Sequence record: NC_070981.1
Origin: Escherichia phage EK010
Length of the DNA: 64,000 bases
Direction: 5' to 3' (one strand)
Position 1 is the first letter of the stretch. The number at the start of each line of letters is the position of its first letter. Shown one piece after another: positions 1 to 64,000 of the stretch. The notes under the pieces were generated by a model. That model was not told the DNA's origin and made no database searches. It worked only from the letters and a program-made list of their open reading frames with translations. A program made the position numbers and the translations under genes.

Positions 1-91
1 TGCGCTTCCAAGAGAACTATCGAAACTTCCGTAGTATTGACTACATTCGCAAGTCTCTGAGCCTTTTGGTAGCAGAGTAAAGAGGTAAAAG

Positions 92-1309
92 ATGTTCCCT
101 GTAACACTTCAAAGCTGGAAAGAATCAGAAGACGTTGTAACTGTTTGGCCTCCTTGTTATGGTTTCCTGAAAGCAGGTTACTATCAGGGTGGTGATTATG
201 ATGAAGATGAAGATGGCTATCCTGACTACTACAACGCATATGACAGCAACTACGGCTGGAATATCCGCATTAAGGTGTGGAGTGAGGGTATGATGGTTCG
301 TCAAGGCACTGCTGAAGAGAACGTTCTTGAAAACATGATGCCCATGTCTGAAATCAAGTACATCTGGAACTCTGGTACACACCTTCCCGCTTATGGTGTA
401 AAACGTTATGGTGATAAAGAGCCTATTACCACCCAGTATTTCCGCGAAGGGTTGGAGAATGGAGACCCTCGTCCTCCTTCTCACGTAGAAACATGGGCAG
501 AAGAAAACAATCGCCCGGATGTTACTGATCGTGCTGTAATGGAAGCCTTTGAAGCATTCATGGATAAAGATCTTGACTCGTGTCTGGTATGGCATGAAGT
601 AGGGTTCATGGGTGTTTGTACTGATGGTTGCCCTGCTGATCGCGCTCTGTTCTATCTAATGCTGAATCGTACATTCTATACAGATGATGAAAAATCTGCT
701 GTGTATGAAATGTTGAACAAGATGTATAAGAAAGGTTGGTCTCCTTTAGCCTCTCTTGCATTCAGCCGACTGATCAACCCTTCAGTGGATGTGTTCGGTA
801 ACGAACGTGTTGCTTTAACAGGGAATGATTACGATTCGTGTATCTTCCAAGCATCTCTGTATACAGTAGGTGTTGGTAGTACGATGATTGAGCCTCGCCA
901 GACCAAATGGCGACAGTGTGAATACACTGAAGGTGAGGGACACCTACGTGATGAAGACTTCTCCAGTCTGATCTACCGTAGTGAAGGTGTGCGTGATTGT
1001 CGAGTGAATAACTCGATGTTCTTACCAATCCTTCTTCCTCAGTATTGTAATCTACCAGAGGGTGAGCGTCCGGTCATCACAGAGAAGTCACTCTTGGTTG
1101 AATTTATCCGAGAAGTGGCTGAATCTGAAACATCTTTTGCTAAAATTGTATTCGGTTATAACTGGAACAATGAAACAGCTTCAGCTCGAAGCTATAATAT
1201 GTATAACATTATTAGTAACATGTCCAATGGACTAACCGATAGTGTTTATGCAGTACGTCCCTCAGAAGAGTGGGAAAACATTTTGGAAAAATTATTCTTC
1301 AATAAATAG
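92..1309 (+). CDS. hypothetical early protein (405 aa)
   Basis: ATG ORF from track; GAGG RBS about 7 nt upstream; no motif recognised. Confidence 0.6.
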   Translation: MFPVTLQSWKESEDVVTVWPPCYGFLKAGYYQGGDYDEDEDGYPDYYNAYDSNYGWNIRIKVWSEGMMVRQGTAEENVLENMMPMSEIKYIWNSGTHLPAYGVKRYGDKEPITTQYFREGLENGDPRPPSHVETWAEENNRPDVTDRAVMEAFEAFMDKDLDSCLVWHEVGFMGVCTDGCPADRALFYLMLNRTFYTDDEKSAVYEMLNKMYKKGWSPLASLAFSRLINPSVDVFGNERVALTGNDYDSCIFQASLYTVGVGSTMIEPRQTKWRQCEYTEGEGHLRDEDFSSLIYRSEGVRDCRVNNSMFLPILLPQYCNLPEGERPVITEKSLLVEFIREVAESETSFAKIVFGYNWNNETASARSYNMYNIISNMSNGLTDSVYAVRPSEEWENILEKLFFNK

Positions 1310-1317
1310 AGGCGAAT

Positions 1318-2268
1318 ATGTCAATCTCCGCATCGATTGCTCCGGTAACACCAGCAGAGAACTTCGGTGAGTCAGTGTTCAAAGGAAGAGCTTGCTTTGG
1401 TACTTTTAACTGTATGCACATGTACTCTGTTACAGACATTAATGGTGAAAGTCTTAACCAAACAAGCCTTCGTGACAGAACTTCAGAAATTGAAGTTATT
1501 AACTTCTGGCCTCACAATTTTTATGGCGTACCAGCTAAAGATATCGAAAATGCTTTAGTTGAAGCAACAGACATTTTTAATTCAATGTCTTGCTATAAAG
1601 ATATGTTCTCTGTCACTTCGGTGAATTCAATTGCCGTGAACCTTCGAAACCATCCAGCAGACAAGGTGTTTACTGGACTAATGACCATCCGTAGCTATTT
1701 GGATGGTGATTTTAATGGAATGGAGTTCCTTCAGGAAGGCGTACAAGACAAGGAAGAGTTGCTTAAGCGACAACGAATCGGTTTAGCTCTACGCCTAGCT
1801 GGTTTAAGTCGTAACTTCTTTGGTCGCTGGTGTTATAGTAATGACGTAGACTCAACTGATGAGTCAGCAGCGACTTATTTTGATGGTGACATGAGTGCAA
1901 TTGCATTTCTGCCACTAATTTGCACCACTGATGAATTTTCTGAAAACGTATGGGTTCAGAATGTGTTCGGTGTTGATGATAACCTAGATGGTTATGTACG
2001 AAACCATAATGATGGAGTTCTCCGTCGTATGGCACGTCGTCGTGACCAAGACCCTGACCATTACGAGAGTATGAGTGAATGGTTACGTCTCTGGTCAACT
2101 TGTGCAGGTCACAAGAGAGAAGTATTAGATCAGCGTATGGATAGAATTACTGTTCGTAGTTTTATTGAACGTCTGATGCAAGCAGTACCTTCCTCAATGA
2201 CACCAGAAGAAGCTGGTGCCCGTGTTGTTTCCCTTTTTGATGAACTCGTGGAGTATTACAATGACTAA
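1318..2268 (+). CDS. hypothetical early protein (316 aa)
   Basis: ATG ORF; GAGG RBS; tightly packed after previous gene. Confidence 0.6.
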   Translation: MSISASIAPVTPAENFGESVFKGRACFGTFNCMHMYSVTDINGESLNQTSLRDRTSEIEVINFWPHNFYGVPAKDIENALVEATDIFNSMSCYKDMFSVTSVNSIAVNLRNHPADKVFTGLMTIRSYLDGDFNGMEFLQEGVQDKEELLKRQRIGLALRLAGLSRNFFGRWCYSNDVDSTDESAATYFDGDMSAIAFLPLICTTDEFSENVWVQNVFGVDDNLDGYVRNHNDGVLRRMARRRDQDPDHYESMSEWLRLWSTCAGHKREVLDQRMDRITVRSFIERLMQAVPSSMTPEEAGARVVSLFDELVEYYND

Positions 2269-3067
2269 GCGCGCTTTCCTTATTGGCTCTGACCCTGAAA
2301 TGTTTGTTCGTACTGCTTCCGGTATTATCACCTCTGTGGCTGGTAAGCTGGGCTGTTCTAAAGATAATAAAATTGATCTGGCTCCTGATGTTCGTCTTCA
2401 AGAAGACAACGTTCTGGCTGAGTTTGATATTAACCCACAGAAAGGGTTTGAAGCGTTTGATGATAATATTCAGCGTGGTATTGATCTGACTAACAAAGTT
2501 CTCAATGAACGTGGCATGGAGGCAGCACTTGGGATTAGCTCTCATGTGTTCACTTCAGAAGAACTTGAATCATTCCACCCGTCAGCTTTTGTATTTGGCT
2601 GTACTCCTGATTTCAATGCCTTCACTGGACAAAAGAACCCTTCACCAGTCGCAACCGATAAGGGTTTGCGTACTGCTGGGGGTCATGTGCACCTTGGTGT
2701 CTCCGGGACTTTAGAGATTACTCGACAAACTCAAATGATGTTGGGTGTGTTGTGTGATTACTTCCTGTCCTTGCCAGCTGTGATCATGGATAAAGACACT
2801 CGTCGTAAAGAGTTGTACGGAAAGGCTTCTGCCATTCGCTACAAAGATTACGGTATTGAATATCGTTCTCTTTCTAACTTCTGGATTGGTGATAAGTCCA
2901 CTCGCAAGTTTGTTTATGAGCAAGTGGATAAGGTTGTTCAGGGTTGTGATATGGAAGTGTTGATGTCACTTCACTCTCGCCTTCCAATTGAAAAGCTTCA
3001 TAACATCATCAACAGCAACGATGTTAAAGAAGCGGATAAATTCTCCTCTAAACTCCAGATTGTATAA
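2261..3067 (+). CDS. candidate glutamine-synthetase-like amidoligase (COOH-NH2 ligase), divergent
   Basis: Start moved to internal ATG with GGAG RBS 7 nt upstream; N-terminal 'GSDPEMF' resembles the GS 'GPEPEFF' carboxylate motif; later 'GGHVHLG' H-x-H motif. Confidence 0.35.
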   Translation: MTKRAFLIGSDPEMFVRTASGIITSVAGKLGCSKDNKIDLAPDVRLQEDNVLAEFDINPQKGFEAFDDNIQRGIDLTNKVLNERGMEAALGISSHVFTSEELESFHPSAFVFGCTPDFNAFTGQKNPSPVATDKGLRTAGGHVHLGVSGTLEITRQTQMMLGVLCDYFLSLPAVIMDKDTRRKELYGKASAIRYKDYGIEYRSLSNFWIGDKSTRKFVYEQVDKVVQGCDMEVLMSLHSRLPIEKLHNIINSNDVKEADKFSSKLQIV

Positions 3068-3076
3068 GGTGATATT

Positions 3077-3703
3077 ATGAGCTTGTTAAGAGATTTTCAA
3101 CACTATTATTGTGGAACATGGATTGCTCAGCGATCACCTGATGGTAAAAACCTCCCTCTATATGTGCTTGATGTTCGTCAGCAAGGTAACTTTGATATCG
3201 ACGACTACTCACACGACGCTGAAATGTCTTTAGTGTTTGAGGCGGAACGCTGGACTAAAAACTCTGAAGGTCAGTTTGAACGTCAGATTGTTAGTAATAT
3301 CCCAGTGTTTGATCACAGCCTCATTCTAGAGTCTCCAGATGTAGGATACCTTCAGCATGGTAATAACATGGTGAGCTGGACCCATATCAACCCTGTTCGT
3401 CAGCGAGCTAAAGGCTTGATGGGGAATAAACTTCGTGGTGCTGCACCTTCTCTCGGACGTTCGATTCCGGGTGATTTGGTGTACAACTTGTTTAATCCAG
3501 AGTTTGAAGGGTTGGTTACTCGTTTCATCTATATCAACCCTGTCGATGGAAAAGTGTATTACAAAGGGGCTTACGTTGGAAACGTGCTTCTTGAAGCTGG
3601 CTATGGCGACAACGGTCGCCAATCTTTAAACCTTCTGGAGAAGTTCAAGCATATTTCTTCAGACCTGTCATCATATAATGTAGAGTTGGTGGAATCATTA
3701 TGA
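3077..3703 (+). CDS. hypothetical protein (208 aa)
   Basis: ATG ORF with AAGGTGA RBS; sits between the two amidoligase-like genes. Confidence 0.6.
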   Translation: MSLLRDFQHYYCGTWIAQRSPDGKNLPLYVLDVRQQGNFDIDDYSHDAEMSLVFEAERWTKNSEGQFERQIVSNIPVFDHSLILESPDVGYLQHGNNMVSWTHINPVRQRAKGLMGNKLRGAAPSLGRSIPGDLVYNLFNPEFEGLVTRFIYINPVDGKVYYKGAYVGNVLLEAGYGDNGRQSLNLLEKFKHISSDLSSYNVELVESL

Positions 3704-4800
3704 CAACCGTAGCACAAGTTTTTGGATACCGTAACCCTCGCTTATCTGAACCACATCCAAGTATTGCTTTTCAGTGTGGTGTAGGTATTGAGTTAGAAGT
3801 CGAAGGTACAATTGACATTGACGCTGATATGTGGGTTTGTACTGAAGATGGCTCTCTTCGTGATGGTTGTGAATTAGTGTGTGCACGACCTTACAACGGT
3901 GAAGAATTACTTCGTGCTATTAACAATCTGAGTGAAGCAGTACAGGACTCTGGAGCCGAGGGAACTTGGCGCTGCTCCACTCACGTTCATATGGATATGC
4001 GGGACGCTGATAGTAATATCCTTAAGAAAGTTATTCTTGGGTGGACGTTCTATGAAAAGATGATGTTCAAATGTTCTGGATATCATCGTTACCGTAGTAA
4101 CTTCTGCCCAGCTTTTGCTGTTGTTCAAGCTCAAGTTATGAATGCTTCATCAGCGTTCAACCGAGATGGGGAAGATTTCTTCCGTACTCTTGTTAATAGC
4201 TGGGACAAGTATACCTCCCTTAACCTGTTGCCTCTATCTCAGTTTGGTTCTGTTGAGTTTCGTATTTCAGAGCCGAAGTGGAAAAAGAGTCAGCTGCTAA
4301 ATCTGGTCAATCGCTTCTTGGTTCTCAAGAAACTGGCTGTTGAATATGCAGATTTAGATAATGAAGCTTATGTTGAGAAGTTGAATGAGCTGCGCTTCGC
4401 TCCTATGATTCAACATCTACCTCTAGACTATACTCCAAGAGATAGCGATCTCACTGAAGGGTATCGTCTTGCCCGTGATATTCTGTTCTGTCGTGAGCAA
4501 TCTGTAACTTTGGTTGGTCGTGTTCGTGTGCAACAGACTGGCCCTGATGGTGAAGTCCTTATCAACTTACGTGATATGAATGACTTCTATGGTTTCTTGG
4601 GATATGTGCGCGGTAATGCCAACACTGTCTATGAAGAGATCATGACCTACTACACTCCTCAGATTGAAAGCACTCGAATCGCAACGGTTCGTGAAATTCG
4701 TCACATGTTTGCATTGATGCGTGAATCAGGTAGCAGTGATAATAACATCACTGATTACATTCCAGACCATCTGGAAATGCAATTAGAACGACTGCTGTAA
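3700..4800 (+). CDS. amidoligase (glutamine-synthetase-like COOH-NH2 ligase family)
   Basis: Motifs 'GIELEVEG' (E-x-E), 'EDGSL', 'GCELV', 'STHVHMD' (H-x-H); start overlaps previous stop (ATGA). Confidence 0.5.
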   Translation: MTTVAQVFGYRNPRLSEPHPSIAFQCGVGIELEVEGTIDIDADMWVCTEDGSLRDGCELVCARPYNGEELLRAINNLSEAVQDSGAEGTWRCSTHVHMDMRDADSNILKKVILGWTFYEKMMFKCSGYHRYRSNFCPAFAVVQAQVMNASSAFNRDGEDFFRTLVNSWDKYTSLNLLPLSQFGSVEFRISEPKWKKSQLLNLVNRFLVLKKLAVEYADLDNEAYVEKLNELRFAPMIQHLPLDYTPRDSDLTEGYRLARDILFCREQSVTLVGRVRVQQTGPDGEVLINLRDMNDFYGFLGYVRGNANTVYEEIMTYYTPQIESTRIATVREIRHMFALMRESGSSDNNITDYIPDHLEMQLERLL

Positions 4801-4877
4801 CACAATGGGCGCTCTGATAAAGGGCGCATTTAAAGGTTAATTAGATGAAAGGGTTTACCCTTCAGGTGGATTAGAAA

Positions 4878-6911
4878 ATTTGTGGTATCGTATTAGCTGG
4901 CGGCAACATGACCTCAACAGATTTGGATATTTTCAACCAACTTCTGTATGCTGGTGTTTTCCGGGGACAGCACTCAACTGGTGTGTTTGGTCAGCGTAAA
5001 GGTGAAAAGCAAGTCTTCTCTTATAAAGAAGCTCTTCCTTCTTATGCTTTTATGCTCCAGACAGAATATACAAATATTACCAAAGGGCTTACGAACTACG
5101 TGGTTCCTCCTTCGTGGATTGTTGGTCACAGCCGACATGCCACTCGTGGGGCTGTCAATGCTCGAAATGCTCACCCATTTACTCACGGGGATATTACTCT
5201 GGTTCATAATGGAACCCTGTTAGATCAAGATCTCCTTCCTGACAGTAAGCGTTTCGAAGTTGATAGTGAAAACATCTGCCACTCAATTAATACCATTGGA
5301 GCAGCAGAGACTATCCAAAAACTGGATGGTGCATTCACTTTAATCTGGCATGACGCCAAAGATAACACGCTTCACATTATCCGTAATGATGAGCGTCCTT
5401 TCCACCTAGCCCGTTGTGGTTTAGATTGGTTTGGGGCTTCTGAAGAAGCTATGCTTATGTGGATTTTAGAGCGTTCTAAATCCCACAAGAACCGTATCAA
5501 TGACCACTTCGAGTGTAAAGTGGGAACTGAGTATATCTTTGATGTGTCTAACAGTCGTATGACTCTGGTTCAAGAGGTGGAGCACAAGCTTCCGGTTTTT
5601 ACGGTAACGAGTCGCTGGGGCGGCTATTACTCGAACTCCTCTCTATATCAGAACCAACAGACAAACAAATCAAGCAGCAGCACAAGCGACATTTACGGAA
5701 ACAAAGACGACAAGCCCGGCGTGACAAGCGGAGACATTCGTCGTCGTAAAGCGATTGAAGACCAGAACAAACTGGCTGCCGATCGTGGTCTTCCTTATCG
5801 TCGTGATGGTCGTGTGGATATTATTCCTCACGAGTTCCATGCTTATAACAACACAGATCGTGGTAAGATGGTTGGTTACATCTACGACGATAAAGCCCAA
5901 GAGTATGTCGAAGGGGATGTTCACAACGTAGCCAAAGATGAATATCTTAAGGCTCTTGAAAACCCAAAGGTAGTATATCGCGGGACGATTGCTTGTATCT
6001 CCGAAGTGGACAGTATGATTCGCCTCGTACTAACTTCAGGGCTGTTTGTTGATGCTACAGATAAGGAGCCTCAAAGCACTACTGCTGATTTTGATGATGA
6101 TATCCCTTTTGATGCAGAGGACTCCTTCATCACTAAAAATGGTGTAGAAGTCACTCGTAAGTTCTGGGAATCTCACTCTCATGGTGATTGTGGTGGTTGT
6201 GATAAGCACATTGACTGGAAAGATGCTCGTAAGGCTGTGTTTGCTTATCAAGCATACTGGCATCCAGAATGCTTCGAAGCGTTATCTAAAACCTCTGAAG
6301 ATGAAGAAGATGTGCCTTTGGGTGTATGTGCTATCTGTGGTGAAGTCAAGACTGATTTCGAGTTTGACAACGAAATGAGTAAACTTCGTGGTGAAGACGT
6401 TTGTTATATCTGCTCCAAAGAAATCAAAGATAAAGTAAAGAATGTTACTCTATCTGAAGGTTATATTTGGACTAAAGCAGTAGACACAACCAACCCACGT
6501 CGTCCTGAAGTAGCTGTTCGTGTTGATGAACGTATGCTTAGCCGTATGATCGTAATGGTTAGCTCAGCAAAACGTTCAGGGGATATCACACTTGCAGATG
6601 TTCCTAATTCGTATTTGGAAAAACGTGGTGGTGATACTTATGCCATCTCTGTTTATGGTCCAAAGAATGCCCCAAAGGAGGTACCCGCTGAGAAAGCGGA
6701 GACATTTCCAGAAAAGTCAACCTCTCTCCGAAAAACAGTTGTCAGTTACGATGGACAACGAACAGCTGAGTTTACAAAAGCCCTCTGGACTTCAATTGGG
6801 TTTTGTGCAGTCTGTTATAAACAAATTCCGTGGCGTGATGCAGAAACTTGCTCACTAAACAAAGAAAATAGAGTGATCTGTAATTCAGATTACTGTAAAG
6901 GTAAACACTAA
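4878..6911 (+). CDS. class-II (Ntn) glutamine amidotransferase-domain protein with C-terminal Cys-rich zinc-ribbon-like motifs; probable AUU start
   Basis: Track ORF starts at ATG 4908, but in frame just upstream is stop-AAA-ATT-TGT-GGT-ATC-GTA giving '(I)CGIVLAGGNM...', the GAT-II N-terminal Cys-nucleophile signature; AGGTGGA RBS at 4864-4870, 7 nt before ATT 4878; downstream 'FRGQHSTG' and 'HNGTL' fit PurF/GlmS-type domain; C-terminus has three C-x2-C pairs. Confidence 0.55.
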   Translation: MCGIVLAGGNMTSTDLDIFNQLLYAGVFRGQHSTGVFGQRKGEKQVFSYKEALPSYAFMLQTEYTNITKGLTNYVVPPSWIVGHSRHATRGAVNARNAHPFTHGDITLVHNGTLLDQDLLPDSKRFEVDSENICHSINTIGAAETIQKLDGAFTLIWHDAKDNTLHIIRNDERPFHLARCGLDWFGASEEAMLMWILERSKSHKNRINDHFECKVGTEYIFDVSNSRMTLVQEVEHKLPVFTVTSRWGGYYSNSSLYQNQQTNKSSSSTSDIYGNKDDKPGVTSGDIRRRKAIEDQNKLAADRGLPYRRDGRVDIIPHEFHAYNNTDRGKMVGYIYDDKAQEYVEGDVHNVAKDEYLKALENPKVVYRGTIACISEVDSMIRLVLTSGLFVDATDKEPQSTTADFDDDIPFDAEDSFITKNGVEVTRKFWESHSHGDCGGCDKHIDWKDARKAVFAYQAYWHPECFEALSKTSEDEEDVPLGVCAICGEVKTDFEFDNEMSKLRGEDVCYICSKEIKDKVKNVTLSEGYIWTKAVDTTNPRRPEVAVRVDERMLSRMIVMVSSAKRSGDITLADVPNSYLEKRGGDTYAISVYGPKNAPKEVPAEKAETFPEKSTSLRKTVVSYDGQRTAEFTKALWTSIGFCAVCYKQIPWRDAETCSLNKENRVICNSDYCKGKH

Positions 6912-6922
6912 GAGGTATAGTT

Positions 6923-7156
6923 ATGGAAGTTCGTAAACTGATGTTGGATAACGTGGTAACTACCCGTCGTATTCCGATGACAAGCACAGGATGTGATAAC
7001 CTCCGAGCAATTCAGAAGTGGATGCAAGAAGGTATTGGGAAGCTGGTTGACTCTCCAGTAGAAATCCCTTTTCCAACCGTCATTAATAACGTGTTGGCTG
7101 ACTATGTTAAAATGAAGGGGATTAAAGTTGAGCCTCATGTCAAGCAAGGGAGCTAA
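6923..7156 (+). CDS. hypothetical protein (77 aa)
   Basis: ATG ORF with GAGG RBS. Confidence 0.5.
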   Translation: MEVRKLMLDNVVTTRRIPMTSTGCDNLRAIQKWMQEGIGKLVDSPVEIPFPTVINNVLADYVKMKGIKVEPHVKQGS

Positions 7157-7358
7157 GCCTCACCTGACAATGCTGGAGTATCAACAACTCCGACTTCAAC
7201 AACTGGTAACGGAGCAGCGAAAGCTGTATCCGTTTGCTTTTAACCTAATTGATTCACCAAGCGATGACCAAGAAGACGAGATGTTCGCCAAGTATTGGGA
7301 AATCGAAGTTAAAATTCAATCCTGTCGTAACGAAATTCTTAAACTAAAAGGTATCTAA
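7137..7358 (+). CDS. hypothetical protein (start uncertain: 7137 or 7170)
   Basis: Track ORF begins at TTG 7128; first in-frame ATGs at 7137 and 7170; overlaps previous gene. Confidence 0.4.
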   Translation: MSSKGAKPHLTMLEYQQLRLQQLVTEQRKLYPFAFNLIDSPSDDQEDEMFAKYWEIEVKIQSCRNEILKLKGI

Positions 7359-7360
7359 AA

Positions 7361-8596
7361 ATGACTACTCGTATCCGTGTTCTTCCGTATGGCCCTTCTG
7401 ATTCTGTTAACGCTCTGGTAACTGCCATTAACGATACTATCCGTGATGAACGTATCAACGCTAACATAATGGGTCTTCTTTCAGAGAACAGTCGCTGGCG
7501 TTCTCGTGAGGGTGATGTGGTTGTGAACTACGGGAACCGTCGCTATCCTGAATCCTTCTTTGGTTCTGCAACTGTCCTTAACCGTACCGCAGCCTTACAT
7601 ATGGCAGCGAACAAACGTCGTGCTTTCAGCGTGATGGACCAAGCAGGTGTTAAAACTGTTGAGTATACAGATGTTCAAGAGATTGCTCAGGAGTGGTCAA
7701 ACTCTGGCAACATTGTGTATGAACGTCATGAACTGACTGGTCACTCTGGTTCGGGTATCGTTGTTGTTGAGCCTCGTGATTCAATTGGTCAAGCTGAACT
7801 GTACACCAAAGGTATTCAAGGTCCACGTCGTGAATGGCGTGTCCATGTGTTCAAAGGTGTTATCACCTATGTTCAGAAGAAGATTCGTCGTAACGGCTAT
7901 CGTGAAGACCCTAACTATCGTGAAGATGTTCGTAACCATCACACTGGTTGGGTTTACTCAAGTTCCTTCACAGACGCTCCAAATGATGCATCTCTGATCA
8001 ACGCAGTGAAAGCTGTTGAATCAATGGGTCTGGATTTCGGTGCAGTTGATATCATCACCAAAGGTCAAGAAGCGTGGGTACTGGAAGTTAATACAGCACC
8101 GGGCCTGACTGGTACAACTCTGGATACCTACCGTCATAACATTCTTGAGTTTGTTAAAGCTCAAAACCCTCTCTATACCCCTCAGTATAAAGTGGTTTAC
8201 CAGACTCCGATTGAAGATGGAGACGGTGAGTTGGTGGATGATATTGAAAGTGCTGATGATGAAAACTTTGCACTGGAAGGACAAGTAGCACAGCCGATTG
8301 ATTCAGTTGATGTGGTTCCTGAAGAAATGCAACTGGAAGGTCAGATGAATACTCAAACTATTCGTAATGCACCTACTGGCTACACTTTGTCTCGTGGCTA
8401 CTGGATTGCAAATATCCGTCATGTCCACAACAACCTGCAACCGAATGCAATGTCTGCCAATGTCATCCTGTTCTGTGATGGTCGTAACTTCTACCGCAGT
8501 GGTTGGAACGTTCCGGTCAATCCAGTCCAGATTCATAACCCTCGCAAGTTAGAGTCTGTCAATGTTGAAGGTAGCGAAGTAGCAGTAACTCTGTAA
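7361..8596 (+). CDS. ATP-grasp ligase (RimK/glutamate-ligase-like)
   Basis: 'GHSGSGIVVV' glycine-rich loop and 'WVLEVNTAPGL' Mg/ATP-binding E-x-N motif typical of ATP-grasp enzymes. Confidence 0.5.
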   Translation: MTTRIRVLPYGPSDSVNALVTAINDTIRDERINANIMGLLSENSRWRSREGDVVVNYGNRRYPESFFGSATVLNRTAALHMAANKRRAFSVMDQAGVKTVEYTDVQEIAQEWSNSGNIVYERHELTGHSGSGIVVVEPRDSIGQAELYTKGIQGPRREWRVHVFKGVITYVQKKIRRNGYREDPNYREDVRNHHTGWVYSSSFTDAPNDASLINAVKAVESMGLDFGAVDIITKGQEAWVLEVNTAPGLTGTTLDTYRHNILEFVKAQNPLYTPQYKVVYQTPIEDGDGELVDDIESADDENFALEGQVAQPIDSVDVVPEEMQLEGQMNTQTIRNAPTGYTLSRGYWIANIRHVHNNLQPNAMSANVILFCDGRNFYRSGWNVPVNPVQIHNPRKLESVNVEGSEVAVTL

Positions 8597-8627
8597 TTAA
8601 ATTAAATTAAACAAAAAGGAATTTGTA

Positions 8628-8870
8628 ATGTTGTCTATCGAAGATTTGATCAGCCGTGGAATGACCGAAGAAAAAGAGCCTCTGATTGTAGGCTCTCGTA
8701 AAGCTATCAACCAACTCTGTGAAGAGTTCGGAATCACAAATAAGAGAATGATTGGTAATCAGTTCTCTGCAATCATCACCTTCCTCAAACGAGGTGATAA
8801 ATATTCAATGGAATGTGCTGAGCGTATCATCGCAATTGCACAAGCAGATAAGGGAGTAACAAATCTATGA
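8628..8870 (+). CDS. hypothetical protein (80 aa)
   Basis: ATG ORF; AAGGA RBS. Confidence 0.5.
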   Translation: MLSIEDLISRGMTEEKEPLIVGSRKAINQLCEEFGITNKRMIGNQFSAIITFLKRGDKYSMECAERIIAIAQADKGVTNL

Positions 8871-9052
8871 ATAAATACACAATCATGTTTCGTACAATGT
8901 CAGCAGAAGGAAATATTCAATCTCTGGACATTCAAGCAGATCGCTTTGAATCACTTGGAACAAGTGTTAACTTCTTCCGAGGTACAGAGCTAGTGGGTAC
9001 ATTCCAATCTGATGTGTTGACTGGTGTGATCAAACACTTCGAAGTAGAATAA
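8867..9052 (+). CDS. hypothetical protein (61 aa)
   Basis: ATG overlaps upstream stop (ATGA). Confidence 0.45.
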   Translation: MNKYTIMFRTMSAEGNIQSLDIQADRFESLGTSVNFFRGTELVGTFQSDVLTGVIKHFEVE

Positions 9053-9111
9053 TTTGCTTTAGCCTCTTCGAAAGAGGGGGCTAGTTCGAATTTAGCTTAC
9101 AAAGGAGTTTT

Positions 9112-9648
9112 ATGGAATGGAGAGAACTTCCCGGATATGAGGGACAGTATTCAATCTCTGATAAAGGGGATATCCGTAGTAATTACCGATGGTATCTTAA
9201 CCCTAAGACACTAACACGCCATAAGAAAGATCGTGAATTGATTATGACACCCAATGTTGGTTCAGCGGGTTATGCTCGAATCAAATTAAGTGATCAGATT
9301 TTTCATCCGTATCACAGATTGGTAGCTATTGTTTGGGTAAGCAATCCAGAAAACAAACCTTTCATCAACCATAAAGATGGAAACAAACTGAACAACAACC
9401 CTTCTAATCTAGAATGGGTTACTTGTCAGGAAAACAATATACATGCATATCAGACAGGTTTAAACTCTGGTATGCTAAGAGCAGAAACCCTTTCACATGT
9501 GTGGAATTTTATATCTCCCGAAGGGGTTCAAACCGAAATCACTAACCTTTGTAAATATTGTAGAGAGAATGATTTATCTAAGTCCTCTATGATAGCAGTA
9601 CACAAAGGAACTCAATATCAACATAAGGGTTGGAAAAGAAATGAGTAA
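9112..9648 (+). CDS. HNH homing endonuclease
   Basis: 'NHKDGNKLNNNPSNLEWVTCQENNIH' HNH motif; AAGGAG RBS; paralog of 20238-20732. Confidence 0.7.
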   Translation: MEWRELPGYEGQYSISDKGDIRSNYRWYLNPKTLTRHKKDRELIMTPNVGSAGYARIKLSDQIFHPYHRLVAIVWVSNPENKPFINHKDGNKLNNNPSNLEWVTCQENNIHAYQTGLNSGMLRAETLSHVWNFISPEGVQTEITNLCKYCRENDLSKSSMIAVHKGTQYQHKGWKRNE

Positions 9649-10075
9649 TGAGAAAGTTTTAGTAGCAACTTACGGCAGCTTGAGAAAAGGTCAACACAAC
9701 CACGCTATCAATGCTCGTGCAGGTGGTGTGTCTATCGGTGAAGGGTGGACAGTAAACAACTGTAACCTGTATCAGTATTGCACAGCATACTTCCCAAGTG
9801 TATCTCTGGTGCATAACAGCAATGGTAAGCCTGTTCGTGTAGAGGTCTTTGAGACAACCCAAGCTGGTCTGGAAGGCCCATATGACGGTCTGGAAGGTCA
9901 CCGTGGCAATGATAACCCATACACCTTTTACAAACGTACATTGATCCCAGTATTATTGGACAGTGGTGAAACTGTGGAAGCGTGGATTTACCATATTGAC
10001 GAAGAACAAGATGTTCTTGTTGAATCTGGTGACTGGACAGCATATCTGGCAGGTGAGAAGGATGACAGTAACTGA
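9641..10075 (+). CDS. gamma-glutamylamine cyclotransferase-like protein (AIG2/GGCT fold)
   Basis: N-terminal 'VATYGSLRKGQHNH' matches the GGACT 'YGTLKRGQPNH' signature; candidate catalytic Glu in 'RVEVFE'. Confidence 0.6.
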   Translation: MSNEKVLVATYGSLRKGQHNHAINARAGGVSIGEGWTVNNCNLYQYCTAYFPSVSLVHNSNGKPVRVEVFETTQAGLEGPYDGLEGHRGNDNPYTFYKRTLIPVLLDSGETVEAWIYHIDEEQDVLVESGDWTAYLAGEKDDSN

Positions 10076-10268
10076 CAGGCAGAAGTTAAGAAAGCTGGAA
10101 TCTGACTACTTGAAGATGCGGTGGAAAATTAATCGCTATGAAAAGTTTGTCAGTATGCTCACACCTGATAAGCACTCTGAAGAATTTATTCACAGAACAA
10201 AGCAAACCTTGCAGGGTTTTAGAAACTTGCAAGATGATGTGTGGGAAGAAATACGATCGTTTTACTAA
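10062..10268 (+). CDS. hypothetical protein (68 aa)
   Basis: Internal ATG of track ORF 9963-10268 with AGGTGA RBS; overlaps end of previous gene. Confidence 0.4.
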   Translation: MTVTDRQKLRKLESDYLKMRWKINRYEKFVSMLTPDKHSEEFIHRTKQTLQGFRNLQDDVWEEIRSFY

Positions 10269-10303
10269 GAAGATTGCTCAAGGAATTCCAAGGAGGATAG
10301 AGC

Positions 10304-12094
10304 ATGTCAAAGATCATTTTGGGAGACACAGGCTGTAAAGAGTGTATCTCTCATGGTCGTGATAAGACCCGCAATCACATGATTCTCTTCCGAAATGAAG
10401 AGTCCGGTGAGGAGTGGGGTTCATGTAACAGATGTGGTGCGTATGAAATCTTCGAGAAAGGAACGACGCCCACTCCTAATGAAAAGAAAGAGCTGTCCCC
10501 TGAAGAACTCCGAGAAGTCTTAGACGATTGCTTAGAGCTTCCTCAGGGAGAGTTGACTCGTCGCTTAATTCCTAAAGCTGTATCTGAACGTTATGGATGC
10601 CGTATCGGTTTAAGCCAAACAGATGGTCAAACTCCTGACAGCTACTTCTTCCCTCGTGAACGTGATGGGAACATTGTTGGATATGAAGTAAAACTTCTAG
10701 ACAGCAAGAAGTTCTATTATGTAGGTAATGTGAAAGAAGCCGACTTGTTTGGTATGGCTCAAGCACAACGTGGTGACGTATACAACAAGAAACTCTTCAT
10801 CTTTGAAGATCCTCTCTCTTGTATGTCTGGGTTCCACGTACTTACCGCGTTTACAAACGCAACTAACATCAAACCTGCTTGCGTCTCTCTTCCGTTCGGT
10901 GCAGGTTCAATCTCTTCTGTATTATCAAGAAACCGTGATTTTATTAATGGTTTCGAGGAGATTGTACTCTGCATGGACAATGATGATGCAGGTGAGATTG
11001 CTTTAACTAAGGGTCGTTCTCTGTACCCGCATGTTAAGTTTGCAAGGATTCCAAAAGGTACGTTCACTTATAACGGACAAGAAAAGGAAATCAAAGATGC
11101 AAACGACATGTTACTTGCAGGGAGAGGTCAAGAGCTTTTCAACAATCTGAAATATTCAGCTAAGCGGGAATCTCCTGCTGGAGCTGTTACAGTTTTTGAT
11201 TGCCTCGAAGATGCTCTGAAGAAAGCGGAATGGGGTATCCCTTATCCGTGGAAAACTCTCAATGACATGACCTTTGGTATTCGTTGGGGAGAGATGGTTG
11301 CAATCGGTGGTGGTGTTGGTTCAGGTAAAACCTTAATCGCACATGAACTGGTAGCATGGCTTTGCCTTGAGCACGGTTTTAATGGTGGTGGCTTCTTCTT
11401 GGAAGAGAAGGTAGGCATGTCTGTTAAGAACATTGCAGGTAAATCCGCATCCATCCCATTCCACCGACCAGATGTTGAGTATGAAGAAAGTCAGCTACGA
11501 GATGAAGCACTTCGATACGCTGATAAGTTTTTCTTGTACGACAACTTTGGGCAGAATGAGTGGGAAGACATTAAGCAGTGTATTCGCTTTTGGGTAGTTG
11601 AGAATCAGTGTAAATTTATCATTCTTGATAACATCACTGCATTGGTATCTCACTTAACTCCGTCTGAGGTAAATACAGAAATCAGCAAGATTGCTTCAGA
11701 GCTTGCTGGTATGTGTAAGGAACTGGACTTCACTGCTTTTGTGTTATCTCACTTGAATGCTCCGGCGGGCGGTGCCCCTCACGAAGAAGGTGGTCAGGTT
11801 AAAGAAGTACAGTTTACTGGCTCACGTTCATTAATGCGCTGGTGTCAATGTATTATCGGTTTCGAACGTAATAAACAAGCGGATGGGTTAGGTAAAAACT
11901 TGTCAATCATACGTCTGCTCAAAGAACGTAACTACGGACAGACAGGGGTTTGCTATACCAAATACATTAACGAAACAGGTCGTCTTGTGGAACGAGAAGA
12001 TCATGAAGTTGATGAAGATAATCCGTTTACAGTCACCAATGGAGAAGATGCAGCTTCCTTACTTTCACAAGAAGGGGAGGCACGTCCATGGTAA
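10304..12094 (+). CDS. DNA primase-helicase (T7 gp4-like)
   Basis: N-terminal zinc finger 'CKECISHG...CNRCGAY', TOPRIM-like 'DNDDAGE', Walker A 'GGGVGSGKT'; AGGAGG RBS. Confidence 0.8.
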
Positions 12095-12636
12095 AGAAAC
12101 TGTATGCGTTTGATATTGAAGGTGATAACCTCTATGACGGTATTCAGAATGTCTGGTGTATATGGATATTTGATGTACTGTCTGGAGAACGGTGGGGGTA
12201 TCGCCCTCACCAAATTGAAGAAGCACTACACAAACTGAAAGAAGCTGATGTAGTAATAGGTCACAATATTATTGATTTTGACCTTCCTGCTTTGTTTAAA
12301 TTCTACTCTCATGTGATACCTTTTCGTTTTAATGTCTTTGATACCCTGTGCCTGAGTCGATACCTCAAGCCTGATCGTATTGGTGACAGTCCAGAATACC
12401 CCAAAGGCGACCCTAGACATGGACCTCGCGGTCATGGCCTCAAGCAATGGGGCGAATTTCTGGGAGAGCTGAAGGGTGATTATGGCGAACAGGAAGAAGC
12501 ATGGGATGCATTCACTGAAGACATGTTCACATATTGTGAGCAAGACGTTAACTTGACAGTTAAGGTTTACATGTGTCTTTGTCAAATGGCAGGATTTGAT
12601 TATAAGAATCCCCCATCTCTCAACTGGAAAATGTAG
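12088..12636 (+). CDS. DEDD-family 3'-5' exonuclease (candidate proofreading subunit)
   Basis: 'FDIEGD' (Exo I), '[11 protein letters not shown]' (Exo II), 'YCEQD' (Exo III); start overlaps helicase stop. Confidence 0.6.
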
Positions 12637-12638
12637 AA

Positions 12639-14099
12639 ATGATTAAGATTCCATTATCTGAATTGAACCTTCAAGAAGGAGAAGCCCTCAGTGTAGGGCT
12701 TGACCTGATTCGTAATTTGATCAGAGATAACGTAGTCCCTGATGGTATCTATCCTGTTATTGCAGGTGGTGCTATCCGTGATACGTTCTTCCAAAATCGA
12801 ACTCCGAATGATGTTGATATCTTCCTAGTTCAAGGAGGGCTTCGTTGGAACACTCGCCAGGAAAATAGCCCTGCTAACGTAGGTAATGCTGCACTGTTCC
12901 TTGACAACTTCTTATCTTGGACAGAAAGTAAGGGGCTTCAGGTTACATCTCGCCTAGTTCAGCCTGTTAACGGGACAACCTATGCTGAAGCGCTTTTCAC
13001 TTTCCAAGAGATTCTGGAAATTGAGATTGATCAAGTGAAGATTCAGATGATGATTAATCTCCCTCTGGATATGGATACTTTGAGTCGTCGCTTTCCTATG
13101 ATCTGTCAAGGGTTTATGACTCTTGGTGATTTGTATGTGTCAAACGAAGGTTTGTTTGCAATGTCATACACTCGTGACATTCCTGTGGTATCTAGTCGTG
13201 AAATGAAGTATGTTCACAAGAAGTGGCCTGAAGCAACTGTTGCAGTTTATAGCAGTTCTACCGAATATATGCACCTTGCAATGGGAGCTTTCGGTGAGCC
13301 AGAAGTTCACCTGATTAGTGATTTAGTTGGACCTATGGCTGGTGTAAATTTATATCAGAATCAGCGTCGTCATTATACCCTGAAGATGATGGAAACTATA
13401 TTAAACATTCCTCAGGAAAGGGGTCGTAGCTATCTGGACGAGGAAGTTAACCTACAGACAGAATGGTCTAGTGGATTAACCACTATAGGTGCTGAAGCAA
13501 TTACGCAGCCTTGGACTCCGGGAACTAACAGACGAGATCTTCAAGCTTTTAATGAAGAAACTTCTCGAACTGTTCGAGGAGGTGTTGTAGGGTATAACGT
13601 ACAACCTCATGAAAGACCTCGTGACACTTTTACTGGCAGTTTTGGTAGTGCACACTCTTCTGGAATGGATACTCGTACATGGCATGTCCAAGGAGGAACT
13701 GCTCGTCCTATTCCTTCTCCGTCAATGGATGATTTGCAGCGTTCTCGTCGTTCATGGGAAACAGTAAGCTCTGTTGTTCAGGGTCTACGTGCTAGTGATG
13801 TAGAACGTGTAGAAGTTGGCGATGTGCTGGAAGATGGATTGCTGGCGATAGCGGCTCGTGAAGCTGCTCGTACTGGCTTTGCATCTTTAGCTAATGATGC
13901 TAACGAAGCTCCTCGCCCTCGCCGTCGTAGCGGTTTAGCTCACTCTAACACTGAACTAGGTTCAGAACTCCGATCTGCTGCTCGTGAGCTATCTGGTGAG
14001 CTTCACAACAACCTAGCAGGTGTTACACTATCTCGTGAAACAGCTCGTAATATGATTAATAATTTGGCATCATCTGTACAAGGAAACAGAAACTCATGA
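12639..14099 (+). CDS. Pol-beta-superfamily nucleotidyltransferase (CCA-adding/poly(A) polymerase-like head) with Ser/Arg-rich low-complexity C-terminus
   Basis: 'IAGGAIRDTFF...NDVDIFL' matches GGAVRD + DxD catalytic motif; C-terminal half GC-rich and compositionally distinct. Confidence 0.5.
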   Translation: MIKIPLSELNLQEGEALSVGLDLIRNLIRDNVVPDGIYPVIAGGAIRDTFFQNRTPNDVDIFLVQGGLRWNTRQENSPANVGNAALFLDNFLSWTESKGLQVTSRLVQPVNGTTYAEALFTFQEILEIEIDQVKIQMMINLPLDMDTLSRRFPMICQGFMTLGDLYVSNEGLFAMSYTRDIPVVSSREMKYVHKKWPEATVAVYSSSTEYMHLAMGAFGEPEVHLISDLVGPMAGVNLYQNQRRHYTLKMMETILNIPQERGRSYLDEEVNLQTEWSSGLTTIGAEAITQPWTPGTNRRDLQAFNEETSRTVRGGVVGYNVQPHERPRDTFTGSFGSAHSSGMDTRTWHVQGGTARPIPSPSMDDLQRSRRSWETVSSVVQGLRASDVERVEVGDVLEDGLLAIAAREAARTGFASLANDANEAPRPRRRSGLAHSNTELGSELRSAARELSGELHNNLAGVTLSRETARNMINNLASSVQGNRNS

Positions 14100-14629
14100 G
14101 TCTTTTAGGTTCTCAAGAATTACACAGCGTTATTGATAGTGGCTTTTTAGATGCGGAGCATAAATATGTTAACGCTGCTAGTGTGGATATCCGTATTGGT
14201 GATACTATCCTTGTTGAAGAACAGGCTGATGGTATTGTTGACATTGATGCTAAAGAAAACCTCAAGTGGAAAGAAGTGAAAATCCCTGAAGATGGCATTG
14301 TCATTACTCCGGGACAGTTCTTCTTAGCTCACTCTATGGAAGAATTTAACCTTCCAGATAACATCTCAAGCCTGTTTGTACTCCGCTCCTCGATGGCTCG
14401 TTGTGGTTTGAACCACCTACATGCTGGTTGGGCTGATGCAGGGTTTAACAGCAGTAAGCTAACCTTTGAGTTCCATAACGTTACCCACAATCACAGCTTA
14501 CGAGTTCGTGCTGGGATGCGTGTTGGTCAAATGGTTATGTTTGAACACTCTCACGCTGGTGATGATTCCTATGCAGTGAAGGGTCGTTACAATGGCAGCA
14601 ATGGTGTAGTTGCTTCTAAAGGTGTATAA
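14096..14629 (+). CDS. dcd: dCTP deaminase
   Basis: 'VDIRIG', 'LRSSMARCGL', 'GWADAGFNSSKLTFEFHN' align with bacterial Dcd motifs. Confidence 0.7.
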   Translation: MSLLGSQELHSVIDSGFLDAEHKYVNAASVDIRIGDTILVEEQADGIVDIDAKENLKWKEVKIPEDGIVITPGQFFLAHSMEEFNLPDNISSLFVLRSSMARCGLNHLHAGWADAGFNSSKLTFEFHNVTHNHSLRVRAGMRVGQMVMFEHSHAGDDSYAVKGRYNGSNGVVASKGV

Positions 14630-14632
14630 TTG

Positions 14633-14845
14633 ATGGAGTTTGGAACAATGAAAAGACGTTGGGTAGTTCGTGTTCACTGGAGCAGTGGTGCAGAGTCAAT
14701 GGGTATTAGAAACACCCGTCAAGAAGCTCGCGCTCATAAGAAGTTCTTGTTAAGTTGTGAAAGCACAATTAATAAGATCACTATCCACAAAGCTCAAGAC
14801 TTTAAATCAGGTCGTTTCTATATCAGCGGAAAGGTACATTACTAA
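14633..14845 (+). CDS. small protein, paralog family member 1 of 4
   Basis: Shares W-x-V-x-V-x-W ... RQEAR ... K-I ... (V/I)HY pattern with 14845, 16709, 16929 ORFs. Confidence 0.5.
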   Translation: MEFGTMKRRWVVRVHWSSGAESMGIRNTRQEARAHKKFLLSCESTINKITIHKAQDFKSGRFYISGKVHY

Positions 14846-15051
14846 TGGCTAGATTATGGGCAGTTCGCGTTAAATGGGCTAACAAAGACCTTGGTGGTGA
14901 TTGTATTAAATTATTCGACACTCGACAAGAAGCTCGTCTTGCTAAGAAAGCTACAAAAGCTTTAGGTCTCGCTGAAAAAGTAGAGATTCATCGTTGGTTT
15001 CAAAATGACAATAACAGTGCAGGATCCTTGACTAGCAAGGTTCATTACTAG
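14845..15051 (+). CDS. small protein, paralog family member 2 of 4
   Basis: Same pattern; start overlaps upstream stop (TAATG). Confidence 0.5.
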   Translation: MARLWAVRVKWANKDLGGDCIKLFDTRQEARLAKKATKALGLAEKVEIHRWFQNDNNSAGSLTSKVHY

Positions 15052-15075
15052 TTGGTAGTAGATATGATAACTCTC

Positions 15076-15084
15076 AAATGTATA
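15076..15084 (+). promoter_or_regulatory. promoter-like motif AAATGTATA (one mismatch to TAATGTATA)
   Basis: Intergenic, 37 nt upstream of ATG 15122. Confidence 0.35.
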
Positions 15085-15121
15085 TACAGTATAAGAATAT
15101 TGTATGAAACAGGAGAGAGTT

Positions 15122-15451
15122 ATGTTAGATTTGAGTAAAGTGGCCCCGCCATCTGAAGAGATTAGCAAAGCTAAAGTTATGCAGCAGTTCTATCATCGGG
15201 ATATGCTTGGTCGTTATATCAAGAATCGTGATGTTGTTGCATGGTCTATTGGAAATCAAGGTTATCTTCTCAAAGTGTTGCAAGTTACTGGCTCAACAGC
15301 CAAGCGAGTCAAAGTCTATGACCCTGAAATGGGGCGTTCTAAATCAGTAGACCCTCAGAATTGCATTGTTATCACACAACAGGTCATGGATAACATTGCT
15401 CGTAATGTAGCTAATTCAACTAACTTAGAAGGGGATGCACCTAATGCATAA
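15122..15451 (+). CDS. hypothetical protein (109 aa)
   Basis: Internal ATG with AGGAGAG RBS; preceded by AAATGTATA motif. Confidence 0.55.
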   Translation: MLDLSKVAPPSEEISKAKVMQQFYHRDMLGRYIKNRDVVAWSIGNQGYLLKVLQVTGSTAKRVKVYDPEMGRSKSVDPQNCIVITQQVMDNIARNVANSTNLEGDAPNA

Positions 15452-16010
15452 TAATGTCTTCGACTTACCTGAACTAACACGAGTGGGTTCTAGCAACCCA
15501 TTCTCTACTACTGACTCTTCTATTTCTCGTCTTGAGGGAATGAATAAACTGATTAGTGGTAACAGCTTAGAACACATCTTATGTGATGTGCAAGCTAACC
15601 TTGAACTTCTACACATCAAAGCAAAGAACTACCACTGGAACGTCTCTGGAGCTGGTTTCCAAGGTGTTCATGGTATGTTCGATGAACTAGAAGATTATGC
15701 TCGTGAGGCAGGCGACCGAATAGCAGAGCGTATGCGCTTCCATTGTGTTAAGGTGGATGCCACTGCCAGTAACTATTTAGGTCACGCTTGGTTCCGAGAA
15801 GGTAACGCTGATCTCGACATGGACGGTATGCTTTCCGACATGTGCATGACTCTTATGTGTATCATTGAGAAGATGGATGAGTTTGATTCAGACTTGTGCA
15901 CCTATCCAGTGGACCAGAGTATGCTTCAAGAAATTAATGAAGGTCTTGGCAAGTTCTGTTACTTCGTCAAGAGCAACATGTCCCACTCCAGTGGTGATGT
16001 GTCTTACTAA
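15435..16010 (+). CDS. Dps-like ferritin (DNA-binding ferroxidase fold)
   Basis: 'NYHWNVSGAGFQGVHGMFDELEDYAREAGDRIAERM' matches the Dps signature; start may be ATG 15444. Confidence 0.6.
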   Translation: MHLMHNNVFDLPELTRVGSSNPFSTTDSSISRLEGMNKLISGNSLEHILCDVQANLELLHIKAKNYHWNVSGAGFQGVHGMFDELEDYAREAGDRIAERMRFHCVKVDATASNYLGHAWFREGNADLDMDGMLSDMCMTLMCIIEKMDEFDSDLCTYPVDQSMLQEINEGLGKFCYFVKSNMSHSSGDVSY

Positions 16011-16019
16011 TCAAACCTC

Positions 16020-16060
16020 CGCCCTGTCTCGTTTGTTCAAGAGGTGGGGCGAACTTTTTT
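16020..16060 (+). terminator. rho-independent terminator candidate after Dps-like gene
   Basis: Imperfect ~11-bp stem (three G-U pairs) followed by TTTTTT. Confidence 0.4.
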
Positions 16061-16074
16061 ATAAGGATGTGAAT

Positions 16075-16254
16075 ATGTTTTCAGCAATCGTATGGTCTGT
16101 GTGGGCAATTCTTGTTGGCGGTATCGTTTATCTGGCTCAGAAGCAGATGCTTAAAGAGAATCCGAATGATGCTAAAGCCATTAAACATGGCAGCATTGCT
16201 CTGGTAGTCTTCTCTGTTGTTATTCCTTTCCTTCTTCACCTATGGACTGCATAA
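16075..16254 (+). CDS. small membrane protein (two predicted TM helices)
   Basis: Internal ATG with AAGGA RBS; hydrophobic stretches; follows a hairpin + T-run. Confidence 0.5.
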   Translation: MFSAIVWSVWAILVGGIVYLAQKQMLKENPNDAKAIKHGSIALVVFSVVIPFLLHLWTA

Positions 16255-16430
16255 TGAAATTAAACCTCCCTGAAGAGCTACAAGCACATGCTATTATTGT
16301 TAGTGGCTGTGTAATGGGTCTTGGTCAGACGAAGAAGATTGCCCATGATTTAGCAAAAGGGCAGTATAAATCTTTTATTGTTGTTCCTGCTACCCAACGT
16401 CATATCAATCTGTTTATTAACAAGGAATAG
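16254..16430 (+). CDS. hypothetical protein (58 aa)
   Basis: ATG overlapping upstream stop (TAATG). Confidence 0.4.
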   Translation: MKLNLPEELQAHAIIVSGCVMGLGQTKKIAHDLAKGQYKSFIVVPATQRHINLFINKE

Positions 16431-16431
16431 A

Positions 16432-16707
16432 ATGAGTAAAGTGATTAAGTTTTATAGTAACTCCTGTGCTCCGTGTGCAGCTATGGCTCCTGTGTTTAAG
16501 AAGGTTGTGGCTGACTATAACGTTGAAGTTGAAGAGGTAAACATCTCTGAAGGTGATGGTCGAGAGCGGGCCATTGAGTATGGTGTTCGCAGTATCCCAG
16601 CCTTCATAGTCCCTGATAATAACAGTGGTGCTCACTATAGTTTGTCAGGTATGCAAACTGAATCTAATCTCCGTGCATTTTTAGACACGGCTCTGAAAGG
16701 TAAGTAA
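16432..16707 (+). CDS. thioredoxin/glutaredoxin-like protein
   Basis: 'SCAPC' CxxC active-site-like motif and 'VRSIPAF'; AAGGA RBS. Confidence 0.5.
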   Translation: MSKVIKFYSNSCAPCAAMAPVFKKVVADYNVEVEEVNISEGDGRERAIEYGVRSIPAFIVPDNNSGAHYSLSGMQTESNLRAFLDTALKGK

Positions 16708-16708
16708 T

Positions 16709-16921
16709 ATGTCCGAATGTAAATGGGCTTTACAAGTAAATTGGGGTGGTAATAGAAGTGACATTGCCGCCACTATCTCGTTACAACGAACCCGTGAAGC
16801 TGCTCGTACACTTCGTCGTATGTTTATCAGTGGTGGTCAGAAACCATGTGATGTTAAAATCTACAAAGTTAAACATACCAACGGTGTTATGCAAATTGAC
16901 ACCAACGTAAATTATCGCTGA
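16709..16921 (+). CDS. small protein, paralog family member 3 of 4
   Basis: W..V.W ... TREAAR ... C-terminal NYR. Confidence 0.5.
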   Translation: MSECKWALQVNWGGNRSDIAATISLQRTREAARTLRRMFISGGQKPCDVKIYKVKHTNGVMQIDTNVNYR

Positions 16922-16928
16922 GGCAGAT

Positions 16929-17144
16929 ATGGAAAAGAAACCTTGGGTTACTTTTTGGGTAGTTAAGTGGTTTAATTTTGATAGTACAATCCCTAGCTTC
17001 TCAACATACTCCACACGGAAAGAGGCTCGTCGGTTTAAGCGAGCTTTAAAAATTGCTAATACCGGTGCTTCTAAGATTACAATCCAGAAAGGGATTGAAA
17101 CAGAAAGCGGAAGCAACATGGTTTATAAAAAGATTCACTATTAA
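16929..17144 (+). CDS. small protein, paralog family member 4 of 4
   Basis: W..V.W ... RKEAR ... C-terminal IHY. Confidence 0.5.
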   Translation: MEKKPWVTFWVVKWFNFDSTIPSFSTYSTRKEARRFKRALKIANTGASKITIQKGIETESGSNMVYKKIHY

Positions 17145-17151
17145 GGAAGAA

Positions 17152-17619
17152 ATGATACAAGACGACTTGGAATACAACCCTAAGACTGGAGACTTCTTCT
17201 GGAAGAACACAAAAGGTCGAAGGGTTAAAGGAAATCAAGCTGGGTATGTATCTTCTCTAGGTTATCGTTACATTGAGCATGAAGGGAAAAGCTACAGAGC
17301 TTGTCGCCTTGCTTGGTTCTTTGTTCATGGAAAGTTTCCTGAGTTTGAAATTGACCACATCGACCAGAACAAACTTAATGACTCAATTGATAACCTAAGA
17401 GATGTGAATCCATCTACTAACTGCCATAACAGAAGGCAGTACGATGTTGATAACAAGATAGGAAATCTTCCTAGAGGTGTGTATCTTCGTAAGACAGCTT
17501 CTGGTGATAAATATCGAGCCATTATCGGCGTCAAAGGTAAGAATATATACTTAGGGACTTTTGCTTCTTGTGAAGAGGCAGAAGAAGTTTACAACAAGGA
17601 GAAGTTGAAGTATGTCTGA
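17152..17619 (+). CDS. HNH homing endonuclease with AP2-like DNA-binding domain
   Basis: 'IDHIDQNKLNDSIDNLRDVNPSTNCHN' HNH motif plus AP2-like 'GV...GDKYRAIIGVKGKNIYLGTF'; AAGGAAG RBS; directly upstream of ThyX. Confidence 0.65.
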   Translation: MIQDDLEYNPKTGDFFWKNTKGRRVKGNQAGYVSSLGYRYIEHEGKSYRACRLAWFFVHGKFPEFEIDHIDQNKLNDSIDNLRDVNPSTNCHNRRQYDVDNKIGNLPRGVYLRKTASGDKYRAIIGVKGKNIYLGTFASCEEAEEVYNKEKLKYV

Positions 17620-18262
17620 TTTTTTAAAAGCAACACTGGTAGAGCACATGGGTTCCGACAAATCTGTGGTCAATGCAGCAAGGGTTTCCTTTGGTGTGAC
17701 ACGAGATGGTGATCTGAACGAACGTGACGAGCGGTTGATTAAATTCTTAGCTCGGGAACGTCATGTGACTCCTTTTCGACACCCTCAAATCACCTTTCGG
17801 TGTAAGGCTCCCATTGCAATTGCTAGACAACTCAATAAACACCAAGTTGGATTCTCATGGAACGAAATGTCCCGGCGGTATAAAGATGGAGCAGTTGAAC
17901 TCTTCATCCCTAAAGAGATTTTTGAAAGACCTTCGGACCTCCATGCAGGTGCGGGGAATCTCCTTACCACAGGAGCACAAAACTCTGCACTAGTTCTGAT
18001 TAATCGGGCATACGAAACAGCTCTTGAGTCGTATGATGAATTGATTAAGTTTATCGCTCCAGAGCAAGCTCGATTTGTTCTACCTCAAGGTATGATCACG
18101 GAGTGGGTGTGGACAGGTTCTTTATATGGCTGGTCAGAGTTATGTCGTCAGCGACTGTCCGACCATGCTCAGTATGAAGTACGAGTGTTCGCATCAACGG
18201 TCGATGAAGAGCTTCGTAAACTTTTCCCAATCTCATGGGATGCACTACGTGAAGCCCACTAA
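17612..18262 (+). CDS. thyX: flavin-dependent thymidylate synthase (ThyX family)
   Basis: 'LVEHMGSD...AARVSF', 'KAPIAIARQ', 'NEMSRRY', 'SDHAQYEVR' match ThyX conserved blocks. Confidence 0.65.
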   Translation: MSDFLKATLVEHMGSDKSVVNAARVSFGVTRDGDLNERDERLIKFLARERHVTPFRHPQITFRCKAPIAIARQLNKHQVGFSWNEMSRRYKDGAVELFIPKEIFERPSDLHAGAGNLLTTGAQNSALVLINRAYETALESYDELIKFIAPEQARFVLPQGMITEWVWTGSLYGWSELCRQRLSDHAQYEVRVFASTVDEELRKLFPISWDALREAH

Positions 18263-18437
18263 AGTATGTAGCTTCTGTCAAAAGCAGAAGCTTCTTATCA
18301 ATTTCAAGCTGAACGAGGAAACAGGTTTGGGTCATGCTTTTTGTCATGATTGCAGGCACTACCTTGAACAGAAGCAACACATAAACTGGTTGCATTACTA
18401 CCATCCAACAACATTCAAATTTAAGGTTGTTAAATGA
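18240..18437 (+). CDS. small Cys-rich protein (C-x2-C ... C-x2-C)
   Basis: Internal ATG of track ORF; 'CSFC...CHDC'; overlaps ThyX 3' end. Confidence 0.35.
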   Translation: MHYVKPTKVCSFCQKQKLLINFKLNEETGLGHAFCHDCRHYLEQKQHINWLHYYHPTTFKFKVVK

Positions 18438-18637
18438 GAACATTGTGGACTCTTGACTGTCAAGATGATGAAGGAGAGCGTTGGACTTGGAAATATTTCC
18501 TAGATAAACCAACACCTGATAACCCTGCTTTAGATTTTACTTCATATGAAGATGCTAAGAAGTTAGTAAACGGAGAAAAGGTTTGGTCTCCGGATGATGA
18601 AGTTCAATACTTTTTAACAGAACGGAAATTTTCATAA
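18434..18637 (+). CDS. hypothetical protein (67 aa)
   Basis: ATG overlapping upstream stop. Confidence 0.45.
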   Translation: MRTLWTLDCQDDEGERWTWKYFLDKPTPDNPALDFTSYEDAKKLVNGEKVWSPDDEVQYFLTERKFS

Positions 18638-18957
18638 TGATTGACAGTAATACATTTAGGACTGGTAACGGAAACGAGATTAGTCCTGCTGAAGTGATTA
18701 AACGACACAGAACGCAGATGCTTATCCATTCCTATCTGTATTATTGGTTGGATGACCCAATCTGGTCTGATGACAAATGGCAACAAGTGGCTGATGACTT
18801 AACCACTTTGCAAGAGATGTATCCTGAGCCTATCGGATTCTTTGATTCAGAGTTCAATGGATGGAATGGCTCCACTGGTATGCATCTTCCTCATGACGAG
18901 CGTATAGCTTGTATGGCTACTGAAGTATACCGTTTACATAAGGACAAATCAATCTGA
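18637..18957 (+). CDS. small protein resembling the N-terminal Ia (NMN-binding) domain of NAD-dependent DNA ligase
   Basis: 'HSYLYYWLDDPIWSDDKW...LTTLQEMYPEP' aligns by eye to LigA '[21 protein letters not shown]...LETKHPEL'; no KxDG adenylation motif nearby. Confidence 0.4.
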   Translation: MIDSNTFRTGNGNEISPAEVIKRHRTQMLIHSYLYYWLDDPIWSDDKWQQVADDLTTLQEMYPEPIGFFDSEFNGWNGSTGMHLPHDERIACMATEVYRLHKDKSI

Positions 18958-19139
18958 AATGTTTTAAATGTGAATCAACTCTTCTCCATTTGGACTCGAA
19001 AGTAATACGGGAGCTTGCCAAAGGCTCCCCGACTAAAGGGAAGAATAAGAAGTTTGTCGAAATTAAGGTTATAGGTATCCATTGCTCAGAGTGTAAATCC
19101 TGTAGCTTCTTATATGAAGAACACGGAGGTAGGAAATGA
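18942..19139 (+). CDS. candidate zinc-ribbon protein with no canonical start codon
   Basis: 66-codon open frame filling the gap before phoH, ending in TGA that overlaps the phoH ATG; C-x2-C-x37-C-x2-C-x2-C; only ATC/CTG available as in-frame starts; -1 frame relative to upstream ORF. Confidence 0.3.
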   Translation, partial: GQINLKCFKCESTLLHLDSKVIRELAKGSPTKGKNKKFVEIKVIGIHCSECKSCSFLYEEHGGRK

Positions 19140-19873
19140 GTCGTAGAGAATCTCGGAAAGCATCACGGAGAGAATTACGTCGTGAAGCTCTCGTCACCAA
19201 GAAAGGAAAGCGGGAATTTGAAGAAGTAGTTCTTGCTAAGCCGGTAGTACCTCAGAACCAATTCCAGAGTGAGCTGCTTAATGCAATTAAAACCAAACAG
19301 GTTGTATTCACAGATGCTCCTGCTGGTTGTGGTAAGACCTTCGTAATCACTTCTACAGTGATTGATGCTCTGAAGAGTGGGAAGATTGAGAAGATTATCC
19401 TAAGCCGACCTGCTGTTGGTATGGGTAATAGTCTTGGATTACTTCCCGGTGGACTTCGTGAGAAGTTTGAACCATACCTAATGCCAATCGTTGATGTTAT
19501 TACTCAGCGCTACGGTAAAGGTTTCTACGAATGTCAAGTAGGTAATGGTAATATTGAGTTCGTACCTCTGGAATATCTACGTGGTCGCTCGTTCAACGAT
19601 GCTATCGTGATTGTTGATGAGTTCCAGAACACTACTCCTGATGAAGCATATTCAATCATGACACGTCTTGGTGAAACCTCTCAGATGTTCTGCATGGGGG
19701 ACACTAACCAGCACGACATGCGTGGTGAGAGCGGTCTTGATTGGGCTACTGATTTCATCTACCGTCACCAGTTATTTGAATTTGCCGCTCTAGTAGATGG
19801 CGAATCAGATGATATTGTTCGTTCAGGTTTCTGTAAAGCTATTGTTAAAGCAATGGAATCTGAAAAATCATAA
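19136..19873 (+). CDS. phoH: PhoH-like ATPase
   Basis: Walker A 'APAGCGKTF', Walker B 'IVDEFQN'; GGAGG RBS. Confidence 0.7.
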   Translation: MSRRESRKASRRELRREALVTKKGKREFEEVVLAKPVVPQNQFQSELLNAIKTKQVVFTDAPAGCGKTFVITSTVIDALKSGKIEKIILSRPAVGMGNSLGLLPGGLREKFEPYLMPIVDVITQRYGKGFYECQVGNGNIEFVPLEYLRGRSFNDAIVIVDEFQNTTPDEAYSIMTRLGETSQMFCMGDTNQHDMRGESGLDWATDFIYRHQLFEFAALVDGESDDIVRSGFCKAIVKAMESEKS

Positions 19874-19876
19874 ACA

Positions 19877-19885
19877 TAATGTATA
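19877..19885 (+). promoter_or_regulatory. promoter-like motif TAATGTATA
   Basis: Intergenic, 35 nt upstream of ATG 19921. Confidence 0.45.
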
Positions 19886-19920
19886 CTCCTTAGTGTACAC
19901 TGATATATTAAGGAGTTATG

Positions 19921-20241
19921 ATGACCGATAAGGCGAAACGTGATTATGCACAAGAACGAAGAACTGCAATCGCAAGGGGTGAAACCGGCGTTGGTAGCAA
20001 GAGCGGAGATGCTCAGCGCCACCGTGCACGTCGCATCGTTGAAAAGCGCGATGGAAAAGCTGCTGTCCGAGGTAAAGATGTTGGACATAAACGATCAATC
20101 AAGTCGGGAGGTTCTAATGCGTCAAGTAACTTACGTGTTGAATCAGTCTCTCGAAATCGCTCGAACGGCGGCAAAAGTGGAGATCGTGCTGGAAAATCAG
20201 CAGGAGGAGTCAAATCGAGAAAAGGCGCTCTAAGTCAATGA
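19921..20241 (+). CDS. basic Arg/Lys/Gly/Ser-rich protein (106 aa); region also open in a second + frame
   Basis: AAGGAG RBS 5 nt before ATG 19921; TAATGTATA motif 35 nt upstream; alternative ORF 19940-20233 in another frame. Confidence 0.45.
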   Translation: MTDKAKRDYAQERRTAIARGETGVGSKSGDAQRHRARRIVEKRDGKAAVRGKDVGHKRSIKSGGSNASSNLRVESVSRNRSNGGKSGDRAGKSAGGVKSRKGALSQ

Positions 20242-20732
20242 TTCCGATTTCCGACTACTTGTCATACGACCCGGATACTGGTTTATTGATTTTTACCGAA
20301 TCTAGCTCTAAAGGTAAGAAATGGAATAAATCACATCCGGGAAAAGTGGCAGGGGCTGTTGATGAAAAAGGATATATCAGAGTTTACTTTGAAGGGAGGA
20401 GATGGAAAGCTCACAGACTTATAGCTTCTGTGCTCATACCTAACCCTGAAAATAAACCACAAATTAACCACATCAATGGTAACAAAAGTGATAATAGGTT
20501 AGAGAACCTAGAGTGGGTCACTGGTCATGAAAATATACAACATGCTTTTTCAACAGGTCTTAATGTTGGTAAAGAGAGGGATGCTAATGGAATGACTAAA
20601 ATCAACACATTGGATGTGGAGAAGATCAAGAGTTTATATGTTAAAGGCTCTACCACTCACGGAACAAGAGCACTAGGTAAGATGTTTGGCGTAAGTCACA
20701 CAGCTATCCGACATGCTTTAAGCTCAAGTTAA
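20238..20732 (+). CDS. HNH homing endonuclease
   Basis: 'NHINGNKSDNRLENLEWVTGHENIQH'; paralog of 9112-9648; followed by terminator. Confidence 0.7.
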   Translation: MIPISDYLSYDPDTGLLIFTESSSKGKKWNKSHPGKVAGAVDEKGYIRVYFEGRRWKAHRLIASVLIPNPENKPQINHINGNKSDNRLENLEWVTGHENIQHAFSTGLNVGKERDANGMTKINTLDVEKIKSLYVKGSTTHGTRALGKMFGVSHTAIRHALSSS

Positions 20733-20735
20733 TAT

Positions 20736-20768
20736 AAGGCTACCCATTTCGGGTGGCCTTTTCTTTTA
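20736..20768 (+). terminator. rho-independent terminator
   Basis: AAGGCTACCC-ATTTC-GGGTGGCCTT stem-loop then T-rich run, right after HNH gene stop. Confidence 0.6.
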
Positions 20769-20788
20769 TGTAACCTAAGGTAATAAAT

Positions 20789-21040
20789 ATGTCTAAAGTA
20801 ACTTACATCACTGTAACTGATTTCCTCCCTTCTCTGAACACAACTGAGAGCTATACTTTTCCTGTAGAAAATGTTACAAGCTCTGTTGAGATGATTCAGT
20901 TTAACAAAACAACAGCTCGTACTAATGTAGCCCTTCGTGGTCCTGATGGCAAGTTCATCTCCTTCCGTGATAAGGCTGTTCCTAAGTGTATTGCTAAGTC
21001 TATTGAAAATCTGAAACCTTTCCCTAACTTTGGTGCATAA
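20789..21040 (+). CDS. hypothetical protein, tandem paralog A
   Basis: Shares 'TARTNV..RG.DGKF.S.RD...NLKPFP' with next ORF. Confidence 0.5.
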   Translation: MSKVTYITVTDFLPSLNTTESYTFPVENVTSSVEMIQFNKTTARTNVALRGPDGKFISFRDKAVPKCIAKSIENLKPFPNFGA

Positions 21041-21041
21041 T

Positions 21042-21299
21042 ATGAAGATTAGCTTAATCCAAATTCGTGATCATCTCTTTAATGGTGACGCTCAGACTCA
21101 TGACTACAAGGTTAATCAAGGACAACACCCTACCAACCATCTTATTGGAGGGATTTCTTTATTGCCTAATAAAACAGCACGGACTAATGTAATGATTCGT
21201 GGTAAGGATGGTAAATTCCTCTCTTATCGTGATCCTGAAATCTGTGCTGATGTTCGTACAGCCATGAACAACCTAAAACCATTCCCGACAGTGGAGTAA
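21042..21299 (+). CDS. hypothetical protein, tandem paralog B
   Basis: Track ORF starts at TTG 21030; first ATG at 21042; same motif as paralog A. Confidence 0.5.
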   Translation: MKISLIQIRDHLFNGDAQTHDYKVNQGQHPTNHLIGGISLLPNKTARTNVMIRGKDGKFLSYRDPEICADVRTAMNNLKPFPTVE

Positions 21300-21302
21300 G
21301 TT

Positions 21303-21656
21303 ATGCCAGTACCTCAACGCCTAGAACGTCACTGCGTTCTCAAATGGGATAATATTCATGATAACCTCTCTATTCAAGAGTTTCGTCAGTTTATCGAATT
21401 GACAGCGAAGATTAACCGAAACCAACCAGCTCGAAACTTTGTGGTGGTTAGTGATAAGTATCCAGAGCTGTATGAGCAGGTGTGGGGGATGAAACTAGCA
21501 CAGGTTCAGAGGAATAGTAATGAACGGAGAGAAGCTCGTAGACAGCGAGCAGAAGATGTTCCAGCAGTCTTTTATGTGGATGAATTGGCTGATTCATATG
21601 AAGCTTTAGATATTGTTGAAGACAACCAAGCATTCACAGATTTAATATACCAATAA
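21303..21656 (+). CDS. hypothetical protein (117 aa)
   Basis: ATG ORF with GGAG RBS. Confidence 0.55.
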   Translation: MPVPQRLERHCVLKWDNIHDNLSIQEFRQFIELTAKINRNQPARNFVVVSDKYPELYEQVWGMKLAQVQRNSNERREARRQRAEDVPAVFYVDELADSYEALDIVEDNQAFTDLIYQ

Positions 21657-21672
21657 CTATAAGGAGTGGGTG

Positions 21673-23517
21673 ATGGATAACCCTGATAAGTTACCTTTCA
21701 TAACGGAGATGACAGTCGCTGATATAATCTCAAAACAAGCGAAGCATGGAGTCAACTTCAACAGAAGAAACGCTCGGTGGTTTGTTCACCTTCTCAAAGA
21801 GATTATTGTCAATATTGATAAAGAACTGATTCCTCTCCTCCCCAAAATGCGGGTGGATGGTTCAACTTATGCTAAGCCTTTTAAGAAATCAGGTGCTTTA
21901 CAGAAGTGGCCTCAACTCTATTGTGATAGGGTTGGTCTTAAAAGAGAAGATATCGGTGGGGCGTTTACTTGCGTTGAGTATGTAGACTTTGACCCATCAA
22001 AAGATGCACGTATCAAAGAAGCCTTGATGGATGAAGGTTTTATACCTCCAGAGTGGAATTATTCTAAGAAACCTTGGAATACTTTTGAAATTCGTAAAGC
22101 TATGAAGAAGTATGGTACATACTCTGCATGGTATTCTGCTTGGATTCGAGGTAACGCTAAAGAGAAACAGACAGCAGAGATGATAGATGCTGATATCCGA
22201 AGGTTTTTGGATAAGCACTTCCGTTATCACACTGTCAACTATATGAAAGCCTATGTCAGCGGTTTAGGTCTTAACCCTAACAGGAAGAAGCCTGTAACCT
22301 TTGATGAAATCAAAAAAGCTTTGGCTACATCAAACAAGTGGCCTACAGCCCCTACAAACCTTGAGGAGACTCTTGAAGAGGGGCTTGGGGGTGAGCTAGG
22401 GGGTGTAGGAAGTTTGCTTAAGAGACGCGTTGTAGCGGCTCACAGGCTAGGTTTGATTAGCGGGCTTATCGACAAGGAACGTAAAGATGGTAAGTTGTCC
22501 GCCGAAGCTAATAGCTGCGCTACTCCGACATTTCGTTTTAAACATCGCATTGTTGTTAATATTCCTTCTCGCGGTTTGTTTGGTCACGAGTGCCGCAGTC
22601 TTTTTCAATCTGACTATTCCTCAGACGATAGTCATAACCATCCTTTCATCATTACCAACCATATCCCTGATGGGTGTTACGTACGAAAGGGTACTAACAT
22701 TATCTACGAAATGGGAAAACCGGGCAAGAAAGACAAACCAATAGGTGCTTATAAATTTTATGTACCTGCTGGTCGTGAAATCTTCTTAGGTTACGATGGC
22801 TCTGGTCTTGAGCTGAGGATGCTTGCTCATTACCTTATCAAAGAATGTCGTGAGATGCTCGCTGAAGCAGAGCAGGAAAACAACCCAGCTAAGAAACGAG
22901 AAGCTGAACGCGGTCTAGCTTCTGCTGTTATGTACAGAGATATTCTTTTAGAAGGAGATATTCACTCACACAACCAAAAACTTGCTGGCCTTCCTACTCG
23001 TGATAATGCTAAAACGTTTATCTACGCATTCAACTACGGAGCTGGTGACGCTAAGTTAGGAAGCATCGTAGGTGGTGGCTCTGATGAAGGGGCTGTCATG
23101 AGGGCAAGATTCTTAGCAGAGAATCCTTGTATTGCAATTCTTATTGAACGTATGACAGAGAAAGCACAAAGTGGATACATCTACGGTGTGGATGGACGTC
23201 GTATTACAATGAGAAGGGATGCAACTGGAAAGGTTATGGTTCATAAAGCCTTAAACACCCTCTTACAGAGCGCTGGGGCGATTGTTATGAAGTATGCAAT
23301 GCTATTCCTTAATAAATGGATTGAGCGTGATGGTGTTCGTTGTGCGAAGGTTATTGACATGCATGATGAAGGCCAGTTCACTGTACATCGTGACGATGTT
23401 AACAAACTTCGTACCCTCACTGAAGAGTGTGTTCGTAAAGCAGGTGAATACCTCAAAATGGAATGTCCTCTTGCATCTGATTGTAAGATTGGGTTAAACT
23501 GGAATCACACTCACTAA
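21673..23517 (+). CDS. family-A DNA polymerase, polymerase domain only
   Basis: Motif A 'YDGSGLELRMLAHY', motif B 'RDNAKTFIYAFNYGAG', motif C 'VIDMHDEGQF'; ATG 21673 with AAGGAG RBS (track start is GTG 21670); no exonuclease motifs in this ORF. Confidence 0.8.
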   Translation: MDNPDKLPFITEMTVADIISKQAKHGVNFNRRNARWFVHLLKEIIVNIDKELIPLLPKMRVDGSTYAKPFKKSGALQKWPQLYCDRVGLKREDIGGAFTCVEYVDFDPSKDARIKEALMDEGFIPPEWNYSKKPWNTFEIRKAMKKYGTYSAWYSAWIRGNAKEKQTAEMIDADIRRFLDKHFRYHTVNYMKAYVSGLGLNPNRKKPVTFDEIKKALATSNKWPTAPTNLEETLEEGLGGELGGVGSLLKRRVVAAHRLGLISGLIDKERKDGKLSAEANSCATPTFRFKHRIVVNIPSRGLFGHECRSLFQSDYSSDDSHNHPFIITNHIPDGCYVRKGTNIIYEMGKPGKKDKPIGAYKFYVPAGREIFLGYDGSGLELRMLAHYLIKECREMLAEAEQENNPAKKREAERGLASAVMYRDILLEGDIHSHNQKLAGLPTRDNAKTFIYAFNYGAGDAKLGSIVGGGSDEGAVMRARFLAENPCIAILIERMTEKAQSGYIYGVDGRRITMRRDATGKVMVHKALNTLLQSAGAIVMKYAMLFLNKWIERDGVRCAKVIDMHDEGQFTVHRDDVNKLRTLTEECVRKAGEYLKMECPLASDCKIGLNWNHTH

Positions 23518-23534
23518 TTTGTAGTGGAGGAATA

Positions 23535-23726
23535 ATGACTAGACACGTACATGAAACATGGGCCATTACGGGAGCAAAAGATGCAATTGTTTGCTGTAAT
23601 GGACATTTCTGCATCTATAACACAGAAAGAAAAGCTATTCAAGAAGCGGCTGAGTTAATGGAAGAGTTTCCTGATAAAGATTTCTCTATTAAGAATCTAA
23701 CCATCAACCTTCCGTGGAAGAGCTGA
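23535..23726 (+). CDS. hypothetical protein (63 aa)
   Basis: GGAGG RBS. Confidence 0.5.
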   Translation: MTRHVHETWAITGAKDAIVCCNGHFCIYNTERKAIQEAAELMEEFPDKDFSIKNLTINLPWKS

Positions 23727-23783
23727 ATCATATTACGAAATGAACTAGTCTTATTGATTAGTTCTTTTTAAGGAGACAAGGAA

Positions 23784-23918
23784 ATGGAAGAAGTAAAAAG
23801 TTCTGAATGGTGCTTGAAGCAACAAAAACTCGCACAGGAAGAAGGACGTTTTGATGATGCCAAAGTGTATGGGGAGCTTTTTCATACATGGGTTGAACGA
23901 GAGGAGAAAGATCAATGA
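23784..23918 (+). CDS. small hypothetical protein (44 aa; below track length cut-off)
   Basis: AAGGAG RBS 7 nt upstream of ATG; fills otherwise empty + strand gap. Confidence 0.45.
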   Translation: MEEVKSSEWCLKQQKLAQEEGRFDDAKVYGELFHTWVEREEKDQ

Positions 23919-24082
23919 TGGATTTGATTCGTAAACCTGCTCCAAAATGGAATGTATATTTCCAAGATGCTACAGGAAAATTTCACAACCAACTGGTTTA
24001 TTCTGATGAAGAACGCGATGAAGTCGCTGCTCAGATTAAAGCGGATGGTGGTACAGTTCTCAAAATTTATGAAAGGGAGTAA
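23915..24082 (+). CDS. small hypothetical protein (55 aa; below track length cut-off)
   Basis: ATG overlapping upstream stop; GGAG 9 nt upstream; ends just before next gene. Confidence 0.45.
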   Translation: MMDLIRKPAPKWNVYFQDATGKFHNQLVYSDEERDEVAAQIKADGGTVLKIYERE

Positions 24083-24084
24083 TA

Positions 24085-24327
24085 ATGACTTTAACATCTA
24101 AAGAATTGAAAGAGACTCTAGAAACAACTGAAGGTAAGCAATTCTTTGTTGCACAGATTCATTCTATGGGCAAAGATTCACTACGTCAGGCTTTGTATGA
24201 ACTAACTACTGCGGTTCTTCAAACAGAAGCTGACGCTGAAGAAGCTCTAATTAAGCTAGAAGCCGCTCAGGCTGAAATTAATGGTTTGAAAGTTCGTATC
24301 AGTGAACTGGAAACACAGAATAAATAA
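24085..24327 (+). CDS. coiled-coil protein (80 aa)
   Basis: ATG ORF; heptad-like sequence; followed by UUCG-loop terminator. Confidence 0.5.
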   Translation: MTLTSKELKETLETTEGKQFFVAQIHSMGKDSLRQALYELTTAVLQTEADAEEALIKLEAAQAEINGLKVRISELETQNK

Positions 24328-24350
24328 GCTACCTTCGGGTGGCTTTTCTT
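24327..24350 (+). terminator. rho-independent terminator (UUCG tetraloop)
   Basis: AGCTACC-TTCG-GGTGGCT followed by TTTTCTT. Confidence 0.6.
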
Positions 24351-24365
24351 GTCTAAGAGGCTAGT

Positions 24366-24758
24366 ATGAATATTGGTTTAGATTATGATGACACTTTTAC
24401 AGTGGACAAGGAGATGTGGACCCACATTGTAGGTCTTATGAAATCTCGTGGACACGATGTTCGTATTGTCACTTATCGTTTTGCTCAGCCCAATGGGTAT
24501 TCAAATGAAGAGCTTCTAGCAGATGCAGCAAGTCTAGATATTCCTGTTATTTTTTGCAACGGTGTTCAGAAGGATTCTGTCACTCAGAGCTTGGGTTTCT
24601 TTGTGGATGTTTGGATTGATGACTTCCCTGTCGGTATCCCTAAAATGGACCACCTAGATGGTATGCTGAAGGGCGTAAGGCTTAATGACCTTAGAGCAGC
24701 ACCTCCGGTAGAAATAGCCTCTCCTGTGTACTCTGAAGAGCCTCTGGTGATACGATGA
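24366..24758 (+). CDS. hypothetical protein (130 aa)
   Basis: GAGG RBS; N-terminal 'GLDYDDTF' loosely resembles a DxD phosphatase motif. Confidence 0.5.
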   Translation: MNIGLDYDDTFTVDKEMWTHIVGLMKSRGHDVRIVTYRFAQPNGYSNEELLADAASLDIPVIFCNGVQKDSVTQSLGFFVDVWIDDFPVGIPKMDHLDGMLKGVRLNDLRAAPPVEIASPVYSEEPLVIR

Positions 24759-24934
24759 AGAAGTTTCTAATCTGGTCTATTGTAATTGCTCTGTTTCTTT
24801 GGGTGATGGATGCTCTTGGAGATTATAGCAAAGAAGACTGTGAGACTCGAATCTCTCAAGAGTTTAAATCAGAGACCAAGTGGGTTGATGGTCGCTGTTA
24901 CATCAAGGATTGGGGAAGGGTCTTATCAAGATGA
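24755..24934 (+). CDS. small membrane protein (59 aa)
   Basis: ATG overlapping upstream stop; N-terminal hydrophobic helix 'FLIWSIVIALFLWV'. Confidence 0.45.
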   Translation: MKKFLIWSIVIALFLWVMDALGDYSKEDCETRISQEFKSETKWVDGRCYIKDWGRVLSR

Positions 24935-25110
24935 AGAGATACAGCATGTGGTTCAATGAGGTAGAAGAGGGTTTTGATGAAGTTGGTGGTTGGGTTAATA
25001 TCCTAAACACAGACGATATAGAAGAGGCCGAGAAATGCGCCCTAAACTACAACTCTGGATATTATGAAAGAAATTGGGAGCACGATGAAATACTACAAAG
25101 TAGTTTATAA
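24931..25110 (+). CDS. small acidic protein, paralog of 25678-25845
   Basis: Track start is TTG 24910; ATG 24931 overlaps upstream stop; 'KRY..W..E..EG....GGW...L.TDD.EEAE...NY.YYE'. Confidence 0.45.
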   Translation: MKRYSMWFNEVEEGFDEVGGWVNILNTDDIEEAEKCALNYNSGYYERNWEHDEILQSSL

Positions 25111-25270
25111 GTTAAATTTATACCTTCGTGGAACAGGCAGTCTTGAAGTGTCAGGGTGTAAAGTTGTAGAAGAAGAAAACCCTATTAAAGCTGTTGAGAA
25201 GGTTAAAGAGATTATTAAGCTTGAAGAAATAGGAAGTTTTGAATTAGTTGATATTGAGGAAGTTAAATGA
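25085..25270 (+). CDS. hypothetical protein (61 aa)
   Basis: Internal ATG with GGGAG RBS. Confidence 0.4.
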   Translation: MKYYKVVYKLNLYLRGTGSLEVSGCKVVEEENPIKAVEKVKEIIKLEEIGSFELVDIEEVK

Positions 25271-25491
25271 TTTGGGTTCATACTTATAAGATTGGAAAGA
25301 AAACAGTTGACCGAATTCACTATGATGAAGCGGAAGCTCAGGCTTCTCTAGCGGTTCTTGGTGGCAAAGTTAAGAATTACATAGAGGCTGATAAAACAAC
25401 TAAGGGTGTCCCTGTTCTAGAATATCTTGGAACAAATAATCCAGTCACAGCGATGACAGTCATTAACAGCAAACAAAGGGAGATCTTATAA
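25267..25491 (+). CDS. hypothetical protein (74 aa)
   Basis: ATGA overlap with previous gene. Confidence 0.5.
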   Translation: MIWVHTYKIGKKTVDRIHYDEAEAQASLAVLGGKVKNYIEADKTTKGVPVLEYLGTNNPVTAMTVINSKQREIL

Positions 25492-25694
25492 TGTCTAAAG
25501 AGTATATTGTTAAAGCTGAAGGTAAAGGTTTGTTTCAATTCGTCACTGATGCGACGGATTATGGTCAATTGATAAACTTCGTAGAACTTGCAAAGCTCAA
25601 GGAAGAAATTGATGCTCTGTATGCCGATGAGCAATCTCGACTCCTACAAGAGTCTCTCAGTGGAGATTACATCTGCGATGGTTGCACAATCTAA
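25491..25694 (+). CDS. hypothetical protein (67 aa)
   Basis: GGGAG RBS. Confidence 0.5.
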   Translation: MSKEYIVKAEGKGLFQFVTDATDYGQLINFVELAKLKEEIDALYADEQSRLLQESLSGDYICDGCTI

Positions 25695-25845
25695 ACGATA
25701 CAAAGTCTGGCTAGACGAAGGAGCTGAATATCCTGATGGTTCTGGCTGGAAAGTTGTTCTAGAAACAGACGACAGGGAGGAGGCTGAAACGAAAGCTGAA
25801 TCCTTCAACTACTCATATTACGAGGACACATACGAGAATGGCTGA
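25678..25845 (+). CDS. small acidic protein, paralog of 24931-25110
   Basis: Internal ATG; shared motif with 24931 ORF. Confidence 0.4.
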   Translation: MVAQSKRYKVWLDEGAEYPDGSGWKVVLETDDREEAETKAESFNYSYYEDTYENG

Positions 25846-26458
25846 AGTTTATTTTGCAGGTGATGGTCACCTAGGCCATCGTAACATCTGTAACTTTAGG
25901 AAGAAGTTTAGTAGTATTGAAGAACATGATAAAGCTATCTTAGCAGCGTTTGATCATGTTACTAAACGCGATAAAACTTTCTTTACAGGTGACTGGGTGT
26001 TTGAGAAATATGCACTTGATATTATCGCTGAAGTAAAGGGAGAGAAACATCTTGTCTTAGGGAACCATGACAGATTAGAACTTCTCCCTGATATGATGAA
26101 AGTCTTTAGACATATCAGCGGTGATTATAAGTACAAAGAATTTTGGGTAACTCATATTCCTATCCACTCTGATGAAATGAGAGGAAAGTATAATATCTAT
26201 GCTCATACTCATAATTCTACTATCAGAGATTGGAGATACTTCTGTACTTCTATGGAACAAATTGATTACAGAGCTGTGTCTCTGCAAGAGATTAGAAAAG
26301 AACTGGAAAGTAGGAAAGAGTGGGTAGCTTCTTTATTACAAAAAGATCATCCAATTACCAGCGAAGTACAAGAGATGTTAAGTAAACAAGCTGAATCTAA
26401 CTTACCTTTTCAGAGAACAGTAGAACAAACTAGCTTTAAAGGTCTTTTAGAATGGTAG
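25838..26458 (+). CDS. metallophosphoesterase (calcineurin-like phosphatase)
   Basis: 'GDGHLGH', 'GNHD', 'HTHN' metal-ligand motifs. Confidence 0.6.
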   Translation: MAEVYFAGDGHLGHRNICNFRKKFSSIEEHDKAILAAFDHVTKRDKTFFTGDWVFEKYALDIIAEVKGEKHLVLGNHDRLELLPDMMKVFRHISGDYKYKEFWVTHIPIHSDEMRGKYNIYAHTHNSTIRDWRYFCTSMEQIDYRAVSLQEIRKELESRKEWVASLLQKDHPITSEVQEMLSKQAESNLPFQRTVEQTSFKGLLEW

Positions 26459-26494
26459 AAGTTATTGTTTTAAGTTAAGTTTTCTTTTGATTTT

Positions 26495-26560
26495 AATAGA
26501 GAATCAAAGTCCTAGGAGTCCTCAACCTAAATCAAGGATTTCCTTAATTCTCTATTTTTA
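26495..26560 (+). terminator. long inverted repeat with T-run (possible terminator or operator)
   Basis: AATAGAGAAT (26495-26504) and ATTCTCTATT (26547-26556) 42 nt apart, followed by TTTTTA. Confidence 0.3.
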
Positions 26561-26652
26561 TCTCGCAGGTGTCTCCTGCCCTTCGGTACTTGCAAGGGTT
26601 ACGATGATTGCCCAATATACAAGCCTGCAATAGCTTTACTAGCTATACCATA

Positions 26653-26661
26653 TATACATTA
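26653..26661 (-). promoter_or_regulatory. promoter-like motif TAATGTATA in reverse orientation
   Basis: Same 9-mer on the opposite strand in the same intergenic region, pointing leftwards into non-coding DNA. Confidence 0.25.
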
Positions 26662-26723
26662 CTACTTACTGTTATCTACTACCAAAAAGGTTATAGTATA
26701 ATAGAACCTTATCTGTATAAGTG

Positions 26724-26732
26724 TAATGTATA
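26724..26732 (+). promoter_or_regulatory. promoter-like motif TAATGTATA
   Basis: Intergenic, 59 nt upstream of SSB-like gene; TATAAT-like hexamer at 26697-26702 nearby. Confidence 0.4.
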
Positions 26733-26791
26733 TAGTATACAAACCGCTCAAAGAGAGCAACAATCTTAAATCTATATAAGGAAATATTAAT

Positions 26792-27532
26792 ATGTCTATG
26801 ATCCCTGAACTGTCTGTATCCCGTAAATCCAACTACGATGTAATCCCTGATGGTGAGTACGAAGCACGTATTGTTCGTGTTGTAGGTTTGGGTGTTCACA
26901 ATCGTGACCCTTGGATTGACCCTAAAACCAAAGCAGTTACTCCTAAGAACCCAGCTTTCCGTATGGACTTAGCTTTTGAGCTGATTGGCGTAGATGCAAC
27001 AGGGACTGATAATGAAGGCAAACCTCTGGACCCTCGCCCTGCTTGCCAGTTTAAATCTTTCGATGTAAATCCACGAGCTAAGAACTCTGGTATTCTGAAT
27101 CTGATTAAAATGATCGACCCAAGTGTTCAAGCACTGAAAGGTGATTTGGGTTGGTTTAAAGATATGCTGTTAGGTCAGCCTGTTAACATTCTGGTTAATT
27201 CCTATGTAAACAAAGCTGGTGAGAAGAAAAACTCTATTAAGAGTATCACTCCAATTCCGACCAAATATCGTGATGCTGTAGGTGCTCCTCGTAGTGAGTT
27301 GATCTTCTTCGAACCGTATGCTGAGACTGATGCTAACTTAGCTGCTTATCAAGCAATCTTCCCATTCCAACGTAACCTCTTGACTCAAGCTAACGATGCT
27401 AAGAACATTCCTCTGGCTGGTCGTGAAGTTACCAAAGCTTCTGACACTGAACAGAAGGACGCAACTCCGAGTATCCCTACTATTAATGAAGAGCCGCAGT
27501 CTACCTTTGAAGAGGACGACTCTCCTTTCTGA
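26792..27532 (+). CDS. single-stranded DNA-binding protein-like
   Basis: Acidic C-terminal tail ending 'EEDDSPF' (compare bacterial SSB 'DDDIPF'); follows a promoter-rich intergenic region. Confidence 0.5.
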   Translation: MSMIPELSVSRKSNYDVIPDGEYEARIVRVVGLGVHNRDPWIDPKTKAVTPKNPAFRMDLAFELIGVDATGTDNEGKPLDPRPACQFKSFDVNPRAKNSGILNLIKMIDPSVQALKGDLGWFKDMLLGQPVNILVNSYVNKAGEKKNSIKSITPIPTKYRDAVGAPRSELIFFEPYAETDANLAAYQAIFPFQRNLLTQANDAKNIPLAGREVTKASDTEQKDATPSIPTINEEPQSTFEEDDSPF

Positions 27533-27555
27533 TGAATCTCTCCTTGTAATAGCTT

Positions 27556-27578
27556 AGCCACCTTCGGGTGGCTTTTTT
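27556..27578 (+). terminator. rho-independent terminator (UUCG tetraloop)
   Basis: AGCCACC-TTCG-GGTGGCT followed by TTTTTT, after SSB-like gene. Confidence 0.7.
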
Positions 27579-27591
27579 CGTTGGAGTTAAA

Positions 27592-27933
27592 ATGGAAAAG
27601 CTTCAAAACAATATAGGCTTTCTTATTTTCACAGCTCTTATTTTCTTTGGTGGAATGAAGTTTGAGCAATATCGAAACGATAGCAGTGCTCTTGACCAAG
27701 AGAAGAAACAACAAGAGATAGAGATTGAGAGAGCCAAGGCTGCTGATGAAGTAGCTCAGAAAGTTCTTACCGGTTTAACTAACTGGAAGAAGAACACGGA
27801 AACTATTTACAAAGAGATGCATTATGAAAAGACTAAGCCAGTTTTTTACAATGTGTGTGCTAGCGATGAGTATGTCTCTTTATTTAACCAAAGACAGGAA
27901 GAAGCTAAGAGGGTTTTAAAATCGAAGGAATAG
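27592..27933 (+). CDS. membrane protein with N-terminal TM helix and helical periplasmic region (i-spanin-like)
   Basis: ATG 27592 with GGAG RBS; 'IGFLIFTALIFFGG' TM segment then charged helical region. Confidence 0.4.
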   Translation: MEKLQNNIGFLIFTALIFFGGMKFEQYRNDSSALDQEKKQQEIEIERAKAADEVAQKVLTGLTNWKKNTETIYKEMHYEKTKPVFYNVCASDEYVSLFNQRQEEAKRVLKSKE

Positions 27934-27956
27934 AAGAGTTTTTATCCTATGATGAA

Positions 27957-28415
27957 ATGTCAGGAAAACTAACGTGGAGAAGCTCTGAAAAGAAGAGCAA
28001 TCAATGGAACTCTAGGTTTGCTGGAAAAGAGGCTGGCTGTTTGATAGATGCTGGATACATTGTTGTGAGGTTTAATGGGAAAGCACATAAAGCTCACAGA
28101 GTGGCTTGGTATTTAAAAACAGGAGAAATCCCTGATACTGATATCGACCACAAAGATCAGATTAAATCTAACAATTCTTGGACCAACCTGAGAAAAGCAA
28201 CCAATGCGCAGAATCAGATGAATACATCTGCTCAGAAGAATTCTATAACAGGTATAAAAGGTGTCGGATATAGAAAGGATGTTAACAAGTGGACTGCTCG
28301 AATAGGGTTTGAGGATAAAGTTATTTGGCTTGGTTTTCATGATACACTGGAAGGAGCTAAGTGTGCATATAAAGAAAAAGCTATTGAGTTGTACGGGGAT
28401 TTTGCTAGCTTTTAG
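27957..28415 (+). CDS. HNH homing endonuclease with AP2-like domain
   Basis: 'IDHKDQIKSNNSWTNLRKATNAQN' plus AP2-like region; conserved N-terminal motif continues upstream of the first ATG. Confidence 0.6.
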   Translation: MSGKLTWRSSEKKSNQWNSRFAGKEAGCLIDAGYIVVRFNGKAHKAHRVAWYLKTGEIPDTDIDHKDQIKSNNSWTNLRKATNAQNQMNTSAQKNSITGIKGVGYRKDVNKWTARIGFEDKVIWLGFHDTLEGAKCAYKEKAIELYGDFASF

Positions 28416-28629
28416 TTTATCAGCTTGTTCAACGAGCGACAACAGCAGGCAATCAATGCCCTTACCAACAAACCTAAAAGCTGAATGTAGAGTTGACCTA
28501 CCTCTTTTAGAGAGTGCTCAAGGGAAGGCACTAGCCACTACGTTGGAGTGGTATCAGGACCAGTACACAGAATGTGCTGCTAATCACAATGGATTGTTAG
28601 AAGCTCTGAAAGAGCGTGGAATAGAATAA
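28363..28629 (+). CDS. lipoprotein (candidate o-spanin or exclusion lipoprotein), GTG start
   Basis: GTG 28363 with AAGGAG RBS 6 nt upstream; signal peptide 'MHIKKKLLSCTGILLAFSLSAC' with L-S-A-C lipobox. Confidence 0.45.
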   Translation: MHIKKKLLSCTGILLAFSLSACSTSDNSRQSMPLPTNLKAECRVDLPLLESAQGKALATTLEWYQDQYTECAANHNGLLEALKERGIE

Positions 28630-28967
28630 TGGAAGTCCTTAATTTCTACAAAGAGGGGTTGAAGATTCCAGAAGGCGCTATTTACATAGGAAGATATAGT
28701 GCCAAGCATGGTCTACCACAATCTAAGTATCACAACCCAATAAAGCTCCAAGAGGGTGAGCCAAGAGGTTCTACTCTGGATAAGTATAGGAAATATTTAT
28801 GGGGTGAGATAAAAGCTGGCAGAATAACTGTGGAAGAGCTTGCAAATCTGTATGGAACAAACCTTGTGTGTTATTGTAAGCCCAAACCTTGTCATGGGGA
28901 TATCCTTATGGCTGCTATAAAATGGGCAAAAGAAGAAATGGATAATGCTATAACTAAGGAAAGATGA
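28629..28967 (+). CDS. hypothetical protein with '[13 protein letters not shown]' motif
   Basis: ATG overlapping upstream stop. Confidence 0.5.
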
Positions 28968-29617
28968 TGGCGAAGAAGACAACACCTACAAGATATCGAA
29001 TTCATGGAATCCCTATTAAGTATATCTCAAACTATGAAGAGTTTTACAGAGTGAACTGGAAAGTGGTTCACAAGTTCTTCATGTATGATATCAGGGATTA
29101 TCATGAAGCAGAAGATGTGGCACAAGAAGTGCTCTTGAATGCTTGGAGATTTGTCTTCGCTAAGCAGGATGAGAGAGTCCTAGAGGATGAGAAAGACCAA
29201 GAGCATATGACTTATCGAGTCAAGAACATTATCTGGTCGATTCGTTCTAATCGTCAGACAGTTGGAGACCGACGTATCTACTCTATTCCAGAGGCTGATA
29301 TGTTTAGACCTCCTGAGATGAACTCATGGGAAAGTCCTTTAGAAATTGCGATGGATAAGCATGATTCTACTGGAGACCCATTCTTGGAATCTAGAATCTT
29401 TTTCTTCTTCCAAGACCTGAGTGACATTATGGAAAACCGTAAGATGGCAAGCATGTTCTCAATGCTCTTTCTCGGCATCCCACATGATCACATCCAGCAG
29501 GAGCTGGGAATTTCACACGGAACCTTCTATCGCCGTTATGCAGAGAATCGTGATCTGTATGAAGCGGTAGTAGAGAAGCACTTTGATAAAGAAGATCTTC
29601 AAGGGATGATTCAATAA
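28964..29617 (+). CDS. sigma-70-family (ECF-like) sigma factor
   Basis: Region 2-like '[16 protein letters not shown]' and region 4-like HTH '[21 protein letters not shown]'. Confidence 0.6.
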
Positions 29618-30213
29618 TGAGTAAACCATTAGTAGTAATTCTGAATGGACCACCGGGTTGTGGTAAAGATACAATCGCTAATGCTTGGCTAGAATTCACT
29701 AAAGAGAACATTGAATTTAAGCCACATATAAAGGCTTTTAAGGAGCCTATGTACCGAGTTGCTGCTGCTGCATTAGGTATTCCTATTGACGAGTTCATGG
29801 AGCTGTATAGCGACCGTGAGTGGAAAGAACGAAGCCGTCCTGAATGGGGCGGTAAGTCAGTTCGAGATTTGATGATTGCAACTAGTGAGAGCTACTTGAA
29901 GCCAATGTTTGGTGATACCTGTATGGGTAAGTTGGCTGTTAGTAGTATCAAACGACAACTGTTAGGACAGAAAGATGTTATCGTCTTCTCTGATGGTGGA
30001 TTCAAAGCAGAAGTTTCAGAACTGGAAGAACAATTCCATGTTCAAGTAGTTCAGATTCTTCGTGATGGTTGCACTTTTGAAGGAGACTCTCGGTCTTACA
30101 TCGAAGGCAGTCAGAGAAACACATATTACCTAGTAAACGATTCTACTGTAGAAGATGCAATAGACTATTTAAATTGGATTGTTGTACGGACACGGAGAGA
30201 TCTCTATGTCTGA
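29617..30213 (+). CDS. P-loop nucleotide kinase (dNMP-kinase-like)
   Basis: Walker A 'LNGPPGCGKDT'. Confidence 0.5.
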   Translation: MSKPLVVILNGPPGCGKDTIANAWLEFTKENIEFKPHIKAFKEPMYRVAAAALGIPIDEFMELYSDREWKERSRPEWGGKSVRDLMIATSESYLKPMFGDTCMGKLAVSSIKRQLLGQKDVIVFSDGGFKAEVSELEEQFHVQVVQILRDGCTFEGDSRSYIEGSQRNTYYLVNDSTVEDAIDYLNWIVVRTRRDLYV

Positions 30214-31027
30214 TGTAATTTATCCTGAAGTAGCAATTGTGGATGCAGATGTTCTGCGATATGAAGTCGGTGCTCTTACACAAGAGCATCCTTTTCTAGA
30301 CACAGGTCGTGTTCCAGTTGATTATGGATTCTTGATTGAACGACTTCAACATAAAATAGATGTAATCATTGCAAGGTCTGGTTGCGAGAAAACAATCTTT
30401 TACTTCAGCGAAGGTGGTAATTTTCGGTTTGATATTGCTAAGCAGCAAGGTTATAAAGCTAATCGACCACTGGGAGAAAGACCTCATCATTGGCAGAACG
30501 TTAGTGATTATATTAAAGAAAATTACGAGTATGTAGAAGTTTTTGGGAGAGAGGCAGATGATGCCTTAGCTGAAAGACAGAGACGTGATAAGAACACTAT
30601 CATTTGCACCCGTGATAAAGATTTGTTAATCACCCCCGGATGGCATTACCGTTGGGCTTGCGGGGAGAGACAGAAAGAAGTACCTCCTCATTATGTATCA
30701 GAGGAAGTAGCATGGCAGAACTTCTTCTACCAGATGTTGATTGGGGATAGGACAGATAATATTCCCGGATGTGGTGAGAAGGTTGAAATGATGTGGGGTG
30801 GCAACCTAGTGATGCGTCGTCAAGGTGTTGGCAGCAAGGCTGCAATCGAACTTATTGAGAAGGTATTCGATAAGTGGACTCTTTATCATATTATACGAAT
30901 GGAATACTATAAGAGGTTCGAGGAAGAAGCAGAAGCTAAGATGTTAGAAAACGCTCGATTGCTCTTCGTTGGACAAGCTGAAGGCGACCTCTTTGATTGG
31001 TCGTGGTTAGATAAAACTTGGGAATAA
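30206..31027 (+). CDS. 5'-3' exonuclease / flap endonuclease
   Basis: 'CTRDKDLLI' resembles the Pol I 5'-exo 'TGDKDLLQL' motif; ATG 30206 with GGAGAG RBS. Confidence 0.55.
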   Translation: MSDVIYPEVAIVDADVLRYEVGALTQEHPFLDTGRVPVDYGFLIERLQHKIDVIIARSGCEKTIFYFSEGGNFRFDIAKQQGYKANRPLGERPHHWQNVSDYIKENYEYVEVFGREADDALAERQRRDKNTIICTRDKDLLITPGWHYRWACGERQKEVPPHYVSEEVAWQNFFYQMLIGDRTDNIPGCGEKVEMMWGGNLVMRRQGVGSKAAIELIEKVFDKWTLYHIIRMEYYKRFEEEAEAKMLENARLLFVGQAEGDLFDWSWLDKTWE

Positions 31028-31037
31028 GGATATTATA

Positions 31038-31229
31038 ATGGGTAAATTTGACTATCGTTCGTATGATGAAAACTCCTCTACTCGTGAATCTCGTAAAGAT
31101 CAAAAGATTAAGCACCAAGCATTTGATCGTCGCACAGGCCGTATCCCTCGTGCTGATAAAGAATCACACCGAGTCAATAAACGCATTTGGGAAGACGCTG
31201 ATATGGATGTAGGTTATGGCGAAAGCTGA
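31038..31229 (+). CDS. basic hypothetical protein (63 aa)
   Basis: ATG ORF; AAGGA RBS. Confidence 0.45.
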   Translation: MGKFDYRSYDENSSTRESRKDQKIKHQAFDRRTGRIPRADKESHRVNKRIWEDADMDVGYGES

Positions 31230-31620
31230 GAAGACAAGATGCTCTGGTCAGTGGACTGAAGCACGTTATAACTCCTTCATTAAGTCAGGGATTCGTTCTC
31301 TGACTAGGAAATGGAAACCTATGTTTGATTCTCTCAAAGAGGCTCAGACAGAACGTAAAATCAACCCTAAAACTGGCAAAATGGCAATGCATTACAAGTG
31401 CGCCATGTGTGGTAATGATTCTCCTCTTAAAGACGTAGCAGTAGACCATATAGAGCCTATTGTTCCAGTGGACCATGAAGCTACTTGGGATGAAATCATC
31501 GAGAGGGCTTTAGTTGAGAAAGATGGTTTTCAAGTCTTATGCAAAGAGCCTTGCCATAAGATAAAAACTAAGGAAGAGAATGATGCAAGACGCGAATTTA
31601 AAAAATCTAGAGACTTCTGA
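31216..31620 (+). CDS. HNH nuclease
   Basis: 'YKCAMCG...DHIEPIVPVDHEATWDEIIERALVEKDGFQVLCKEPCH' C-x2-C / DH / N / CH HNH motif. Confidence 0.6.
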   Translation: MAKAEKTRCSGQWTEARYNSFIKSGIRSLTRKWKPMFDSLKEAQTERKINPKTGKMAMHYKCAMCGNDSPLKDVAVDHIEPIVPVDHEATWDEIIERALVEKDGFQVLCKEPCHKIKTKEENDARREFKKSRDF

Positions 31621-31882
31621 AGAAAGAGAAGTCTTTGAATCTATGAACAAGGAAAACACATATGATCAAGTATCTACGAAACAAGTTCTTCGCTTTAGCT
31701 ATCGTAATTGGAGAGGCGAAGTTGCAGACCGCTCCGTTATTCCTTTACGAACCTCAGTTGCTTCTTCCCGCTATCATAATGGGGGCAAACCTTGTTGGAT
31801 AATGACCGCTTGGGACAATGATAAGAATGACATTCGAGAGTTCAAACTCTCTGATATTATTAAGTATTATGACTTAATCTAG
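31583..31882 (+). CDS. hypothetical protein (start uncertain)
   Basis: AAGGAAG RBS before ATG 31583; overlaps 3' end of HNH gene. Confidence 0.4.
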   Translation: MQDANLKNLETSEEREVFESMNKENTYDQVSTKQVLRFSYRNWRGEVADRSVIPLRTSVASSRYHNGGKPCWIMTAWDNDKNDIREFKLSDIIKYYDLI

Positions 31883-31890
31883 GAGAACAA

Positions 31891-32157
31891 ATGGATTTTA
31901 GTTCAGCACTTATTAAAGTAAAAGAAGGTAAGAAGATTGCTCGTTCTGGTTGGAATGGTGCAAATCAGTTCGTCATCAAAGCAGGTGGATATGAAGTAGA
32001 AGAAGCTCGACCGGGTTCTGATTATGAAAAAGCTGGCATCACAGGTCGATTCACTATCGCCCCTCATTTAGACTTAAAGAATGCTCAGGGTATTATGCAA
32101 CCCGGATGGGTTCCATCTCAGGGTGATTTATTTGCAGATGATTGGGAGGTCTTATGA
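31891..32157 (+). CDS. hypothetical protein (88 aa), last gene of + arm
   Basis: AGGAG RBS. Confidence 0.5.
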   Translation: MDFSSALIKVKEGKKIARSGWNGANQFVIKAGGYEVEEARPGSDYEKAGITGRFTIAPHLDLKNAQGIMQPGWVPSQGDLFADDWEVL

Positions 32158-32341
32158 TTGACTTCGAAGAAGAAAATTGGGATGTGTGATGAATTCGATG
32201 GATTCTAGTAGCCTTGGGTTTTCTCTTTGTTCTAATAGTTCCTATTAAGAGTAAGGACACACCCCCTACTGTACAGTAGATATGGCAAGAGAAGTGATAA
32301 AGGTTTGATATAAAACGTCGAACCTGTATCTAGAAATAAAG

Positions 32342-32369
32342 AAGCCCCCTTCCTTTCGGTTGGGGGCTT
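32342..32369. terminator. bidirectional terminator at the convergent arm junction
   Basis: 8-bp stem AAGCCCCC/GGGGGCTT with 12-nt loop, T-rich on + side and U-rich on - side; lies between last + gene and stop of last - gene. Confidence 0.6.
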
Positions 32370-32376
32370 TTCTTGT

Positions 32377-35300
32377 TTACTCCTTAGCTCGAACTCTAAC
32401 ACGAAGTTTAGCTTGACGCTTACTTCTCTCCAACTTGTCAGACAGAGAACCACGTTTGACTTTCAACTCTCCCTCGTCATTATACTTCTCCAAGAACTGT
32501 AAATACTCTTGTCGAGTAGTTGTCTTGTAAGAAGGAATCTTAGCATTAGGATTCGCTTCAATCACACGTCTAATCTTAGCTACATCATCCCTCCCTAAAA
32601 GTTTCCCTTTAGCTTGTTCTGCTGTAGAACCAAAGATTTTCTCAAGTGCTCGAGATTTGTTACCACCTGCCGAAGCAGCACCAAGTTTCGCAATAGCAGA
32701 ATAATCATCAGCACTAAACCAAGCCACTGGATTATCTCCATAACGTTTCTTGTTCTCAGCAGCAGTCTGTAGAGCACGTACAAATCGACGGTTGTTACCA
32801 GCCTTATCTGCACCATGAACCCTATCTAGAACCTCTGCAACACTCGCCAACTCCTGCAAGTCTTTCCCTTCAATAAAAGCTTTCTCTGCTTTGTTAGCAA
32901 AGTCGTCTTCCTGCTTTTTAATACTTTCAAGAATATCAGAGTTAGCCTGAGATCTTTCATCCTCAGGTAGAGCGGAACGAATCTTCTCCATTTCTTTCTC
33001 TTCATCTAAAAGTTTCTTAAAGTCAGAATCAACTTTACGAGCATCTTCGATAGCTTTTGCTGTTTCTGCATCAAGGTCAGAAGCTTTCCCGTCTGCATCA
33101 CCAGTTGCCTTAGCAATCTCTCTTTCGATTGGAGTAGCTGTTTCATACTTCTTAACAAACTTCTCTACGTCAGATTCGATACGAGCACGAGCATTCTGAT
33201 GTTCCACTGGAGTCATAGGTTTCTCTAACAAAGCATACCGATTATCCATATAAGAACCAGCATACGCTTCAGCATCCTCCCTAGAAACCCCCTTCTCTTC
33301 CAGAGTGTTGACTAAACGCTTATGAATGTCATCACGTTGACGTTGAACTGCCATTAGGTCATTCTCCCGTTCCTGAGCTTCTTTCAGAGCCTTATCTCTC
33401 TTCACTCTAGAATCAATATCAAACCTACGGTTCATTTCCTCAGCCTGTTCATACATTCTATTCCACTTAGCCTCACGAGCATCTTCCTCTGCTTCGGTCA
33501 AACGTCGTTTGCGATCGAGGTAATCACTCTCAGCGTTGTGAATACGTTCAATAATACTACGGAAACGCTCTGGTGGTACTGGAGAGTTTTTATCATGGTG
33601 AGCAGCAAGCTGTTTCAAAGTACGACCTTCCTGAGCTTCTCTGACACTTTCAGGCAACTCTTTGAACATCTTCTCCATCTCGGATTTCTGAGCCGCTATA
33701 GCTTCCAAGGACTGCTTTTCAGCTTCCATAGCTGCCTTGGCATCATTACGAGCCTTAGCTCTGTTACGGAGCGTCTCAAGACGTTCTTGACGTGCTTGCA
33801 AGTGTTTAGCCGCTGCTTCGTATTGAGAGTTCTTGTTAGCCTTGTTGAACATGTTAACTTCTCGGTTATAGGTATTGATAAACCCATCCCACACATCCTT
33901 CATTTGACCAACTTCCAAAGCCTCAACCCTTCCAGCTTTTTCTGAAGATTTAAACTTACTCTCCACAAAGTCTTCCATAATCCTACGCATAGCATCTTTC
34001 TGAGCAGGACGTAAAGGTTCTGCATCAAGCAGTGTACCAATTTCATCCTGAAGCTCTTTCTTCTGATCTACCAGTTTAGGAGCATCTTTCTTGTCAAAAG
34101 CTTTATTCTCTTCCAGAGCCTCTCGATAGAGACGGTCAAATTCATCATCTCTCTGTTTCTGATATAAACGCTCAGCTCTTCGTTTCAGTGAATCTAGGCT
34201 TGTGACGTTTCCACCCAAACCCTTCTCTTCAGCACGTAAAGCCTTAGTAGCAATATCAGAAGGCAATCCACGCTCTTTTACCCAATCAGCAAAAGAAGAA
34301 CGAACATGTTGAGACTTAGCAGAAGCAATACCTTGCTGTGAAGCTAGCTGGTTTCTAGCCATCTCTTCATGACGCTGTGTGTTGTTTGCTTGGTCTTCCT
34401 GACGGATACGACGCATAAGCTCTTTAGGGTCTCCTTTATAAGAAAGGAAGTTTTCCGCAGTAGCTTTAGCTTTAGCAGCAGCCGAATACAAAGAACGAGC
34501 AAATCGGTCAGCACGATCTTTTGTTGCCTGACGGGCAGCAGTTGACATAGAAGCCAGACGCTCTACACCGAGTGATGGTTTAACAGGCTCAAGAGCCTTC
34601 TCAGGAGCTTTAGGCGCACGAGCAGGTAATGGCTCAGGTTTCTCTTGAGGTTCCTCTACGGTCTTCTCAGGAGCTTCTTTAGCACGTTCCGCTTCCTCTG
34701 CTTCTTGACGTTTCTTCGCTTCTGCTACAGCTCTGCGCTGAGCTACTAGCTCTCTTGCTGTAAGAGCTTCTTGCTGTGGTTCAGGTTCTGGTGTAGCACT
34801 TTCTTGAGCCTGAGCAGCTTCAGCTTCTTGACGTCTAAGCTCTGCTTGTTGGAGAGCACGTCTTTGAGCAACTAGATCCCTCGCAGTAAGAGGTGTTTCA
34901 GTTGGAGCTGGAGAGGAAGGAATTTCTTCCGTCACAGTAGTAGCAGAAGGCTCCTCACGAACCGGTTCGGAAGGTGCATCATTTTGAGTACGGAATTTGA
35001 TGTCTTCTGTGGTTGGTTCTTCTTCCATTTTTGCTCTTGCTTCTTCAGCCTGAGTCCTAGCTCGTTGTACTTCTAAATCAGCCCTAGCCAAAGAGCGGAT
35101 AGCTTCGCTATTAGCTGACTGTTGCTTCTCACGTTGAGCACGAGCACGATCGGAAGTAAAGCGGTTAAGTACATACTTGGCTGCACCGAGAGGATTCTTA
35201 ACTAACACAGGAGCCGGAGCTTCACGAAAACCGTCATCAGTCAGAGAGGTCCAACCACGGTCTTGGTTACTCATGAACTTAGCTGTATTATTCAGAGTGA

Positions 35301-36822
35301 AAGCATCTTGGATAGGGTTAAAACCTTCAGGCATACCTTTTAGTTTCTTTAATCCACCAATGGCCTTCTTCATTTCTGGAGAAACATTTTCAGAGAGCTT
35401 CTGCAACTGAGTAGCTTTATCAATGAAGTTGTTTAGGTCTTCACCATCACGAGCTTTGAAACGATTAGCTTCACTGTAAAAAGTTTTATAAGCATCAATA
35501 AAATCACGATCAGCTTGAGTACGGTTTTTAATGTCAATAGCACTACCAGTAAAATCACCACTTGCTCTCAGAGCTACTAACTCTCGGTCTAGATTGTCTA
35601 GAACATCAGTAAGAGCTTTGGTGTTATCTTTAGTGTAGTCAGCCATTGCATCTTTCATTGCCACAGCTTGTTTCTGGTTGTACTCATTGTCAGCAAAAGC
35701 TTTACCTTGAGTCTTCTTAGGAGAAGCTAAAGGATTAAGACCGGGAACGTTAGAACTATCTTTCTGAACCGTAGCAGCCTTCTCTGCACGACTTTGATCT
35801 GTATTTAATATACGTTGAACAGCAGGAGAGTCCATAGCAACTGCATCTGTGATTCGGAAACCATTTTCATCCAGAAGGTTTAAAGCAGAGGCAGCATTAG
35901 CATTCTCAGCTTTAGCATAGGCTTCACGAAGTTCATCAGCGTTAGCAGCTTTACGAATAGCCTCATCTTCAGCAGCAATGTCAGTCTTAACATGCTCAGG
36001 AGTACGATCAAACACTTGAGGACTAGGACGACTTATTAACCCATGAACCCCACCAATCGCCCCACCATAAGCGGCACCGAGTGCACCTTCTTCAATAGCC
36101 CCTTCTAAGACATTAGCTAGAGTAGTGTCATCCCCATATTTGTTCTGAGCTTCAGCAGCACCAACAATAGCACCACCCTTAGCACCAGCAACTGCGTTAG
36201 AGGCTACGCTTTGTCCTACACGACCAAGAGTAGTAGAAGCTGTACCAGTCATGCCCGGAAGTATCTTCTGAGCAGCGTAGTTAGCACCACCAACAAGAGC
36301 AGCATCTAAGACTGACTTATCTTCATCTTCTTTAGGAGTTTGATCAGCATAAGCACGACCTGTTTCACGAGCTGCAATCACAGCAGCAGCAACAGCAGGG
36401 TTTGCAACTGTCAAACCAATATCAGCAGCAACACCAGCATACTGACCAGCTGTTTTACCAAAACCATCTTCTATCTTGGATAAGCGTTCTTCCAGCAATT
36501 GCTTAGAGTTCTCTTGAATGCGCTTACCGTAGCTTGTTTCCGAACCAGTTAGATTTTCACCAATCTCTACCAGCCCACCTAAACCTTTAGCAGCACTAGC
36601 TGCAATGTTAGCACCACCTGATTGAAGAGCGTTAGACACACCTTGAGCAAACTCCCCAATAGCACCTCGTTCTTCTTGTTGTGGTTGCTCTTGTGGTTGA
36701 GTCTCAGGAATAGTGCCCCCTGCTGCCTTGTATTGTTCTCTCATTTGAGCCTGTTGCTCTGGAGAGGCATTCAGATACGCAGGAGCTTTGGAAGCTTCTT
36801 CCCACGATTTTAAATTAGCCAT
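32377..36822 (-). CDS. large coiled-coil virion protein (1481 aa; candidate internal core/ejection protein)
   Basis: Ala/Glu/Lys/Arg-rich coiled-coil sequence; last gene of late operon; AAGGAG RBS; TAATGTATA 36 nt upstream. Confidence 0.5.
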   Translation of the reverse strand: MANLKSWEEASKAPAYLNASPEQQAQMREQYKAAGGTIPETQPQEQPQQEERGAIGEFAQGVSNALQSGGANIAASAAKGLGGLVEIGENLTGSETSYGKRIQENSKQLLEERLSKIEDGFGKTAGQYAGVAADIGLTVANPAVAAAVIAARETGRAYADQTPKEDEDKSVLDAALVGGANYAAQKILPGMTGTASTTLGRVGQSVASNAVAGAKGGAIVGAAEAQNKYGDDTTLANVLEGAIEEGALGAAYGGAIGGVHGLISRPSPQVFDRTPEHVKTDIAAEDEAIRKAANADELREAYAKAENANAASALNLLDENGFRITDAVAMDSPAVQRILNTDQSRAEKAATVQKDSSNVPGLNPLASPKKTQGKAFADNEYNQKQAVAMKDAMADYTKDNTKALTDVLDNLDRELVALRASGDFTGSAIDIKNRTQADRDFIDAYKTFYSEANRFKARDGEDLNNFIDKATQLQKLSENVSPEMKKAIGGLKKLKGMPEGFNPIQDAFTLNNTAKFMSNQDRGWTSLTDDGFREAPAPVLVKNPLGAAKYVLNRFTSDRARAQREKQQSANSEAIRSLARADLEVQRARTQAEEARAKMEEEPTTEDIKFRTQNDAPSEPVREEPSATTVTEEIPSSPAPTETPLTARDLVAQRRALQQAELRRQEAEAAQAQESATPEPEPQQEALTARELVAQRRAVAEAKKRQEAEEAERAKEAPEKTVEEPQEKPEPLPARAPKAPEKALEPVKPSLGVERLASMSTAARQATKDRADRFARSLYSAAAKAKATAENFLSYKGDPKELMRRIRQEDQANNTQRHEEMARNQLASQQGIASAKSQHVRSSFADWVKERGLPSDIATKALRAEEKGLGGNVTSLDSLKRRAERLYQKQRDDEFDRLYREALEENKAFDKKDAPKLVDQKKELQDEIGTLLDAEPLRPAQKDAMRRIMEDFVESKFKSSEKAGRVEALEVGQMKDVWDGFINTYNREVNMFNKANKNSQYEAAAKHLQARQERLETLRNRAKARNDAKAAMEAEKQSLEAIAAQKSEMEKMFKELPESVREAQEGRTLKQLAAHHDKNSPVPPERFRSIIERIHNAESDYLDRKRRLTEAEEDAREAKWNRMYEQAEEMNRRFDIDSRVKRDKALKEAQERENDLMAVQRQRDDIHKRLVNTLEEKGVSREDAEAYAGSYMDNRYALLEKPMTPVEHQNARARIESDVEKFVKKYETATPIEREIAKATGDADGKASDLDAETAKAIEDARKVDSDFKKLLDEEKEMEKIRSALPEDERSQANSDILESIKKQEDDFANKAEKAFIEGKDLQELASVAEVLDRVHGADKAGNNRRFVRALQTAAENKKRYGDNPVAWFSADDYSAIAKLGAASAGGNKSRALEKIFGSTAEQAKGKLLGRDDVAKIRRVIEANPNAKIPSYKTTTRQEYLQFLEKYNDEGELKVKRGSLSDKLERSKRQAKLRVRVRAKE

Positions 36823-36858
36823 AACGTCTCCTTATAAATAAAAATGTCCTACCTCCTA

Positions 36859-36867
36859 TATACATTA
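36859..36867 (-). promoter_or_regulatory. promoter-like motif TAATGTATA
   Basis: Intergenic, 36 nt upstream of ATG 36822 of the 1481-aa gene. Confidence 0.45.
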
Positions 36868-36892
36868 TAAGAGATAGGACTTAGGTCTTAGA

Positions 36893-38560
36893 TTACTGTA
36901 ACATCCAACTCGTGTCCGCTGGAGCAGAAGAAAGAGCGCCTGTTAATCGAGGATTTGTAGCATCTCCACCAACAGCTGCTTCAGCTTCACTCTCAAACGT
37001 ACCGAATGGGTCATAGAAACCAGCAGAAGGAATAGCACGGTTGACAAGAGCTGTCGCTCGTTTCTTATCCATACCAGAACCGATATATGCCTCAATTGTT
37101 GCTTTCTTAGCATCCTTCACACCTTTCTCAGCAGAAGTAGCACCAACAGTTGCCTGCTTACGAGCATATGACAGAGCAGCATCAGAAGGACGATAACCTG
37201 CTTTAAGGGACCATGTATTACCCAACTTAACAAAGATGGACGGGTCTTCTGCAAAGTGGGCTAAGTCATCAGCTTGGAGAGAACGGTTAGCACCGATTTC
37301 TGCCCTTGCGGAGTTCATGATAGCCTGCATGTAAGCAGAACGAGCAGTTTGGTAATCCTTATCCTTAACAGCTTTGTCTGCTAAATCCAAGTCCTTATGA
37401 GACTGGTTGAACAGACCTGCTTTCTCTGCCCACTGCTTAGCAACTGTACCTTCTGCTGTGTTCTGAGCAAGACGAACTTCTTTCGGATTGAAAGTAAAGC
37501 TCTGAGCAGCTTTCTCTGCACGATCTGCTTTAACTTGATCACGATATCCAATAAGTTCTTTCTGTTTCTCGAACTGAGCATTAGCACGTTCTTCAGCAGC
37601 ACGACGAGTTTCAGCAGCACGTTCCCGCATCGAATTCTCTTGAATCTGTTGACGTCTATCCCACTCACGATTGGCACGTTCTTCATCCTGAGCAGCAAGA
37701 GCCATTTTCTCCTGAGGACTCATCTGACGCATCTTGAGAAGAGAAGGATCTCCCGAAGCAATTGCAGCAGCAACTGAATCTTGAGAGTAGCCTTGTTCTA
37801 ACAGAGCATCACGGTTGGCTTCTAGTTGTTGTTTAGTTTCATCCTGAGCAGCTAAGCCAGAACCAATCTGGAAAGCTTCAATAGGGGATTTACCTGACAT
37901 GATAGAAAGACCAACACCCATTAAGCCAGTATAGAAACTAGACTTCTGGTAGAATGGTTGCTTCTGAAGCTCATTCCAAGCTTGTGCTGGATCTTTAGCT
38001 TTAGCTACTTCCATAATATCATTATTAATACGTTCTTGGTCTTTAGCACGAGTTGCACCAGCCATACCTTCAGGAGCTGGATTACTATTAGCTAGAGTGT
38101 TAATAACATTCTGAGCCTGTTCCACTTGAACTGGAGAGAACTCTTTATCTGTTTCTTCCAAAGGTTTACGAGGAGGAGTAACAGGAAGTGGGTCACTAGG
38201 CATCAATCCAGCAGCTTGTAGACCTTCATCAGAGGATAGATCTGGGTTATTTATAGCAGGAGCTGGTTCGCCAATATCAATACCCTGAAGGCTTGTAGGA
38301 GTCCCTTGATTCTCTGCTTCCATAAGGCGCTGTCTAAATCCCGGATTTAACATAGCTTCTTGGTCCTCTTGAGCAGTAGCAACAAGAGAGGATAAACCTA
38401 CAGGAGAAGCAGGAGGTCTCCGGTTATACATAGAAACATCAGCAGCTGGGTAAGTAGGTCTTGCCATGTATGGAGAGGCCGAAGCGGCCCCTTGTTTAAC
38501 ACCATAGATCTGATTTCTTGGGTCTTGACTGCGAAGATACGCATAAGAAGTTTGTTGCAT
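36893..38560 (-). CDS. virion protein (555 aa)
   Basis: ATG ORF with AGGAG RBS within structural module. Confidence 0.5.
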   Translation of the reverse strand: MQQTSYAYLRSQDPRNQIYGVKQGAASASPYMARPTYPAADVSMYNRRPPASPVGLSSLVATAQEDQEAMLNPGFRQRLMEAENQGTPTSLQGIDIGEPAPAINNPDLSSDEGLQAAGLMPSDPLPVTPPRKPLEETDKEFSPVQVEQAQNVINTLANSNPAPEGMAGATRAKDQERINNDIMEVAKAKDPAQAWNELQKQPFYQKSSFYTGLMGVGLSIMSGKSPIEAFQIGSGLAAQDETKQQLEANRDALLEQGYSQDSVAAAIASGDPSLLKMRQMSPQEKMALAAQDEERANREWDRRQQIQENSMRERAAETRRAAEERANAQFEKQKELIGYRDQVKADRAEKAAQSFTFNPKEVRLAQNTAEGTVAKQWAEKAGLFNQSHKDLDLADKAVKDKDYQTARSAYMQAIMNSARAEIGANRSLQADDLAHFAEDPSIFVKLGNTWSLKAGYRPSDAALSYARKQATVGATSAEKGVKDAKKATIEAYIGSGMDKKRATALVNRAIPSAGFYDPFGTFESEAEAAVGGDATNPRLTGALSSAPADTSWMLQ

Positions 38561-38574
38561 AATTATTCTCCTAA

Positions 38575-39543
38575 TTAAGAGCTAGCTAAGCCACCGATAA
38601 CACCGCCAGCTAAAGCGCCCCAAGGGCCAAAAGCTGAACCAGCAGCAGCACCACTCGCAGCACCACCTAGGAAGCCTCCACTACCACCAGATGTTTTAGT
38701 AGTTGTGGTTGTCCCTAAAGCTCCATTAAGAACCCCGGCAGCACCTAGTTGATTGTTAATATCCTGCCAACCCCAATTAGCAGCATTCTGAGCATTCTCA
38801 TAAGCATTGTTCAAATCAGACTGCTGTTGTTGCTGCTGTTGCAGTCCTGCATTCCACTGATTCATCATTTGCTGTTGTGATAGCTGACCAGCTTGGTTTC
38901 CTAGATTAGCAAGGTTGGAGCCAATGTTAGATAAACCACCCAAAGCAGATGCTTGTGTTTGTCTATTACCAGAAAGAATGTTCTGTGCTTGAGTTAGAGC
39001 GGAGTCATAAGCACTATTAGTAATATTAGTTGCTGTGTTCTGCATCTGGTTCAGAGCATCACCCTGAGCAAAAGATTTAGCCATACGTGCACCAGAACCT
39101 TGCTGACCAGCAAACTGCTGAGAGATTTGAGGAAGTGCATTCCTAGCCAAACTCTGTTGGGTTTGTTCATTATTCGCTGCAATAGCTGCTTGCACAGCCT
39201 CGTCGTCATAGAGCTGGCCTGCAAGAGCACCAATCTGTTCTCCAGTGATTTGACCAGAGTTTGAAAGGTTATTGTATCCAGAGTATGCATTATCTAGATA
39301 ACCTAAGCCAGATTGAGCAGCATCCATATACTGAGAAGAAAGTGCACCTAATGCACCAGATTGTGATAGATTGTTCAGAGCCTCTTGCTGGTTTTGATTA
39401 AGTCCAACATTTTCTCGATACACATAATCGCCTGAACTAGTGTTATTAACCTGATTGACCAACTGATCAATATAGGATTGAATGTAGTCAGGTCTTGTCA
39501 TTTTAGAAGTAGTCTTGCTACTCCCACCACCAAATAAAGCCAT
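38575..39543 (-). CDS. Gln/Asn/Gly-rich low-complexity virion protein, paralog 2
   Basis: N-terminal 'MALFGGG', Q/N-rich body, Gly-rich hydrophobic C-terminus; paralog of upstream gene. Confidence 0.5.
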   Translation of the reverse strand: MALFGGGSSKTTSKMTRPDYIQSYIDQLVNQVNNTSSGDYVYRENVGLNQNQQEALNNLSQSGALGALSSQYMDAAQSGLGYLDNAYSGYNNLSNSGQITGEQIGALAGQLYDDEAVQAAIAANNEQTQQSLARNALPQISQQFAGQQGSGARMAKSFAQGDALNQMQNTATNITNSAYDSALTQAQNILSGNRQTQASALGGLSNIGSNLANLGNQAGQLSQQQMMNQWNAGLQQQQQQQSDLNNAYENAQNAANWGWQDINNQLGAAGVLNGALGTTTTTKTSGGSGGFLGGAASGAAAGSAFGPWGALAGGVIGGLASS

Positions 39544-39552
39544 AGCTCCTCC

Positions 39553-40605
39553 TTAATTTGCTCCAAAGGCTCCTAGAACACCACCTAAGATATTACTCCC
39601 TGCGGTAGATAACCAGTTGCTCTGACTATTCTGTTGAGACAGGTTTGAGCCACCAATCATAGGACCAGCCATCCCAGCTTGACCTCCAGAAGCATTGTAC
39701 GAATTCCAAGCATTAGTAGTTTGCTGGTTAGGGGTAAAAGCACCTAGACGACCAGCAATACCAAGACCAGTAATCCCAGCACCAAGGATTTGTTGTGAAG
39801 TATTAGGGGCAGCACCTTTATTAGTAATAGTGTACCCAGCCATTGGACTTACTGAGTTTAATACATTAAGCTGATTGTTAAGCCGATTCCAACCATACTG
39901 CTGACTGCCAATAGTATTCTCCCAATTGTTGTTAGCTTGGAGTTGATCTTGCTGCTGTTGAAGGTTTCCAGCAGTGAGCTGATTCTGTATTGCTTGTTGA
40001 CCAGCTTGTACTCCAGCAGCACCTAGATTCAAGTTCTGACCTGCTAGACCAGATTGAGCATTTAGCAAACCTTGCTGATAAGAGCTGTTATTCAGAAGAT
40101 TACTAACACCCATATTTTTACCCTGAATAGAGCGAGAGAGGTTAGTATTCGCTGAAGAAAGAGCAGCACCTTGGGCAGCAGCACGTCTCAGAGAACCTGA
40201 GTCAGATCCATTGCCAAGGGATACATTAGCAGCAGCTTTACCTGTAGACTTAGCTAGTGCAGAATTATTCAATCCAGAACTAAAGTTATTAACATCCTGA
40301 GCAGAGATACCACCTTTATTAACTAGGTTTTGGTATTTCTGAGCCAACTCATTCATCTGGTCTAGCCCTTGTTGAGTTCGAGGAGTATACATCTGACTAA
40401 ATTGGTTAAGTGTATTAGAGTTTGCTAAATTAGAAAGAGCTGCCGTTTGGCCTTCATTGAAGCCCGCTATATTACGACTGATGAACCCTTGGTCATTTTG
40501 ATTCATAGCTTGGGCATTGGCTACAATCTGTTTCAGAAGAGCATCAACCTGAGAAGACGGAGCTACCGTAGTCTTAGATTTAGGAGCAGAACCGAAAAGA
40601 GACAT
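39553..40605 (-). CDS. Gln/Asn/Gly-rich low-complexity virion protein, paralog 1
   Basis: N-terminal 'MSLFGSA', similar composition. Confidence 0.5.
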   Translation of the reverse strand: MSLFGSAPKSKTTVAPSSQVDALLKQIVANAQAMNQNDQGFISRNIAGFNEGQTAALSNLANSNTLNQFSQMYTPRTQQGLDQMNELAQKYQNLVNKGGISAQDVNNFSSGLNNSALAKSTGKAAANVSLGNGSDSGSLRRAAAQGAALSSANTNLSRSIQGKNMGVSNLLNNSSYQQGLLNAQSGLAGQNLNLGAAGVQAGQQAIQNQLTAGNLQQQQDQLQANNNWENTIGSQQYGWNRLNNQLNVLNSVSPMAGYTITNKGAAPNTSQQILGAGITGLGIAGRLGAFTPNQQTTNAWNSYNASGGQAGMAGPMIGGSNLSQQNSQSNWLSTAGSNILGGVLGAFGAN

Positions 40606-40614
40606 ATGTCCTCC

Positions 40615-41412
40615 TTATCTGTAAATGTCAGTGCCTATGCTAGACAGACGTCTAAGCACGGCTTGTGTTTGTGGACTATATCGAGAACCTGCCTGAGTGG
40701 GAGCATGTGCTCTTTGCACAGTTTGAGAGTTAGGTTGCTTTCCTGCAAGCATAGAGGCAGCTGCCAATACAGCATTACCAAAATTCTGTTGAGGTTTTTG
40801 ATCCTCTCCGGAAGATTGTTCGTCAGAGTAAAACTCTACAGGACTACCACCTAAAGCTCCAGCCTTACTTGCAGCTATCTCTGCCTGAGTTGGAGCATTA
40901 GCAGCTCCTTCTTTAGTAAGTGTGTTAGAGCCGAATTGGTCTACAGGTTGTGCTGCTTTCAAAGCACCGACAGGGTTAGCCACTTGAGATGCTGCTGTAT
41001 TCTTATCAAAGAATGGTAAGAATAACTTGTTGTTCATAGAATCTAAAGCTTGAGGAGTAAACCCACGCTTACCAGAGAACATCTGTTTTGCACCACCAGT
41101 CCCTTCTGAATATCCCACCAAAGCTTTCCTCACATCACCATCAAAAGCTTTTAGGTTGTCTCTCAAATACCTAGCACCCATATCAATATTCTTTGCAGGG
41201 TCTAATCTATCTTCTAGTTTGTAACCATAATCTTTAGCCAACCCTTTACTGATTTGCATTAAACCTACTGGCCCTGTACCTGATGCAACAGAGGGTCTAC
41301 CACTAGACTCCCTCTGGATAACTGCATGGATAAGAGCAGCAGGAATGCCGTACTTCTTAGAAGCTTGCTGGACCATAGGATCTAGCTCAGACACTCCCAT
41401 TCTTATTGTCAT
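40615..41412 (-). CDS. lytic transglycosylase (SLT domain) virion protein
   Basis: 'GLMQISKGLAKDYGY' and 'RES' motif context typical of SLT domains. Confidence 0.55.
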   Translation of the reverse strand: MTIRMGVSELDPMVQQASKKYGIPAALIHAVIQRESSGRPSVASGTGPVGLMQISKGLAKDYGYKLEDRLDPAKNIDMGARYLRDNLKAFDGDVRKALVGYSEGTGGAKQMFSGKRGFTPQALDSMNNKLFLPFFDKNTAASQVANPVGALKAAQPVDQFGSNTLTKEGAANAPTQAEIAASKAGALGGSPVEFYSDEQSSGEDQKPQQNFGNAVLAAASMLAGKQPNSQTVQRAHAPTQAGSRYSPQTQAVLRRLSSIGTDIYR

Positions 41413-41424
41413 ACGTCCTCCTTG

Positions 41425-42459
41425 TTATATACTTGCAAAAATTTTAGTTGCATCTAATACAGGAACGGAGATCCCTATAGTTGAGTTAGAGCCTAGGTCG
41501 TAGGAGTTATCCCACTGGAACATATACCTCCCATACCCTGTACCAAAAGAAGAACCATTCATAGTGTGTGACCTAGCATGTTGGAAATACCAACCACTAC
41601 CATTACCTCGGATAGCACCTACACCAGAAGATAAAGGTATCATTGGGTATGAGATTCCTGTATTCCCACCACTATAAGGCATAAAATTGTGAATCATCAT
41701 TGGTGTTCTGTAAGTAGAGAATACACACTGAGAACCGTTAGGAGAATAAATGTTCAGTCCACCGTTGTGAGTAGGAACACTGCCACCATCACAGAACACT
41801 GCAACCCTAACTGTTCCGATGTTACCACCTGCGTTGTTGTTTCCGTTGTTGTAAGATCTGTTTTGATATACCCGAATAGTTCTATCACCAGCTGTGTATA
41901 GAAGACCTGCACCACTGTTTGACCAATTGGCAAATACCATGTATCTGTTAGAATCAAACCCACTAATCGCAGGTATCTGCATAGAACCGTTGATTGTGCC
42001 CTCCCAAGCATAAATACACTGACCAACCGTACCACTATCAGAGATAGAGAAGTAGTCAGCTGTGTTTGAAAAAGTAATACCGTAGTTTCTGTTAGCTCTA
42101 GGCCAAATCTGGTATACGTTAAATCCACAGTCAAACAGAGGGTTACTTCCGGGGTTCTGGTTGATGCTGACCCTGAAGGTAGAGTTATTGATTACAGAAA
42201 TTCCAGTGACACAATAAACATCAGGAATTAAGTTAGGAGGAACTTCCCATTGCCAGCACAAACTGCCAATCGGAGCAATAACAATTTGACCTGAACCGTC
42301 CCATCCCGATATAGGGAAATCTCTGCTTCCTCCATTGAAGTTGTAGTTACCACTCACTCTATTCTTGAATTGAGGGAAAGTTGAACCACTATCAATAAAA
42401 AGTTCAGAAGGAGTTGCTGGTCCCGGCCCTACTGGTTTAGTCCAAATTCCATATGCCAT
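41425..42459 (-). CDS. tail/virion structural protein (344 aa)
   Basis: Position in structural module; beta-rich Gly/Ser/Asn-rich sequence. Confidence 0.45.
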   Translation of the reverse strand: MAYGIWTKPVGPGPATPSELFIDSGSTFPQFKNRVSGNYNFNGGSRDFPISGWDGSGQIVIAPIGSLCWQWEVPPNLIPDVYCVTGISVINNSTFRVSINQNPGSNPLFDCGFNVYQIWPRANRNYGITFSNTADYFSISDSGTVGQCIYAWEGTINGSMQIPAISGFDSNRYMVFANWSNSGAGLLYTAGDRTIRVYQNRSYNNGNNNAGGNIGTVRVAVFCDGGSVPTHNGGLNIYSPNGSQCVFSTYRTPMMIHNFMPYSGGNTGISYPMIPLSSGVGAIRGNGSGWYFQHARSHTMNGSSFGTGYGRYMFQWDNSYDLGSNSTIGISVPVLDATKIFASI

Positions 42460-42460
42460 A

Positions 42461-43474
42461 TTACCATGTCCCTATTCTAATTCTTAACGTACCACTGCCG
42501 TCATAGAAATCTATACGGCTTCCATTCATCCACAACCTGTTACCACCAGAGGTTGGACCTAATTGAAAATCTCCACCAACTGTAAGTCTCCAGTTAGACC
42601 CACTCATTGCACCAGCAGTAATCTTGTTAGCTGACAAGTTTTGAATCTGAGCATTACTAACAGACACATTATCAATCTGTGCCCATTGGATTCGAGCATT
42701 TGATATCATTGCTGTCGTTATGTTGACGTTCTTGATATCAGCAAACTCCATCCTAGCTCGACCATTCTCAAAGACGAAAGGTGCATTACCTGATGTACCA
42801 TTACCGACAATAAACTTATTCGCTGTAACTTGAAACTGACTATTCGTACCATTGTTGGTAAGCTTAACTCCAGCATACTGACCGTTAACAGAAGAGTTAA
42901 CACCCCACGTAGCTTCATAGGAGGAAAGTTTCATATATTGAGACAGAGAGTTCTGAACTGTAGTAACTTTACCATCTACCGTTGCTATCTGTTGACCTTG
43001 AGCGGTAAGCTCTGTTTGAACTAAAGCAATCTCTTGACCTTGGTCATTTACAATACCTTCTACCGTTTGAATCTTAAGATTAGTCCCTTCAATAGAGGTC
43101 TTGAAGCCTGCTACCGTCCCATCTAGTTTGGTAGGAGGAACAGTTGAGTTATCCCAAATATCTTCAGTGGACAGATTACCCATTTGTGTCTGGATATCAG
43201 CAATAGCTGTTTCAATCTCTGTAGTAATTCTATTCTCAAGTTCGTCAAATTGAAGATTCATTGCATTAAGAGCTTTGATTCGAACATCAATCTCATCATG
43301 TATCTCATCAATTGCTTGGAACATTTGGTTTGTAGCGGTGCTGACTTTCTGGAGTTCATCATAAACCGCAACGTTGTATTTATCCGTATCCTCTACATTG
43401 TTGAGAAAGCCAACGTTGTAGGGAAGCGTGGTGTTGTTTCTTCCAGTATTCTTACGAAAACCTCCAGCACCCAT
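42461..43474 (-). CDS. tail fibre/spike-like protein (337 aa)
   Basis: N-terminal coiled coil then repetitive beta-type segments. Confidence 0.45.
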   Translation of the reverse strand: MGAGGFRKNTGRNNTTLPYNVGFLNNVEDTDKYNVAVYDELQKVSTATNQMFQAIDEIHDEIDVRIKALNAMNLQFDELENRITTEIETAIADIQTQMGNLSTEDIWDNSTVPPTKLDGTVAGFKTSIEGTNLKIQTVEGIVNDQGQEIALVQTELTAQGQQIATVDGKVTTVQNSLSQYMKLSSYEATWGVNSSVNGQYAGVKLTNNGTNSQFQVTANKFIVGNGTSGNAPFVFENGRARMEFADIKNVNITTAMISNARIQWAQIDNVSVSNAQIQNLSANKITAGAMSGSNWRLTVGGDFQLGPTSGGNRLWMNGSRIDFYDGSGTLRIRIGTW

Positions 43475-43499
43475 AAGTACCTCCCATTATAAACAATAA

Positions 43500-43517
43500 A
43501 AGGGGCCGAAGCCCCTT
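43500..43517 (-). terminator. rho-independent terminator (UUCG tetraloop)
   Basis: minus-strand AAGGGGC-UUCG-GCCCCUU followed by U-rich tract. Confidence 0.55.
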
Positions 43518-43521
43518 GTCG

Positions 43522-46521
43522 TTACCTTCGACCGCCAACAGCAAACTCTATAGTGAGTCCATTCATAGATGCATTACTGTTAACATCATTATCTATAACA
43601 TTATAGAATAGGTATGGATGGTTCAATCTTACTGACACATGACGGTCTACCCCAACCCTAAACTCTTTAGTTGAGTGATTATGTCCATACTCATTAGAGA
43701 ATTGACTTCCACCTGCTTCGAACATATAAGTGCCTGTTCCTGTCACTTGTGGTCTAAACCTGTTGATGTGTTTTTGATTCCATTCATTAGTGACATTATC
43801 AAAGTCAATACCAGTCCTCTCTAGCCTCATTTCTAAAGGCCTTTCTATGACTGTATCGTTTGATCTGTCATAAAAATAATCTAAAGCACCAACATCTACT
43901 TGATAGAACCCTCTCAAGAAAGAACCTACTATTGTAACCCTCTGACGGAAGTTTGTTGCATCCTTTCTCCAGACAAGTTTATCAATAGATGGATCATCCC
44001 AAGTGACTTCTTGAAAATCTGCCCAAATAGGACCACGCTCAAGAACAGGAGGATCAACCAAACCAATACAATAAGAGTGTGGAATAGTACGGAAAGACCA
44101 AGTATCAAATTCGTAGTTCCAAACAGCAGCTTTGGTACAAGCGAAACTCTCTTTTGGCTCTCCCGGTCCTACGTATAGAATCCAAACTTCTTTCTTATCT
44201 TGGTGTAGGTGAACTTTAGTAGCTATGGGATTAACTAAACAAATCTCATTGATTAGCATATTCTTAACACGATTGGAAGCAATTGACTTCTTAGATGCCC
44301 CATTATGAAGAATAACATCGTTCTGAGTAACTACAAAATGACCACCCTCTACTTCCACAACACATTCGGGAGCAAGAATTCCTGAATCGTTAAACAACTT
44401 CTTAAACATCAGAGGTTGATATGTGTTATTAGTGGGTGACCCAATGTATGTCTCAAATTCAGTGTAAACAAACAAATAGTCCTTCAGAGGTAACACTTCT
44501 ATAAGACTACCGTTCGAATCTGCAAGATCAATATACCCTGCATACCCATTCTCAAGAGCTTCAGTCTGTCCGACAATATTAGCAGCAAGATCAGAGCTGA
44601 CAGCCCTATCATATGCATAATCATCCCACAGCTCTGGAGCCTTGTTCTCTTCTGCAAAATTAGACCAACGAAGACGCAACGGGTAATGTGTTGTAACGCC
44701 AGAAGCATTAGATTCTCTCATATTCAGAGCAAACAATCTGTTGTTAAATGCACGAATGCGCTCACACTTCCAGTTATACTTCTTAACAGAAGGGTTCCCT
44801 GATGCATCTACTACTGTCTGTTCGCCCCATCCCGGCAAGTCAACAAAGTATTCAGAATCAAACTCTTTAACTTGAGGAGTTTCATAATGGGTGGTTGCAA
44901 CTGCACAGTTAGAGATGATAGTATGATACCACGGGTAATCTTCAAAAGCATCGTAGTCTTTTTGAACCATCTGACTTACAGTGCAGGTAACTTTCACTTC
45001 ACCCTTACGGAGAGCTGTGAGCTTGAGAGTAGGGCTACTAGTGTTGGTAGTAGACACATAACCACTCTTATCTACAGTCCATTTATAGGAATAGTTACCA
45101 GTCGGAGAAGCTGTTGCTGTCAATACAATCTCTTCACCAACATCCAGAGAGGCATCTATAATATCCAAAGTCACGCCACTTAAAGGAGGGTCATTAGCTA
45201 GAAGAGCAGCTCTGCCAAAACCTTCAAGGTCCATTACGTTAGAGTAGTCATAGAAATTGTTACCTTCTGCCATACCTGTTGTATCAATTCCAGTGTTCTC
45301 TGATGCAAAATATACCACATCTTCTTTCTCAATCACAGGCTCTTCTACCGGAGCTTCAGGAGTAATAGAGTAAGACAAAGAACGAGCCATTCTAGAAGCC
45401 AAACCAACTTGAACTTCACAAGTAGCGGTACGTTTACCTTCTACAGTTGTTGCCGTGATTTGAGTATACCCCGCTACTAGGCCAGTAATGGTTGCTTCTG
45501 TACTAGAACCACTAACAGTAGCAATGTTGGGGTTAGAACTTGTCCAAGTGATTGCTTTGTTAGGGGCATTGGCTGGATTAACCGTAGCTGTTAGTATGTA
45601 CTGAGTCCCCCTATTCATTGTTACATTCTCTTGACTTAAAGAGATGCTATCAATCTGAGGAATTGCAGAAACTACACAAGATGCAGTTTTTGTCCCATTA
45701 TCAGCTGTAATGGTTACGTTACCTTCTCCTGAAGCCCTCAACACTGCGGTTAAAGAGTTTGAGTTAGGAGTGACTGACACAATACTTGGATTAGAGCTTG
45801 TCCAAGTGACGCTTGGTTTTCCTGTAATAGCAGTAAGTGTTGAAGTTCCTCCTTTTCTCACTGTCAATGTATCCTGACTTAAGAAGATTCCAGAATCTCC
45901 ATCAATAATGTTAACTGCAATCTGAGTAGAAATGGATTCATCTGCCGTTCGAACTGTAACTACTAAATTACCCTCAACAGCTTTAGAAGTAAGAGTTGCT
46001 CTCTTAGAATCTGTAGGATCAACAACAATACTGCCATAGGCTGAGTTACTTACTGACCAAACTAGGTTAGTATTTTGTGCATCTTCTGGAGTTACACTAA
46101 CTTCCAAAACCTTTGTTTTATTGAAAGTCATAGAAACAGAGGATTCTTTAGGGGTAATAGAAGATACTACCGGATAAATCTTAAGTGTCGCTGTTGCTTT
46201 CTTAGTTGCTGTAGCAACCTTGCGACTGATGTCAGTAAGCCCTTCATCAGTTAATTTGTACAACTTCTTATCTGTACCAACTACAAGGAAACTGTTGCCA
46301 GCGCTATAATAGTCAAAAGGCATAGAGATGAAAGAGAGGGGGGTAAGCTCCTTATCTTCATCAACGTAAGAAAGAGGGGCATTGCCCCCCGTCTTAAAAA
46401 CCCTTTGCTCAACAAAACGAGCATTAATAGCGTTAGTGAAAGCATTTGGTGCTAAGTCAGTAGGTGCTTGGTCAGCGATAACCCCAACTGCCCCTAATGA
46501 TTTTATTGGATATAAAGCCAT
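43522..46521 (-). CDS. large tail protein with bacterial Ig-like (BIG2-type) repeats (999 aa)
   Basis: Repeated 'TWTSSNP.I..V' Ig-like modules; followed by UUCG terminator. Confidence 0.5.
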   Translation of the reverse strand: MALYPIKSLGAVGVIADQAPTDLAPNAFTNAINARFVEQRVFKTGGNAPLSYVDEDKELTPLSFISMPFDYYSAGNSFLVVGTDKKLYKLTDEGLTDISRKVATATKKATATLKIYPVVSSITPKESSVSMTFNKTKVLEVSVTPEDAQNTNLVWSVSNSAYGSIVVDPTDSKRATLTSKAVEGNLVVTVRTADESISTQIAVNIIDGDSGIFLSQDTLTVRKGGTSTLTAITGKPSVTWTSSNPSIVSVTPNSNSLTAVLRASGEGNVTITADNGTKTASCVVSAIPQIDSISLSQENVTMNRGTQYILTATVNPANAPNKAITWTSSNPNIATVSGSSTEATITGLVAGYTQITATTVEGKRTATCEVQVGLASRMARSLSYSITPEAPVEEPVIEKEDVVYFASENTGIDTTGMAEGNNFYDYSNVMDLEGFGRAALLANDPPLSGVTLDIIDASLDVGEEIVLTATASPTGNYSYKWTVDKSGYVSTTNTSSPTLKLTALRKGEVKVTCTVSQMVQKDYDAFEDYPWYHTIISNCAVATTHYETPQVKEFDSEYFVDLPGWGEQTVVDASGNPSVKKYNWKCERIRAFNNRLFALNMRESNASGVTTHYPLRLRWSNFAEENKAPELWDDYAYDRAVSSDLAANIVGQTEALENGYAGYIDLADSNGSLIEVLPLKDYLFVYTEFETYIGSPTNNTYQPLMFKKLFNDSGILAPECVVEVEGGHFVVTQNDVILHNGASKKSIASNRVKNMLINEICLVNPIATKVHLHQDKKEVWILYVGPGEPKESFACTKAAVWNYEFDTWSFRTIPHSYCIGLVDPPVLERGPIWADFQEVTWDDPSIDKLVWRKDATNFRQRVTIVGSFLRGFYQVDVGALDYFYDRSNDTVIERPLEMRLERTGIDFDNVTNEWNQKHINRFRPQVTGTGTYMFEAGGSQFSNEYGHNHSTKEFRVGVDRHVSVRLNHPYLFYNVIDNDVNSNASMNGLTIEFAVGGRR

Positions 46522-46532
46522 TATAGCCCTCC

Positions 46533-47336
46533 TTAGCTAATACGTCTCCAAATGTGTGCTGCTCGGAACGGAGGCAATGTGTTAATAGGTTGGCGAGATG
46601 TATCATCACGACCAAAACTAACAGAACCTGTGATTGTGTGTGAGTGAGTATTAGTGTCAGTCACCTGAGTGTAACCACTACCCGGACTATACCAGTTAGG
46701 GCTGCTGTTATGACCACTTGCATCACCTCGTCCCATTCTGATATTGTGTGAGTGGGAATAAGAACTAACTTGGAAACTAGAACCGTTGATTGTGGTTAGA
46801 GGGATATTATCAGCACGAATCGTATTGAATACGCGACCACCTGTACCACCTGCTTGAAATTCTACACGTTGGGCGTTAGGAACAGACCCATCAGGGTTAA
46901 CAACACCAGTACCCATAATAACACCTGTTACTTTGGCCCAAGAGCCAAAACCAAGAGATGCGGAATCACCCGGATTGATATCTTCTTCAGTGATGTAATA
47001 AGAACCAATACGGTACAACTTATTCTGCATCCAATTCAACATGAAAGCTTCCATCTGACCTTTGGTTACAGCATCTTTGTCTCCAGTTCCCGGAGTAAGA
47101 TTTTTAATCATAAGATTACCAACATCCATAGCATCACCAGTAAAAGTAATCTTCTCTGATAGAGCTTTAAAAGACTCAGAAGAGAGGTCTACCGGCTCTG
47201 TAATATTAGGGAATGTGTTAATCAAAACCTGCTTAATGAGGCGGAGTTGAGCCGCCCCTTCGTAAATGTAATCCCTGTCCCGAGGGTACAGAGGGTTTAA
47301 ATCGGTAGTCACTACCGCAGTTGTTTCGATAGCCAT
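46533..47336 (-). CDS. tail-collar-like fibre protein (267 aa)
   Basis: Gly/Ser/Thr-rich; sits between endolysin and tail protein. Confidence 0.4.
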   Translation of the reverse strand: MAIETTAVVTTDLNPLYPRDRDYIYEGAAQLRLIKQVLINTFPNITEPVDLSSESFKALSEKITFTGDAMDVGNLMIKNLTPGTGDKDAVTKGQMEAFMLNWMQNKLYRIGSYYITEEDINPGDSASLGFGSWAKVTGVIMGTGVVNPDGSVPNAQRVEFQAGGTGGRVFNTIRADNIPLTTINGSSFQVSSYSHSHNIRMGRGDASGHNSSPNWYSPGSGYTQVTDTNTHSHTITGSVSFGRDDTSRQPINTLPPFRAAHIWRRIS

Positions 47337-47348
47337 AAGGCACCTCCA

Positions 47349-47840
47349 TTAATATTTTCCTGTGGTGTATAGGTCTGCTTCTGCAACCCTACGATTGTGA
47401 AGTCCCGGACTCTGTTGTTTTACACCCTTAACAGTTATCTTATCCCAACGCAAGAATTCTGAATAAACATCACCCTTTACGTCCCCGTTAATCACTTTCC
47501 TAAGTTTTGAGGTTGATAGAGCACCACCACCAACATTAAAGTTGAACGAGGTGACAGCATCAAACTCATGGGCTAACATAGGAACTCTTATGTTTTTCTG
47601 AGTAGCACGAACAGAGTCTTGTGTGTCTCTATCTAGCAGAGCTAGACAATCCTCTATAGAATACGTTAATCCTTGTCTTACTGGATACCCATTCATATCG
47701 CGCGTAGCCCCTACACATATTGTCCAGATTCCAGCGGAGTCTTTATAGGCTTTAGTTCTCATGCCTTCATGTTTCATGATAAACTCCATACCGTCTGGAC
47801 TCAGGCTCATTTGTACAGGTGGCAATGCGATAGCGTCCAT
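47349..47840 (-). CDS. endolysin, T4-lysozyme-like (GH24)
   Basis: 'KHEGMRTKAYKDSAGIWTICVG' matches the T4 lysozyme catalytic E/D/T block; start at ATG 47840 with AAGGAG RBS (track start is TTG 47873). Confidence 0.65.
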   Translation of the reverse strand: MDAIALPPVQMSLSPDGMEFIMKHEGMRTKAYKDSAGIWTICVGATRDMNGYPVRQGLTYSIEDCLALLDRDTQDSVRATQKNIRVPMLAHEFDAVTSFNFNVGGGALSTSKLRKVINGDVKGDVYSEFLRWDKITVKGVKQQSPGLHNRRVAEADLYTTGKY

Positions 47841-47873
47841 CTTGACCTCCTTTTTGTTATTATGATAGGTCAA

Positions 47874-48092
47874 TTAAGGAAGAATTTTTCTCAGAGCTGA
47901 AGATTGAGCATCTGGGCAAATAACAACCAAATTATTTTGAATGGTCCTTTGTTTACATTGAGAACTGAGCTTCTCTACGGGAGCTTCTATAACAGAATGA
48001 GAGCTTACCGCATTTACAGGCACTGCCGTAGAAATCACAAAACCAGTCCCTAAGCAAGCAAGACCATAAGTTACTTGTTTCATCATTTTCAT
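47874..48092 (-). CDS. small membrane/secreted protein next to endolysin (candidate holin or spanin component)
   Basis: AAGGAG RBS 6 nt upstream; hydrophobic segment 'YGLACLGTGFVISTAVPV'. Confidence 0.35.
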   Translation of the reverse strand: MKMMKQVTYGLACLGTGFVISTAVPVNAVSSHSVIEAPVEKLSSQCKQRTIQNNLVVICPDAQSSALRKILP

Positions 48093-48161
48093 TTTCTTCT
48101 CCTTTTCGTTTTCCTTTTGGATATAGTAGTTTCATTACTTATTCACCAGTTTCACTCCTAA

Positions 48162-48179
48162 AAGCCCCCGAAGGGGCTT
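48162..48179 (-). terminator. terminator-like hairpin (UUCG tetraloop) after tail fibre 2
   Basis: minus-strand AAGCCCC-UUCG-GGGGCUU then UU. Confidence 0.45.
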
Positions 48180-48182
48180 ATC

Positions 48183-50339
48183 TCACTTCTCTGCTAACTT
48201 CGCTTCTAGAACTTCAATACGCTTCAGCAGATCTTGAACAACCTGCATGGTATCTAAAAGCATTGGAGTTGCATCCAACTCTTTCTGTTCCTGCTCTACC
48301 CCATCGTTGTCATGGAATTTACGAGTTTTAACATAAAGAGGTTCAACTTTCTCTGCCTGCTGTGCAATGATACCACGACGAGTTCTTCCTTGATTATCAT
48401 TGTTGTACACAAACGATTTGAAATCCAAACCTTTTATCGCACGAATTGCTTCATCAGGAGAGATATCTTGGATGTTATGTTTCAACCTTTCATCAGATAC
48501 AGGATTCATAGCAAGAGTATAAGTTCCAGCGGAGCCGGGCTGCCATGTGTAATAGAAAATCTCATTTCTGTTTGGTCGAAGGGTTAAACGACACCCGAAT
48601 TGGTTATTTTCATCACCAGAGACATGCCAACAGGAATCAGCAAAAGATCCAGCATCATTGTGAATCATCCCTACATGGGTAGTAGTTTTGTATCCACCTT
48701 GAGATGCTTGGGAAGCACTCAGTATAGAGTTAAAAGAGTAGTTAGCACCAATCCCTTGGTTATCTATAGAAAACGTCCCTCTGCGAATTCCTGTTTCGTT
48801 CCAAGACATCAATGTTCTAGACCGAGCAGCATACCTATCAGAGTTCAGGGTTCCAGAATCGTCAAAAGCTAATTGCTTGGTAACACCTTTGGTTTTATTA
48901 TAAACACCAATAATCCCATAATAAACTCCGTCGATATAAGCATCAGTTTGGAGCGTAGTAGAAGCCTCTACTTCTGAACCAATTTTATATTCAGCAACAA
49001 CAGAACCACTAGTTACTCGAGTTCCACCAGCAGGACGGTTTGCATCACTATTAATAACTGACCAAGAAGTGTTAGCTGCTACAAAAGCACCTTTAGCTCT
49101 GATAACCCAAACGCCGATGAATGAATTTGTTCTAACCTCAGAAACGTCGTCCTTACCGTAGACCGGACTTGAGCGCGATGCGTCGAGCCTGAATGAGATA
49201 TACCTAGTCCCAGCTTCGGGGGTTGTTAGATTTAGCACCCCTTGAGCAACTGGTGTAGGGAAGTAAACGGCCCCTCCTTGTTGCGCATTGTTGTAGGCAT
49301 AAGATTGCCACTGACCAGTTATATTTGGCGCGGCGGCCTCGTGGATCTTTCTGGTGAAATCTCCTGACCCACGACCATATAGACCCTTTATACTTCCCGG
49401 TTGAACACCATTCTTATCAGGAACTCGGAATGTGGTAGAGCCATCGCCTAGTGAATATTGAGACCTTTTCAGAGGATCTGCCAGCCAATCAGCATCAGAG
49501 ATAGGTGTTATCATTTGCGCGTATGCCCAAAGCTCTGGATAATCTGTACGAGAAAGAAGTTGACCATCTGACGGGATATCATTAGATGGGATATAAGCTC
49601 TACTGTCAATTAAACGGAAATCACCAATGTTGAAATTGGAGATACCATTCATTGTAGGGCCACCAGAACCTCCACCACTGTTACGAAGCTGCCTTAGTGT
49701 AACTGCATCATAGTCACCTACAGCATCTGCTACAGTAACCGGTTGCTGAAAGGTAACTTTCTCGGTAAATTGTTTGATATCAGAGTTGATACCAGTTCGA
49801 GTTACACCAATGGTGCGTCCTTTGGAATCTTTTACATAGGAACCGATTGAAGCGAAAGGTAAATCCTCGATCTCAGGACGATAACGTTTAGAGTAAATAG
49901 GATACTTGGTTTCTATACCACCATCATTCAAATCTACAACCTGAAGACGACCAGCAGAATGCACTTCTACTCCTTGAACAGAAGAGGCATAGCTCCCAAT
50001 CTTAATTGCGTTCTCTGGTGTAACTTTAATCATATCTACAGATTCTACACCATTAGCCCCTTCTGACCGGAAAGGTACATCATTAGCTACAAATGGATCA
50101 GCTTTGAATAAAGCACCTTCCATAACAGGGTCAATAGCATTCGTAACATACTGCTTGGTTGCACCTTCTGTCTTGGTCATATAAGTTGCGCTTGCATCAG
50201 ATTTCTGAAGGTATTTATCTGTCAGGTCAATAGCACCAGCAACACCATCTACAGTAGACACACCCACCACAGCAGCATCACGAGTCACAACTACATGTGG
50301 CATCATAATGCCAGATTTGGGCATTAATTCTCTAGACAT
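48183..50339 (-). CDS. tail fibre protein 2 (718 aa) with collar region and C-terminal chaperone-like domain
   Basis: Shares 'FT.K.TFQQPVT..DAVGDYDAVT.RQL...MNGISNFNIGDFRL' block and C-terminal '...LEAKLA.K' region with fibre 1. Confidence 0.6.
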   Translation of the reverse strand: MSRELMPKSGIMMPHVVVTRDAAVVGVSTVDGVAGAIDLTDKYLQKSDASATYMTKTEGATKQYVTNAIDPVMEGALFKADPFVANDVPFRSEGANGVESVDMIKVTPENAIKIGSYASSVQGVEVHSAGRLQVVDLNDGGIETKYPIYSKRYRPEIEDLPFASIGSYVKDSKGRTIGVTRTGINSDIKQFTEKVTFQQPVTVADAVGDYDAVTLRQLRNSGGGSGGPTMNGISNFNIGDFRLIDSRAYIPSNDIPSDGQLLSRTDYPELWAYAQMITPISDADWLADPLKRSQYSLGDGSTTFRVPDKNGVQPGSIKGLYGRGSGDFTRKIHEAAAPNITGQWQSYAYNNAQQGGAVYFPTPVAQGVLNLTTPEAGTRYISFRLDASRSSPVYGKDDVSEVRTNSFIGVWVIRAKGAFVAANTSWSVINSDANRPAGGTRVTSGSVVAEYKIGSEVEASTTLQTDAYIDGVYYGIIGVYNKTKGVTKQLAFDDSGTLNSDRYAARSRTLMSWNETGIRRGTFSIDNQGIGANYSFNSILSASQASQGGYKTTTHVGMIHNDAGSFADSCWHVSGDENNQFGCRLTLRPNRNEIFYYTWQPGSAGTYTLAMNPVSDERLKHNIQDISPDEAIRAIKGLDFKSFVYNNDNQGRTRRGIIAQQAEKVEPLYVKTRKFHDNDGVEQEQKELDATPMLLDTMQVVQDLLKRIEVLEAKLAEK

Positions 50340-50356
50340 ATTTAATTCTCCTTAAA

Positions 50357-50372
50357 GCTCCCCGAAGGGAGC
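50357..50372 (-). terminator. hairpin (UUCG tetraloop) between the two tail fibre genes
   Basis: minus-strand GCUCCC-UUCG-GGGAGC followed by UUU and the AAGGAG RBS of fibre 2. Confidence 0.4.
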
Positions 50373-50381
50373 ATTGTTAGT

Positions 50382-53300
50382 TTATTTAGCAGCCAACTTA
50401 GCTTCTAACTCTTCCACTTTCTCAGACAAGCACTTAATTGCTGCAAGAGCATCAAGTAAAAGAGGGTTAGTGTCGAGAGTCATAACTCCACTTTTTTCCG
50501 CACTATGAACATACTGAGGGTCAACCTGTTCTGCCTGTTGTGCAATAACCCCTCGACGTGGAGATTTCTTCTCATCACTCTTATATGTAAAGTTCTTAAA
50601 CTCAAGAGCTTTAATATTACTTAGAGCGACATTTAAATCCAAATCATCACCAATATCTTTAACATTCGCGTCAGAGGTTCCAGCATTCTGAAGAGTTGTC
50701 CACGGAAGGTTGGTTTTGAGTTCTTTTGGATTATTGTTTATGGTGTTAGTTCTAACATAAGCCGAACCATTCAAGCTTATCCAAAACTGGCAGATTCTGT
50801 TTACGGCATAAGAAGTTTGGAAACCTCCCCCATTTGCAGCTGCCCACGGCGAATTACCATCCGAGTCTGTTATGAACTGGTTATAGTTAGAATCAGGTAA
50901 CACTGTACCACCCTGAACACCAACACCATAATCATCTTTAACTAAAACACGACCTTTGGGAGTCTCTATATTCCCCGCTTCAGTGAAATCAAAAGTTGTA
51001 CCTTTCGAAGAAGTTTTGTTATAAACTCCAATTCTTGCAGAGTATGAACCACCAACAGTGCCTTGCATTTTGAACTCAGCTGACCCTTCTGGTTCTGTGC
51101 CAACCCTATAATCGGATACCAAGTTGCCACCTGTAATGGTTGTACCGTCCGACGGTCTTATGTCATCACTATTAATAACAGACCAAGAAGTATTAGCTGC
51201 AATGAAAGCACCCTTAGCACGAATTACCCATACGCCTATGAAGTTGTTAGGTCTCAGTTCTGATACAGTCCTGCCATAAATAGGGTTGGATTTAGATGCA
51301 TCAAAATCAATATTTACATAAGACCCATTTATGGCATTTGTTCCGCCGATAGGAGTTAAAGTGGTAGTCTGTGGTGAGAAGGAACCCCTACCACGAACAG
51401 ATCCACCAGAACCCCAACCAGACAGCATAGTGACCTCGGGTGTTCCTGTTATATTAGGAGCTCCTGATGAAAAAACAGCTCCATCATTACCGCTGTTACC
51501 GCTATCACCTCTCCCGAATAACCCTGCTATGGAATTAGCCTGAACCCCGTTTCGGTCAGGGACACGGAAAGTTGTAGAACCGTCACCCAAAGAATATTTA
51601 CCTCTTTTTTCCGGAGAAGCTAACCAATCGTCATCACTGATTGGGGTTAATAGCTGGGCGTAAGCCCAAAGCTCTGGATAATCAGCACGGGTAAGGAGTT
51701 GACCATCTGATGTTATATCACTTGAGTGGATAAAAGCACGACTGTCTACTAGTCGGAAGTCGCCAATATTGAAGTTGGAGATACCATTCATTGTAGCCCC
51801 ACCACCGCCACCACCTTGGTTTTTCAACTGACGATAGGTAACAGCATCATAATCACCAACAGCATCAGGAATAGTAACCGGTTGCTGGAAAGTAGCTTTC
51901 TGTGTAAACGTTTTAAGATCAGAGTTTACACCGTCAGTAGTTACAGCAGCAGCACCTATCGCAGCAGGTGTTGGCTTATTGTTCTCTGCATAGAACAAAT
52001 AGTCCCCAGAGGGTGTTGACAGATAAGGTACACTAGAACTAGCAATAACTGTACGGGCTAAGTGATCACCAAACACAGATGAATCTGAACCACTTCTAGA
52101 AACCATGTTGACTTGACTGCTGTCATCTTTAATACGTCTTAAAGAGATTCCATTGTTCAGAACCAAGTTACCATCCATGATACCACCAGCTTTGGCAATA
52201 GCTCCAATTGTTGCAGGGGTGAGATTTACATTACCAGTGTTGTCATTAGGGGATAACCCATTAACTGTTACAATATAAGGCTTCTGAGCTTGCACTTGGC
52301 CTTTGTATTCAGTATCTGTAGCCGAGTTAGGAGATCGAATTGTTTCACCACCAGTCCAGTCTGGGAGTCGGATGTTAACATAGTTAGTAGAATCTGCATC
52401 AGTAATACCGTCAGCTTGCTTACCCCAAGAGAAGTATTGCTTAGCACCTGCTTGCCATTCTGTTTCACTGACAACAGGGAGCTGACCACTGAGTAAAGAT
52501 GGACCCAAATCTGCTGCCGATTCTTTAGAAACAAGACGACCATCAGCAGGAAGAATCCCGGGATATGAAATATTCTTAGCTGGGTCATAGGGGAACATTA
52601 CCATTTCACCAAGATACAGAGAAGGGTTTCCTGTAGGAATGGTGATATCAATGTTACCAGTGGAGTCTGGGATTCTAGAGTTAACAGTAACAACGCGAGG
52701 TTCTGTTTTCAAAGGCTCTAAGATTTTATCAGAAGCCACGGTGTAGAATGAATACTTAGTATCTTCCCAAACTAGAATTGTCTCACCAGCCTTTCGGTTA
52801 ATCGCATCAGCATCAGCATCAGCTTTAGTATTATAGGCTTTGATGAACCTGTCAACTTTCTTGTCGGTTTCTTCTTTACTGTAAGAAGCTACGTTTTCTA
52901 CGTTATCTAGACCTACCGTGCTTTTGTCAATGGTTAAAGAGACGCTACCACTTTCAGCAGGTCCACCATTAACACTGATATCCCTAACAGATGGGATTAG
53001 GTTTGCGATGTTTTCCAAAGTGGTTTTATGGACTGTATTATCAGTTTGGTCTACGTAAAAACCCAAATCCCCAGCAACAGGAACACCAGTATCAACAGTG
53101 TTTAAGTCTTTAACCGATCCATCTTTACCCGGAAGACCCTCAGGAATACCAAGGCTGATCTTACCAGTGGTAGGGTCAAACTCACCAGTAGCAGGCTGTC
53201 CCGGACTTAAAGTTGTTACCTCAACAGTCATCCCTAACAAGATATCCAGCTGTTTGTCAACCTCTACCAGTTTTTGATTAATTAGTGCAATAGCGTTATT

Positions 53301-53603
53301 AGCATTAGCAACGGCAGCATTAGACTGAGCAATAAGTTGCATCAAACGAGCGTCTTGATCTTTGAAGTCTTGCTTAAGAGCTTCAATATCCTCACGTAAC
53401 AGAATCCCTTGTTGATAAAGTTTTTCCACTTCTGCAATCAGATCATCAACCGTACCAAATTTAGCCTCTGCCAATAGTGACCAATATTTAGCATCAGCAG
53501 CATATTCAGCTGCTTGCTTATAGGCTCCAATAGAGCCTTCTGTTGCACCAAACTGACCAACGTTGTTAGGATTAGTTGGCTCTTGGTTGTTATAAACGAT
53601 CAT
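50382..53603 (-). CDS. tail fibre protein 1 (1073 aa) with collar region and C-terminal chaperone-like domain
   Basis: Same conserved blocks; divergent central region. Confidence 0.6.
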   Translation of the reverse strand: MIVYNNQEPTNPNNVGQFGATEGSIGAYKQAAEYAADAKYWSLLAEAKFGTVDDLIAEVEKLYQQGILLREDIEALKQDFKDQDARLMQLIAQSNAAVANANNAIALINQKLVEVDKQLDILLGMTVEVTTLSPGQPATGEFDPTTGKISLGIPEGLPGKDGSVKDLNTVDTGVPVAGDLGFYVDQTDNTVHKTTLENIANLIPSVRDISVNGGPAESGSVSLTIDKSTVGLDNVENVASYSKEETDKKVDRFIKAYNTKADADADAINRKAGETILVWEDTKYSFYTVASDKILEPLKTEPRVVTVNSRIPDSTGNIDITIPTGNPSLYLGEMVMFPYDPAKNISYPGILPADGRLVSKESAADLGPSLLSGQLPVVSETEWQAGAKQYFSWGKQADGITDADSTNYVNIRLPDWTGGETIRSPNSATDTEYKGQVQAQKPYIVTVNGLSPNDNTGNVNLTPATIGAIAKAGGIMDGNLVLNNGISLRRIKDDSSQVNMVSRSGSDSSVFGDHLARTVIASSSVPYLSTPSGDYLFYAENNKPTPAAIGAAAVTTDGVNSDLKTFTQKATFQQPVTIPDAVGDYDAVTYRQLKNQGGGGGGATMNGISNFNIGDFRLVDSRAFIHSSDITSDGQLLTRADYPELWAYAQLLTPISDDDWLASPEKRGKYSLGDGSTTFRVPDRNGVQANSIAGLFGRGDSGNSGNDGAVFSSGAPNITGTPEVTMLSGWGSGGSVRGRGSFSPQTTTLTPIGGTNAINGSYVNIDFDASKSNPIYGRTVSELRPNNFIGVWVIRAKGAFIAANTSWSVINSDDIRPSDGTTITGGNLVSDYRVGTEPEGSAEFKMQGTVGGSYSARIGVYNKTSSKGTTFDFTEAGNIETPKGRVLVKDDYGVGVQGGTVLPDSNYNQFITDSDGNSPWAAANGGGFQTSYAVNRICQFWISLNGSAYVRTNTINNNPKELKTNLPWTTLQNAGTSDANVKDIGDDLDLNVALSNIKALEFKNFTYKSDEKKSPRRGVIAQQAEQVDPQYVHSAEKSGVMTLDTNPLLLDALAAIKCLSEKVEELEAKLAAK

Positions 53604-53612
53604 AATCTCTCC

Positions 53613-54359
53613 TTAACTGTAATGTTTAATTCCGTATAATTCACGAGAGCTGTGAAGACGGTCGATAGTTCGAGGGATAACTAGAGGAGAACCTGAATAC
53701 TCAGCTTTCTTACTCTGTTCAACTACTTCATCTAAGATGGCTTTCCCTAAAGCCGACCACTTCTGAACCCCATTATCATCTTGAACAAACAAGCTTGCAT
53801 GACGTAATGTGAAATATAGAAGAAGCTCTGGAGCTATTGTTAAAATTGCACTTGTATCAGAATCCTCATGAAACTCCGGAGGGTCTGCATAATAGCTAAG
53901 AATTACCGAATTCTCCGCTGGAATAAGAGGGCTTCCATCATCAGGGTAGACCGGAGTATCGGCGTTGATGGCTGGGTAGAACAGGAACCGACTTCCCAAC
54001 CTAGTAAAACTCACTTCTCCCTGATTCCAGTTAGTTGGGTTTACTGAGTTATTTCTTTTCAGCCAATCTAACTCTTCTGGAGAAGTTACTCGGAACATAT
54101 GTCCATTACTTGCTCTCATCATCCACTGAGCTTCTAAGTAGTCTGGTGGAATAAAAGCCACACCATCTTTAATATCTAAATATACTTCTTTTTCCAGAGG
54201 AGGAATTCGTAAGTTACGATAGATTTCTTTCTCTGCAAAGTTAATAAAGTTTGGAATCTGATTAACAAATTCATCATCATCCCTGTCAGCCCAGAGGGAC
54301 ACAGCTTTCTTGAGCCATCCGTAGGTATTGATGGGATATTGAACGTCAGGCATTGCCAT
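53613..54359 (-). CDS. virion protein (248 aa; candidate head-tail connector/adaptor)
   Basis: Position between capsid module and fibres; TAATGTATT motif 33 nt upstream. Confidence 0.4.
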   Translation of the reverse strand: MAMPDVQYPINTYGWLKKAVSLWADRDDDEFVNQIPNFINFAEKEIYRNLRIPPLEKEVYLDIKDGVAFIPPDYLEAQWMMRASNGHMFRVTSPEELDWLKRNNSVNPTNWNQGEVSFTRLGSRFLFYPAINADTPVYPDDGSPLIPAENSVILSYYADPPEFHEDSDTSAILTIAPELLLYFTLRHASLFVQDDNGVQKWSALGKAILDEVVEQSKKAEYSGSPLVIPRTIDRLHSSRELYGIKHYS

Positions 54360-54392
54360 AACTTGTCCTCCTAGTTGTGTATAGACAAAGAG

Positions 54393-54401
54393 AATACATT
54401 A
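54393..54401 (-). promoter_or_regulatory. promoter-like motif TAATGTATT (one mismatch)
   Basis: 33 nt upstream of ATG 54359. Confidence 0.3.
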
Positions 54402-54433
54402 CATATCTCCTTATAAGGGTCTTAAAATGAGAA

Positions 54434-54455
54434 AAGGCCACCCGAAGGCAGCCTT
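54434..54455 (-). terminator. rho-independent terminator (UUCG tetraloop) after capsid/Ig-like frame
   Basis: minus-strand AAGGCUGCC-UUCG-GGUGGCCUU then U-rich tract. Confidence 0.55.
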
Positions 54456-54459
54456 AGTT

Positions 54460-55578
54460 TTAAGCACCAGATTTAACGGTGTAGGTTTTGAACACTGTAG
54501 AACCTGGGTCAGTTCTCAGGGTTACTTTAGTATCTTCACTAGTGATAGCACCAGAGAGCGTAATTGTTAAAGCATCACCAGAAATGGTAATACTCAATTT
54601 GTCTGCATCTGTGCCTTCTACATCATATACGATAGTTCCTAGTGGAGCACCTTGAGGAACAGAAGCTATGTTAAAAACTCCTGGTTGGCTTGGGTCTGAG
54701 ATTGTCAAAGTATCACCAGCTACTGACCCATCAGACACTGCTGAAACAACTAAACCAGTAAGTTTAGGTATTACGTCTTCTATGGTAGAAGTTGCAGTTA
54801 CTGAAGTCTGGGTTTTATGAGTAGCCTTAACAGTTACATTGTCATTCGCTGTATCTGACAAGGTTAACAAGCCAGAGGTAGCATTAACAGAACCGGCAGC
54901 AGTTGGAGTTACTACGAAATTATAGTTAGTAGCAGCTGAGCGTTGAACAGTAAACATATCTGTAAAAGCGACACTGTCTCCACCAGATTTTCCAGTAATA
55001 GCAGCTTTAGCCGCGATAGTTGGAGGCTGAGGGTTGACAACAACGTTAATCACTTTAGTGACAGAAGGTTTAGTAGAAGATTTAACTGTAAGAGTAGTAC
55101 TACCTGCTGCAACAGCAGTTACACGACCAGCAGTTGTTACCGTAGCCTTAGTCGGATCTGCAATTTCCCAAGTAACACCTTGAGGTGCACCAGCAGGAGA
55201 TACAGAAGCAGTTAGATTGGTAGCATCTGGAACAGTTATGGTAAGAGTATCACCAGTTAGACCACCACCAGTTACAGCAATGGAAGCTGGGTCAGGGATT
55301 GGAGCTTTAATTTCCGAGATAACGGCAGTACCTGATACATCTTTAAGAGTAGCAGTCACTGTAATATCAGCGGTTTGAGGCGAACCTGGAGCAGTGAACA
55401 GTCCAGAAACAGAAATGGCCCCACCACCGGCTACTGACCAATCGAAGCCTGTAGTAGATGTGGAGCCATCGCTTAGTTCTGCTTCAGCTGTAAACTGTTG
55501 GGTAGCCCCGGTCAGCAGACTAGCCATTGACGCGGGACTAACAGTTACGCTGTCAACTGTTACGCCTCCACCTTTCCC
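54460..55578 (-). CDS. Ig-like-domain C-terminal extension of the major capsid protein, reached by -1 frameshift
   Basis: Open frame is -1 relative to MCP and begins inside the MCP 3' end; slippery G-GGA-AAG at 55578-55572; Ig-like repeats downstream. Confidence 0.5.
   Translation of the reverse strand, partial: GKGGGVTVDSVTVSPASMASLLTGATQQFTAEAELSDGSTSTTGFDWSVAGGGAISVSGLFTAPGSPQTADITVTATLKDVSGTAVISEIKAPIPDPASIAVTGGGLTGDTLTITVPDATNLTASVSPAGAPQGVTWEIADPTKATVTTAGRVTAVAAGSTTLTVKSSTKPSVTKVINVVVNPQPPTIAAKAAITGKSGGDSVAFTDMFTVQRSAATNYNFVVTPTAAGSVNATSGLLTLSDTANDNVTVKATHKTQTSVTATSTIEDVIPKLTGLVVSAVSDGSVAGDTLTISDPSQPGVFNIASVPQGAPLGTIVYDVEGTDADKLSITISGDALTITLSGAITSEDTKVTLRTDPGSTVFKTYTVKSGA
55539..55578 (-). 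other. programmed -1 ribosomal frameshift cassette: slippery heptamer G-GGA-AAG, 9-nt spacer, 8-bp hairpin
   Basis: Heptamer at 55578-55572 in MCP frame (Ala-Gly-Lys codons 346-348); stem TAACAGTT/AACTGTTA at 55562-55555 and 55546-55539. Confidence 0.5.
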
Positions 55579-56615
55579 GCAGCGGTGAACAATACACCAG
55601 AAGCATATGGGTTGCGGTGACGCAGACCAACTTCCATTTCGATCATCCATTTCTCGTAAGAACCATCTTTCGCCAGTTCAGTACGTTTCGGAGCACGAAG
55701 AACCATCTGAGTCCAGTCAGAGCTGCGGAAGAAGTAAACTGCATCAGCAGGCATCCAACGGTTAACGATGATTTTATAGCTCTGACCCAGCGGGTCAGTG
55801 ATGCTGTTAACTTCATAGATGAACTGTTTGGTGTTCTCAAAGATACGCTGACGAGAACCAACAGAGTTTTCCTGAAGCTTAGCAAAGATGCTAGCGTGAG
55901 CAGGGTTAATCATGATGATGTCTGCTTCAGAACCGGCGGTATACAGTTGCAGAGTCATATCAAAGATATCAGCTTCATCAAAACCGATGTTCGTAGTCGG
56001 GTTAGAAGCATTCTGTGCAACTTTAACAGTTACTGCACCAGTATCTGGGTCAGCAGGACCATCTTCTTTCTTAACAACACCACTAGCAACACCGTTGTGT
56101 GCACACAGGAACTGGAAAGCACCAGTCTTACGAGCAGCTGAGGTGTCATTCTGACCTACAACAGCAGGATCAGTTGCAGAGTTGGTCAGATACTGGTCTG
56201 CCAGAATATCGGTACGAGCCTGACCGGACAGCAAGATTTTCTCGAGGTCACGTTTAATCTCTTTACCTTTCTTCTCCAGCTGATACATCAGTTCACGACC
56301 ACGACCGTAGTTAGCGGTGGTGTTAGCAGTATCAGAAACACGAACAACTTTACGCAGGATCTGAGTAACGTTGGACTTGATTACAGTCGGTTTCATTTCG
56401 CCGTCTTCAGCACGAGAGCCTTCGACGTGGGCGTTGTTAGCATCTACGCTCGCCAGAGCATCGGTCTGCCAGCTGAAAATAGTCTGATTGATAGACTCTT
56501 TACCAGTCATAGACACAAACGGAGTGTCTTGCGGAGACAGGACAGAAATCCAGTTAGCAAAAGAAAGTTTTTTACCATTCTGGTCGTAAGATACAAATAA
56601 AGTTGGATTTGCCAT
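55560..56615 (-). CDS. major capsid protein
   Basis: 351 aa ORF directly downstream of scaffold gene, portal-scaffold-capsid order; frameshift into Ig-like extension. Confidence 0.6.
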   Translation of the reverse strand: MANPTLFVSYDQNGKKLSFANWISVLSPQDTPFVSMTGKESINQTIFSWQTDALASVDANNAHVEGSRAEDGEMKPTVIKSNVTQILRKVVRVSDTANTTANYGRGRELMYQLEKKGKEIKRDLEKILLSGQARTDILADQYLTNSATDPAVVGQNDTSAARKTGAFQFLCAHNGVASGVVKKEDGPADPDTGAVTVKVAQNASNPTTNIGFDEADIFDMTLQLYTAGSEADIIMINPAHASIFAKLQENSVGSRQRIFENTKQFIYEVNSITDPLGQSYKIIVNRWMPADAVYFFRSSDWTQMVLRAPKRTELAKDGSYEKWMIEMEVGLRHRNPYASGVLFTAAGKVEA

Positions 56616-56655
56616 GTTATATTAGCTCCTATACTATTAAAAATAAATTTGTCGA

Positions 56656-57738
56656 TTAATCTACGAGATACTTAAATGCGTCTTCGTGACGAATACGACC
56701 CTCTGAGAATGCCTTGGCAACCTTAGCGTTGTCTGGCGTATTGGAAGAACGAGACTTAGAAGCATCGGACTTCACAACCTTGCGTGGAGAGCCGGGACGT
56801 TTAATCTTAGCCATCACCTGCTGCTTACCTTTATCAAACTGGTATGCTTTGTGTAGAGCTAGGAAGATTGACGGACGGTTCTCTTTCAGCACTTCTTCTT
56901 CTGTAGCACCTAAGTCGATTGCGTACTGCATCAGGTTCTGATACAAGTTGTCATCCCAATTAGGAATCTCACGTTTAAGTACGCTTACACACTCAGTACA
57001 TTTAGCTTGGAAGAGCTGTTGTTCTTTTGCTAGTGCTTCTTGCTTGATTTTAAGCTGAGCTTGTTCAAGCTGTTGGCGACGAGCTGTATATTTTTCTAAG
57101 AAACGTTTGTTTTCTACATAAGCTTGAGGATCTTCTTGTGCAAGTTTGTCCCAATCAAAACCGTTGTAATCTTCAATTACTCGGTCTGCTTCTAGGGCAG
57201 CTAGTTCTAATACATCCCCCAAGCCAGCAACACGTTCTTCAAAAGCTTCAACATGACGCTGCAAAGTAGTCTCACGTTCGGACATTTCTGCACCAGTCAA
57301 ATAGCCATTAGACAACTCTTCAATAGTCATCTCACGACCATCAGGAAGGGTGATAACAGTTTCATAATCTACGTCAAAGACTTCACCTTCTTCGCCATCT
57401 TCGTCACTGTTAGCAGCTTCATCGTGACCTGCTTCACCGGAATCATCTTCTTCATCTTCTTCATCAGAGAACTCAGACTCTTCCTCTTCTTCTTCGCCTT
57501 CCTCTTCACGATCTTCCCAACCATCTTCATCTTCGAACGCTAACGTATCGTCATCACCGAGAAGGTCGGAAGCATCAAGATCAAAAGTCTCAGACTGTTC
57601 TGGGAATTCATCATCGATGTTCACTTCTGGTTCACGTTCTGATTCTAATTGACTAAGCTCTTCTTTGAAGGAGCCTTTTAAGTCGTCTAGTTGGAGGAAA
57701 GATTTAAAATCGTTCGGGTCAATATAATCATTTGCCAT
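56656..57738 (-). CDS. scaffolding protein
   Basis: Extremely acidic central region (Asp/Glu runs) and coiled-coil C-terminus; between portal and capsid genes. Confidence 0.55.
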   Translation of the reverse strand: MANDYIDPNDFKSFLQLDDLKGSFKEELSQLESEREPEVNIDDEFPEQSETFDLDASDLLGDDDTLAFEDEDGWEDREEEGEEEEEESEFSDEEDEEDDSGEAGHDEAANSDEDGEEGEVFDVDYETVITLPDGREMTIEELSNGYLTGAEMSERETTLQRHVEAFEERVAGLGDVLELAALEADRVIEDYNGFDWDKLAQEDPQAYVENKRFLEKYTARRQQLEQAQLKIKQEALAKEQQLFQAKCTECVSVLKREIPNWDDNLYQNLMQYAIDLGATEEEVLKENRPSIFLALHKAYQFDKGKQQVMAKIKRPGSPRKVVKSDASKSRSSNTPDNAKVAKAFSEGRIRHEDAFKYLVD

Positions 57739-57974
57739 TAGGAATTATCTCCTGCATTATTGATAGCAGCTTTTATGACCTCTTTTAAGCTACCAACCAT
57801 TTTATACTTTTGATAACATTCTTCGCGTTTCTTATTCTCATGAGCCTCGGTTAATACGATATCTCTCATGAGGGTTTCTTTTAATGCCTCTAATGCTGCG
57901 TCAAGAATGCCGTTGTGATTGAGAGCCGCCAAAGCGGCGGCGTGCTCTTTATTGAATTGCTGTCTTGTATTCAT
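57738..57974 (-). CDS. hypothetical protein (78 aa)
   Basis: ATG ORF between portal and scaffold. Confidence 0.45.
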   Translation of the reverse strand: MNTRQQFNKEHAAALAALNHNGILDAALEALKETLMRDIVLTEAHENKKREECYQKYKMVGSLKEVIKAAINNAGDNS

Positions 57975-57983
57975 TCAGTATCC

Positions 57984-60227
57984 TTATTTTCTACTACCAA
58001 GACGACGGTTAGGAATCCGTGAATCTTTGATTGAACTTTGCTGTTCTTTCTTAGTTTCATTTGCTTCTTTCTTTTGGAGTTCCAAAGTCTTATCTTGAAT
58101 TTTAGCCTGATTTGCAACTTTCTCAACATCGACCTGATGATTAAGAGTCATCTGCAACTCTTTAAGTACAGATTCATATTGACGGACCTGTTGCTGGAGC
58201 AGAGCCAACTTATGCTTGGCTTGTTCAAGTGTAGCACTGTTATCTTCTTTACGGTTCTCCAAAGTCATCTGATCAGCAGCATTCTCTTGCTTAAATTGCA
58301 GTTCTTCTTGACGTAAGCTGAACTCATCCGCAGCTTTCTGCTGTTCAAACGTAGTACGTTCACGCTGGTCGAATGCATCAGCAATCATCTTCTGAGAAGA
58401 AGCCTGTACGTTCTCAACCTGTGCTTTAGTCATCTCAAGCTGGAGGATTTCCATCGGAGTTGGCTCAGGAGGTTGATACTGTTCCAGAGGCATTAAGTAT
58501 TTGTGGGTGTCTTTAATTCCCATCAACTCGAAGATCTGTGCAGTCATATAACGATCTTGCTCCAGAGTAAACAGAGGTGCTAACTGAGCATCAGCAGCAA
58601 TCAATTGCTTCAGGCTGATTAGTTTCTGGGCACGTTCTGATTTCTCACTAGGAGAGATAGCTACAACAACTTGTAGATTATGACGAGCAGGTAGTTGTTT
58701 AGGATGAACCTGAACCATACCACGAGGGGTTTGTACTTGTAAAGGAACCTCACCATTTTCTCGGACTAAATTATAAATACCACGCATCAATTCAACCATA
58801 CCGTTGTGAGCAATATTACGACAGACCATACGGAGACGGTTCTGAGCAGCATTCATCATCAATCCAACAGTTGCATACGCGTTATCGTTCTTAAACACAT
58901 CAGGGTTAATGCCCATACCAAGTTTAGTAACACCAGTACGAGTTTCTTTCAACTCATCAGACATTCCCAGCAAGCCATCGATACCTTGAGGTAGATTGTG
59001 GTAAGGGAAGAGATCAATCGCATCCAGACGCTCCATTTCTACTACACCACCCGGACGGTTGTCTAGTAGGGAACGACGGTCATAAGCACCTACAAGAGCC
59101 TTATAACGACCATAGTTAGCATTGTTTACGTTATCAATATAACCACGAACCAAAGCGGTACGCAAATCCTGAATATCCTTGGTAATGTCGTAAACAGATT
59201 GTCCGTAGAATGAACCCGGAATAGGATAAGGGCAGAATGTTACAAAAGGAATGCTAGTTACTTCTTCACAAGAGAGAATATGCTCGCCTGCTTGAATAAC
59301 TTGGTAGAGTTTTGACTCTTTGTTCTTATCGAGCGTACCAGTACGAATGTAATGCTCGTAAACCCATACCATACTTGCGATATCTTCAGTGTCAACACCA
59401 ATATCAGCATCTGTATCCTGTCTCCAGTCAGTGCGTGACCATGCAACAGTAGATTGAGTGGTGTCCATTGTATCAGTCCAGTCATTAAAAGCTTCAATTT
59501 CATCTTTAGGGAAGCCCATAGCAACCAGATCTTCTTTAGATTTACGTGTGCGATGACAGAAATACTGAGCATCTGCAAAAGAGGTAGCATGTTCGTCAAC
59601 AAAAATTTGTTCTGAAGGAACATATTCTACTTTAACACGTTTTACTGTTTGTTTGTAAGTTACTTTAACATCCACTGTACCATCTTCATTGTCAGTGGTA
59701 AAAATTTCTAAATCTTGAAGCCCACCAGCTTCTAAACCTTGGACATATGCAGCCAAAGCTTCCGGAGGAACACCCTCTGCTTCTTCTGTTTGAGTAGAAG
59801 TTTGTTCATCCCAATAGTATTTAATAAAAGAGTTACGTGTAACCAGACACTCTTGTGCCGCTGAAGAGATAATATTGTATCCCGGATTATCACGTAACAA
59901 AATTTGGTTGACAAGCTTAGTGGCTACGTCAGCAGCATCACTATCTTCTTGGTTATCGGCTACGAAAGTTACCGCTTCGTCACCAGAACAGAACACGTTA
60001 ATGATATCTTGGAGTGTACCATTCACTGATTCCCATACTGTACGGTCTACCCAACTAGAACTACCAGCAGTAACTGGAGCAGGAAGGTTCCCATAGAAGT
60101 ATTCCCAAGCCTCACGAGCATAGCCTTTTACAGCTAAGTCTACATAGCCTTGAGCATAATTGAATCGACGTTGAAGGTCAACGCGTAATTCATCCAAAAC
60201 ATCTTCACTAAATTTCTTCTTAGCCAT
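57984..60227 (-). CDS. portal protein
   Basis: 747 aa ORF immediately downstream of large terminase; GGGAGAG RBS. Confidence 0.55.
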   Translation of the reverse strand: MAKKKFSEDVLDELRVDLQRRFNYAQGYVDLAVKGYAREAWEYFYGNLPAPVTAGSSSWVDRTVWESVNGTLQDIINVFCSGDEAVTFVADNQEDSDAADVATKLVNQILLRDNPGYNIISSAAQECLVTRNSFIKYYWDEQTSTQTEEAEGVPPEALAAYVQGLEAGGLQDLEIFTTDNEDGTVDVKVTYKQTVKRVKVEYVPSEQIFVDEHATSFADAQYFCHRTRKSKEDLVAMGFPKDEIEAFNDWTDTMDTTQSTVAWSRTDWRQDTDADIGVDTEDIASMVWVYEHYIRTGTLDKNKESKLYQVIQAGEHILSCEEVTSIPFVTFCPYPIPGSFYGQSVYDITKDIQDLRTALVRGYIDNVNNANYGRYKALVGAYDRRSLLDNRPGGVVEMERLDAIDLFPYHNLPQGIDGLLGMSDELKETRTGVTKLGMGINPDVFKNDNAYATVGLMMNAAQNRLRMVCRNIAHNGMVELMRGIYNLVRENGEVPLQVQTPRGMVQVHPKQLPARHNLQVVVAISPSEKSERAQKLISLKQLIAADAQLAPLFTLEQDRYMTAQIFELMGIKDTHKYLMPLEQYQPPEPTPMEILQLEMTKAQVENVQASSQKMIADAFDQRERTTFEQQKAADEFSLRQEELQFKQENAADQMTLENRKEDNSATLEQAKHKLALLQQQVRQYESVLKELQMTLNHQVDVEKVANQAKIQDKTLELQKKEANETKKEQQSSIKDSRIPNRRLGSRK

Positions 60228-60260
60228 CTAATCTCTCCCTCGGTGATAGCTTGGAAGGAA

Positions 60261-60299
60261 CTACTAAAGGGAGGACAAAGCCTCCCCTATTTTTAGTAG
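60261..60299 (-). promoter_or_regulatory. imperfect long hairpin between terL and portal
   Basis: GGGAGG/CCTCCC inner stem flanked by CTACTAAA/TTTAGTAG outer stem; overlaps terL stop. Confidence 0.3.
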
Positions 60300-61834
60300 G
60301 TCTGATTCCATCTGTTAATATTGTCTTGATAAAGCGATGAACTACCATAACTAGCATCATGCTTACTACGTCCACGATGTGTTACAGAACAAGCTGAATA
60401 TCGCATAGCATCCATCAAGTCATCATGTTCCTTAACAATCTTGCCAACCTTACGGTGATAGCGAGCTTTCTCTTCAAAGAGTTTAGCACACGAAGCAATG
60501 TTAAAGATTTTAAAACGACCTGACATCATACGTTCACGAATATCAGTAATTCCCGGCTCTACAAAGAAGTTCTTCTTACCATCCATTCCAATCTTATTGT
60601 AGAAGGTCTCACTCTGTACATTAACTCCTGCATTCTTATAGAATTGAGCAACAGACGAACCACTTCCCTTCTCAATGTTGTCGGCATCATGAGGAAGAAT
60701 AACTGGAATCCACTGACCACGACCATTAATAGCTGGTGCATGATACACTGGAGTAAACCCACCTTCTTTATAGCAGTCATAAACATAAATCGTATCAGTG
60801 TTAGCATCATATGCTGTCCAAACAGCGGCTGTCGGGTGATCGATACCAATATCAATAGCACACACACGTTTCCACGTATCAGGTATCTCAAAGGGATCAC
60901 ACTTAATCATGTCATCTGATACATCATAAATTAAACCAGAACCAAGCAACGGCATACCTTTTGAACGCATCTCTAACTGCCATGCTGGAATACCTTCAGT
61001 CATATCTTTAATATCTTGGTCAGTGATGTGTCCACCTAAATCTACATGAGCATCCCACCAAGAAGCGTTCTGGAAATATAGAGAACCTGTGTTCTCGTCC
61101 CCTTCACCTTTCATAAACTTATCCACCAGCTCTGTTAAACCATTCTCTGGTGTAGCTGTAATAGTAACTAAACCTTTAGTTGTAAGCGTACGTGTTACAC
61201 ACTGAGAGAAGATTGCCATAGATTCATATGGATCTTCTTCGTCCAGCCAAATGTAATCAACCGTAGCACCCATCAATGTATGTTCACCCTGTTGGGTAGA
61301 ACGGAACTCCAGTGTACTTAGACCGTCAAACTCGCCTCTCGCGTTTTGATGTTTAATCTGTACAATCTGTAATTTGTTCCCATCTCGTTCTATTGTATCA
61401 ATGACAATAGCATCACGAGGAATAACACCTGTTCCTATTAGATTCATATCCTTTCCGATAGGTGTTCCAAACAATTCCTTTTGCAATACCTTTCTTGTAG
61501 AGTCCCCTGTAATCCCTACTGCCCAAGCCAATATGGGTCGATTAAATCTATATCCTGTCCACCAAGTTGGGTAGCGACCTGTGACATGACAAGCAAACTC
61601 GTATGCCTCGCTGTATGATTTACCAACACGGTTAGCTGCGCACAGGAATCGGAAGCGATGCTTCAACCCTGCTGCATAGAATTTCTTCTGAAAGTCGTAA
61701 GCTTTAAAAGCTAACATCTTATTATATTTTCTCCACTGGTCCCTTTCTTTTAACATATTGAGCAAAGCTTTCTTTTCCTCTACACTCAATTTATCTCCAG
61801 TTAGAGCTTCGTAAATCTCTTTATCTAATGACAT
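60293..61834 (-). CDS. terminase large subunit
   Basis: Walker A-like 'ANRVGKS', Walker B-like 'IWLDEE'; start at ATG 61834 with GGAGG RBS (track start is TTG 61846). Confidence 0.7.
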   Translation of the reverse strand: MSLDKEIYEALTGDKLSVEEKKALLNMLKERDQWRKYNKMLAFKAYDFQKKFYAAGLKHRFRFLCAANRVGKSYSEAYEFACHVTGRYPTWWTGYRFNRPILAWAVGITGDSTRKVLQKELFGTPIGKDMNLIGTGVIPRDAIVIDTIERDGNKLQIVQIKHQNARGEFDGLSTLEFRSTQQGEHTLMGATVDYIWLDEEDPYESMAIFSQCVTRTLTTKGLVTITATPENGLTELVDKFMKGEGDENTGSLYFQNASWWDAHVDLGGHITDQDIKDMTEGIPAWQLEMRSKGMPLLGSGLIYDVSDDMIKCDPFEIPDTWKRVCAIDIGIDHPTAAVWTAYDANTDTIYVYDCYKEGGFTPVYHAPAINGRGQWIPVILPHDADNIEKGSGSSVAQFYKNAGVNVQSETFYNKIGMDGKKNFFVEPGITDIRERMMSGRFKIFNIASCAKLFEEKARYHRKVGKIVKEHDDLMDAMRYSACSVTHRGRSKHDASYGSSSLYQDNINRWNQTY

Positions 61835-61852
61835 ATATTCCTCCAATAAAAT

Positions 61853-61870
61853 AAAAAAGGGAGAGATCCC
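61853..61870 (-). terminator. short hairpin + U6 between terS and terL (attenuator candidate)
   Basis: minus-strand GGGA-UCUC-UCCC followed by UUUUUU, then RBS of terL. Confidence 0.35.
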
Positions 61871-61900
61871 TCGCGAAAAGAACCCTCCCCTCTATTCCTA

Positions 61901-62368
61901 TTAACTCTCGTCCGCTTCCTCCTCCTTTTCAGCGTCCTCAGAGTCCTCTGGAGGTAGCACATCCACTTTCAGTGCACCAGTCAAGAAGTCTCGAATCTGT
62001 GCGTTCAGTGATTCTTCATTGATTACATTCTCTTCCTCAATCTTAACCTCAACAGAAGCTGCCTTAGGATATACCAGATCAGCGACTTTACTTGCAGCCT
62101 TGAATCTAAGATCAGGTGGAATATTTGGATCTTCATAAATCTGAATCAACACTTCATCAGGAGACAAATGACTAGCAGCAACACGATCGAGCATGAGCTG
62201 TGTCAATTTACCTCTACTACCTTTGGGACGTCCAAATTTATTACCTTTAGTGAACTTCCCTGTGCTTGGTTCCATGCCCTTGGATTCAAGTTCTTCCGTT
62301 ACTCCGGGCAGTCTTCCTGTAATCTCAGCTACCTGTGCAGGTGTGAGTTCTCCTTTTTCTCCAAACAT
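61901..62368 (-). CDS. putative terminase small subunit
   Basis: 155 aa, directly upstream of terL; basic 'GRPKGSRG' segment and acidic C-terminus. Confidence 0.4.
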   Translation of the reverse strand: MFGEKGELTPAQVAEITGRLPGVTEELESKGMEPSTGKFTKGNKFGRPKGSRGKLTQLMLDRVAASHLSPDEVLIQIYEDPNIPPDLRFKAASKVADLVYPKAASVEVKIEEENVINEESLNAQIRDFLTGALKVDVLPPEDSEDAEKEEEADES

Positions 62369-62395
62369 CTTATACTCCTTCTACATTATCGTTAT

Positions 62396-62422
62396 AACAA
62401 AAAGCCTCCCACGAGAGGAGGC
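62396..62422 (-). terminator. rho-independent terminator upstream of terS
   Basis: minus-strand GCCUCC-(7 nt)-GGAGGC followed by UUUUU. Confidence 0.5.
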
Positions 62423-62433
62423 AACACCTTTTA

Positions 62434-63096
62434 TTAGTCTACATCACCTACGTGTAGGTTGAACAAAGTCTGGAGAGCTACAGTTTCACCTTCCCAGCTA
62501 ACTGGAACAGATTTGTCATTCTCTACATCAAAAGAAGAGGACGCCAAAAATTTTTTGTATTCTTCAAGCTCGGGGTCCAGAGCTTGTTCACTAACATGCA
62601 CCCACGTAACTACTTCATTACCTTCTTCGTCAATTACTACATTACGTGACCATTGCTCTTTTGAATTTAAATAATTATTCAGAGCCTCATACTCGGCTTC
62701 TTCAATCATCTCAATCATCTCACGGGCATAGCCCGGTAGGTGTGCGTGTTTGTCAGCTACATACGGAACAACTTCTAAATTGGATGGACACTTACGTTTA
62801 ACTTCCTTTGCTACAGTGAAATAATCTTTCACATCTTTAGCTTCTGTACGAGGAATCAAACCTTCCCATAATTCACGGGTTGAAGGAGCATGGCCATACA
62901 CAGAACCATGAGCCAGTTGTTTTGCCGTCTCAACTCGGGACTGACCTCCAGTAGTTTCATGAACACGATTCAGATAGAGAACGTCCTCTGATAAAGGACG
63001 GAGAGGACCACCATTGAAAACAACCTCGCCTTTACATCCCATGTTCTCATAGATTGCATTCAGTGTATTAGTTCCTGTCATATTGTTATTCATCAT
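62434..63096 (-). CDS. hypothetical protein (220 aa)
   Basis: ATG ORF with AAGGAG RBS; followed by hairpin + U-run. Confidence 0.5.
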   Translation of the reverse strand: MMNNNMTGTNTLNAIYENMGCKGEVVFNGGPLRPLSEDVLYLNRVHETTGGQSRVETAKQLAHGSVYGHAPSTRELWEGLIPRTEAKDVKDYFTVAKEVKRKCPSNLEVVPYVADKHAHLPGYAREMIEMIEEAEYEALNNYLNSKEQWSRNVVIDEEGNEVVTWVHVSEQALDPELEEYKKFLASSSFDVENDKSVPVSWEGETVALQTLFNLHVGDVD

Positions 63097-63352
63097 TCTC
63101 TCCTTCAGTATTTACGTTATCACCATAACGATAATCTTTAAACGTTTCAGCCTTGTAACTTACAAAGCATCTCATGTACAACCAGCCCAATGAACTCAGA
63201 TCTATTGTCACATCAAAATCTTCATCGTCGTCTAGGTCTACCAATCTACCCAAACAAGTTATTACTTCAAAGTCCCCATCTTCTTCAACTTTGAATGCAC
63301 ATGTCTCAGTGCGGAAGAAAGGAATCAACTCTGATAAAAAATCTAGAATCAT
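63086..63352 (-). CDS. acidic hypothetical protein, first gene of late operon
   Basis: Internal ATG 63352 with AGGAGA RBS; longer track ORF would run into the iteron array. Confidence 0.45.
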   Translation of the reverse strand: MILDFLSELIPFFRTETCAFKVEEDGDFEVITCLGRLVDLDDDEDFDVTIDLSSLGWLYMRCFVSYKAETFKDYRYGDNVNTEGENDE

Positions 63353-63367
63353 TTTATATCTCCTCTG

Positions 63368-63494
63368 ATAAAGGGGGTGATCAACCCATAAAGGCGTACT
63401 CATCTAAAGGCCCACCCGTGTACTAACCCATGTACGCTGATGTAAAGGGGATCTCATAAAGGCCACCTCATGTTAAGGCTTACCCATTAAGGCC
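63368..63494. repeat. array of seven degenerate direct repeats, consensus about ATAAAGGCC
   Basis: Copies at 63368, 63388, 63404, 63442, 63456, 63472, 63486 with 14-20 bp spacing (one 38-bp gap); non-coding, upstream of late operon. Confidence 0.5.
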
Positions 63495-64000
63495 TATCCA
63501 CCCATTTACTATTCCTAACCTTACCACAGTCTGCGCATCTCCATGTACTCTTGTAATAAGCGTGTAACCGTTCATCACCTCTTGATATCCGGATTGGATA
63601 GTACTCGTGATTACATTTGAATTGCTTAATTAGTAACTTAATCTTCCACATAAAATAGTTCCTTATTCTTATATATAAGAGTTTAAAATTTCAATTTGAC
63701 CGAGTGGACCTAGCCTCTCCGAGCGCGTTTCCTAAAAAGGGGGAGTCCTCATTTAAAAAAGGGTTATTACCAATGCAATTGCCTTTAGGAAATCAACCAG
63801 CCTTTAAGCCCTAAGCCCTAGCTCCCTTGCTACCAGTGGCATACCTGCCCATAAATACCCTACCCATTGATATTAGACATGCATTATTTACCCATGTATA
63901 TCTAACCAGTATTCTCCCACCCGTATTTCTCTTACTCATGTTAAGGAAGGATGAAAGGCTAGAGACCTTCTACACTAAGATTGGAATGGATGGTAAGAAG

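Follow-up and report, generated by a model that had tools for sequence, protein, structure and literature searches.

A phage ThyX with a KHQ triad in place of Arg-His-Arg most likely represents a distinct, mainly phage-borne subfamily of flavin-dependent thymidylate synthases

Introduction

The closest described relatives of the phage enzyme examined here are the flavin-dependent thymidylate synthases (ThyX) of Thermotoga maritima (TM0449; PDB 1O26, 8REO and others) and Thermus thermophilus (PDB 6J61). In ThyX, an Arg-His-Arg (RHR) triad forms hydrogen bonds with FAD, namely with its AMP phosphate, ribityl and FMN phosphate groups, and the first arginine also forms a hydrogen bond with the isoalloxazine and helps to hold dUMP, for which the other contacts come from the equivalents of R174, S88 and R90 (PMC6514825). 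In reduced T. maritima ThyX, R78 faces N1/C2=O of the flavin and stabilises the anionic hydroquinone (PMC11940539). Another study lists R78, R80, S88 and R90 together as hydrogen-bonding dUMP, and reports that the side chain of Gln89 in ThyX of PBCV-1 can occupy the dUMP phosphate pocket (PMC3498832). During the reaction, an exocyclic methylene intermediate is formed (PMC8989533). The triad is part of RHRX7S, which is given as the classical ThyX signature (Myllykallio 2002, as quoted in PMC2826268), and a phylogenetic study has filtered out sequences lacking it (PMC2826268).

Two more distant systems are of relevance here. ThyX of the Chlorella virus PBCV-1 (A674R; PDB 2CFA, 4FZB) is a biochemically characterised viral enzyme of similar size to the phage protein, to which it is a distant match (E about 1e-8) from another branch of the family. 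PolB, a UMP/dUMP C5-methylase with relaxed substrate specificity that is encoded in an antibiotic gene cluster, is a ThyX paralogue and provides a precedent for a ThyX-fold enzyme with changed nucleotide specificity. We take PDB entry 4P5A to be PolB, the ThyX paralogue of polyoxin biosynthesis.

The phage itself belongs to a group in which nucleotide metabolism has attracted attention for a different reason. Kuraviruses are reported to be unusually resistant to restriction-modification systems, without a known modification pathway, and a modification that makes use of a dCTP deaminase and a nucleotidyltransferase has been speculated upon, with no mention of thymidylate synthase (PMC11990801). 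Here we analyse a 64,000-nucleotide stretch of Escherichia phage EK010 (NC_070981.1), referred to as the window. A first-pass annotation, made from the sequence alone, had read one open reading frame (ORF) in it as a ThyX homologue with a substituted phosphate-binding motif, and had suggested that the substitution could alter substrate use.

Results

The ORF that had been proposed to encode a ThyX homologue (Table 1) is a member of the ThyX family. It matched the Pfam profile Thy1 (PF02511) over positions 1-190 of 191 with an E value of 6.8e-44 and 150.4 bits (cutoff 24.8), passed the NCBIfam thyX equivalog model TIGR02170 with 126.4 bits (cutoff 87.9), and matched PHROG 85, thymidylate synthase, with an E value of 3.8e-63. 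When the protein was compared with PDB chains using HMMER, the ThyX chains of T. thermophilus and T. maritima were the best matches (E 5e-29 to 1e-24), the T. thermophilus structure 6J61 being the best solved-structure sequence match (E 4.8e-29). An AlphaFold2 (AF2) monomer model built on 46 homologues reached a pLDDT of 88.1 and a pTM of 0.84, with the lowest confidence in residues 71-100, where the motif loop lies (block pLDDT 62-78). It shows the ThyX fold, a central alpha/beta domain with helical domains on its flanks, and the top 50 Foldseek matches of the model in the PDB were all ThyX (TM 0.70-0.81, E ~1e-15 to 1e-16), with the T. maritima structures at TM 0.78-0.81 and E 2e-16.

Table 1. 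Coordinates of thyX, its variant signature and other features of the window discussed in the text
Feature	Position	Strand	Remarks
Nucleotidyltransferase	12639..14099		PHROG 12715
dCTP deaminase	14096..14629	+	PF22769 DCD, E 1.2e-34; PHROG 1663, E 1.8e-58
Thioredoxin	16432..16707		Same replication/nucleotide block
Putative Shine-Dalgarno-like AAGGAG	17596..17601	+	10 nt 5' of the thyX ATG; read from the sequence
thyX, flavin-dependent thymidylate synthase, K-H-x/S-R-R-Y subfamily	17612..18262	+	216 aa, ATG start; profiles and fold
Variant ThyX signature K76-H77-Q78-V-G-F-S82-W-N-E85-M-S87-R88-R89-Y90	17837..17881	+	Replaces canonical R-H-R-x7-S-x-R-Y
PhoH	19136..19873		Same replication/nucleotide block
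dNMP kinase (dTMP to dTDP step)	29617..30213	+	PHROG 139, E 3.4e-40; so named in OP293233.1; no Pfam match

Bases 16000-20000 of the window are 100% identical to the minus strand of record OP293233.1 (Escherichia phage E20-1), which names the product of this ORF 'thymidylate synthase ThyX', and this GenBank name stands. About 97 related phage records match the same region, and thyX is kept in about 100 Kuravirus records. Phage E20-1 is a Kuravirus (Gordonclarkvirinae), a podovirus resembling phiEco32 and ECBP2. The presumed PolB entry, 4P5A, matched the phage protein with an E value of 4.7e-18, which is weaker than the bona fide ThyX chains (4.8e-29 to 1e-24), and phage thyX lies in a replication and dNTP-supply context rather than in an antibiotic gene cluster. 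These two differences speak against a PolB-type UMP/dUMP C5-methylase.

The translation reads ...IARQLN-K76-H77-Q78-VGF-S82-WNEM-S87-R88-R89-Y90..., exactly the string N-K-H-Q...S...S-R-R-Y that had been noticed before. In the HMMER alignment with PDB chains, ARQWF-RHR-IA-S-YNEL-S-G-R-Y of T. maritima lies opposite ARQLN-KHQ-VGF-S-WNEM-S-R-R-Y of the phage protein. Using T. maritima numbering, taken from chain 1KQ4 after removal of a 12-residue tag, R78 corresponds to K76, H79 to H77, so that the histidine is kept, and R80 to Q78; S83 corresponds to S82, with one residue inserted before it; and E86, S88, G89, R90 and Y91 correspond to E85, S87, R88, R89 and Y90. K76, H77 and Q78 were placed under R78, H79 and R80 by HMMER, by MAFFT with 15 other ThyX sequences, and by an hhalign profile-profile alignment (probability 100%, E 3.6e-55). 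The flanking blocks ARQ (R74/Q75) and NE-x-S-x-RY were in register in all three, and all three lengthen the stretch from triad to serine by one residue (X8 instead of X7). Since the three alignments agree and their flanks are in register, the canonical RHR is truly absent, and misalignment is ruled out as the source of its absence. A strain mutation or sequencing error is ruled out as well, as some 100 related phage genomes, and metagenomic relatives too, carry the identical motif. Thus, when set against curated ThyX sequences and structures, the phage protein does not have an intact RHR and the substitution stands. With two of the three triad residues different and a spacer of X8, it departs from RHRX7S.

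Outside the triad, the active site has changed little. The phage protein and T. maritima ThyX have the same fold, about 32% identity and the same length class, and they share H53, R74/Q75, E86, S88, R90, Y91, E144, R147, R174 and the AQxE block. According to the alignments, the residues that bind and activate dUMP are kept (S88, R90, R147 and R174 of T. maritima are S87, R89, R154 and R181 in the phage protein), as are R74/Q75 (R72/Q73), E86 (E85), Y91 (Y90), Q180 (Q187), the histidine that stacks on folate and flavin (H53, now H51) and the gate glutamate (E144, now E151). H51 is invariant in 46 relatives, and the mapped dUMP and catalytic residues are invariant or nearly so across the subfamily defined below. 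The differences between the T. maritima and phage proteins lie in RHR versus KHQ, X7 versus X8, S-G-R-Y versus S-R-R-Y, PFEH versus PFRH and EVAR..LPL versus EQAR..LPQ, and the phage subfamily has an added KQGSG-like segment. T. thermophilus ThyX has the same core motifs, but differs by its canonical RHR, its SGRY and an extra C-terminal domain that is absent from the phage protein.

The variant motif is strongly conserved. In 46 relatives with 53-94% identity, K76, H77, Q78, G80, F81, W83, N84, E85, S87, R88, R89 and Y90 are invariant, and about 70 positions besides the motif are invariant among relatives down to 53% identity. KHQ was found in 116 of the 120 closest 90%-identity clusters, again down to 53% identity, in the form KHQ-x-G-F-S-W-N-E-x-S-R-R-Y. 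A HMMER scan of 1.84 billion representatives gave 7,111 relatives; none of the best 150 of these carries the canonical RHR...SGRY, and their general motif is [K/R]-[H/S]-x-[V/I]-G-x3-[N/S]-E-x-S-R-R-Y. Among 265 homologues, chosen for containing the NE-x-S-x-R-Y anchor, the triads were KHQ (179), KHK (17), KHT (8), RHQ (5) and others. The third triad residue is variable in the subfamily (Q, K, T, V, M, H, C or E), with arginine in only 3 of the 265, and position 89 of T. maritima, R88 here, is arginine in 260 of them. Three deviants read NE-R-S-M-R-Y, so that the extra arginine has moved by two residues and is not lost. Of 124 canonical viral ThyX sequences, collected in three IMG/VR scans with canonical phage ThyX, 123 have RHR and one has KHR, while position 89 is G, A or Q and never arginine (0/124). 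A viral motif scan in which 114 of 114 sequences had Arg-89 is circular and carries no evidential weight, as its pattern required S-R-R-Y. Loss of R80 and gain of R89 therefore co-occur in the comparison of the 265 homologues with the 124 canonical sequences. This pairing suggests a possible compensation, weakly so as it is essentially one deep clade split.

We define the subfamily here, and not after a curated model, as [K/R]-[H/S/Y]-x-x-G-x3-[N/S]-E-x-S-R-R-Y with an X8 spacer and the blocks APEQAR..LPQ and WTGSL; the phage protein carries every element of this definition. In a MAFFT alignment, 13 phage ThyX sequences from different virus families split cleanly into two motif classes. K-[H/Y]-x...S-R-R-Y, together with APEQAR..LPQ and KQGSG, is found in E20-1, Faunus (Chaseviridae), TC6 (Zobellviridae), Lau218 (Autographiviridae), Barba6A, P184 (Schitoviridae), Stanimal and Jayan, and R-H-R...S-[G/A/Q]-R-Y in Schwartz33, ACP17, Bxz1, RcLkye, P-SSM2 and BlueBird, as in T. 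maritima and T. thermophilus. The enzymes of Erwinia phage Faunus, Pseudomonas phage TC6/PA11, Podophage Lau218, the Rheinheimera Barba phages, Klebsiella phage P184, Streptomyces phage Stanimal and Bacillus phage Jayan are 39-55% identical to the phage protein and share K-[H/Y]-x...S-R-R-Y, APEQAR..LPQ and WTGSL; their third triad residue is Q or K, and the Streptomyces and Bacillus phage versions have tyrosine for histidine and a longer insert. Bxz1-type enzymes combine RHR with an X8 spacer, so the longer spacer and the change in the triad do not always go together. Taken at the level of sequence, KHQ, the X8 spacer and S-R-R-Y are most likely the normal signature of a distinct and old ThyX subfamily that is common in phages and also occurs in several bacterial lineages.

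This conservation bears on the idea that the gene is a decaying or inactive remnant of thyX, tolerated because the E. coli host has ThyA. Such a remnant could explain why two of three triad residues and the spacing deviate from RHRX7S, a signature by which sequences have been discarded (PMC2826268). Against this, the ORF has its full length, AF2 predicts a ThyX fold with confidence, the gene is kept not only in the Kuravirus records but in many other phage families, and the invariance of the motif and of some 70 further positions effectively refutes it, which leaves a remnant as a most improbable explanation.

To place the motif outside phages, we used a degenerate DNA pattern for K-H-x2-G-x3-N-E-x-S-R-R-Y. 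It found 97 stretches in 185,579 prokaryotic species genomes (one genome per species), 91 of which are ThyX, and the same pattern gave at least 120 matches in IMG/VR, indicating that this motif type is strongly enriched in viruses. Several of the cellular copies are prophage-like, as they adjoin genes for a repressor, primase, DNA polymerase A or helicase. Others are plainly chromosomal and rule out an exclusively viral subfamily. On a 1.79-Mb chromosome of a Spirochaetia metagenome-assembled genome (MAG), thyX lies between citrate synthase and oxidoreductase genes and pyrD, a pyrF-pyrE fusion and pyrB; in a Babeliales MAG it is directly followed by dcd; in three Chloroflexota/Dehalococcoidia MAGs it adjoins the same 2-oxoacid dehydrogenase E2 gene; in Nitrospinota MAGs it adjoins ispH and acrB; and in Poribacteria MAGs it lies amid metabolic genes. 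At such housekeeping loci, twice beside genes for pyrimidine or dUMP supply, a genuine thymidylate synthase is expected and not a specialised modification enzyme.

In the phage, thyX lies in an early/middle block of replication and nucleotide genes that also contains DNA polymerase and primase-helicase genes, in addition to the dCTP deaminase, thioredoxin, PhoH and dNMP kinase genes of Table 1. The window has a GC content of 42.3%, and that of the E. coli host is about 51%. Known companion genes of thymidine hypermodification were not seen adjoining thyX. The window shows no depletion of EcoRI, EcoRV, EcoKI and EcoP1 sites, which means that avoidance of such sites is not the explanation for the restriction resistance of Kuraviruses, and a literature search gave no relevant restriction-digest data for phiEco32-like DNA.

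Discussion

We consider it probable, at roughly 85%, that the phage gene encodes a working, dTMP-forming ThyX from a distinct and mainly phage-borne subfamily in which the FAD-phosphate clamp has been rebuilt. From family membership, fold, motif conservation and genomic contexts, all of which were observed, we infer that the protein is enzymatically active and uses FAD, and the roles of K76, Q78 and R88 given below are proposed on the same footing. The enzyme would be a homotetramer carrying FAD, in which NADPH would reduce the flavin, and the reduced flavin would take the methylene from 5,10-methylene-tetrahydrofolate and hand it to C5 of dUMP, yielding dTMP. Its substrate would come from the phage dCTP deaminase, by way of dUTP/dUMP, and its product would pass to the phage dNMP kinase, a route by which ThyX could top up dTTP for a phage of 42% GC in a host of about 51% GC.

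With regard to the triad itself, the first-pass annotation had called it a phosphate-binding and substrate-binding motif. Contact with phosphate is correct, but the phosphate is chiefly that of FAD (PMC6514825, PMC11940539), and PMC3498832 lists R78 and R80 with dUMP. The changes thus appear to fall mainly on contacts to the FAD phosphates and flavin N1, and since R78 and R80 have been named as dUMP ligands, an effect of KHQ on nucleotide binding is conceivable (PMC3498832). Lys76 would be a conservative replacement whose positive charge still lies at N1/C2=O of the flavin and close to the dUMP sugar, and Gln78, in the place of a ligand of the FAD diphosphate, would still be able to form hydrogen bonds with it. 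The loop forming the dUMP-phosphate pocket might gain positive charge through R88, whose presence accompanies the loss of Arg80. Such a role at the phosphate pocket is plausible because Gln89 of the PBCV-1 enzyme can reach this pocket.

It is also conceivable, judging from the sequence, that the enzyme makes dTMP but handles its cofactor differently, with FAD bound more weakly or exchangeably, with FMN or another flavin, or with a different reductant or oxygen sensitivity. The substituted positions are those described as ligands of flavin N1 and of the ribityl and the two phosphates (AMP and FMN) of FAD (PMC6514825, PMC11940539), and the subfamily has further invariant residues of its own (H57, Q152, Q159 and W83). 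The variable third triad position and the change of histidine to tyrosine in the Streptomyces and Bacillus phage members argue that the classical FAD-phosphate clamp is not maintained, and altered handling could suit a phage enzyme that has to load its cofactor quickly in a foreign cell. Nevertheless, lysine and glutamine can still donate hydrogen bonds to phosphates, and the same type appears to serve bacterial lineages as a housekeeping enzyme, which makes altered cofactor handling quite unlikely compared with an ordinary FAD-dependent enzyme.

The suggestion of altered substrate use is not supported. KHQ is the norm of its subfamily and is found at bacterial pyr and dcd loci, and the phage gene shares its genome with a dCTP deaminase and a dNMP kinase, a setting in keeping with ordinary synthesis of dTMP. 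A motif that characterises, and is conserved in, a large subfamily of ThyX from phages and some bacteria is no evidence of a new substrate. In its strongest form, the suggestion would be that the product or substrate has changed, to 5-hydroxymethyl-dUMP or another C5-modified dUMP, or to dCMP or UMP, and that this feeds a DNA modification behind the restriction resistance. The altered signature triad, the exocyclic methylene intermediate of the ThyX reaction (PMC8989533), the existence of PolB, the genes for a dCTP deaminase and a nucleotidyltransferase, both within the window, and a resistance that site avoidance does not account for all fit this picture. We regard it as unlikely, since the motif is not specific to Kuraviruses but also occurs in Chaseviridae, Zobellviridae, Schitoviridae, Autographiviridae and Streptomyces and Bacillus phages, and since it occurs beside bacterial pyr genes and dcd, where a normal thymidylate synthase is expected. 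Moreover, the residues that recognise uracil and phosphate and the catalytic arginine (the equivalent of R174) are intact, the thyX equivalog cutoff is passed, and hypermodification companions were not seen beside thyX. In a more specific version, Kuravirus ThyX, acting with the dCTP deaminase and the uncharacterised nucleotidyltransferase, would make or help to make a non-canonical pyrimidine nucleotide, for instance by releasing an exocyclic-methylene intermediate that is hydrated or trapped in another way, and would so underlie the restriction resistance of Gordonclarkvirinae. Release of a trapped product of this kind is conceivable in chemical terms (PMC8989533), but we hold this version to be very unlikely. 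Because the motif is common to many unrelated phages and bacteria, nothing ties it specifically to restriction resistance, and a link between the variant ThyX and this resistance is speculative.

If the phage protein is a working ThyX of a separate subfamily, as we favour, its odd motif is no lesion. More broadly, RHRX7S fails to cover a large part of the ThyX family that is carried mostly by phages. This signature was defined on early canonical sequences; the subfamily as a whole lacks it and yet passes the profile models. Since at least one phylogeny was filtered on RHRX7S (PMC2826268), evolutionary and drug-target analyses may contain too few members of this branch. Changes at the contacts to the FAD phosphates and flavin N1 also bear on how a ThyX lacking the Arg-His-Arg clamp can retain its flavin. 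Each of the 21 ThyX chains matched in the PDB is either canonical or more distant, and in the literature we found no assay, kinetics, structure or description of this branch.

Finally, in four homologues an intein sits exactly inside the motif. Inteins typically insert at functionally critical sites, and the motif can be regarded as such a site. Intein-containing bacterial ThyX was reportedly the subject of work by Liu and Yang in 2004 (J Bacteriol), under a title ending in 'Distinctive ThyX Motifs', which may already describe the deviation; that it covers this motif class is plausible in view of the inteins found inside the motif here.

Inteins and a shifted arginine in the ThyX signature

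Four ThyX homologues from outside the window (P0121, P0134, P0209 and P0257) carry inteins exactly within the signature motif, inserted between ...V-G-F and S/C-W-N-E (e.g., ...GFVVHN followed by SWNE), and this precise placement indicates that the signature site is functionally critical. These inteins may correspond to the one that Liu & Yang reported in 2004. P0121, together with the homologues P0122 and P0266, reads S-M-R-Y, without the extra arginine of S-R-R-Y, and all three have an arginine two residues before the lost position (N-E-R-S-M-R-Y). The arginine has been shifted by two residues in these proteins, which hints that selection acts for an additional arginine somewhere on the signature loop.

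K-H-Q/S-R-R-Y thyX genes on bacterial chromosomes

Among the loci from the motif DNA scan, three from marine Chloroflexota/Dehalococcoidia metagenome-assembled genomes (MAGs) (L019, L062 and L083) show conserved chromosomal synteny of a K-H-Q/S-R-R-Y thyX with a 2-oxoacid dehydrogenase E2 gene. The gene adjoins pyrD/pyrFE/pyrB in a Spirochaetia MAG (L015), and dcd in a Babeliales MAG (L047). In view of these chromosomal settings, several bacterial lineages seem to use the 'phage-type' ThyX as an enzyme of their own.

Genes surrounding thyX and other candidate genes

The features discussed here are listed in the table. The 3' end of the HNH_3 ORF overlaps the start of thyX by 8 nt (ATGTCTGA). 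Of ~97 related phage records, only four contain the DNA of this ORF at full length, i.e., E20-1, ECBP2 (two records) and Bas87, and the remaining ones have only its first 99 bases in common. The ORF looks like a mobile free-standing endonuclease sited next to thyX. On the other side, the final 23 nt of thyX are covered by the zinc-ribbon ORF, which is not annotated in the E20-1 record (OP293233.1) and which also gave a faint match to a Lar-like restriction-alleviation family (E 8e-4). The 106-aa ORF is annotated as 'DNA ligase' in relatives, despite a size that corresponds to one ligase domain and is less than the full enzyme.

Features discussed in this section, with window coordinates
Feature	Coordinates	Strand	Family match
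'Nucleotidyltransferase', 486 aa	12639..14099	+	PHROG 12715, E 6e-154; no Pfam match
dCTP deaminase	14096..14629	+	
HNH_3 homing-endonuclease ORF	17152..17619, or 17053..17619 with TTG start	+	HNH_3 family
Small CxxC...CxxC zinc-ribbon ORF	about 18240..18437	+	PHROG 15951 (unknown function), E 4e-29
106-aa ORF	18637..18957	+	PHROG 6466 (DNA ligase), E 4.5e-38, sole match
RNA polymerase sigma factor candidate, 217 aa	28964..29617	+	Sigma-factor PHROG, E 3e-42; no Pfam match

The 217-aa ORF, with the dNMP kinase gene immediately downstream, probably encodes a phiEco32-type phage sigma factor. The dCTP deaminase is translationally coupled to the 'nucleotidyltransferase', a pair that was picked out in the BASEL paper as a possible DNA-modification module (PMC11990801).

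Restriction-site frequencies

Short sites were counted over the whole window (1..64000), and their frequencies were strongly skewed compared to a first-order Markov expectation. CCWGG (4 observed versus 88 expected), CTGCAG (0 versus 19), GATC (128 versus 256) and GGATCC (1 versus 10.5) were depleted, and CAGCAG was over-represented (97 versus 37). EcoRI, EcoRV, EcoKI and EcoP1 sites showed no depletion in the window. The skew bears on the resistance of Gordonclarkvirinae to restriction-modification systems, which has been published without an explanation (PMC11990801).

Follow-up and report, generated by a model that had tools for sequence, protein, structure and literature searches.

In Escherichia phage E20-1, an E. 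coli phage of the phiEco32 type, the UUCG hairpins are most likely ordinary transcription terminators. The stretch analysed here (the window, 64,000 nt) is 100% identical to E20-1 (Kuravirus, phiEco32-related) and contains seven hairpins of this group, designated S1 to S7 by window coordinate; S8, a further UUCG hairpin, lies beyond the window at positions 71000-71019 of the E20-1 record. We put at about 85% the probability that these structures terminate or attenuate transcription by the host E. coli RNA polymerase in the intrinsic (Rho-independent) manner. Several indirect observations point this way: position; strand; a stem followed by a T-run; G·U pairs specific to the sense strand; conservation with compensatory change; annotated orthologues; and a design shared with TE, the early terminator of phage T7. 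From these we infer that transcripts end at the hairpins, and with what efficiency.

The genes lie in two arms, on the + strand up to about 32157 and on the - strand from 32377. All eight hairpins, S1 to S8, are on the coding strand, with identical orientation relative to transcription. Each starts 0-23 nt past a stop codon, within a spacer of 40-100 nt. The E20-1 record itself carries no annotated regulatory features.

A first-pass annotation had described S1 to S7 as a near-identical family of UUCG-tetraloop hairpins, each followed by a T-run. All seven exist at the positions given. Near identity is an apt description of S2 and S3, in which one base differs in the 18-mer, and a looser one of S1 and S7, but it does not extend to S4, S5, and S6, where the likeness is confined to loop, closing pairs, and the G+C richness of the stem. 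Likewise, the C(UUCG)G loop (UNCG class) is present in S2 to S7 but not in S1, whose 5-nt loop, ATTTC, places it outside the strict UUCG class. A T-run does follow every hairpin, although S5 and S6 have short ones, of 4 T and 3 T respectively.

The hairpins are far more frequent than composition predicts. The exact stem-loop pattern first proposed has three matches in the window, allowing at most 3 mismatches, versus 0.05 expected. Hairpins with a TTCG loop (stem at least 5 bp, at least 3 G-C pairs) number six, against a mean of 0.33 and a maximum of 3 in 200 dinucleotide shuffles. The bare hexamer CTTCGG is not enriched in the window (21 versus 17.5), so the excess resides in the hairpins. 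Terminator-like sites overall are in modest excess by a simple terminator scan (20 and 24 versus ~14 expected), and Rfam at gathering scores returned no match across the whole window.

Each of the seven has the form of an intrinsic terminator (G+C-rich stem of roughly 5-14 bp, loop of 3-8 nt): stems are 6-10 bp with 4-6 G-C pairs, loops are 4-5 nt, and hairpin energies range from -8 to -15 kcal/mol. TransTermHP-style tail scores run from -3.5 to -5.3, all past the usual -2.5 cut-off; T7 TE scores -4.0. The U-tract is clear for S1 to S4 and S7, and marginal for S5 and S6. In S1, S2, S7, and S8, the sense hairpin gains 4-6 kcal/mol over the antisense one through G·U wobble pairs, a strand bias that points to function in the RNA.

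On the rightward arm, S1 (20736-20760, + strand; AAGGCTACCC-ATTTC-GGGTGGCCTT) starts 3 nt past the stop of an HNH endonuclease ORF (20238-20732), and the next gene begins at 20789. Its 10-bp stem includes one U·G pair and is followed by TTCTTTTATG. The fold energy is -17.4 kcal/mol (z = -4.2), the tail score is -5.2, and the sense hairpin exceeds the antisense one in stability by 4.3 kcal/mol. The stem is kept in phiEco32, Paul, and TH38, whose loops read AAUA or AAAU. S2 (24326-24345, + strand; AAGCTACC-TTCG-GGTGGCTT) overlaps the stop codon of ORF 24085-24327, with the next gene from 24366; its 8-bp stem, again with one U·G pair, precedes TTCTTGTCTA (fold z = -2.55). The phiEco32 clade has AAGCTGCC/GGCGGCTT as its stem, with A-U replaced by G-C in a compensatory change, and in Paul the loop is UUAG. 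The gene upstream of S2 is non-homologous between clades. S3 (27556-27573, + strand; AGCCACC-TTCG-GGTGGCT) sits 23 nt past ORF 26792-27532, ahead of an Rz-like spanin gene that begins at 27592. Its perfect 7-bp stem, followed by TTTTTCGTTG, is unchanged in 11 kuraviruses; the loop is UUCG, UCCG, or UUUG. The tail score is -5.3, and the annotation of phage Paul labels its counterpart "terminator".

The leftward arm carries the other four. S4 (43500-43517, - strand; AAGGGGC-TTCG-GCCCCTT, followed by TTATTGTTTA) has a 7-bp stem and starts 4 nt past the stop of a gene for a 999-aa Ig-like virion protein (43522-46521), with the next gene from 43474. Its counterpart in Bas88, TH42, and TH43 is GGGAGC/GCUCCC, with a base pair inserted; the phiEco32 clade has the loop UUCGU; and the Paul orthologue is annotated "terminator". 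S7 (54434-54455, - strand; AAGGCTGCC-TTCG-GGTGGCCTT) has a 9-bp stem with one U·G and one G·U pair, is followed by TTCTCATTTT, and starts 4 nt past the stop of an Ig-like capsid-decoration gene (fold z = -3.3). A late promoter lies about 35 nt downstream: a motif scan places the AATGTA core of a phage-sigma (gp36-type) promoter at 54395-54400 on the - strand (consensus AATGTA or tAATGTAt; PMC12276001; PMC4281155). This promoter is conserved among relatives, and its predicted role is to restart transcription for the tail genes.

S5 and S6 flank a tail fibre gene. S6 (50357-50372, - strand; GCTCCC-TTCG-GGGAGC, followed by TTTAAGGAG) starts 9 nt past the stop of the gene for a 1073-aa tail fibre protein. 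Its 6-bp stem is followed by 3 T, the weakest T-run among the seven (tail score -3.5), and then by the Shine-Dalgarno sequence of the next tail fibre gene (start 50339). That gene (48183-50339, 718 aa) ends 3 nt before S5 (48162-48179, - strand; AAGCCCC-TTCG-GGGGCTT), whose 7-bp stem runs into TTAGGAG, for a total of 4 T; a holin gene lies 69 nt beyond. At both sites a ribosome-binding site directly follows the short T-run. S5 is kept throughout the genus; in the phiEco32 clade its T-run is just 3 T. Its tail score (-4.1) is close to that of T7 TE, and its fold z is only -1.25, little above shuffles. With their short T-runs, the sites at 48162 and 50357 are probably leaky. If they terminated efficiently, late genes further downstream, for which no separate promoter is obvious, would be starved of transcription.

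Where the two arms meet (32341-32372), a predicted bidirectional terminator can form on both strands. Read on the + strand it is GAAGCCCCC-uu-CC UUUC GG-uu-GGGGGCUUUUC; on the - strand the loop is GAAA, and a T-run follows. The folds are strong in both directions (-24.1 and -23.5 kcal/mol, z = -4.5 and -3.9, for + and - respectively), and terminators are annotated at this position in Paul and SU10. This hairpin, absent from the first-pass list, belongs to the same functional set as S1 to S7.

Comparison among relatives drew on 11 kuravirus genomes (some 3-4 clades, with few independent substitutions) and on GenBank phage records. Wherever the orthologous intergenic position can be located, nearly all of the 11 genomes have a hairpin there. 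Structure is conserved over sequence: the covariance expected across related phages is found as compensatory stem changes at S2, S4, S6, and S7, in a small number of independent events. At S6, two pairs are altered on both sides among relatives (GCCCTC/GAGGGC, with loops UUCG or UUAG; GCCCUCU/AGAGGGC, with loop CUUC), and Paul has ACCCCUCUC-GAAA-GGGAGGGGU. S7 has stem variants in phiEco32/SU10, Paul, NC-B, and NJ01; 96.8% of the cells in its alignment are paired, a value matched by 1 of 500 shuffles, and two pairs are compensatory. Loops drift among orthologues, through UUCG, UCCG, UUUG, UUAG, and GAAA. A protein-anchored IMG/VR search around S7 returned six loci, five of them close kuraviruses. 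Farther afield, Aeromonas phage LAh_6 (capsid proteins 59% identical) has the S7 stem, including both wobble pairs, at the same place with a UUAG loop; Proteus phage 3H10_20 has a GAAA-loop hairpin after its capsid genes; and in an IMG/VR contig (55% protein identity) the S7 place, also after capsid genes, is taken by a different hairpin.

Some of these terminators are already annotated in the sister phages Paul and SU10. The S7 orthologue is listed as a terminator for SU10 and annotated as such in Paul, as are the Paul orthologues of S3, S4, and the convergence site. Table S2 for SU10 and the GenBank record for Paul leave the orthologues of S1, S2, S5, and S6 without annotation. For SU7, ARNold predicted eight terminators. 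The searchable literature yielded no RNA-seq, Term-seq, or transcript-end data for kuraviruses, E20-1 included, and the exact hairpin sequences appear in no searchable paper.

These features suggest a conventional mechanism. Once the polymerase has passed a stop codon, a short G+C-rich stem would form in the nascent RNA, with the exceptionally stable C(UUCG)G tetraloop as its nucleation point. The hairpin would form as the weak rU:dA hybrid of the U-run occupies the active site, and the transcript would be released. The phage uses the host polymerase throughout, with sigma-70 first and its own sigma factor later. The hairpins would divide its two long one-directional gene arms into transcription units. 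Termination should be efficient at the sites with a good U-run (S1 to S4 and S7), whereas S5 and S6, with 3-4 U, probably pass much transcription. S7 followed by the late promoter would uncouple the capsid genes from the tail genes. The released RNAs would end in a hairpin that presumably also slows 3'-to-5' exonucleases.

Together, the predicted sites and the AATGTA promoters provide a first map of E20-1 transcription units, in which S7 separates capsid from tail genes, and S5 and S6, probably leaky, bracket the tail fibre gene. The hairpins are also compact one-directional terminators, worth keeping during gene swaps in phage engineering. Otherwise, the finding has little importance beyond annotation and opens no new question.

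A shared role in RNA processing or stability had also been proposed. One rival reading would make some of the hairpins, S5 and S6 above all, into RNA 3'-end stabilisers or processing barriers within a long late transcript, and not mainly terminators: exonucleases or RNase E trimming would stop at the UUCG hairpin, giving segment-specific half-lives. We consider this a tentative alternative, and on the whole unlikely. The two sites do have the weakest tail scores, their short T-run is kept across the genus, and neither has an AATGTA promoter downstream. Moreover, it was between the cistrons of T4 mRNA that CUUCGG hairpins first drew attention (cited in PMC3972237). However, both tail scores are still near that of T7 TE, a working terminator, and the proposed role is compatible with partial termination; sequence alone does not separate the two roles. 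S5 is probably either a leaky terminator or a 3'-end stabiliser. Terminator hairpins in general shield the RNA 3' end from exonucleases; for the E20-1 hairpins such protection is plausible, but it would not be a separate function.

The resemblance among the hairpins had been taken to suggest a common origin. T4-type phages use promoter/stem-loop cassettes as recombination linkers at module boundaries, and the E20-1 hairpins might similarly be copies of a portable, homologous terminator cassette, spread within and between phages by duplication or short-patch recombination and doubling as a module-boundary linker. Several observations are in keeping with this idea. The 3' arm GGTGGC is common to S1, S2, S3, and S7. 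Upstream of S1, S2, S5, S6, and S7, the sequence is non-homologous between kuravirus clades, while the hairpin and its downstream flank are kept, and the HNH endonuclease gene is inserted directly before S1. Furthermore, the exact S7 20-mer occurs in 109 IMG/VR contigs, representing 34 unrelated flank contexts and always with a T-run, and 251 phage records, from many genera, carry it as well.

Nevertheless, a cassette is rather improbable. Similarity stops at the hairpin and T-run, and no sequence sharing was found outside the hairpin among the seven copies. The sites do not behave as dispersed repeats, whether REP/BIME-like or of the T4 cassette type: each evolves as its own set of orthologues, which are closer across genomes than are different sites within one genome, with no within-genome homogenisation. 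Short G+C-rich stems offer little sequence space, and the same stems, including those of the S3 and S4 types, turn up in phages and prophages in dozens of unrelated settings. The S7 stem with its two wobble pairs outnumbers the Watson-Crick variant that has an identical 5' arm by 109 contigs to 10, but it loses this apparent distinction when two pairs are freed within the fixed frame AGGC-NN-CC-TTCG-GG-NN-GCCTTT and dereplicated contexts are counted. The combinations CA/TG, CG/CG, and GG/TC then occupy 13, 12, and 10 independent contexts, and TG/TG about 11-14 among the matches listed. Many paired combinations are thus similarly common, so the exact S7 sequence is not special, and we rejected it as such. 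Since the design is used by T7 and by many unrelated phages, the resemblance reflects common design, not common origin.

The narrower proposal, that the hairpins double as portable linkers for module exchange and mark junctions where kuravirus upstream genes swap, seems to us slightly less probable again. If true, it would make the recurrence of the hairpin in unrelated phages partly a trace of exchange and not pure convergence. The upstream genes exchanged in this way would be those for tail fibre tips, Ig-like domains, and the HNH endonuclease, along with small early genes.

Two further readings fare worse than the terminator reading and its closer rivals. The hairpins could be operators for a sequence-specific RNA-binding protein (translational repressor, antiterminator, or phage regulator) that reads the UUCG loop or the GGUGGC arm. 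That arm is indeed shared by four sites, and the S7 stem persists unaltered in LAh_6 despite the divergence of the capsid proteins. Yet this is very improbable: same-site loops differ even in close relatives (UUCG, UCCG, UUUG, UUAG, GAAA, and 5-nt loops), stems are replaced through compensatory changes, and the hairpin is present in unrelated phages with no obvious common regulator. Loop variability led us to reject it.

Finally, these inverted repeats in intergenic DNA are scarcely credible as RNase III sites of the T7 mRNA type, a possibility raised in the first-pass annotation, or as DNA cruciforms for replication or packaging, and both were rejected on stem length and strand asymmetry. RNase III requires a dsRNA substrate roughly two helical turns long (~20 bp), often with an internal loop, and cleavage is unlikely because the stems here are far shorter, the longest being the 10 bp of S1; folding the hairpins with their flanks added no extended helix. 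All copies share one orientation relative to transcription, Rfam gave no match in the window, and the G·U pairs turn into A·C mismatches when the opposite strand is read or a cruciform forms.

As terminators, the E20-1 hairpins have close counterparts elsewhere. T7 TE, GGCTCACC-TTCG-GGTGGGCC-TTTCTGCG, has nearly the same sequence as S1, S2, and S7; its loop is C(UUCG)G, and its U·G pair occupies the corresponding place in the stem. It too acts on the host polymerase, with an interrupted T-run and a ribosome-binding site soon after. TE is also known as BioBrick B0012. Termination at TE was demonstrated by experiment, whereas the E20-1 sites are predicted. T7 has a single such site, following gene 1.3 at the end of the early region, unlike E20-1, with eight over its middle and late genes. 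A UUCG loop raises termination at a T7 terminator (Mairhofer 2015, via PMC9157156). Earlier work records UUCG loops both in hairpins of T4 mRNA and in Rho-independent terminators (Tuerk 1988; d'Aubenton Carafa 1990; both as cited in PMC3972237). As described there, the CUUCGG hairpins of T4 mRNA and E. coli have the same short G+C-rich stems, C-G closure, UUCG cap, and extra stability, and they too lie between cistrons and at transcript ends; on that description, nothing essential differs.

Beyond these, near matches to S7 occur in T4-like, Erwinia, Vibrio, Aeromonas, Cronobacter, and Pectobacterium phages; the one in Pectobacterium phage phiTE is annotated "terminator", and an S7-type hairpin lies just upstream of the holin gene in a lambdoid prophage. 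The flanks and gene contexts of these widespread AGGC-NN-CC-UUCG-GG-NN-GCC-UUU terminators are unrelated to those of the E20-1 sites; what links them is design, with no demonstrable descent. The recurrence of AGGC..CC-UUCG-GG..GCC-UUU, often with G·U pairs, thus marks a terminator design shared among phages of enterobacteria and their relatives.

The two arms of the genome converge within the window, since the + strand carries the early and middle genes to about 32157 and the - strand the late structural genes from 32377 onward. Between 20000 and 30000 the sequence is 100% identical, in reverse orientation, to that of Escherichia phage E20-1 (OP293233.1, 77.9 kb; a phiEco32-like Kuravirus), whose record annotates coding genes and one tRNA, and nothing else. 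Phages of the phiEco32 type lack an RNA polymerase and rely on that of the host, paired early with sigma-70 and later with the phage sigma factor gp36; the late promoter core is AATGTA (PMC4281155; PMC12276001).

All seven hairpins of the first-pass annotation, S1-S7, are confirmed in place, and each folds as drawn when 10-15 nt of sequence on either side is included (the folds from which z-scores were taken). S1 (20736-20760, +; 3 nt past the stop codon; tail score -5.2, z -4.2) has a 10-bp stem and a 5-nt loop, ATTTC. The other six have a C-G-closed TTCG loop: S2 (24326-24345, +; overlapping the stop; tail -4.8, z about -2.6); S3 (27556-27573, +; 23 nt past the stop; -5.3, -2.3); S4 (43500-43517, -; 4 nt; -5.1, -2.7); S5 (48162-48179, -; 3 nt; -4.1, about -1.3); S6 (50357-50372, -; 9 nt; -3.5, -2.5); and S7 (54434-54455, -; 4 nt; -4.7, -3.3). 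Tail scores follow the style of TransTermHP, and all seven lie on the terminator side of the usual cut-off of -2.5. Every hairpin lies on the coding strand of its own arm, begins 0-23 nt past a stop codon, and is separated by 17-74 nt from the next gene start; folding energies range from -8 to -15 kcal/mol. Outside the window, the early region holds an eighth UUCG hairpin, GCCCCGTC-TTCG-GATGGGGC-TTTTTT.

The description of these elements as near-identical UUCG hairpins holds in part. The tetraloop is found in S2-S7 and is absent from S1; S2 and S3 are indeed near-identical, and S1 and S7 roughly so, whereas S4-S6 have the loop, the closing pairs, and a G+C-rich stem in common and nothing more. 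The exact pattern first proposed has three matches at no more than 3 mismatches (0.05 expected), and TTCG-loop hairpins number six, where 200 shuffles that preserve dinucleotides gave 0.33 on average and never more than 3. Taken by itself, the hexamer CTTCGG shows no enrichment (21 versus 17.5). U·G or G·U pairs occur in S1, S2, S7, and the eighth hairpin, where they give the sense RNA a gain in stability of 4-6 kcal/mol over the antisense. This bias favors a role at the RNA level, read in the direction of transcription.

Orthologous sites were placed by their flanks in the matching regions of E20-1 and ten other kuraviruses: phiEco32, SU10, Bas87, Bas88, TH42, TH43, TH38, Ec3-ASingh, Paul, and NC-B. 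The same intergenic position carries a hairpin in nearly all genomes with locatable flanks, while S1 was recovered in only eight of the 11. At S1 the stem is kept and the loop is AUUUC, AAUA, or AAAU; at S3 the stem is invariant and the loop is UUCG, UCCG, or UUUG. S2 alternates between AAGCTACC/GGTGGCTT and AAGCTGCC/GGCGGCTT (A-U to G-C), with loop UUCG (UUAG in Paul). S4 is either GGGGC/GCCCC or, with one base pair inserted, GGGAGC/GCUCCC, and its loop is UUCG or UUCGU. S5 is nearly invariant, short T-run included. S6 occurs as GCTCCC/GGGAGC, GCCCTC/GAGGGC, and GCCCUCU/AGAGGGC, and in Paul as ACCCCUCUC-GAAA-GGGAGGGGU. S7 occurs as AAGGCTGCC/GGTGGCCTT, ACCCTGCC/GGCGGGGT, AAAGCCGCC/GGTGGCTTT, and AAAGCCGCC/GGCGGCTTT, and in NJ01 as AAAGCTGCC/GGTGGCTTT. 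RNAalifold finds both-sided pair changes at S7 and S6. Paired cells make up 96.8% of the S7 alignment, a level matched by only one of 500 shuffles; in slid registers the share falls to 30-70%. The covariance check thus comes out in favor of the hairpins, supportive rather than overwhelming because independent substitutions are few. The pattern is one of selection on a stable hairpin, not on a particular loop or stem sequence.

Best supported, on the evidence of sequence and comparison, is the reading of S1-S7 as intrinsic termination or attenuation sites for the host RNA polymerase. The original terminator proposal is indirectly supported by the positions past stop codons on the coding strand, the T-runs, the conserved hairpins, the likeness to the phage T7 terminator TE, and annotations in sister phages. 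The UUCG-capped stem would fold fast in the nascent RNA while the U-run sits in the hybrid, and the transcript would then be released. S1-S4 and S7 look like efficient terminators. S5 and S6, which bracket the 718-aa tail fibre gene, have T-runs of only 4 and 3 T, each directly followed by a ribosome-binding site, and look leaky; leakiness would suit two sites within a late gene block that no promoter follows. Past the capsid and Ig-like decoration genes comes S7, with an AATGTA late promoter some 35 nt further downstream; together they would uncouple capsid-gene from tail-gene expression. An Rz-like spanin gene is just downstream of S3.

Other terminator-like elements are present in the window. 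Where the arms meet, a long hairpin at 32341-32372 with T-runs on both sides is a predicted bidirectional terminator (loop UUUC and -24.1 kcal/mol on the + strand; GAAA and -23.5 kcal/mol on the - strand). At 36846-36880 (-), upstream of the 1481-aa gene (32377-36822), the 14-15-bp inverted repeat GTCCTATCTCTTAT-AATGTAT-ATAGGAGGTAGGAC, followed by ATTTTTATTT, holds the AATGTA late-promoter core in its loop; it looks like a terminator of the upstream gene overlapping the promoter of the next, and is conserved exactly in Bas87, Bas88, TH42, TH43, and NC-B. A hairpin without the UUCG loop, GCCTCC-TCTCGTG-GGAGGC-TTTTTGTT, lies at 62404-62422 (-), and an AATGTA motif follows within 20 nt, at 62387 (-): another predicted terminator-promoter pair of the late arm. 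Finally, the gene for the 999-aa Ig-like virion protein (43522-46521) has within its 5' portion, on the coding strand, the terminator-like hairpin GGGGGGCAATGCCCCTC-TTTCTTAC at 46374-46390 (-).

Other roles fit less well. Loops that differ from one close relative to the next make protein operators unlikely, and the strand asymmetry does the same for DNA-level roles. The processing or stability role raised at first pass finds little favor: RNase III processing is improbable with stems of only 6-10 bp, and the slowing of exonucleases to be expected from a 3' hairpin is a generic by-product rather than a separate function.

The hairpins also coincide with mosaic junctions: from one kuravirus clade to another the sequence upstream of S1, S2, S5, S6, and S7 is non-homologous, but hairpin and downstream flank are retained. 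(The clade-specific upstream parts are the 3' ends of tail fibre, Ig-like, and small early genes.) The ORF at 20238-20732 (+), whose stop lies 3 nt before S1, encodes an HNH endonuclease (PHROG 59, E = 5e-34); the gene is present there in E20-1 and TH42 and absent in Bas87 and Bas88, where a different gene end is joined to the same GCTTTAAGCTCAAGTTAATAT-hairpin junction. That the hairpins serve as recombination linkers, as the junctions and the endonuclease gene found right before S1 in only some genomes might suggest, is very improbable; junctions at gene ends are expected in any case.

A common origin of the copies, also proposed at first, is not upheld: nothing outside the hairpin is common to them, the same stems arise in unrelated phages, and orthologues are closer to one another than are different sites of one genome. 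The S7 stem, both wobble pairs included, recurs in Aeromonas phage LAh_6 (NC_048774; locus L021, 5402-5425) as AAAGGCTGCC-TTAG-GGTGGCCTTT-TTTTT, ahead of the orthologue of the virion structural gene, though the capsid protein is only 59% identical. Next comes ACGTAATGAAAAC, which is similar to the core of kuravirus late promoters. Proteus phage 3H10_20 has a predicted GAAA-loop terminator past its capsid genes, and an IMG/VR contig whose neighboring protein is 55% identical has, at the S7 position, a different hairpin and T-run followed by an AATGAA-type motif.

More widely in IMG/VR, AGGCTGCC-N4-GGTGGCCT occurs in at least 120 contigs, with diverse loops and a T-run after about 116 of the matches listed. 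The exact S7 20-mer with TTCG occurs in 109 contigs and 34 unrelated flank contexts, always with a T-run; the Watson-Crick variant with the same 5' arm occurs in 10 contigs, versus those 109 for the doubly wobbled stem. With the two middle pairs freed (AGGC-NN-CC-TTCG-GG-NN-GCCTTT), the independent contexts among the matches listed (loci L235-L331) are CA/TG, at least 13; CG/CG, at least 12; TG/TG, at least about 11-14; GG/TC, at least 10; and TG/CG, at least 7; one listed match only is unpaired. Contexts are thus spread over many paired combinations, so the exact S7 sequence is one popular member of a broad design. The idea of the S7 stem as a special sequence was dropped, several combinations being similarly frequent. 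About 60% of the listed stems have at least one G·U pair in sense orientation, which may reflect C-to-T drift at a tolerated position or selection for one-directional terminators.

When the 33-mer is compared by BLAST, 251 phage records have near matches, among them T4-like, Erwinia, Vibrio, Aeromonas, Cronobacter, Klebsiella, and Pectobacterium phages; the match in Pectobacterium phage phiTE is annotated "terminator." Of 5426 complete E. coli genomes, 808 have near matches, at variable positions. One instance of the exact S7 23-mer is within a lambdoid prophage of the E. coli THO-006 chromosome (locus L332, 2501-2523), between an ATP-binding protein gene and a lambda-family holin gene, just upstream of the latter. 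Unrelated contigs also hold predicted UUCG terminators of the S3 (GCCACC/GGTGGC) and S4 (GGGGC/GCCCC) types.

A known counterpart is T7 TE (nt 7588, annotated "E. coli transcription terminator TE"): GGCTCACC-TTCG-GGTGGGCC-TTTCTGCGTTTATAAGGAG, nearly identical in sequence to S1, S2, and S7, with the U·G pair at the corresponding position. Tetraloops of the UUCG and GAAA kinds are known from T4 mRNA hairpins and Rho-independent terminators (Tuerk 1988 and d'Aubenton Carafa 1990, as cited in PMC3972237); a UUCG loop raised termination by an engineered T7 terminator (as relayed in PMC9157156); and in Term-seq atlases the median loop length is 4 for all species examined (PMC12207403). Within the genus, the GenBank record of Paul has terminators marked at the orthologues of S3, S4, S7, and the convergence site, SU10 Table S2 lists that of S7, and eight ARNold terminator predictions are reported for phage SU7. 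These hairpins are thus predicted to be UUCG-capped intrinsic terminators of an ordinary, known kind, and for several of them the orthologues in sister phages are already annotated.

Follow-up and report, generated by a model that had tools for sequence, protein, structure and literature searches.

Phage phiEco32 is the model for the reprogramming of Escherichia coli RNA polymerase by the phage sigma factor gp36 together with gp79. The published promoter element of gp36 is tAATGTAtA, in which AATGTA occupies positions −14 to −9 (centred at −11.5), and transcription starts 6–8 nt past the element. Six gp36 promoters of phiEco32 have been published, P6, P13, P26, P40, P58 and P68, located upstream of genes 6, 13, 26, 40, 58 and 68; three of them, P40, P58 and P68, are the middle promoters of the phage. 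The cryo-EM analysis of the gp36–gp79 open complex on P68 revealed that gp36 contacts −37G, −34A, −14A, −13A, −12T and −11G, and the mutation of these contacted bases compromised or abolished transcription. As the published bioinformatic promoter search covered the gene-direction strand of the intergenic regions only, a backward-facing copy could not have been found by it. The gp36 promoter set has so far been taken as six, all of them serving genes.

Cis-antisense RNAs that converge with the 3′ end of their target are known from the Enterococcus par locus (RNA I/RNA II) and from the B. subtilis prophage pairs bsrG/SR4 and txpA/RatA, and a small hydrophobic ORF facing an antisense RNA is the layout of type I toxin–antitoxin pairs. 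Phage promoters are also found at origins of replication: oriF and oriG of T4 consist of a middle promoter and an unwinding element, and the primary origin of T7 comprises phage promoters and an AT-rich region. Moreover, RNase III-type processing or stabilising structures occur between T7 genes.

The DNA analysed here (the window) is a 64,000-nt stretch of Escherichia phage EK010 (NC_070981.1) which, by its similarity to known genomes, is that of a phiEco32-like coliphage (Kuravirus). Positions 25800–27600 are 100% identical, in reverse complement, to Escherichia phage E20-1 (Kuravirus, phiEco32 group). About 100 related phage genomes match this segment, and a region homologous to the intergenic gap at 26459–26791 is present in 97 phage records. 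The locus is composed as follows:

25838–26458: phosphoesterase gene, the left flank of the gap, with its stop codon at the gap edge.
26459–26791, no strand: the whole intergenic gap, flanked by the phosphoesterase gene on the left and by gene 40 (246 aa, phrog_6599) on the right.
26792–27532: the 246-aa gene (phrog_6599), with its ATG at 26792, homologue of phiEco32 gene 40.

Counting ATG-started ORFs of at least 45 aa, no other ORF-free stretch on the + strand of the first 32 kb is as long as this gap (333 nt; the runner-up has 188 nt). A preliminary description had already singled it out as the longest non-coding stretch of the + arm and as structured, and both points hold, as does the presence of every element it listed at the coordinates given; the gap folds better than its shuffles on the two strands (z = −4.0 for plus, −2.95 for minus). 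The boundary between gene classes that was also proposed there is not supported: according to the published scheme, middle genes lie on both sides, and P40 itself is a middle promoter. What the gap separates is two transcription units, and not two temporal classes. The DNA polymerase gene lies 2.8 kb upstream, and the downstream neighbours include spanin, sigma factor gp36, dNMP kinase and exonuclease genes.

The flanking genes have some features of their own. The phosphoesterase has 206 aa here, of which the last 32 correspond to the C-terminal half of a 54-aa ORF (phrog_14248) that stands alone in phiEco32-type phages; the two genes are fused by a deletion that removed a 35-aa ORF as well. 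For gp40, no sequence match was found in Pfam or PDB, and its single-sequence AlphaFold2 model was unusable (pLDDT 35). The protein ends in an acidic tail (...STFEEDDSPF), which we take to resemble the C-terminal tips of E. coli SSB and T7 gp2.5, and one GenBank record names a gp40 homologue an ssDNA-binding protein. Further downstream, an HNH endonuclease gene (27957–28412) follows the Rz-like spanin gene (region 27568–28415). The annotation of phage Bas87 joins the spanin CDS from two pieces around an HNH gene (L152 10792–11684), which suggests an intron or a mobile insertion at the spanin/HNH locus.

Two copies of TAATGTATA in opposite orientation had been noticed in the gap, and they are indeed present (minus strand 26653–26661, plus strand 26724–26732). 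What had been missed is that TAATGTATA is the published gp36 element. The window contains four exact copies in 64 kb against 0.41 expected, a number reached by none of 100 shuffles, and every one of them except the leftward copy of the gap falls on a known promoter position. The two gap copies constitute a 12-bp inverted repeat GTAATGTATATA (26651–26662 and 26723–26734), and repeats of at least 12 bp arise in 0.3% of dinucleotide shuffles. The promoter elements, known and predicted, are:

26651–26662, minus strand: leftward gp36 −10-type element GTAATGTATATA, with its core TAATGTATA at 26661 to 26653.
26673–26685, minus strand: leftward −35 element TTGGTAGTAGATA, spanning −39 to −27 and including −37G and −34A.
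26646, minus strand: predicted leftward transcription start (A), inferred from AATGTA at −14 to −9 and starts 6–8 nt past the element.
26723–26734, plus strand: middle promoter P40 (GTAATGTATATA), predicted start A26739.
15052–15084: P68-like promoter, TTGGTAGTAGATA-N11-AAATGTATATA, with the −35 element at 15052–15064.
19877, plus strand: exact gp36 motif matching the SU10 promoter between CDS56 and CDS57, counterpart of phiEco32 P58.
36859, minus strand: exact gp36 motif matching the SU10 late promoter between CDS23 and CDS24, counterpart of P26.

The rightward copy matches the SU10 promoter listed between CDS37 and CDS38 and stands upstream of gene 40 in phiEco32; by this correspondence it is the known middle promoter P40, so that P40 and the gp36 motif are the part of this locus that was already known. 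A similar motif also precedes the gp40 homologues of distant Grimontviridae.

The leftward copy belongs to a complete promoter architecture on the minus strand, composed of TTGGTAGTAGATA, 11 nt and TAATGTATATA. Its −35 13-mer is that of the P68-like promoter in both sequence and spacing, and this 13-mer is the best match to the gap elsewhere in the window. All six bases contacted by gp36 in the P68 structure are present. Among 18 distinct kuravirus sequences, the mean pairwise identity is 100% from −9 to −15 and 90.8% in the −35 element, but only 43.5% in the spacer. The conservation of the leftward copy thus reads as a promoter footprint, with both elements kept while the spacer varies. The TGGTAGT-spacer-AATG layout is retained in relatives with 67–79% gp40 identity. 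There are two kinds of exception at the −10 element: one metagenome contig has TAATATATA, with a G-to-A change at the contacted −11, and the sister clade L153/L158/L161 has TGGTAGT-N15-TAATGAATA (AATGAA). On these grounds, the leftward copy is a predicted P68-type gp36 promoter. The −37 G and −34 A are shared by the P68-like, P58-like and leftward promoters and are missing from P40 and the late promoter.

The leftward promoter, the 5′ hairpin and the ultraconserved module described below are apparently undescribed, which for the promoter is based on later papers restating the six-promoter list rather than on the founding papers.

Five relatives (L013, at ~905–1130, L014, L006, L049 and L092) carry an insertion of ~130 nt with a 47-aa ORF (MKFNHKYAATEKARAYVTARQSRVYKRQSPTNNSKETFVWTKPTTFR) between the divergent promoters, at the equivalent of the site between 26686 and 26722. 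The divergent promoters therefore behave as independent modules. In another relative whose gp40 is 79% identical (L163, 1–110), the leftward promoter TTGGAAGTAG...GAATGAAATAG is followed by the hairpin ACAGU-N12-ACUGU at +1 and then by UUUUUUCUUU. Such an arrangement would yield a leftward RNA that terminates after a very short distance; any block would lie beyond the end of that contig.

The gap also has the TATAAT-like hexamer previously pointed out (26697–26702), located in the following element:

26687–26710, plus strand: hairpin AAGGTT-N12-AACCTT holding TATAAT, found in the E20-1 subgroup only and judged incidental.

A sigma-70 promoter at this hexamer was considered and discarded, since it has no −35 partner or plus-strand hit in the promoter scan and is not conserved.

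From the predicted start leftwards, the minus strand can be divided into the following parts:

26630–26646, minus strand: H1, the 5′-terminal hairpin AUAGCU-AGUAA-AGCUAU, whose first base is the predicted start A26646.
26587–26629, minus strand: variable domain, which exists in at least three unrelated versions in the relatives and ends in a near-invariant UUGCA (26625–26629).
26491–26586, minus strand: ultraconserved 96-nt block (H3 and H4 with invariant loops), 97.1% identity among 18 kuraviruses.
26565–26579, minus strand: H3 hairpin GCAGG-N5-CCUGC, with an invariant stem and its sole variable base in the loop.
26495–26556, minus strand: H4 domain, with closing arms 26495–26509 and 26542–26556 and inner helices UCC/GGA and UAGG/CCUA.
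26555–26559, plus strand: T5 run after the repeat, invariant in relatives, a possible U-tract of a weak plus-strand terminator and not called by the terminator scan.

Folding and covariance comparison with relatives, which had been suggested as a check, gave a divided answer: compensatory changes are found in H1, and the pairs of H3 and H4 are invariant, without covariation. Among 19 sequences, H1 occurs in five or six versions and every one of them pairs. Two of its six pairs show compensatory changes (UA in 17 sequences and GC in 2; CG in 14, UA in 3 and AU in 2). Cells changed on both sides number seven, against 0.9 in shuffles, and none of 500 shuffles reaches seven. One position is G.U in 10 of the 19 sequences and G-C in the other nine, and the plus-strand equivalent of this G.U is an A.C mismatch. 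Furthermore, the sister clade (gp40 72–75%) has a hairpin of unrelated sequence, ACAUC-AAAC-GAUGU, at the corresponding predicted +1, and UUGCA again comes after it. The covariation of H1 and its minus-only G.U pair constitute the strongest evidence for a selected minus-strand RNA, as far as comparative data can indicate one. The minus strand is also the more stable in 19/19 sequences (mean −46.8 versus −39.8 kcal/mol for plus), and 49/49 G.U cells are on the minus strand, in a structure that was itself predicted on that strand.

The variable domain lies between two segments that can pair with each other. The UUGCA(G)G following H1 (UUGCA at 26625–26629) is complementary to CCUGC(G/A)A at 26575–26581, overlapping the 3′ arm of H3, and a G-to-A change in L158 and L161 turns a U.G of this pairing into U-A. 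A possible long-range helix around the variable domain, mutually exclusive with H3, may therefore be drawn from the sequence.

The 96-nt block is the most conserved part of the locus. Its mean pairwise identity among kuraviruses (97.1%) compares with 88.7%, 91.0% and 72.8% at codon positions 1, 2 and 3 of gene 40. Relatives of intermediate divergence were found by a search for gp40 homologues, followed by comparison of their contigs. In these metagenomic relatives the block is 92–96% identical to that of E20-1 where gp40 is 69–75% identical and the remaining gap ~61%. It was not found where gp40 is 61–67% identical (L164, L156, L157), nor in Grimontviridae; for L155 (gp40 65%) the contig provides only 203 nt upstream of the gene, too short to judge. 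The leftward promoter is present in L164 and the block is missing there, so the two are separable.

The block also contains the 10-bp inverted repeat that had been described, AATAGAGAAT at 26495–26504 and ATTCTCTATT at 26547–26556, 42 nt apart and followed by TTTTT at 26555–26559, although its membership of a 96-nt ultraconserved block had been overlooked. By itself, the repeat is marginal, as repeats of at least 10 bp appear in 5.2% of gap shuffles; it is counted as real because it is conserved across relatives, not on single-sequence statistics. It corresponds to the outer part of the H4 closing helix; two invariant G.U pairs, which are A.C on the plus strand, lengthen this helix to 15 bp on the minus strand, and a substitution in XT32 produces a third G.U. 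H4 folds at −22.8 kcal/mol on the minus strand against −18.2 on the plus strand, and an extra C in L153 and L158 pairs with a formerly bulged G. Every pair of H3 and H4 is invariant, which gives no covariation evidence, and in the sister clade one base of the outer H4 helix is changed and uncompensated. The plus strand of the block can adopt a fold with an 11-bp outer and an 8-bp inner helix (consensus −24.6 kcal/mol versus −26.8 for minus), and the block indels are compatible with the folds of both strands. The block thus favours the minus strand weakly, while H1 is clearly a minus-strand element.

Between the closing arms of H4 (26510–26541), the minus strand has two direct repeats (U)AGG(G)ACU that vary in concert, with either GGGA or GGA in the two copies alike; UCC may be their partner, extended to UCCC in sequences with the extra C. 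This co-change points to one partner pairing alternately with the two repeats or to two identical candidate protein-binding sites.

The block indels are of 1, 2 and 1 nt, which indicates that the block is non-coding, and past the leftward start the minus strand of the gap has no ORF of at least 30 aa. Small ORFs annotated inside the gap in 4E8, EK5 and CHD5UKE1 were dismissed, as they are broken by indels and the variable spacer. In known RNA families, the whole window gave no Rfam hit at gathering score; in the gap, searched at E up to 10, the best was 6A RNA with 18.7 bits (gathering score 41.2), and six relatives gave nothing relevant. The tRNA/tmRNA scan (ARAGORN) found none. A covariance model (R1) found no second copy of the block in the window and no homologue in distant Grimontviridae. 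E. coli genomes gave no match to the RNA at E up to 10, for which reason a host mimic or a prophage origin was rejected. Regarding trans targets in the window, the longest exact complementarity is 12 nt, which is at chance level. Metagenomes scanned with 17-mers returned three real matches, nearly all the remainder being due to chance.

On the other side of the gap, the leader of gene 40 has a structured element as well:

26739–26791, plus strand: 5′ UTR of the gene 40 mRNA, with a stem-loop, AACAAUC and the Shine-Dalgarno sequence AAGGAAA (26778–26784).

The stem-loop GCUC-AAAGA-GAGC at 26746–26758 (arms 26746–26749 and 26755–26758) begins 8 nt past the predicted P40 start and is followed by a conserved (A/U)ACAAU(C/U). 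Its stem covaries (GCUC/GAGC, GUUCA/UGAAC, GUCC/GGAC, GUCCAA/UUGGAC, ACUCAU/AUGAGU and CCUCA/UGAGG), and it could serve as a translational operator or as a stability element. The Rfam motif ‘DUF2815 RNA’ overlaps it with a score below threshold (14.3 bits, gathering score 41.2).

Taken together, the gap would consist of two back-to-back gp36 promoters, P40 rightward and a P68-type promoter leftward. P40 gives the gene 40 mRNA with its conserved 5′ UTR stem-loop. Once gp36, helped by gp79, has replaced sigma-70 on the host RNA polymerase, leftward transcription would start at A26646 on the minus strand and, leaving gene 40 behind, would be antisense to the last part of the upstream operon. This would produce a non-coding RNA of about 155 nt to the conservation boundary, in which H1 would be followed by the replaceable variable domain, the invariant H3 and the invariant branched H4 closed by the helix of the 10-bp repeat. 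The minus-strand scan called no intrinsic terminator after H4, which is followed by UAAAAUCAA (UUUAAAAG in phiEco32). The one terminator-like site further downstream, at 26287–26266, was rejected as the RNA 3′ end, its stem being destroyed in most relatives. In the lack of a conserved minus-strand terminator, a discrete 3′ end is assumed.

The earlier idea of an antisense or small RNA made from the leftward motif has thus gained a full gp36 promoter architecture, a conservation footprint and a covarying hairpin at the predicted start. That a gp36-driven leftward non-coding RNA exists and explains the block is the reading preferred here, and it seems reasonably probable. The promoter architecture with its footprint, H1, the non-coding character and the ultraconservation come from comparison among relatives; from them we infer that the promoter fires, where the RNA ends, on which strand the block acts and what it does. 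The RNA could act as a cis-antisense partner of plus-strand transcripts reading into the gap, or as a protein-bound, trans-acting RNA, both modes being put forward with low certainty. Extreme conservation would follow from the cis-antisense option, because both strands would be constrained, and the convergent layout together with this constraint fits a cis-antisense regulator best. The plus-strand face, in which an AU-rich stem and U5 come right behind the stop codon of the upstream gene, could additionally serve as a processing site or a weak terminator.

A more far-reaching proposal, which we regard as doubtful, is that the block is the core of a new phage RNA class, either a structured primer or R-loop former defining the replication origin of phiEco32-like phages, or a protein-binding RNA. 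Such a role would explain why loops and stems are invariant beside proteins drifting to ~70%. In its protein-binding variant, two identical GG(G)ACU sites might control the gp36/gp79 switch or counter a host factor.

There are also rival explanations for the block. It has been considered that the upstream middle operon has its 3′ end in the block, which would act on the plus strand as a terminator or as an RNase III-type processing or stabilising structure; the leftward promoter would then be a separate element, blocking read-through by convergent transcription, for example. The position of the block, starting 5–35 nt past the upstream stop codon, agrees with this, as do the plus-strand fold, which beats its shuffles (z = −3 to −3.8), and L164, with its leftward promoter and no block. 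A stem followed by UUUUUAU exists on the plus strand only, but A-U pairs dominate this stem (2 G-C in 10 bp), which encloses 42–45 nt and was not called by the terminator scan, and the four terminators listed for SU10 include none here. Moreover, drift and covariation are the rule in terminators, but here even the loops and the 30 nt past the U-run are invariant, and the extension of the helix meets A.C mismatches on the plus strand where the minus strand has G.U. We consider this explanation unlikely. An AT-only hairpin of L164 was examined as the ancestral plus-strand terminator and discarded as too weak (−5.8 kcal/mol, z = −1.7).

A DNA-level element is about equally unlikely. The block would be an origin fired by the leftward middle promoter (RNA-primed or through an R-loop), or a cluster of protein-binding sites. 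The leftward promoter serves no gene, and the site lies within a replication module, with DNA polymerase 2.8 kb upstream, the SSB-like gene 40 and then the exonuclease; the promoter-plus-transcript layout is compatible with RNA-primed initiation. At the DNA level, the block has two direct repeats AGTCC(C)TA with 9–10 bp spacing, both shortened together in one subgroup, and palindromes with a 1-nt centre (GGAGTCC, AAGGATTCCTT), which are impossible as RNA hairpins. AT-rich DNA follows the block; however, no AT-rich unwinding element comes directly after the promoter, where the first 155 nt are structured and ~40% GC. GC skew gave no origin signal at the gap and tracks only the coding-strand switch near 32 kb. 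The covariation of H1 and its strand-specific G.U argue for selection on RNA, although a primer RNA might need H1 too.

Finally, conservation of a block without own function through repeated exchange among co-infecting phages, as a recombination linker or gene-conversion tract, would suit the mosaic gap (block, variable-domain, H1 and gene 40 types assort independently) and the several HNH endonucleases of these phages, but it is very improbable, given that two block variants three indels apart each persist across diverged flanks, which makes one recent sweep unlikely, that no endonuclease gene adjoins the block, and that the promoter footprint and H1 covariation require selection.

Under the preferred reading, a gp36-driven leftward RNA, the gp36 regulon would gain a seventh promoter, of the strongest (P68) type and facing backward, and with it a non-coding output in the form of an easily testable RNA. 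Its core is the most conserved sequence nearby and is kept in metagenomic relatives at 69–75% gp40 identity, suggestive of importance to the phage. Should it prove to mark an origin or to regulate the middle operon, it would fill a known gap, as replication initiation is uncharacterised in this group. These phages are widely isolated for therapy, and an essential non-coding element would be relevant to their engineering.

In phiEco32-type relatives, the upstream unit ends in a tiny hydrophobic ORF of 25–35 aa. It is found in phiEco32-type phages (35 aa, phrog_24970, MVTYILYFLAFLGIIFLSIILEFGLSKLVNYLGSK) and in L161 and L164, including 25-aa and 31-aa analogues, and in many relatives it lies just to the left of the block or leftward RNA, facing the leftward promoter (L012 583–690, L007 ~1083–1190, L161 ~1132–1209, L164 ~361–456). 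A type I toxin–antitoxin-like pair was rejected for the present locus, as the ORF is absent from the window and from the E20-1, Paul, XT32, ECBP2 and L153 types.

Compared with phiEco32 P68, the predicted leftward promoter has the same −10-type (t)AATGTAtA, the same 13-nt −35 element TTGGTAGTAGATA with 11-nt spacing and all the gp36-contacted bases, and it shares the −10-type element with P40 and P58. Unlike P68, it opposes the surrounding genes, has no downstream ORF and is outside the published six. As in par, bsrG/SR4 and txpA/RatA, a small structured RNA would be aimed at the 3′ end of the upstream unit; in contrast to them, the hydrophobic ORF is missing in the window and in several block-bearing phages, and there is no shared bidirectional terminator. 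The resemblance to oriF and oriG of T4 and to the T7 origin lies in a middle-class promoter without a coding role, in a replication region, with AT-rich DNA further downstream; the difference is the 155-nt structured invariant module between promoter and AT-rich DNA. Lambda oop, P22 sar, the T4 species 1/2 RNAs and the PA5oct ncRNAs are likewise short non-coding transcripts from a phage promoter, and oop and sar share the antisense orientation. In comparison with these RNAs, the predicted leftward RNA matches no Rfam family, would need the phage sigma factor and is far more conserved than its surroundings.
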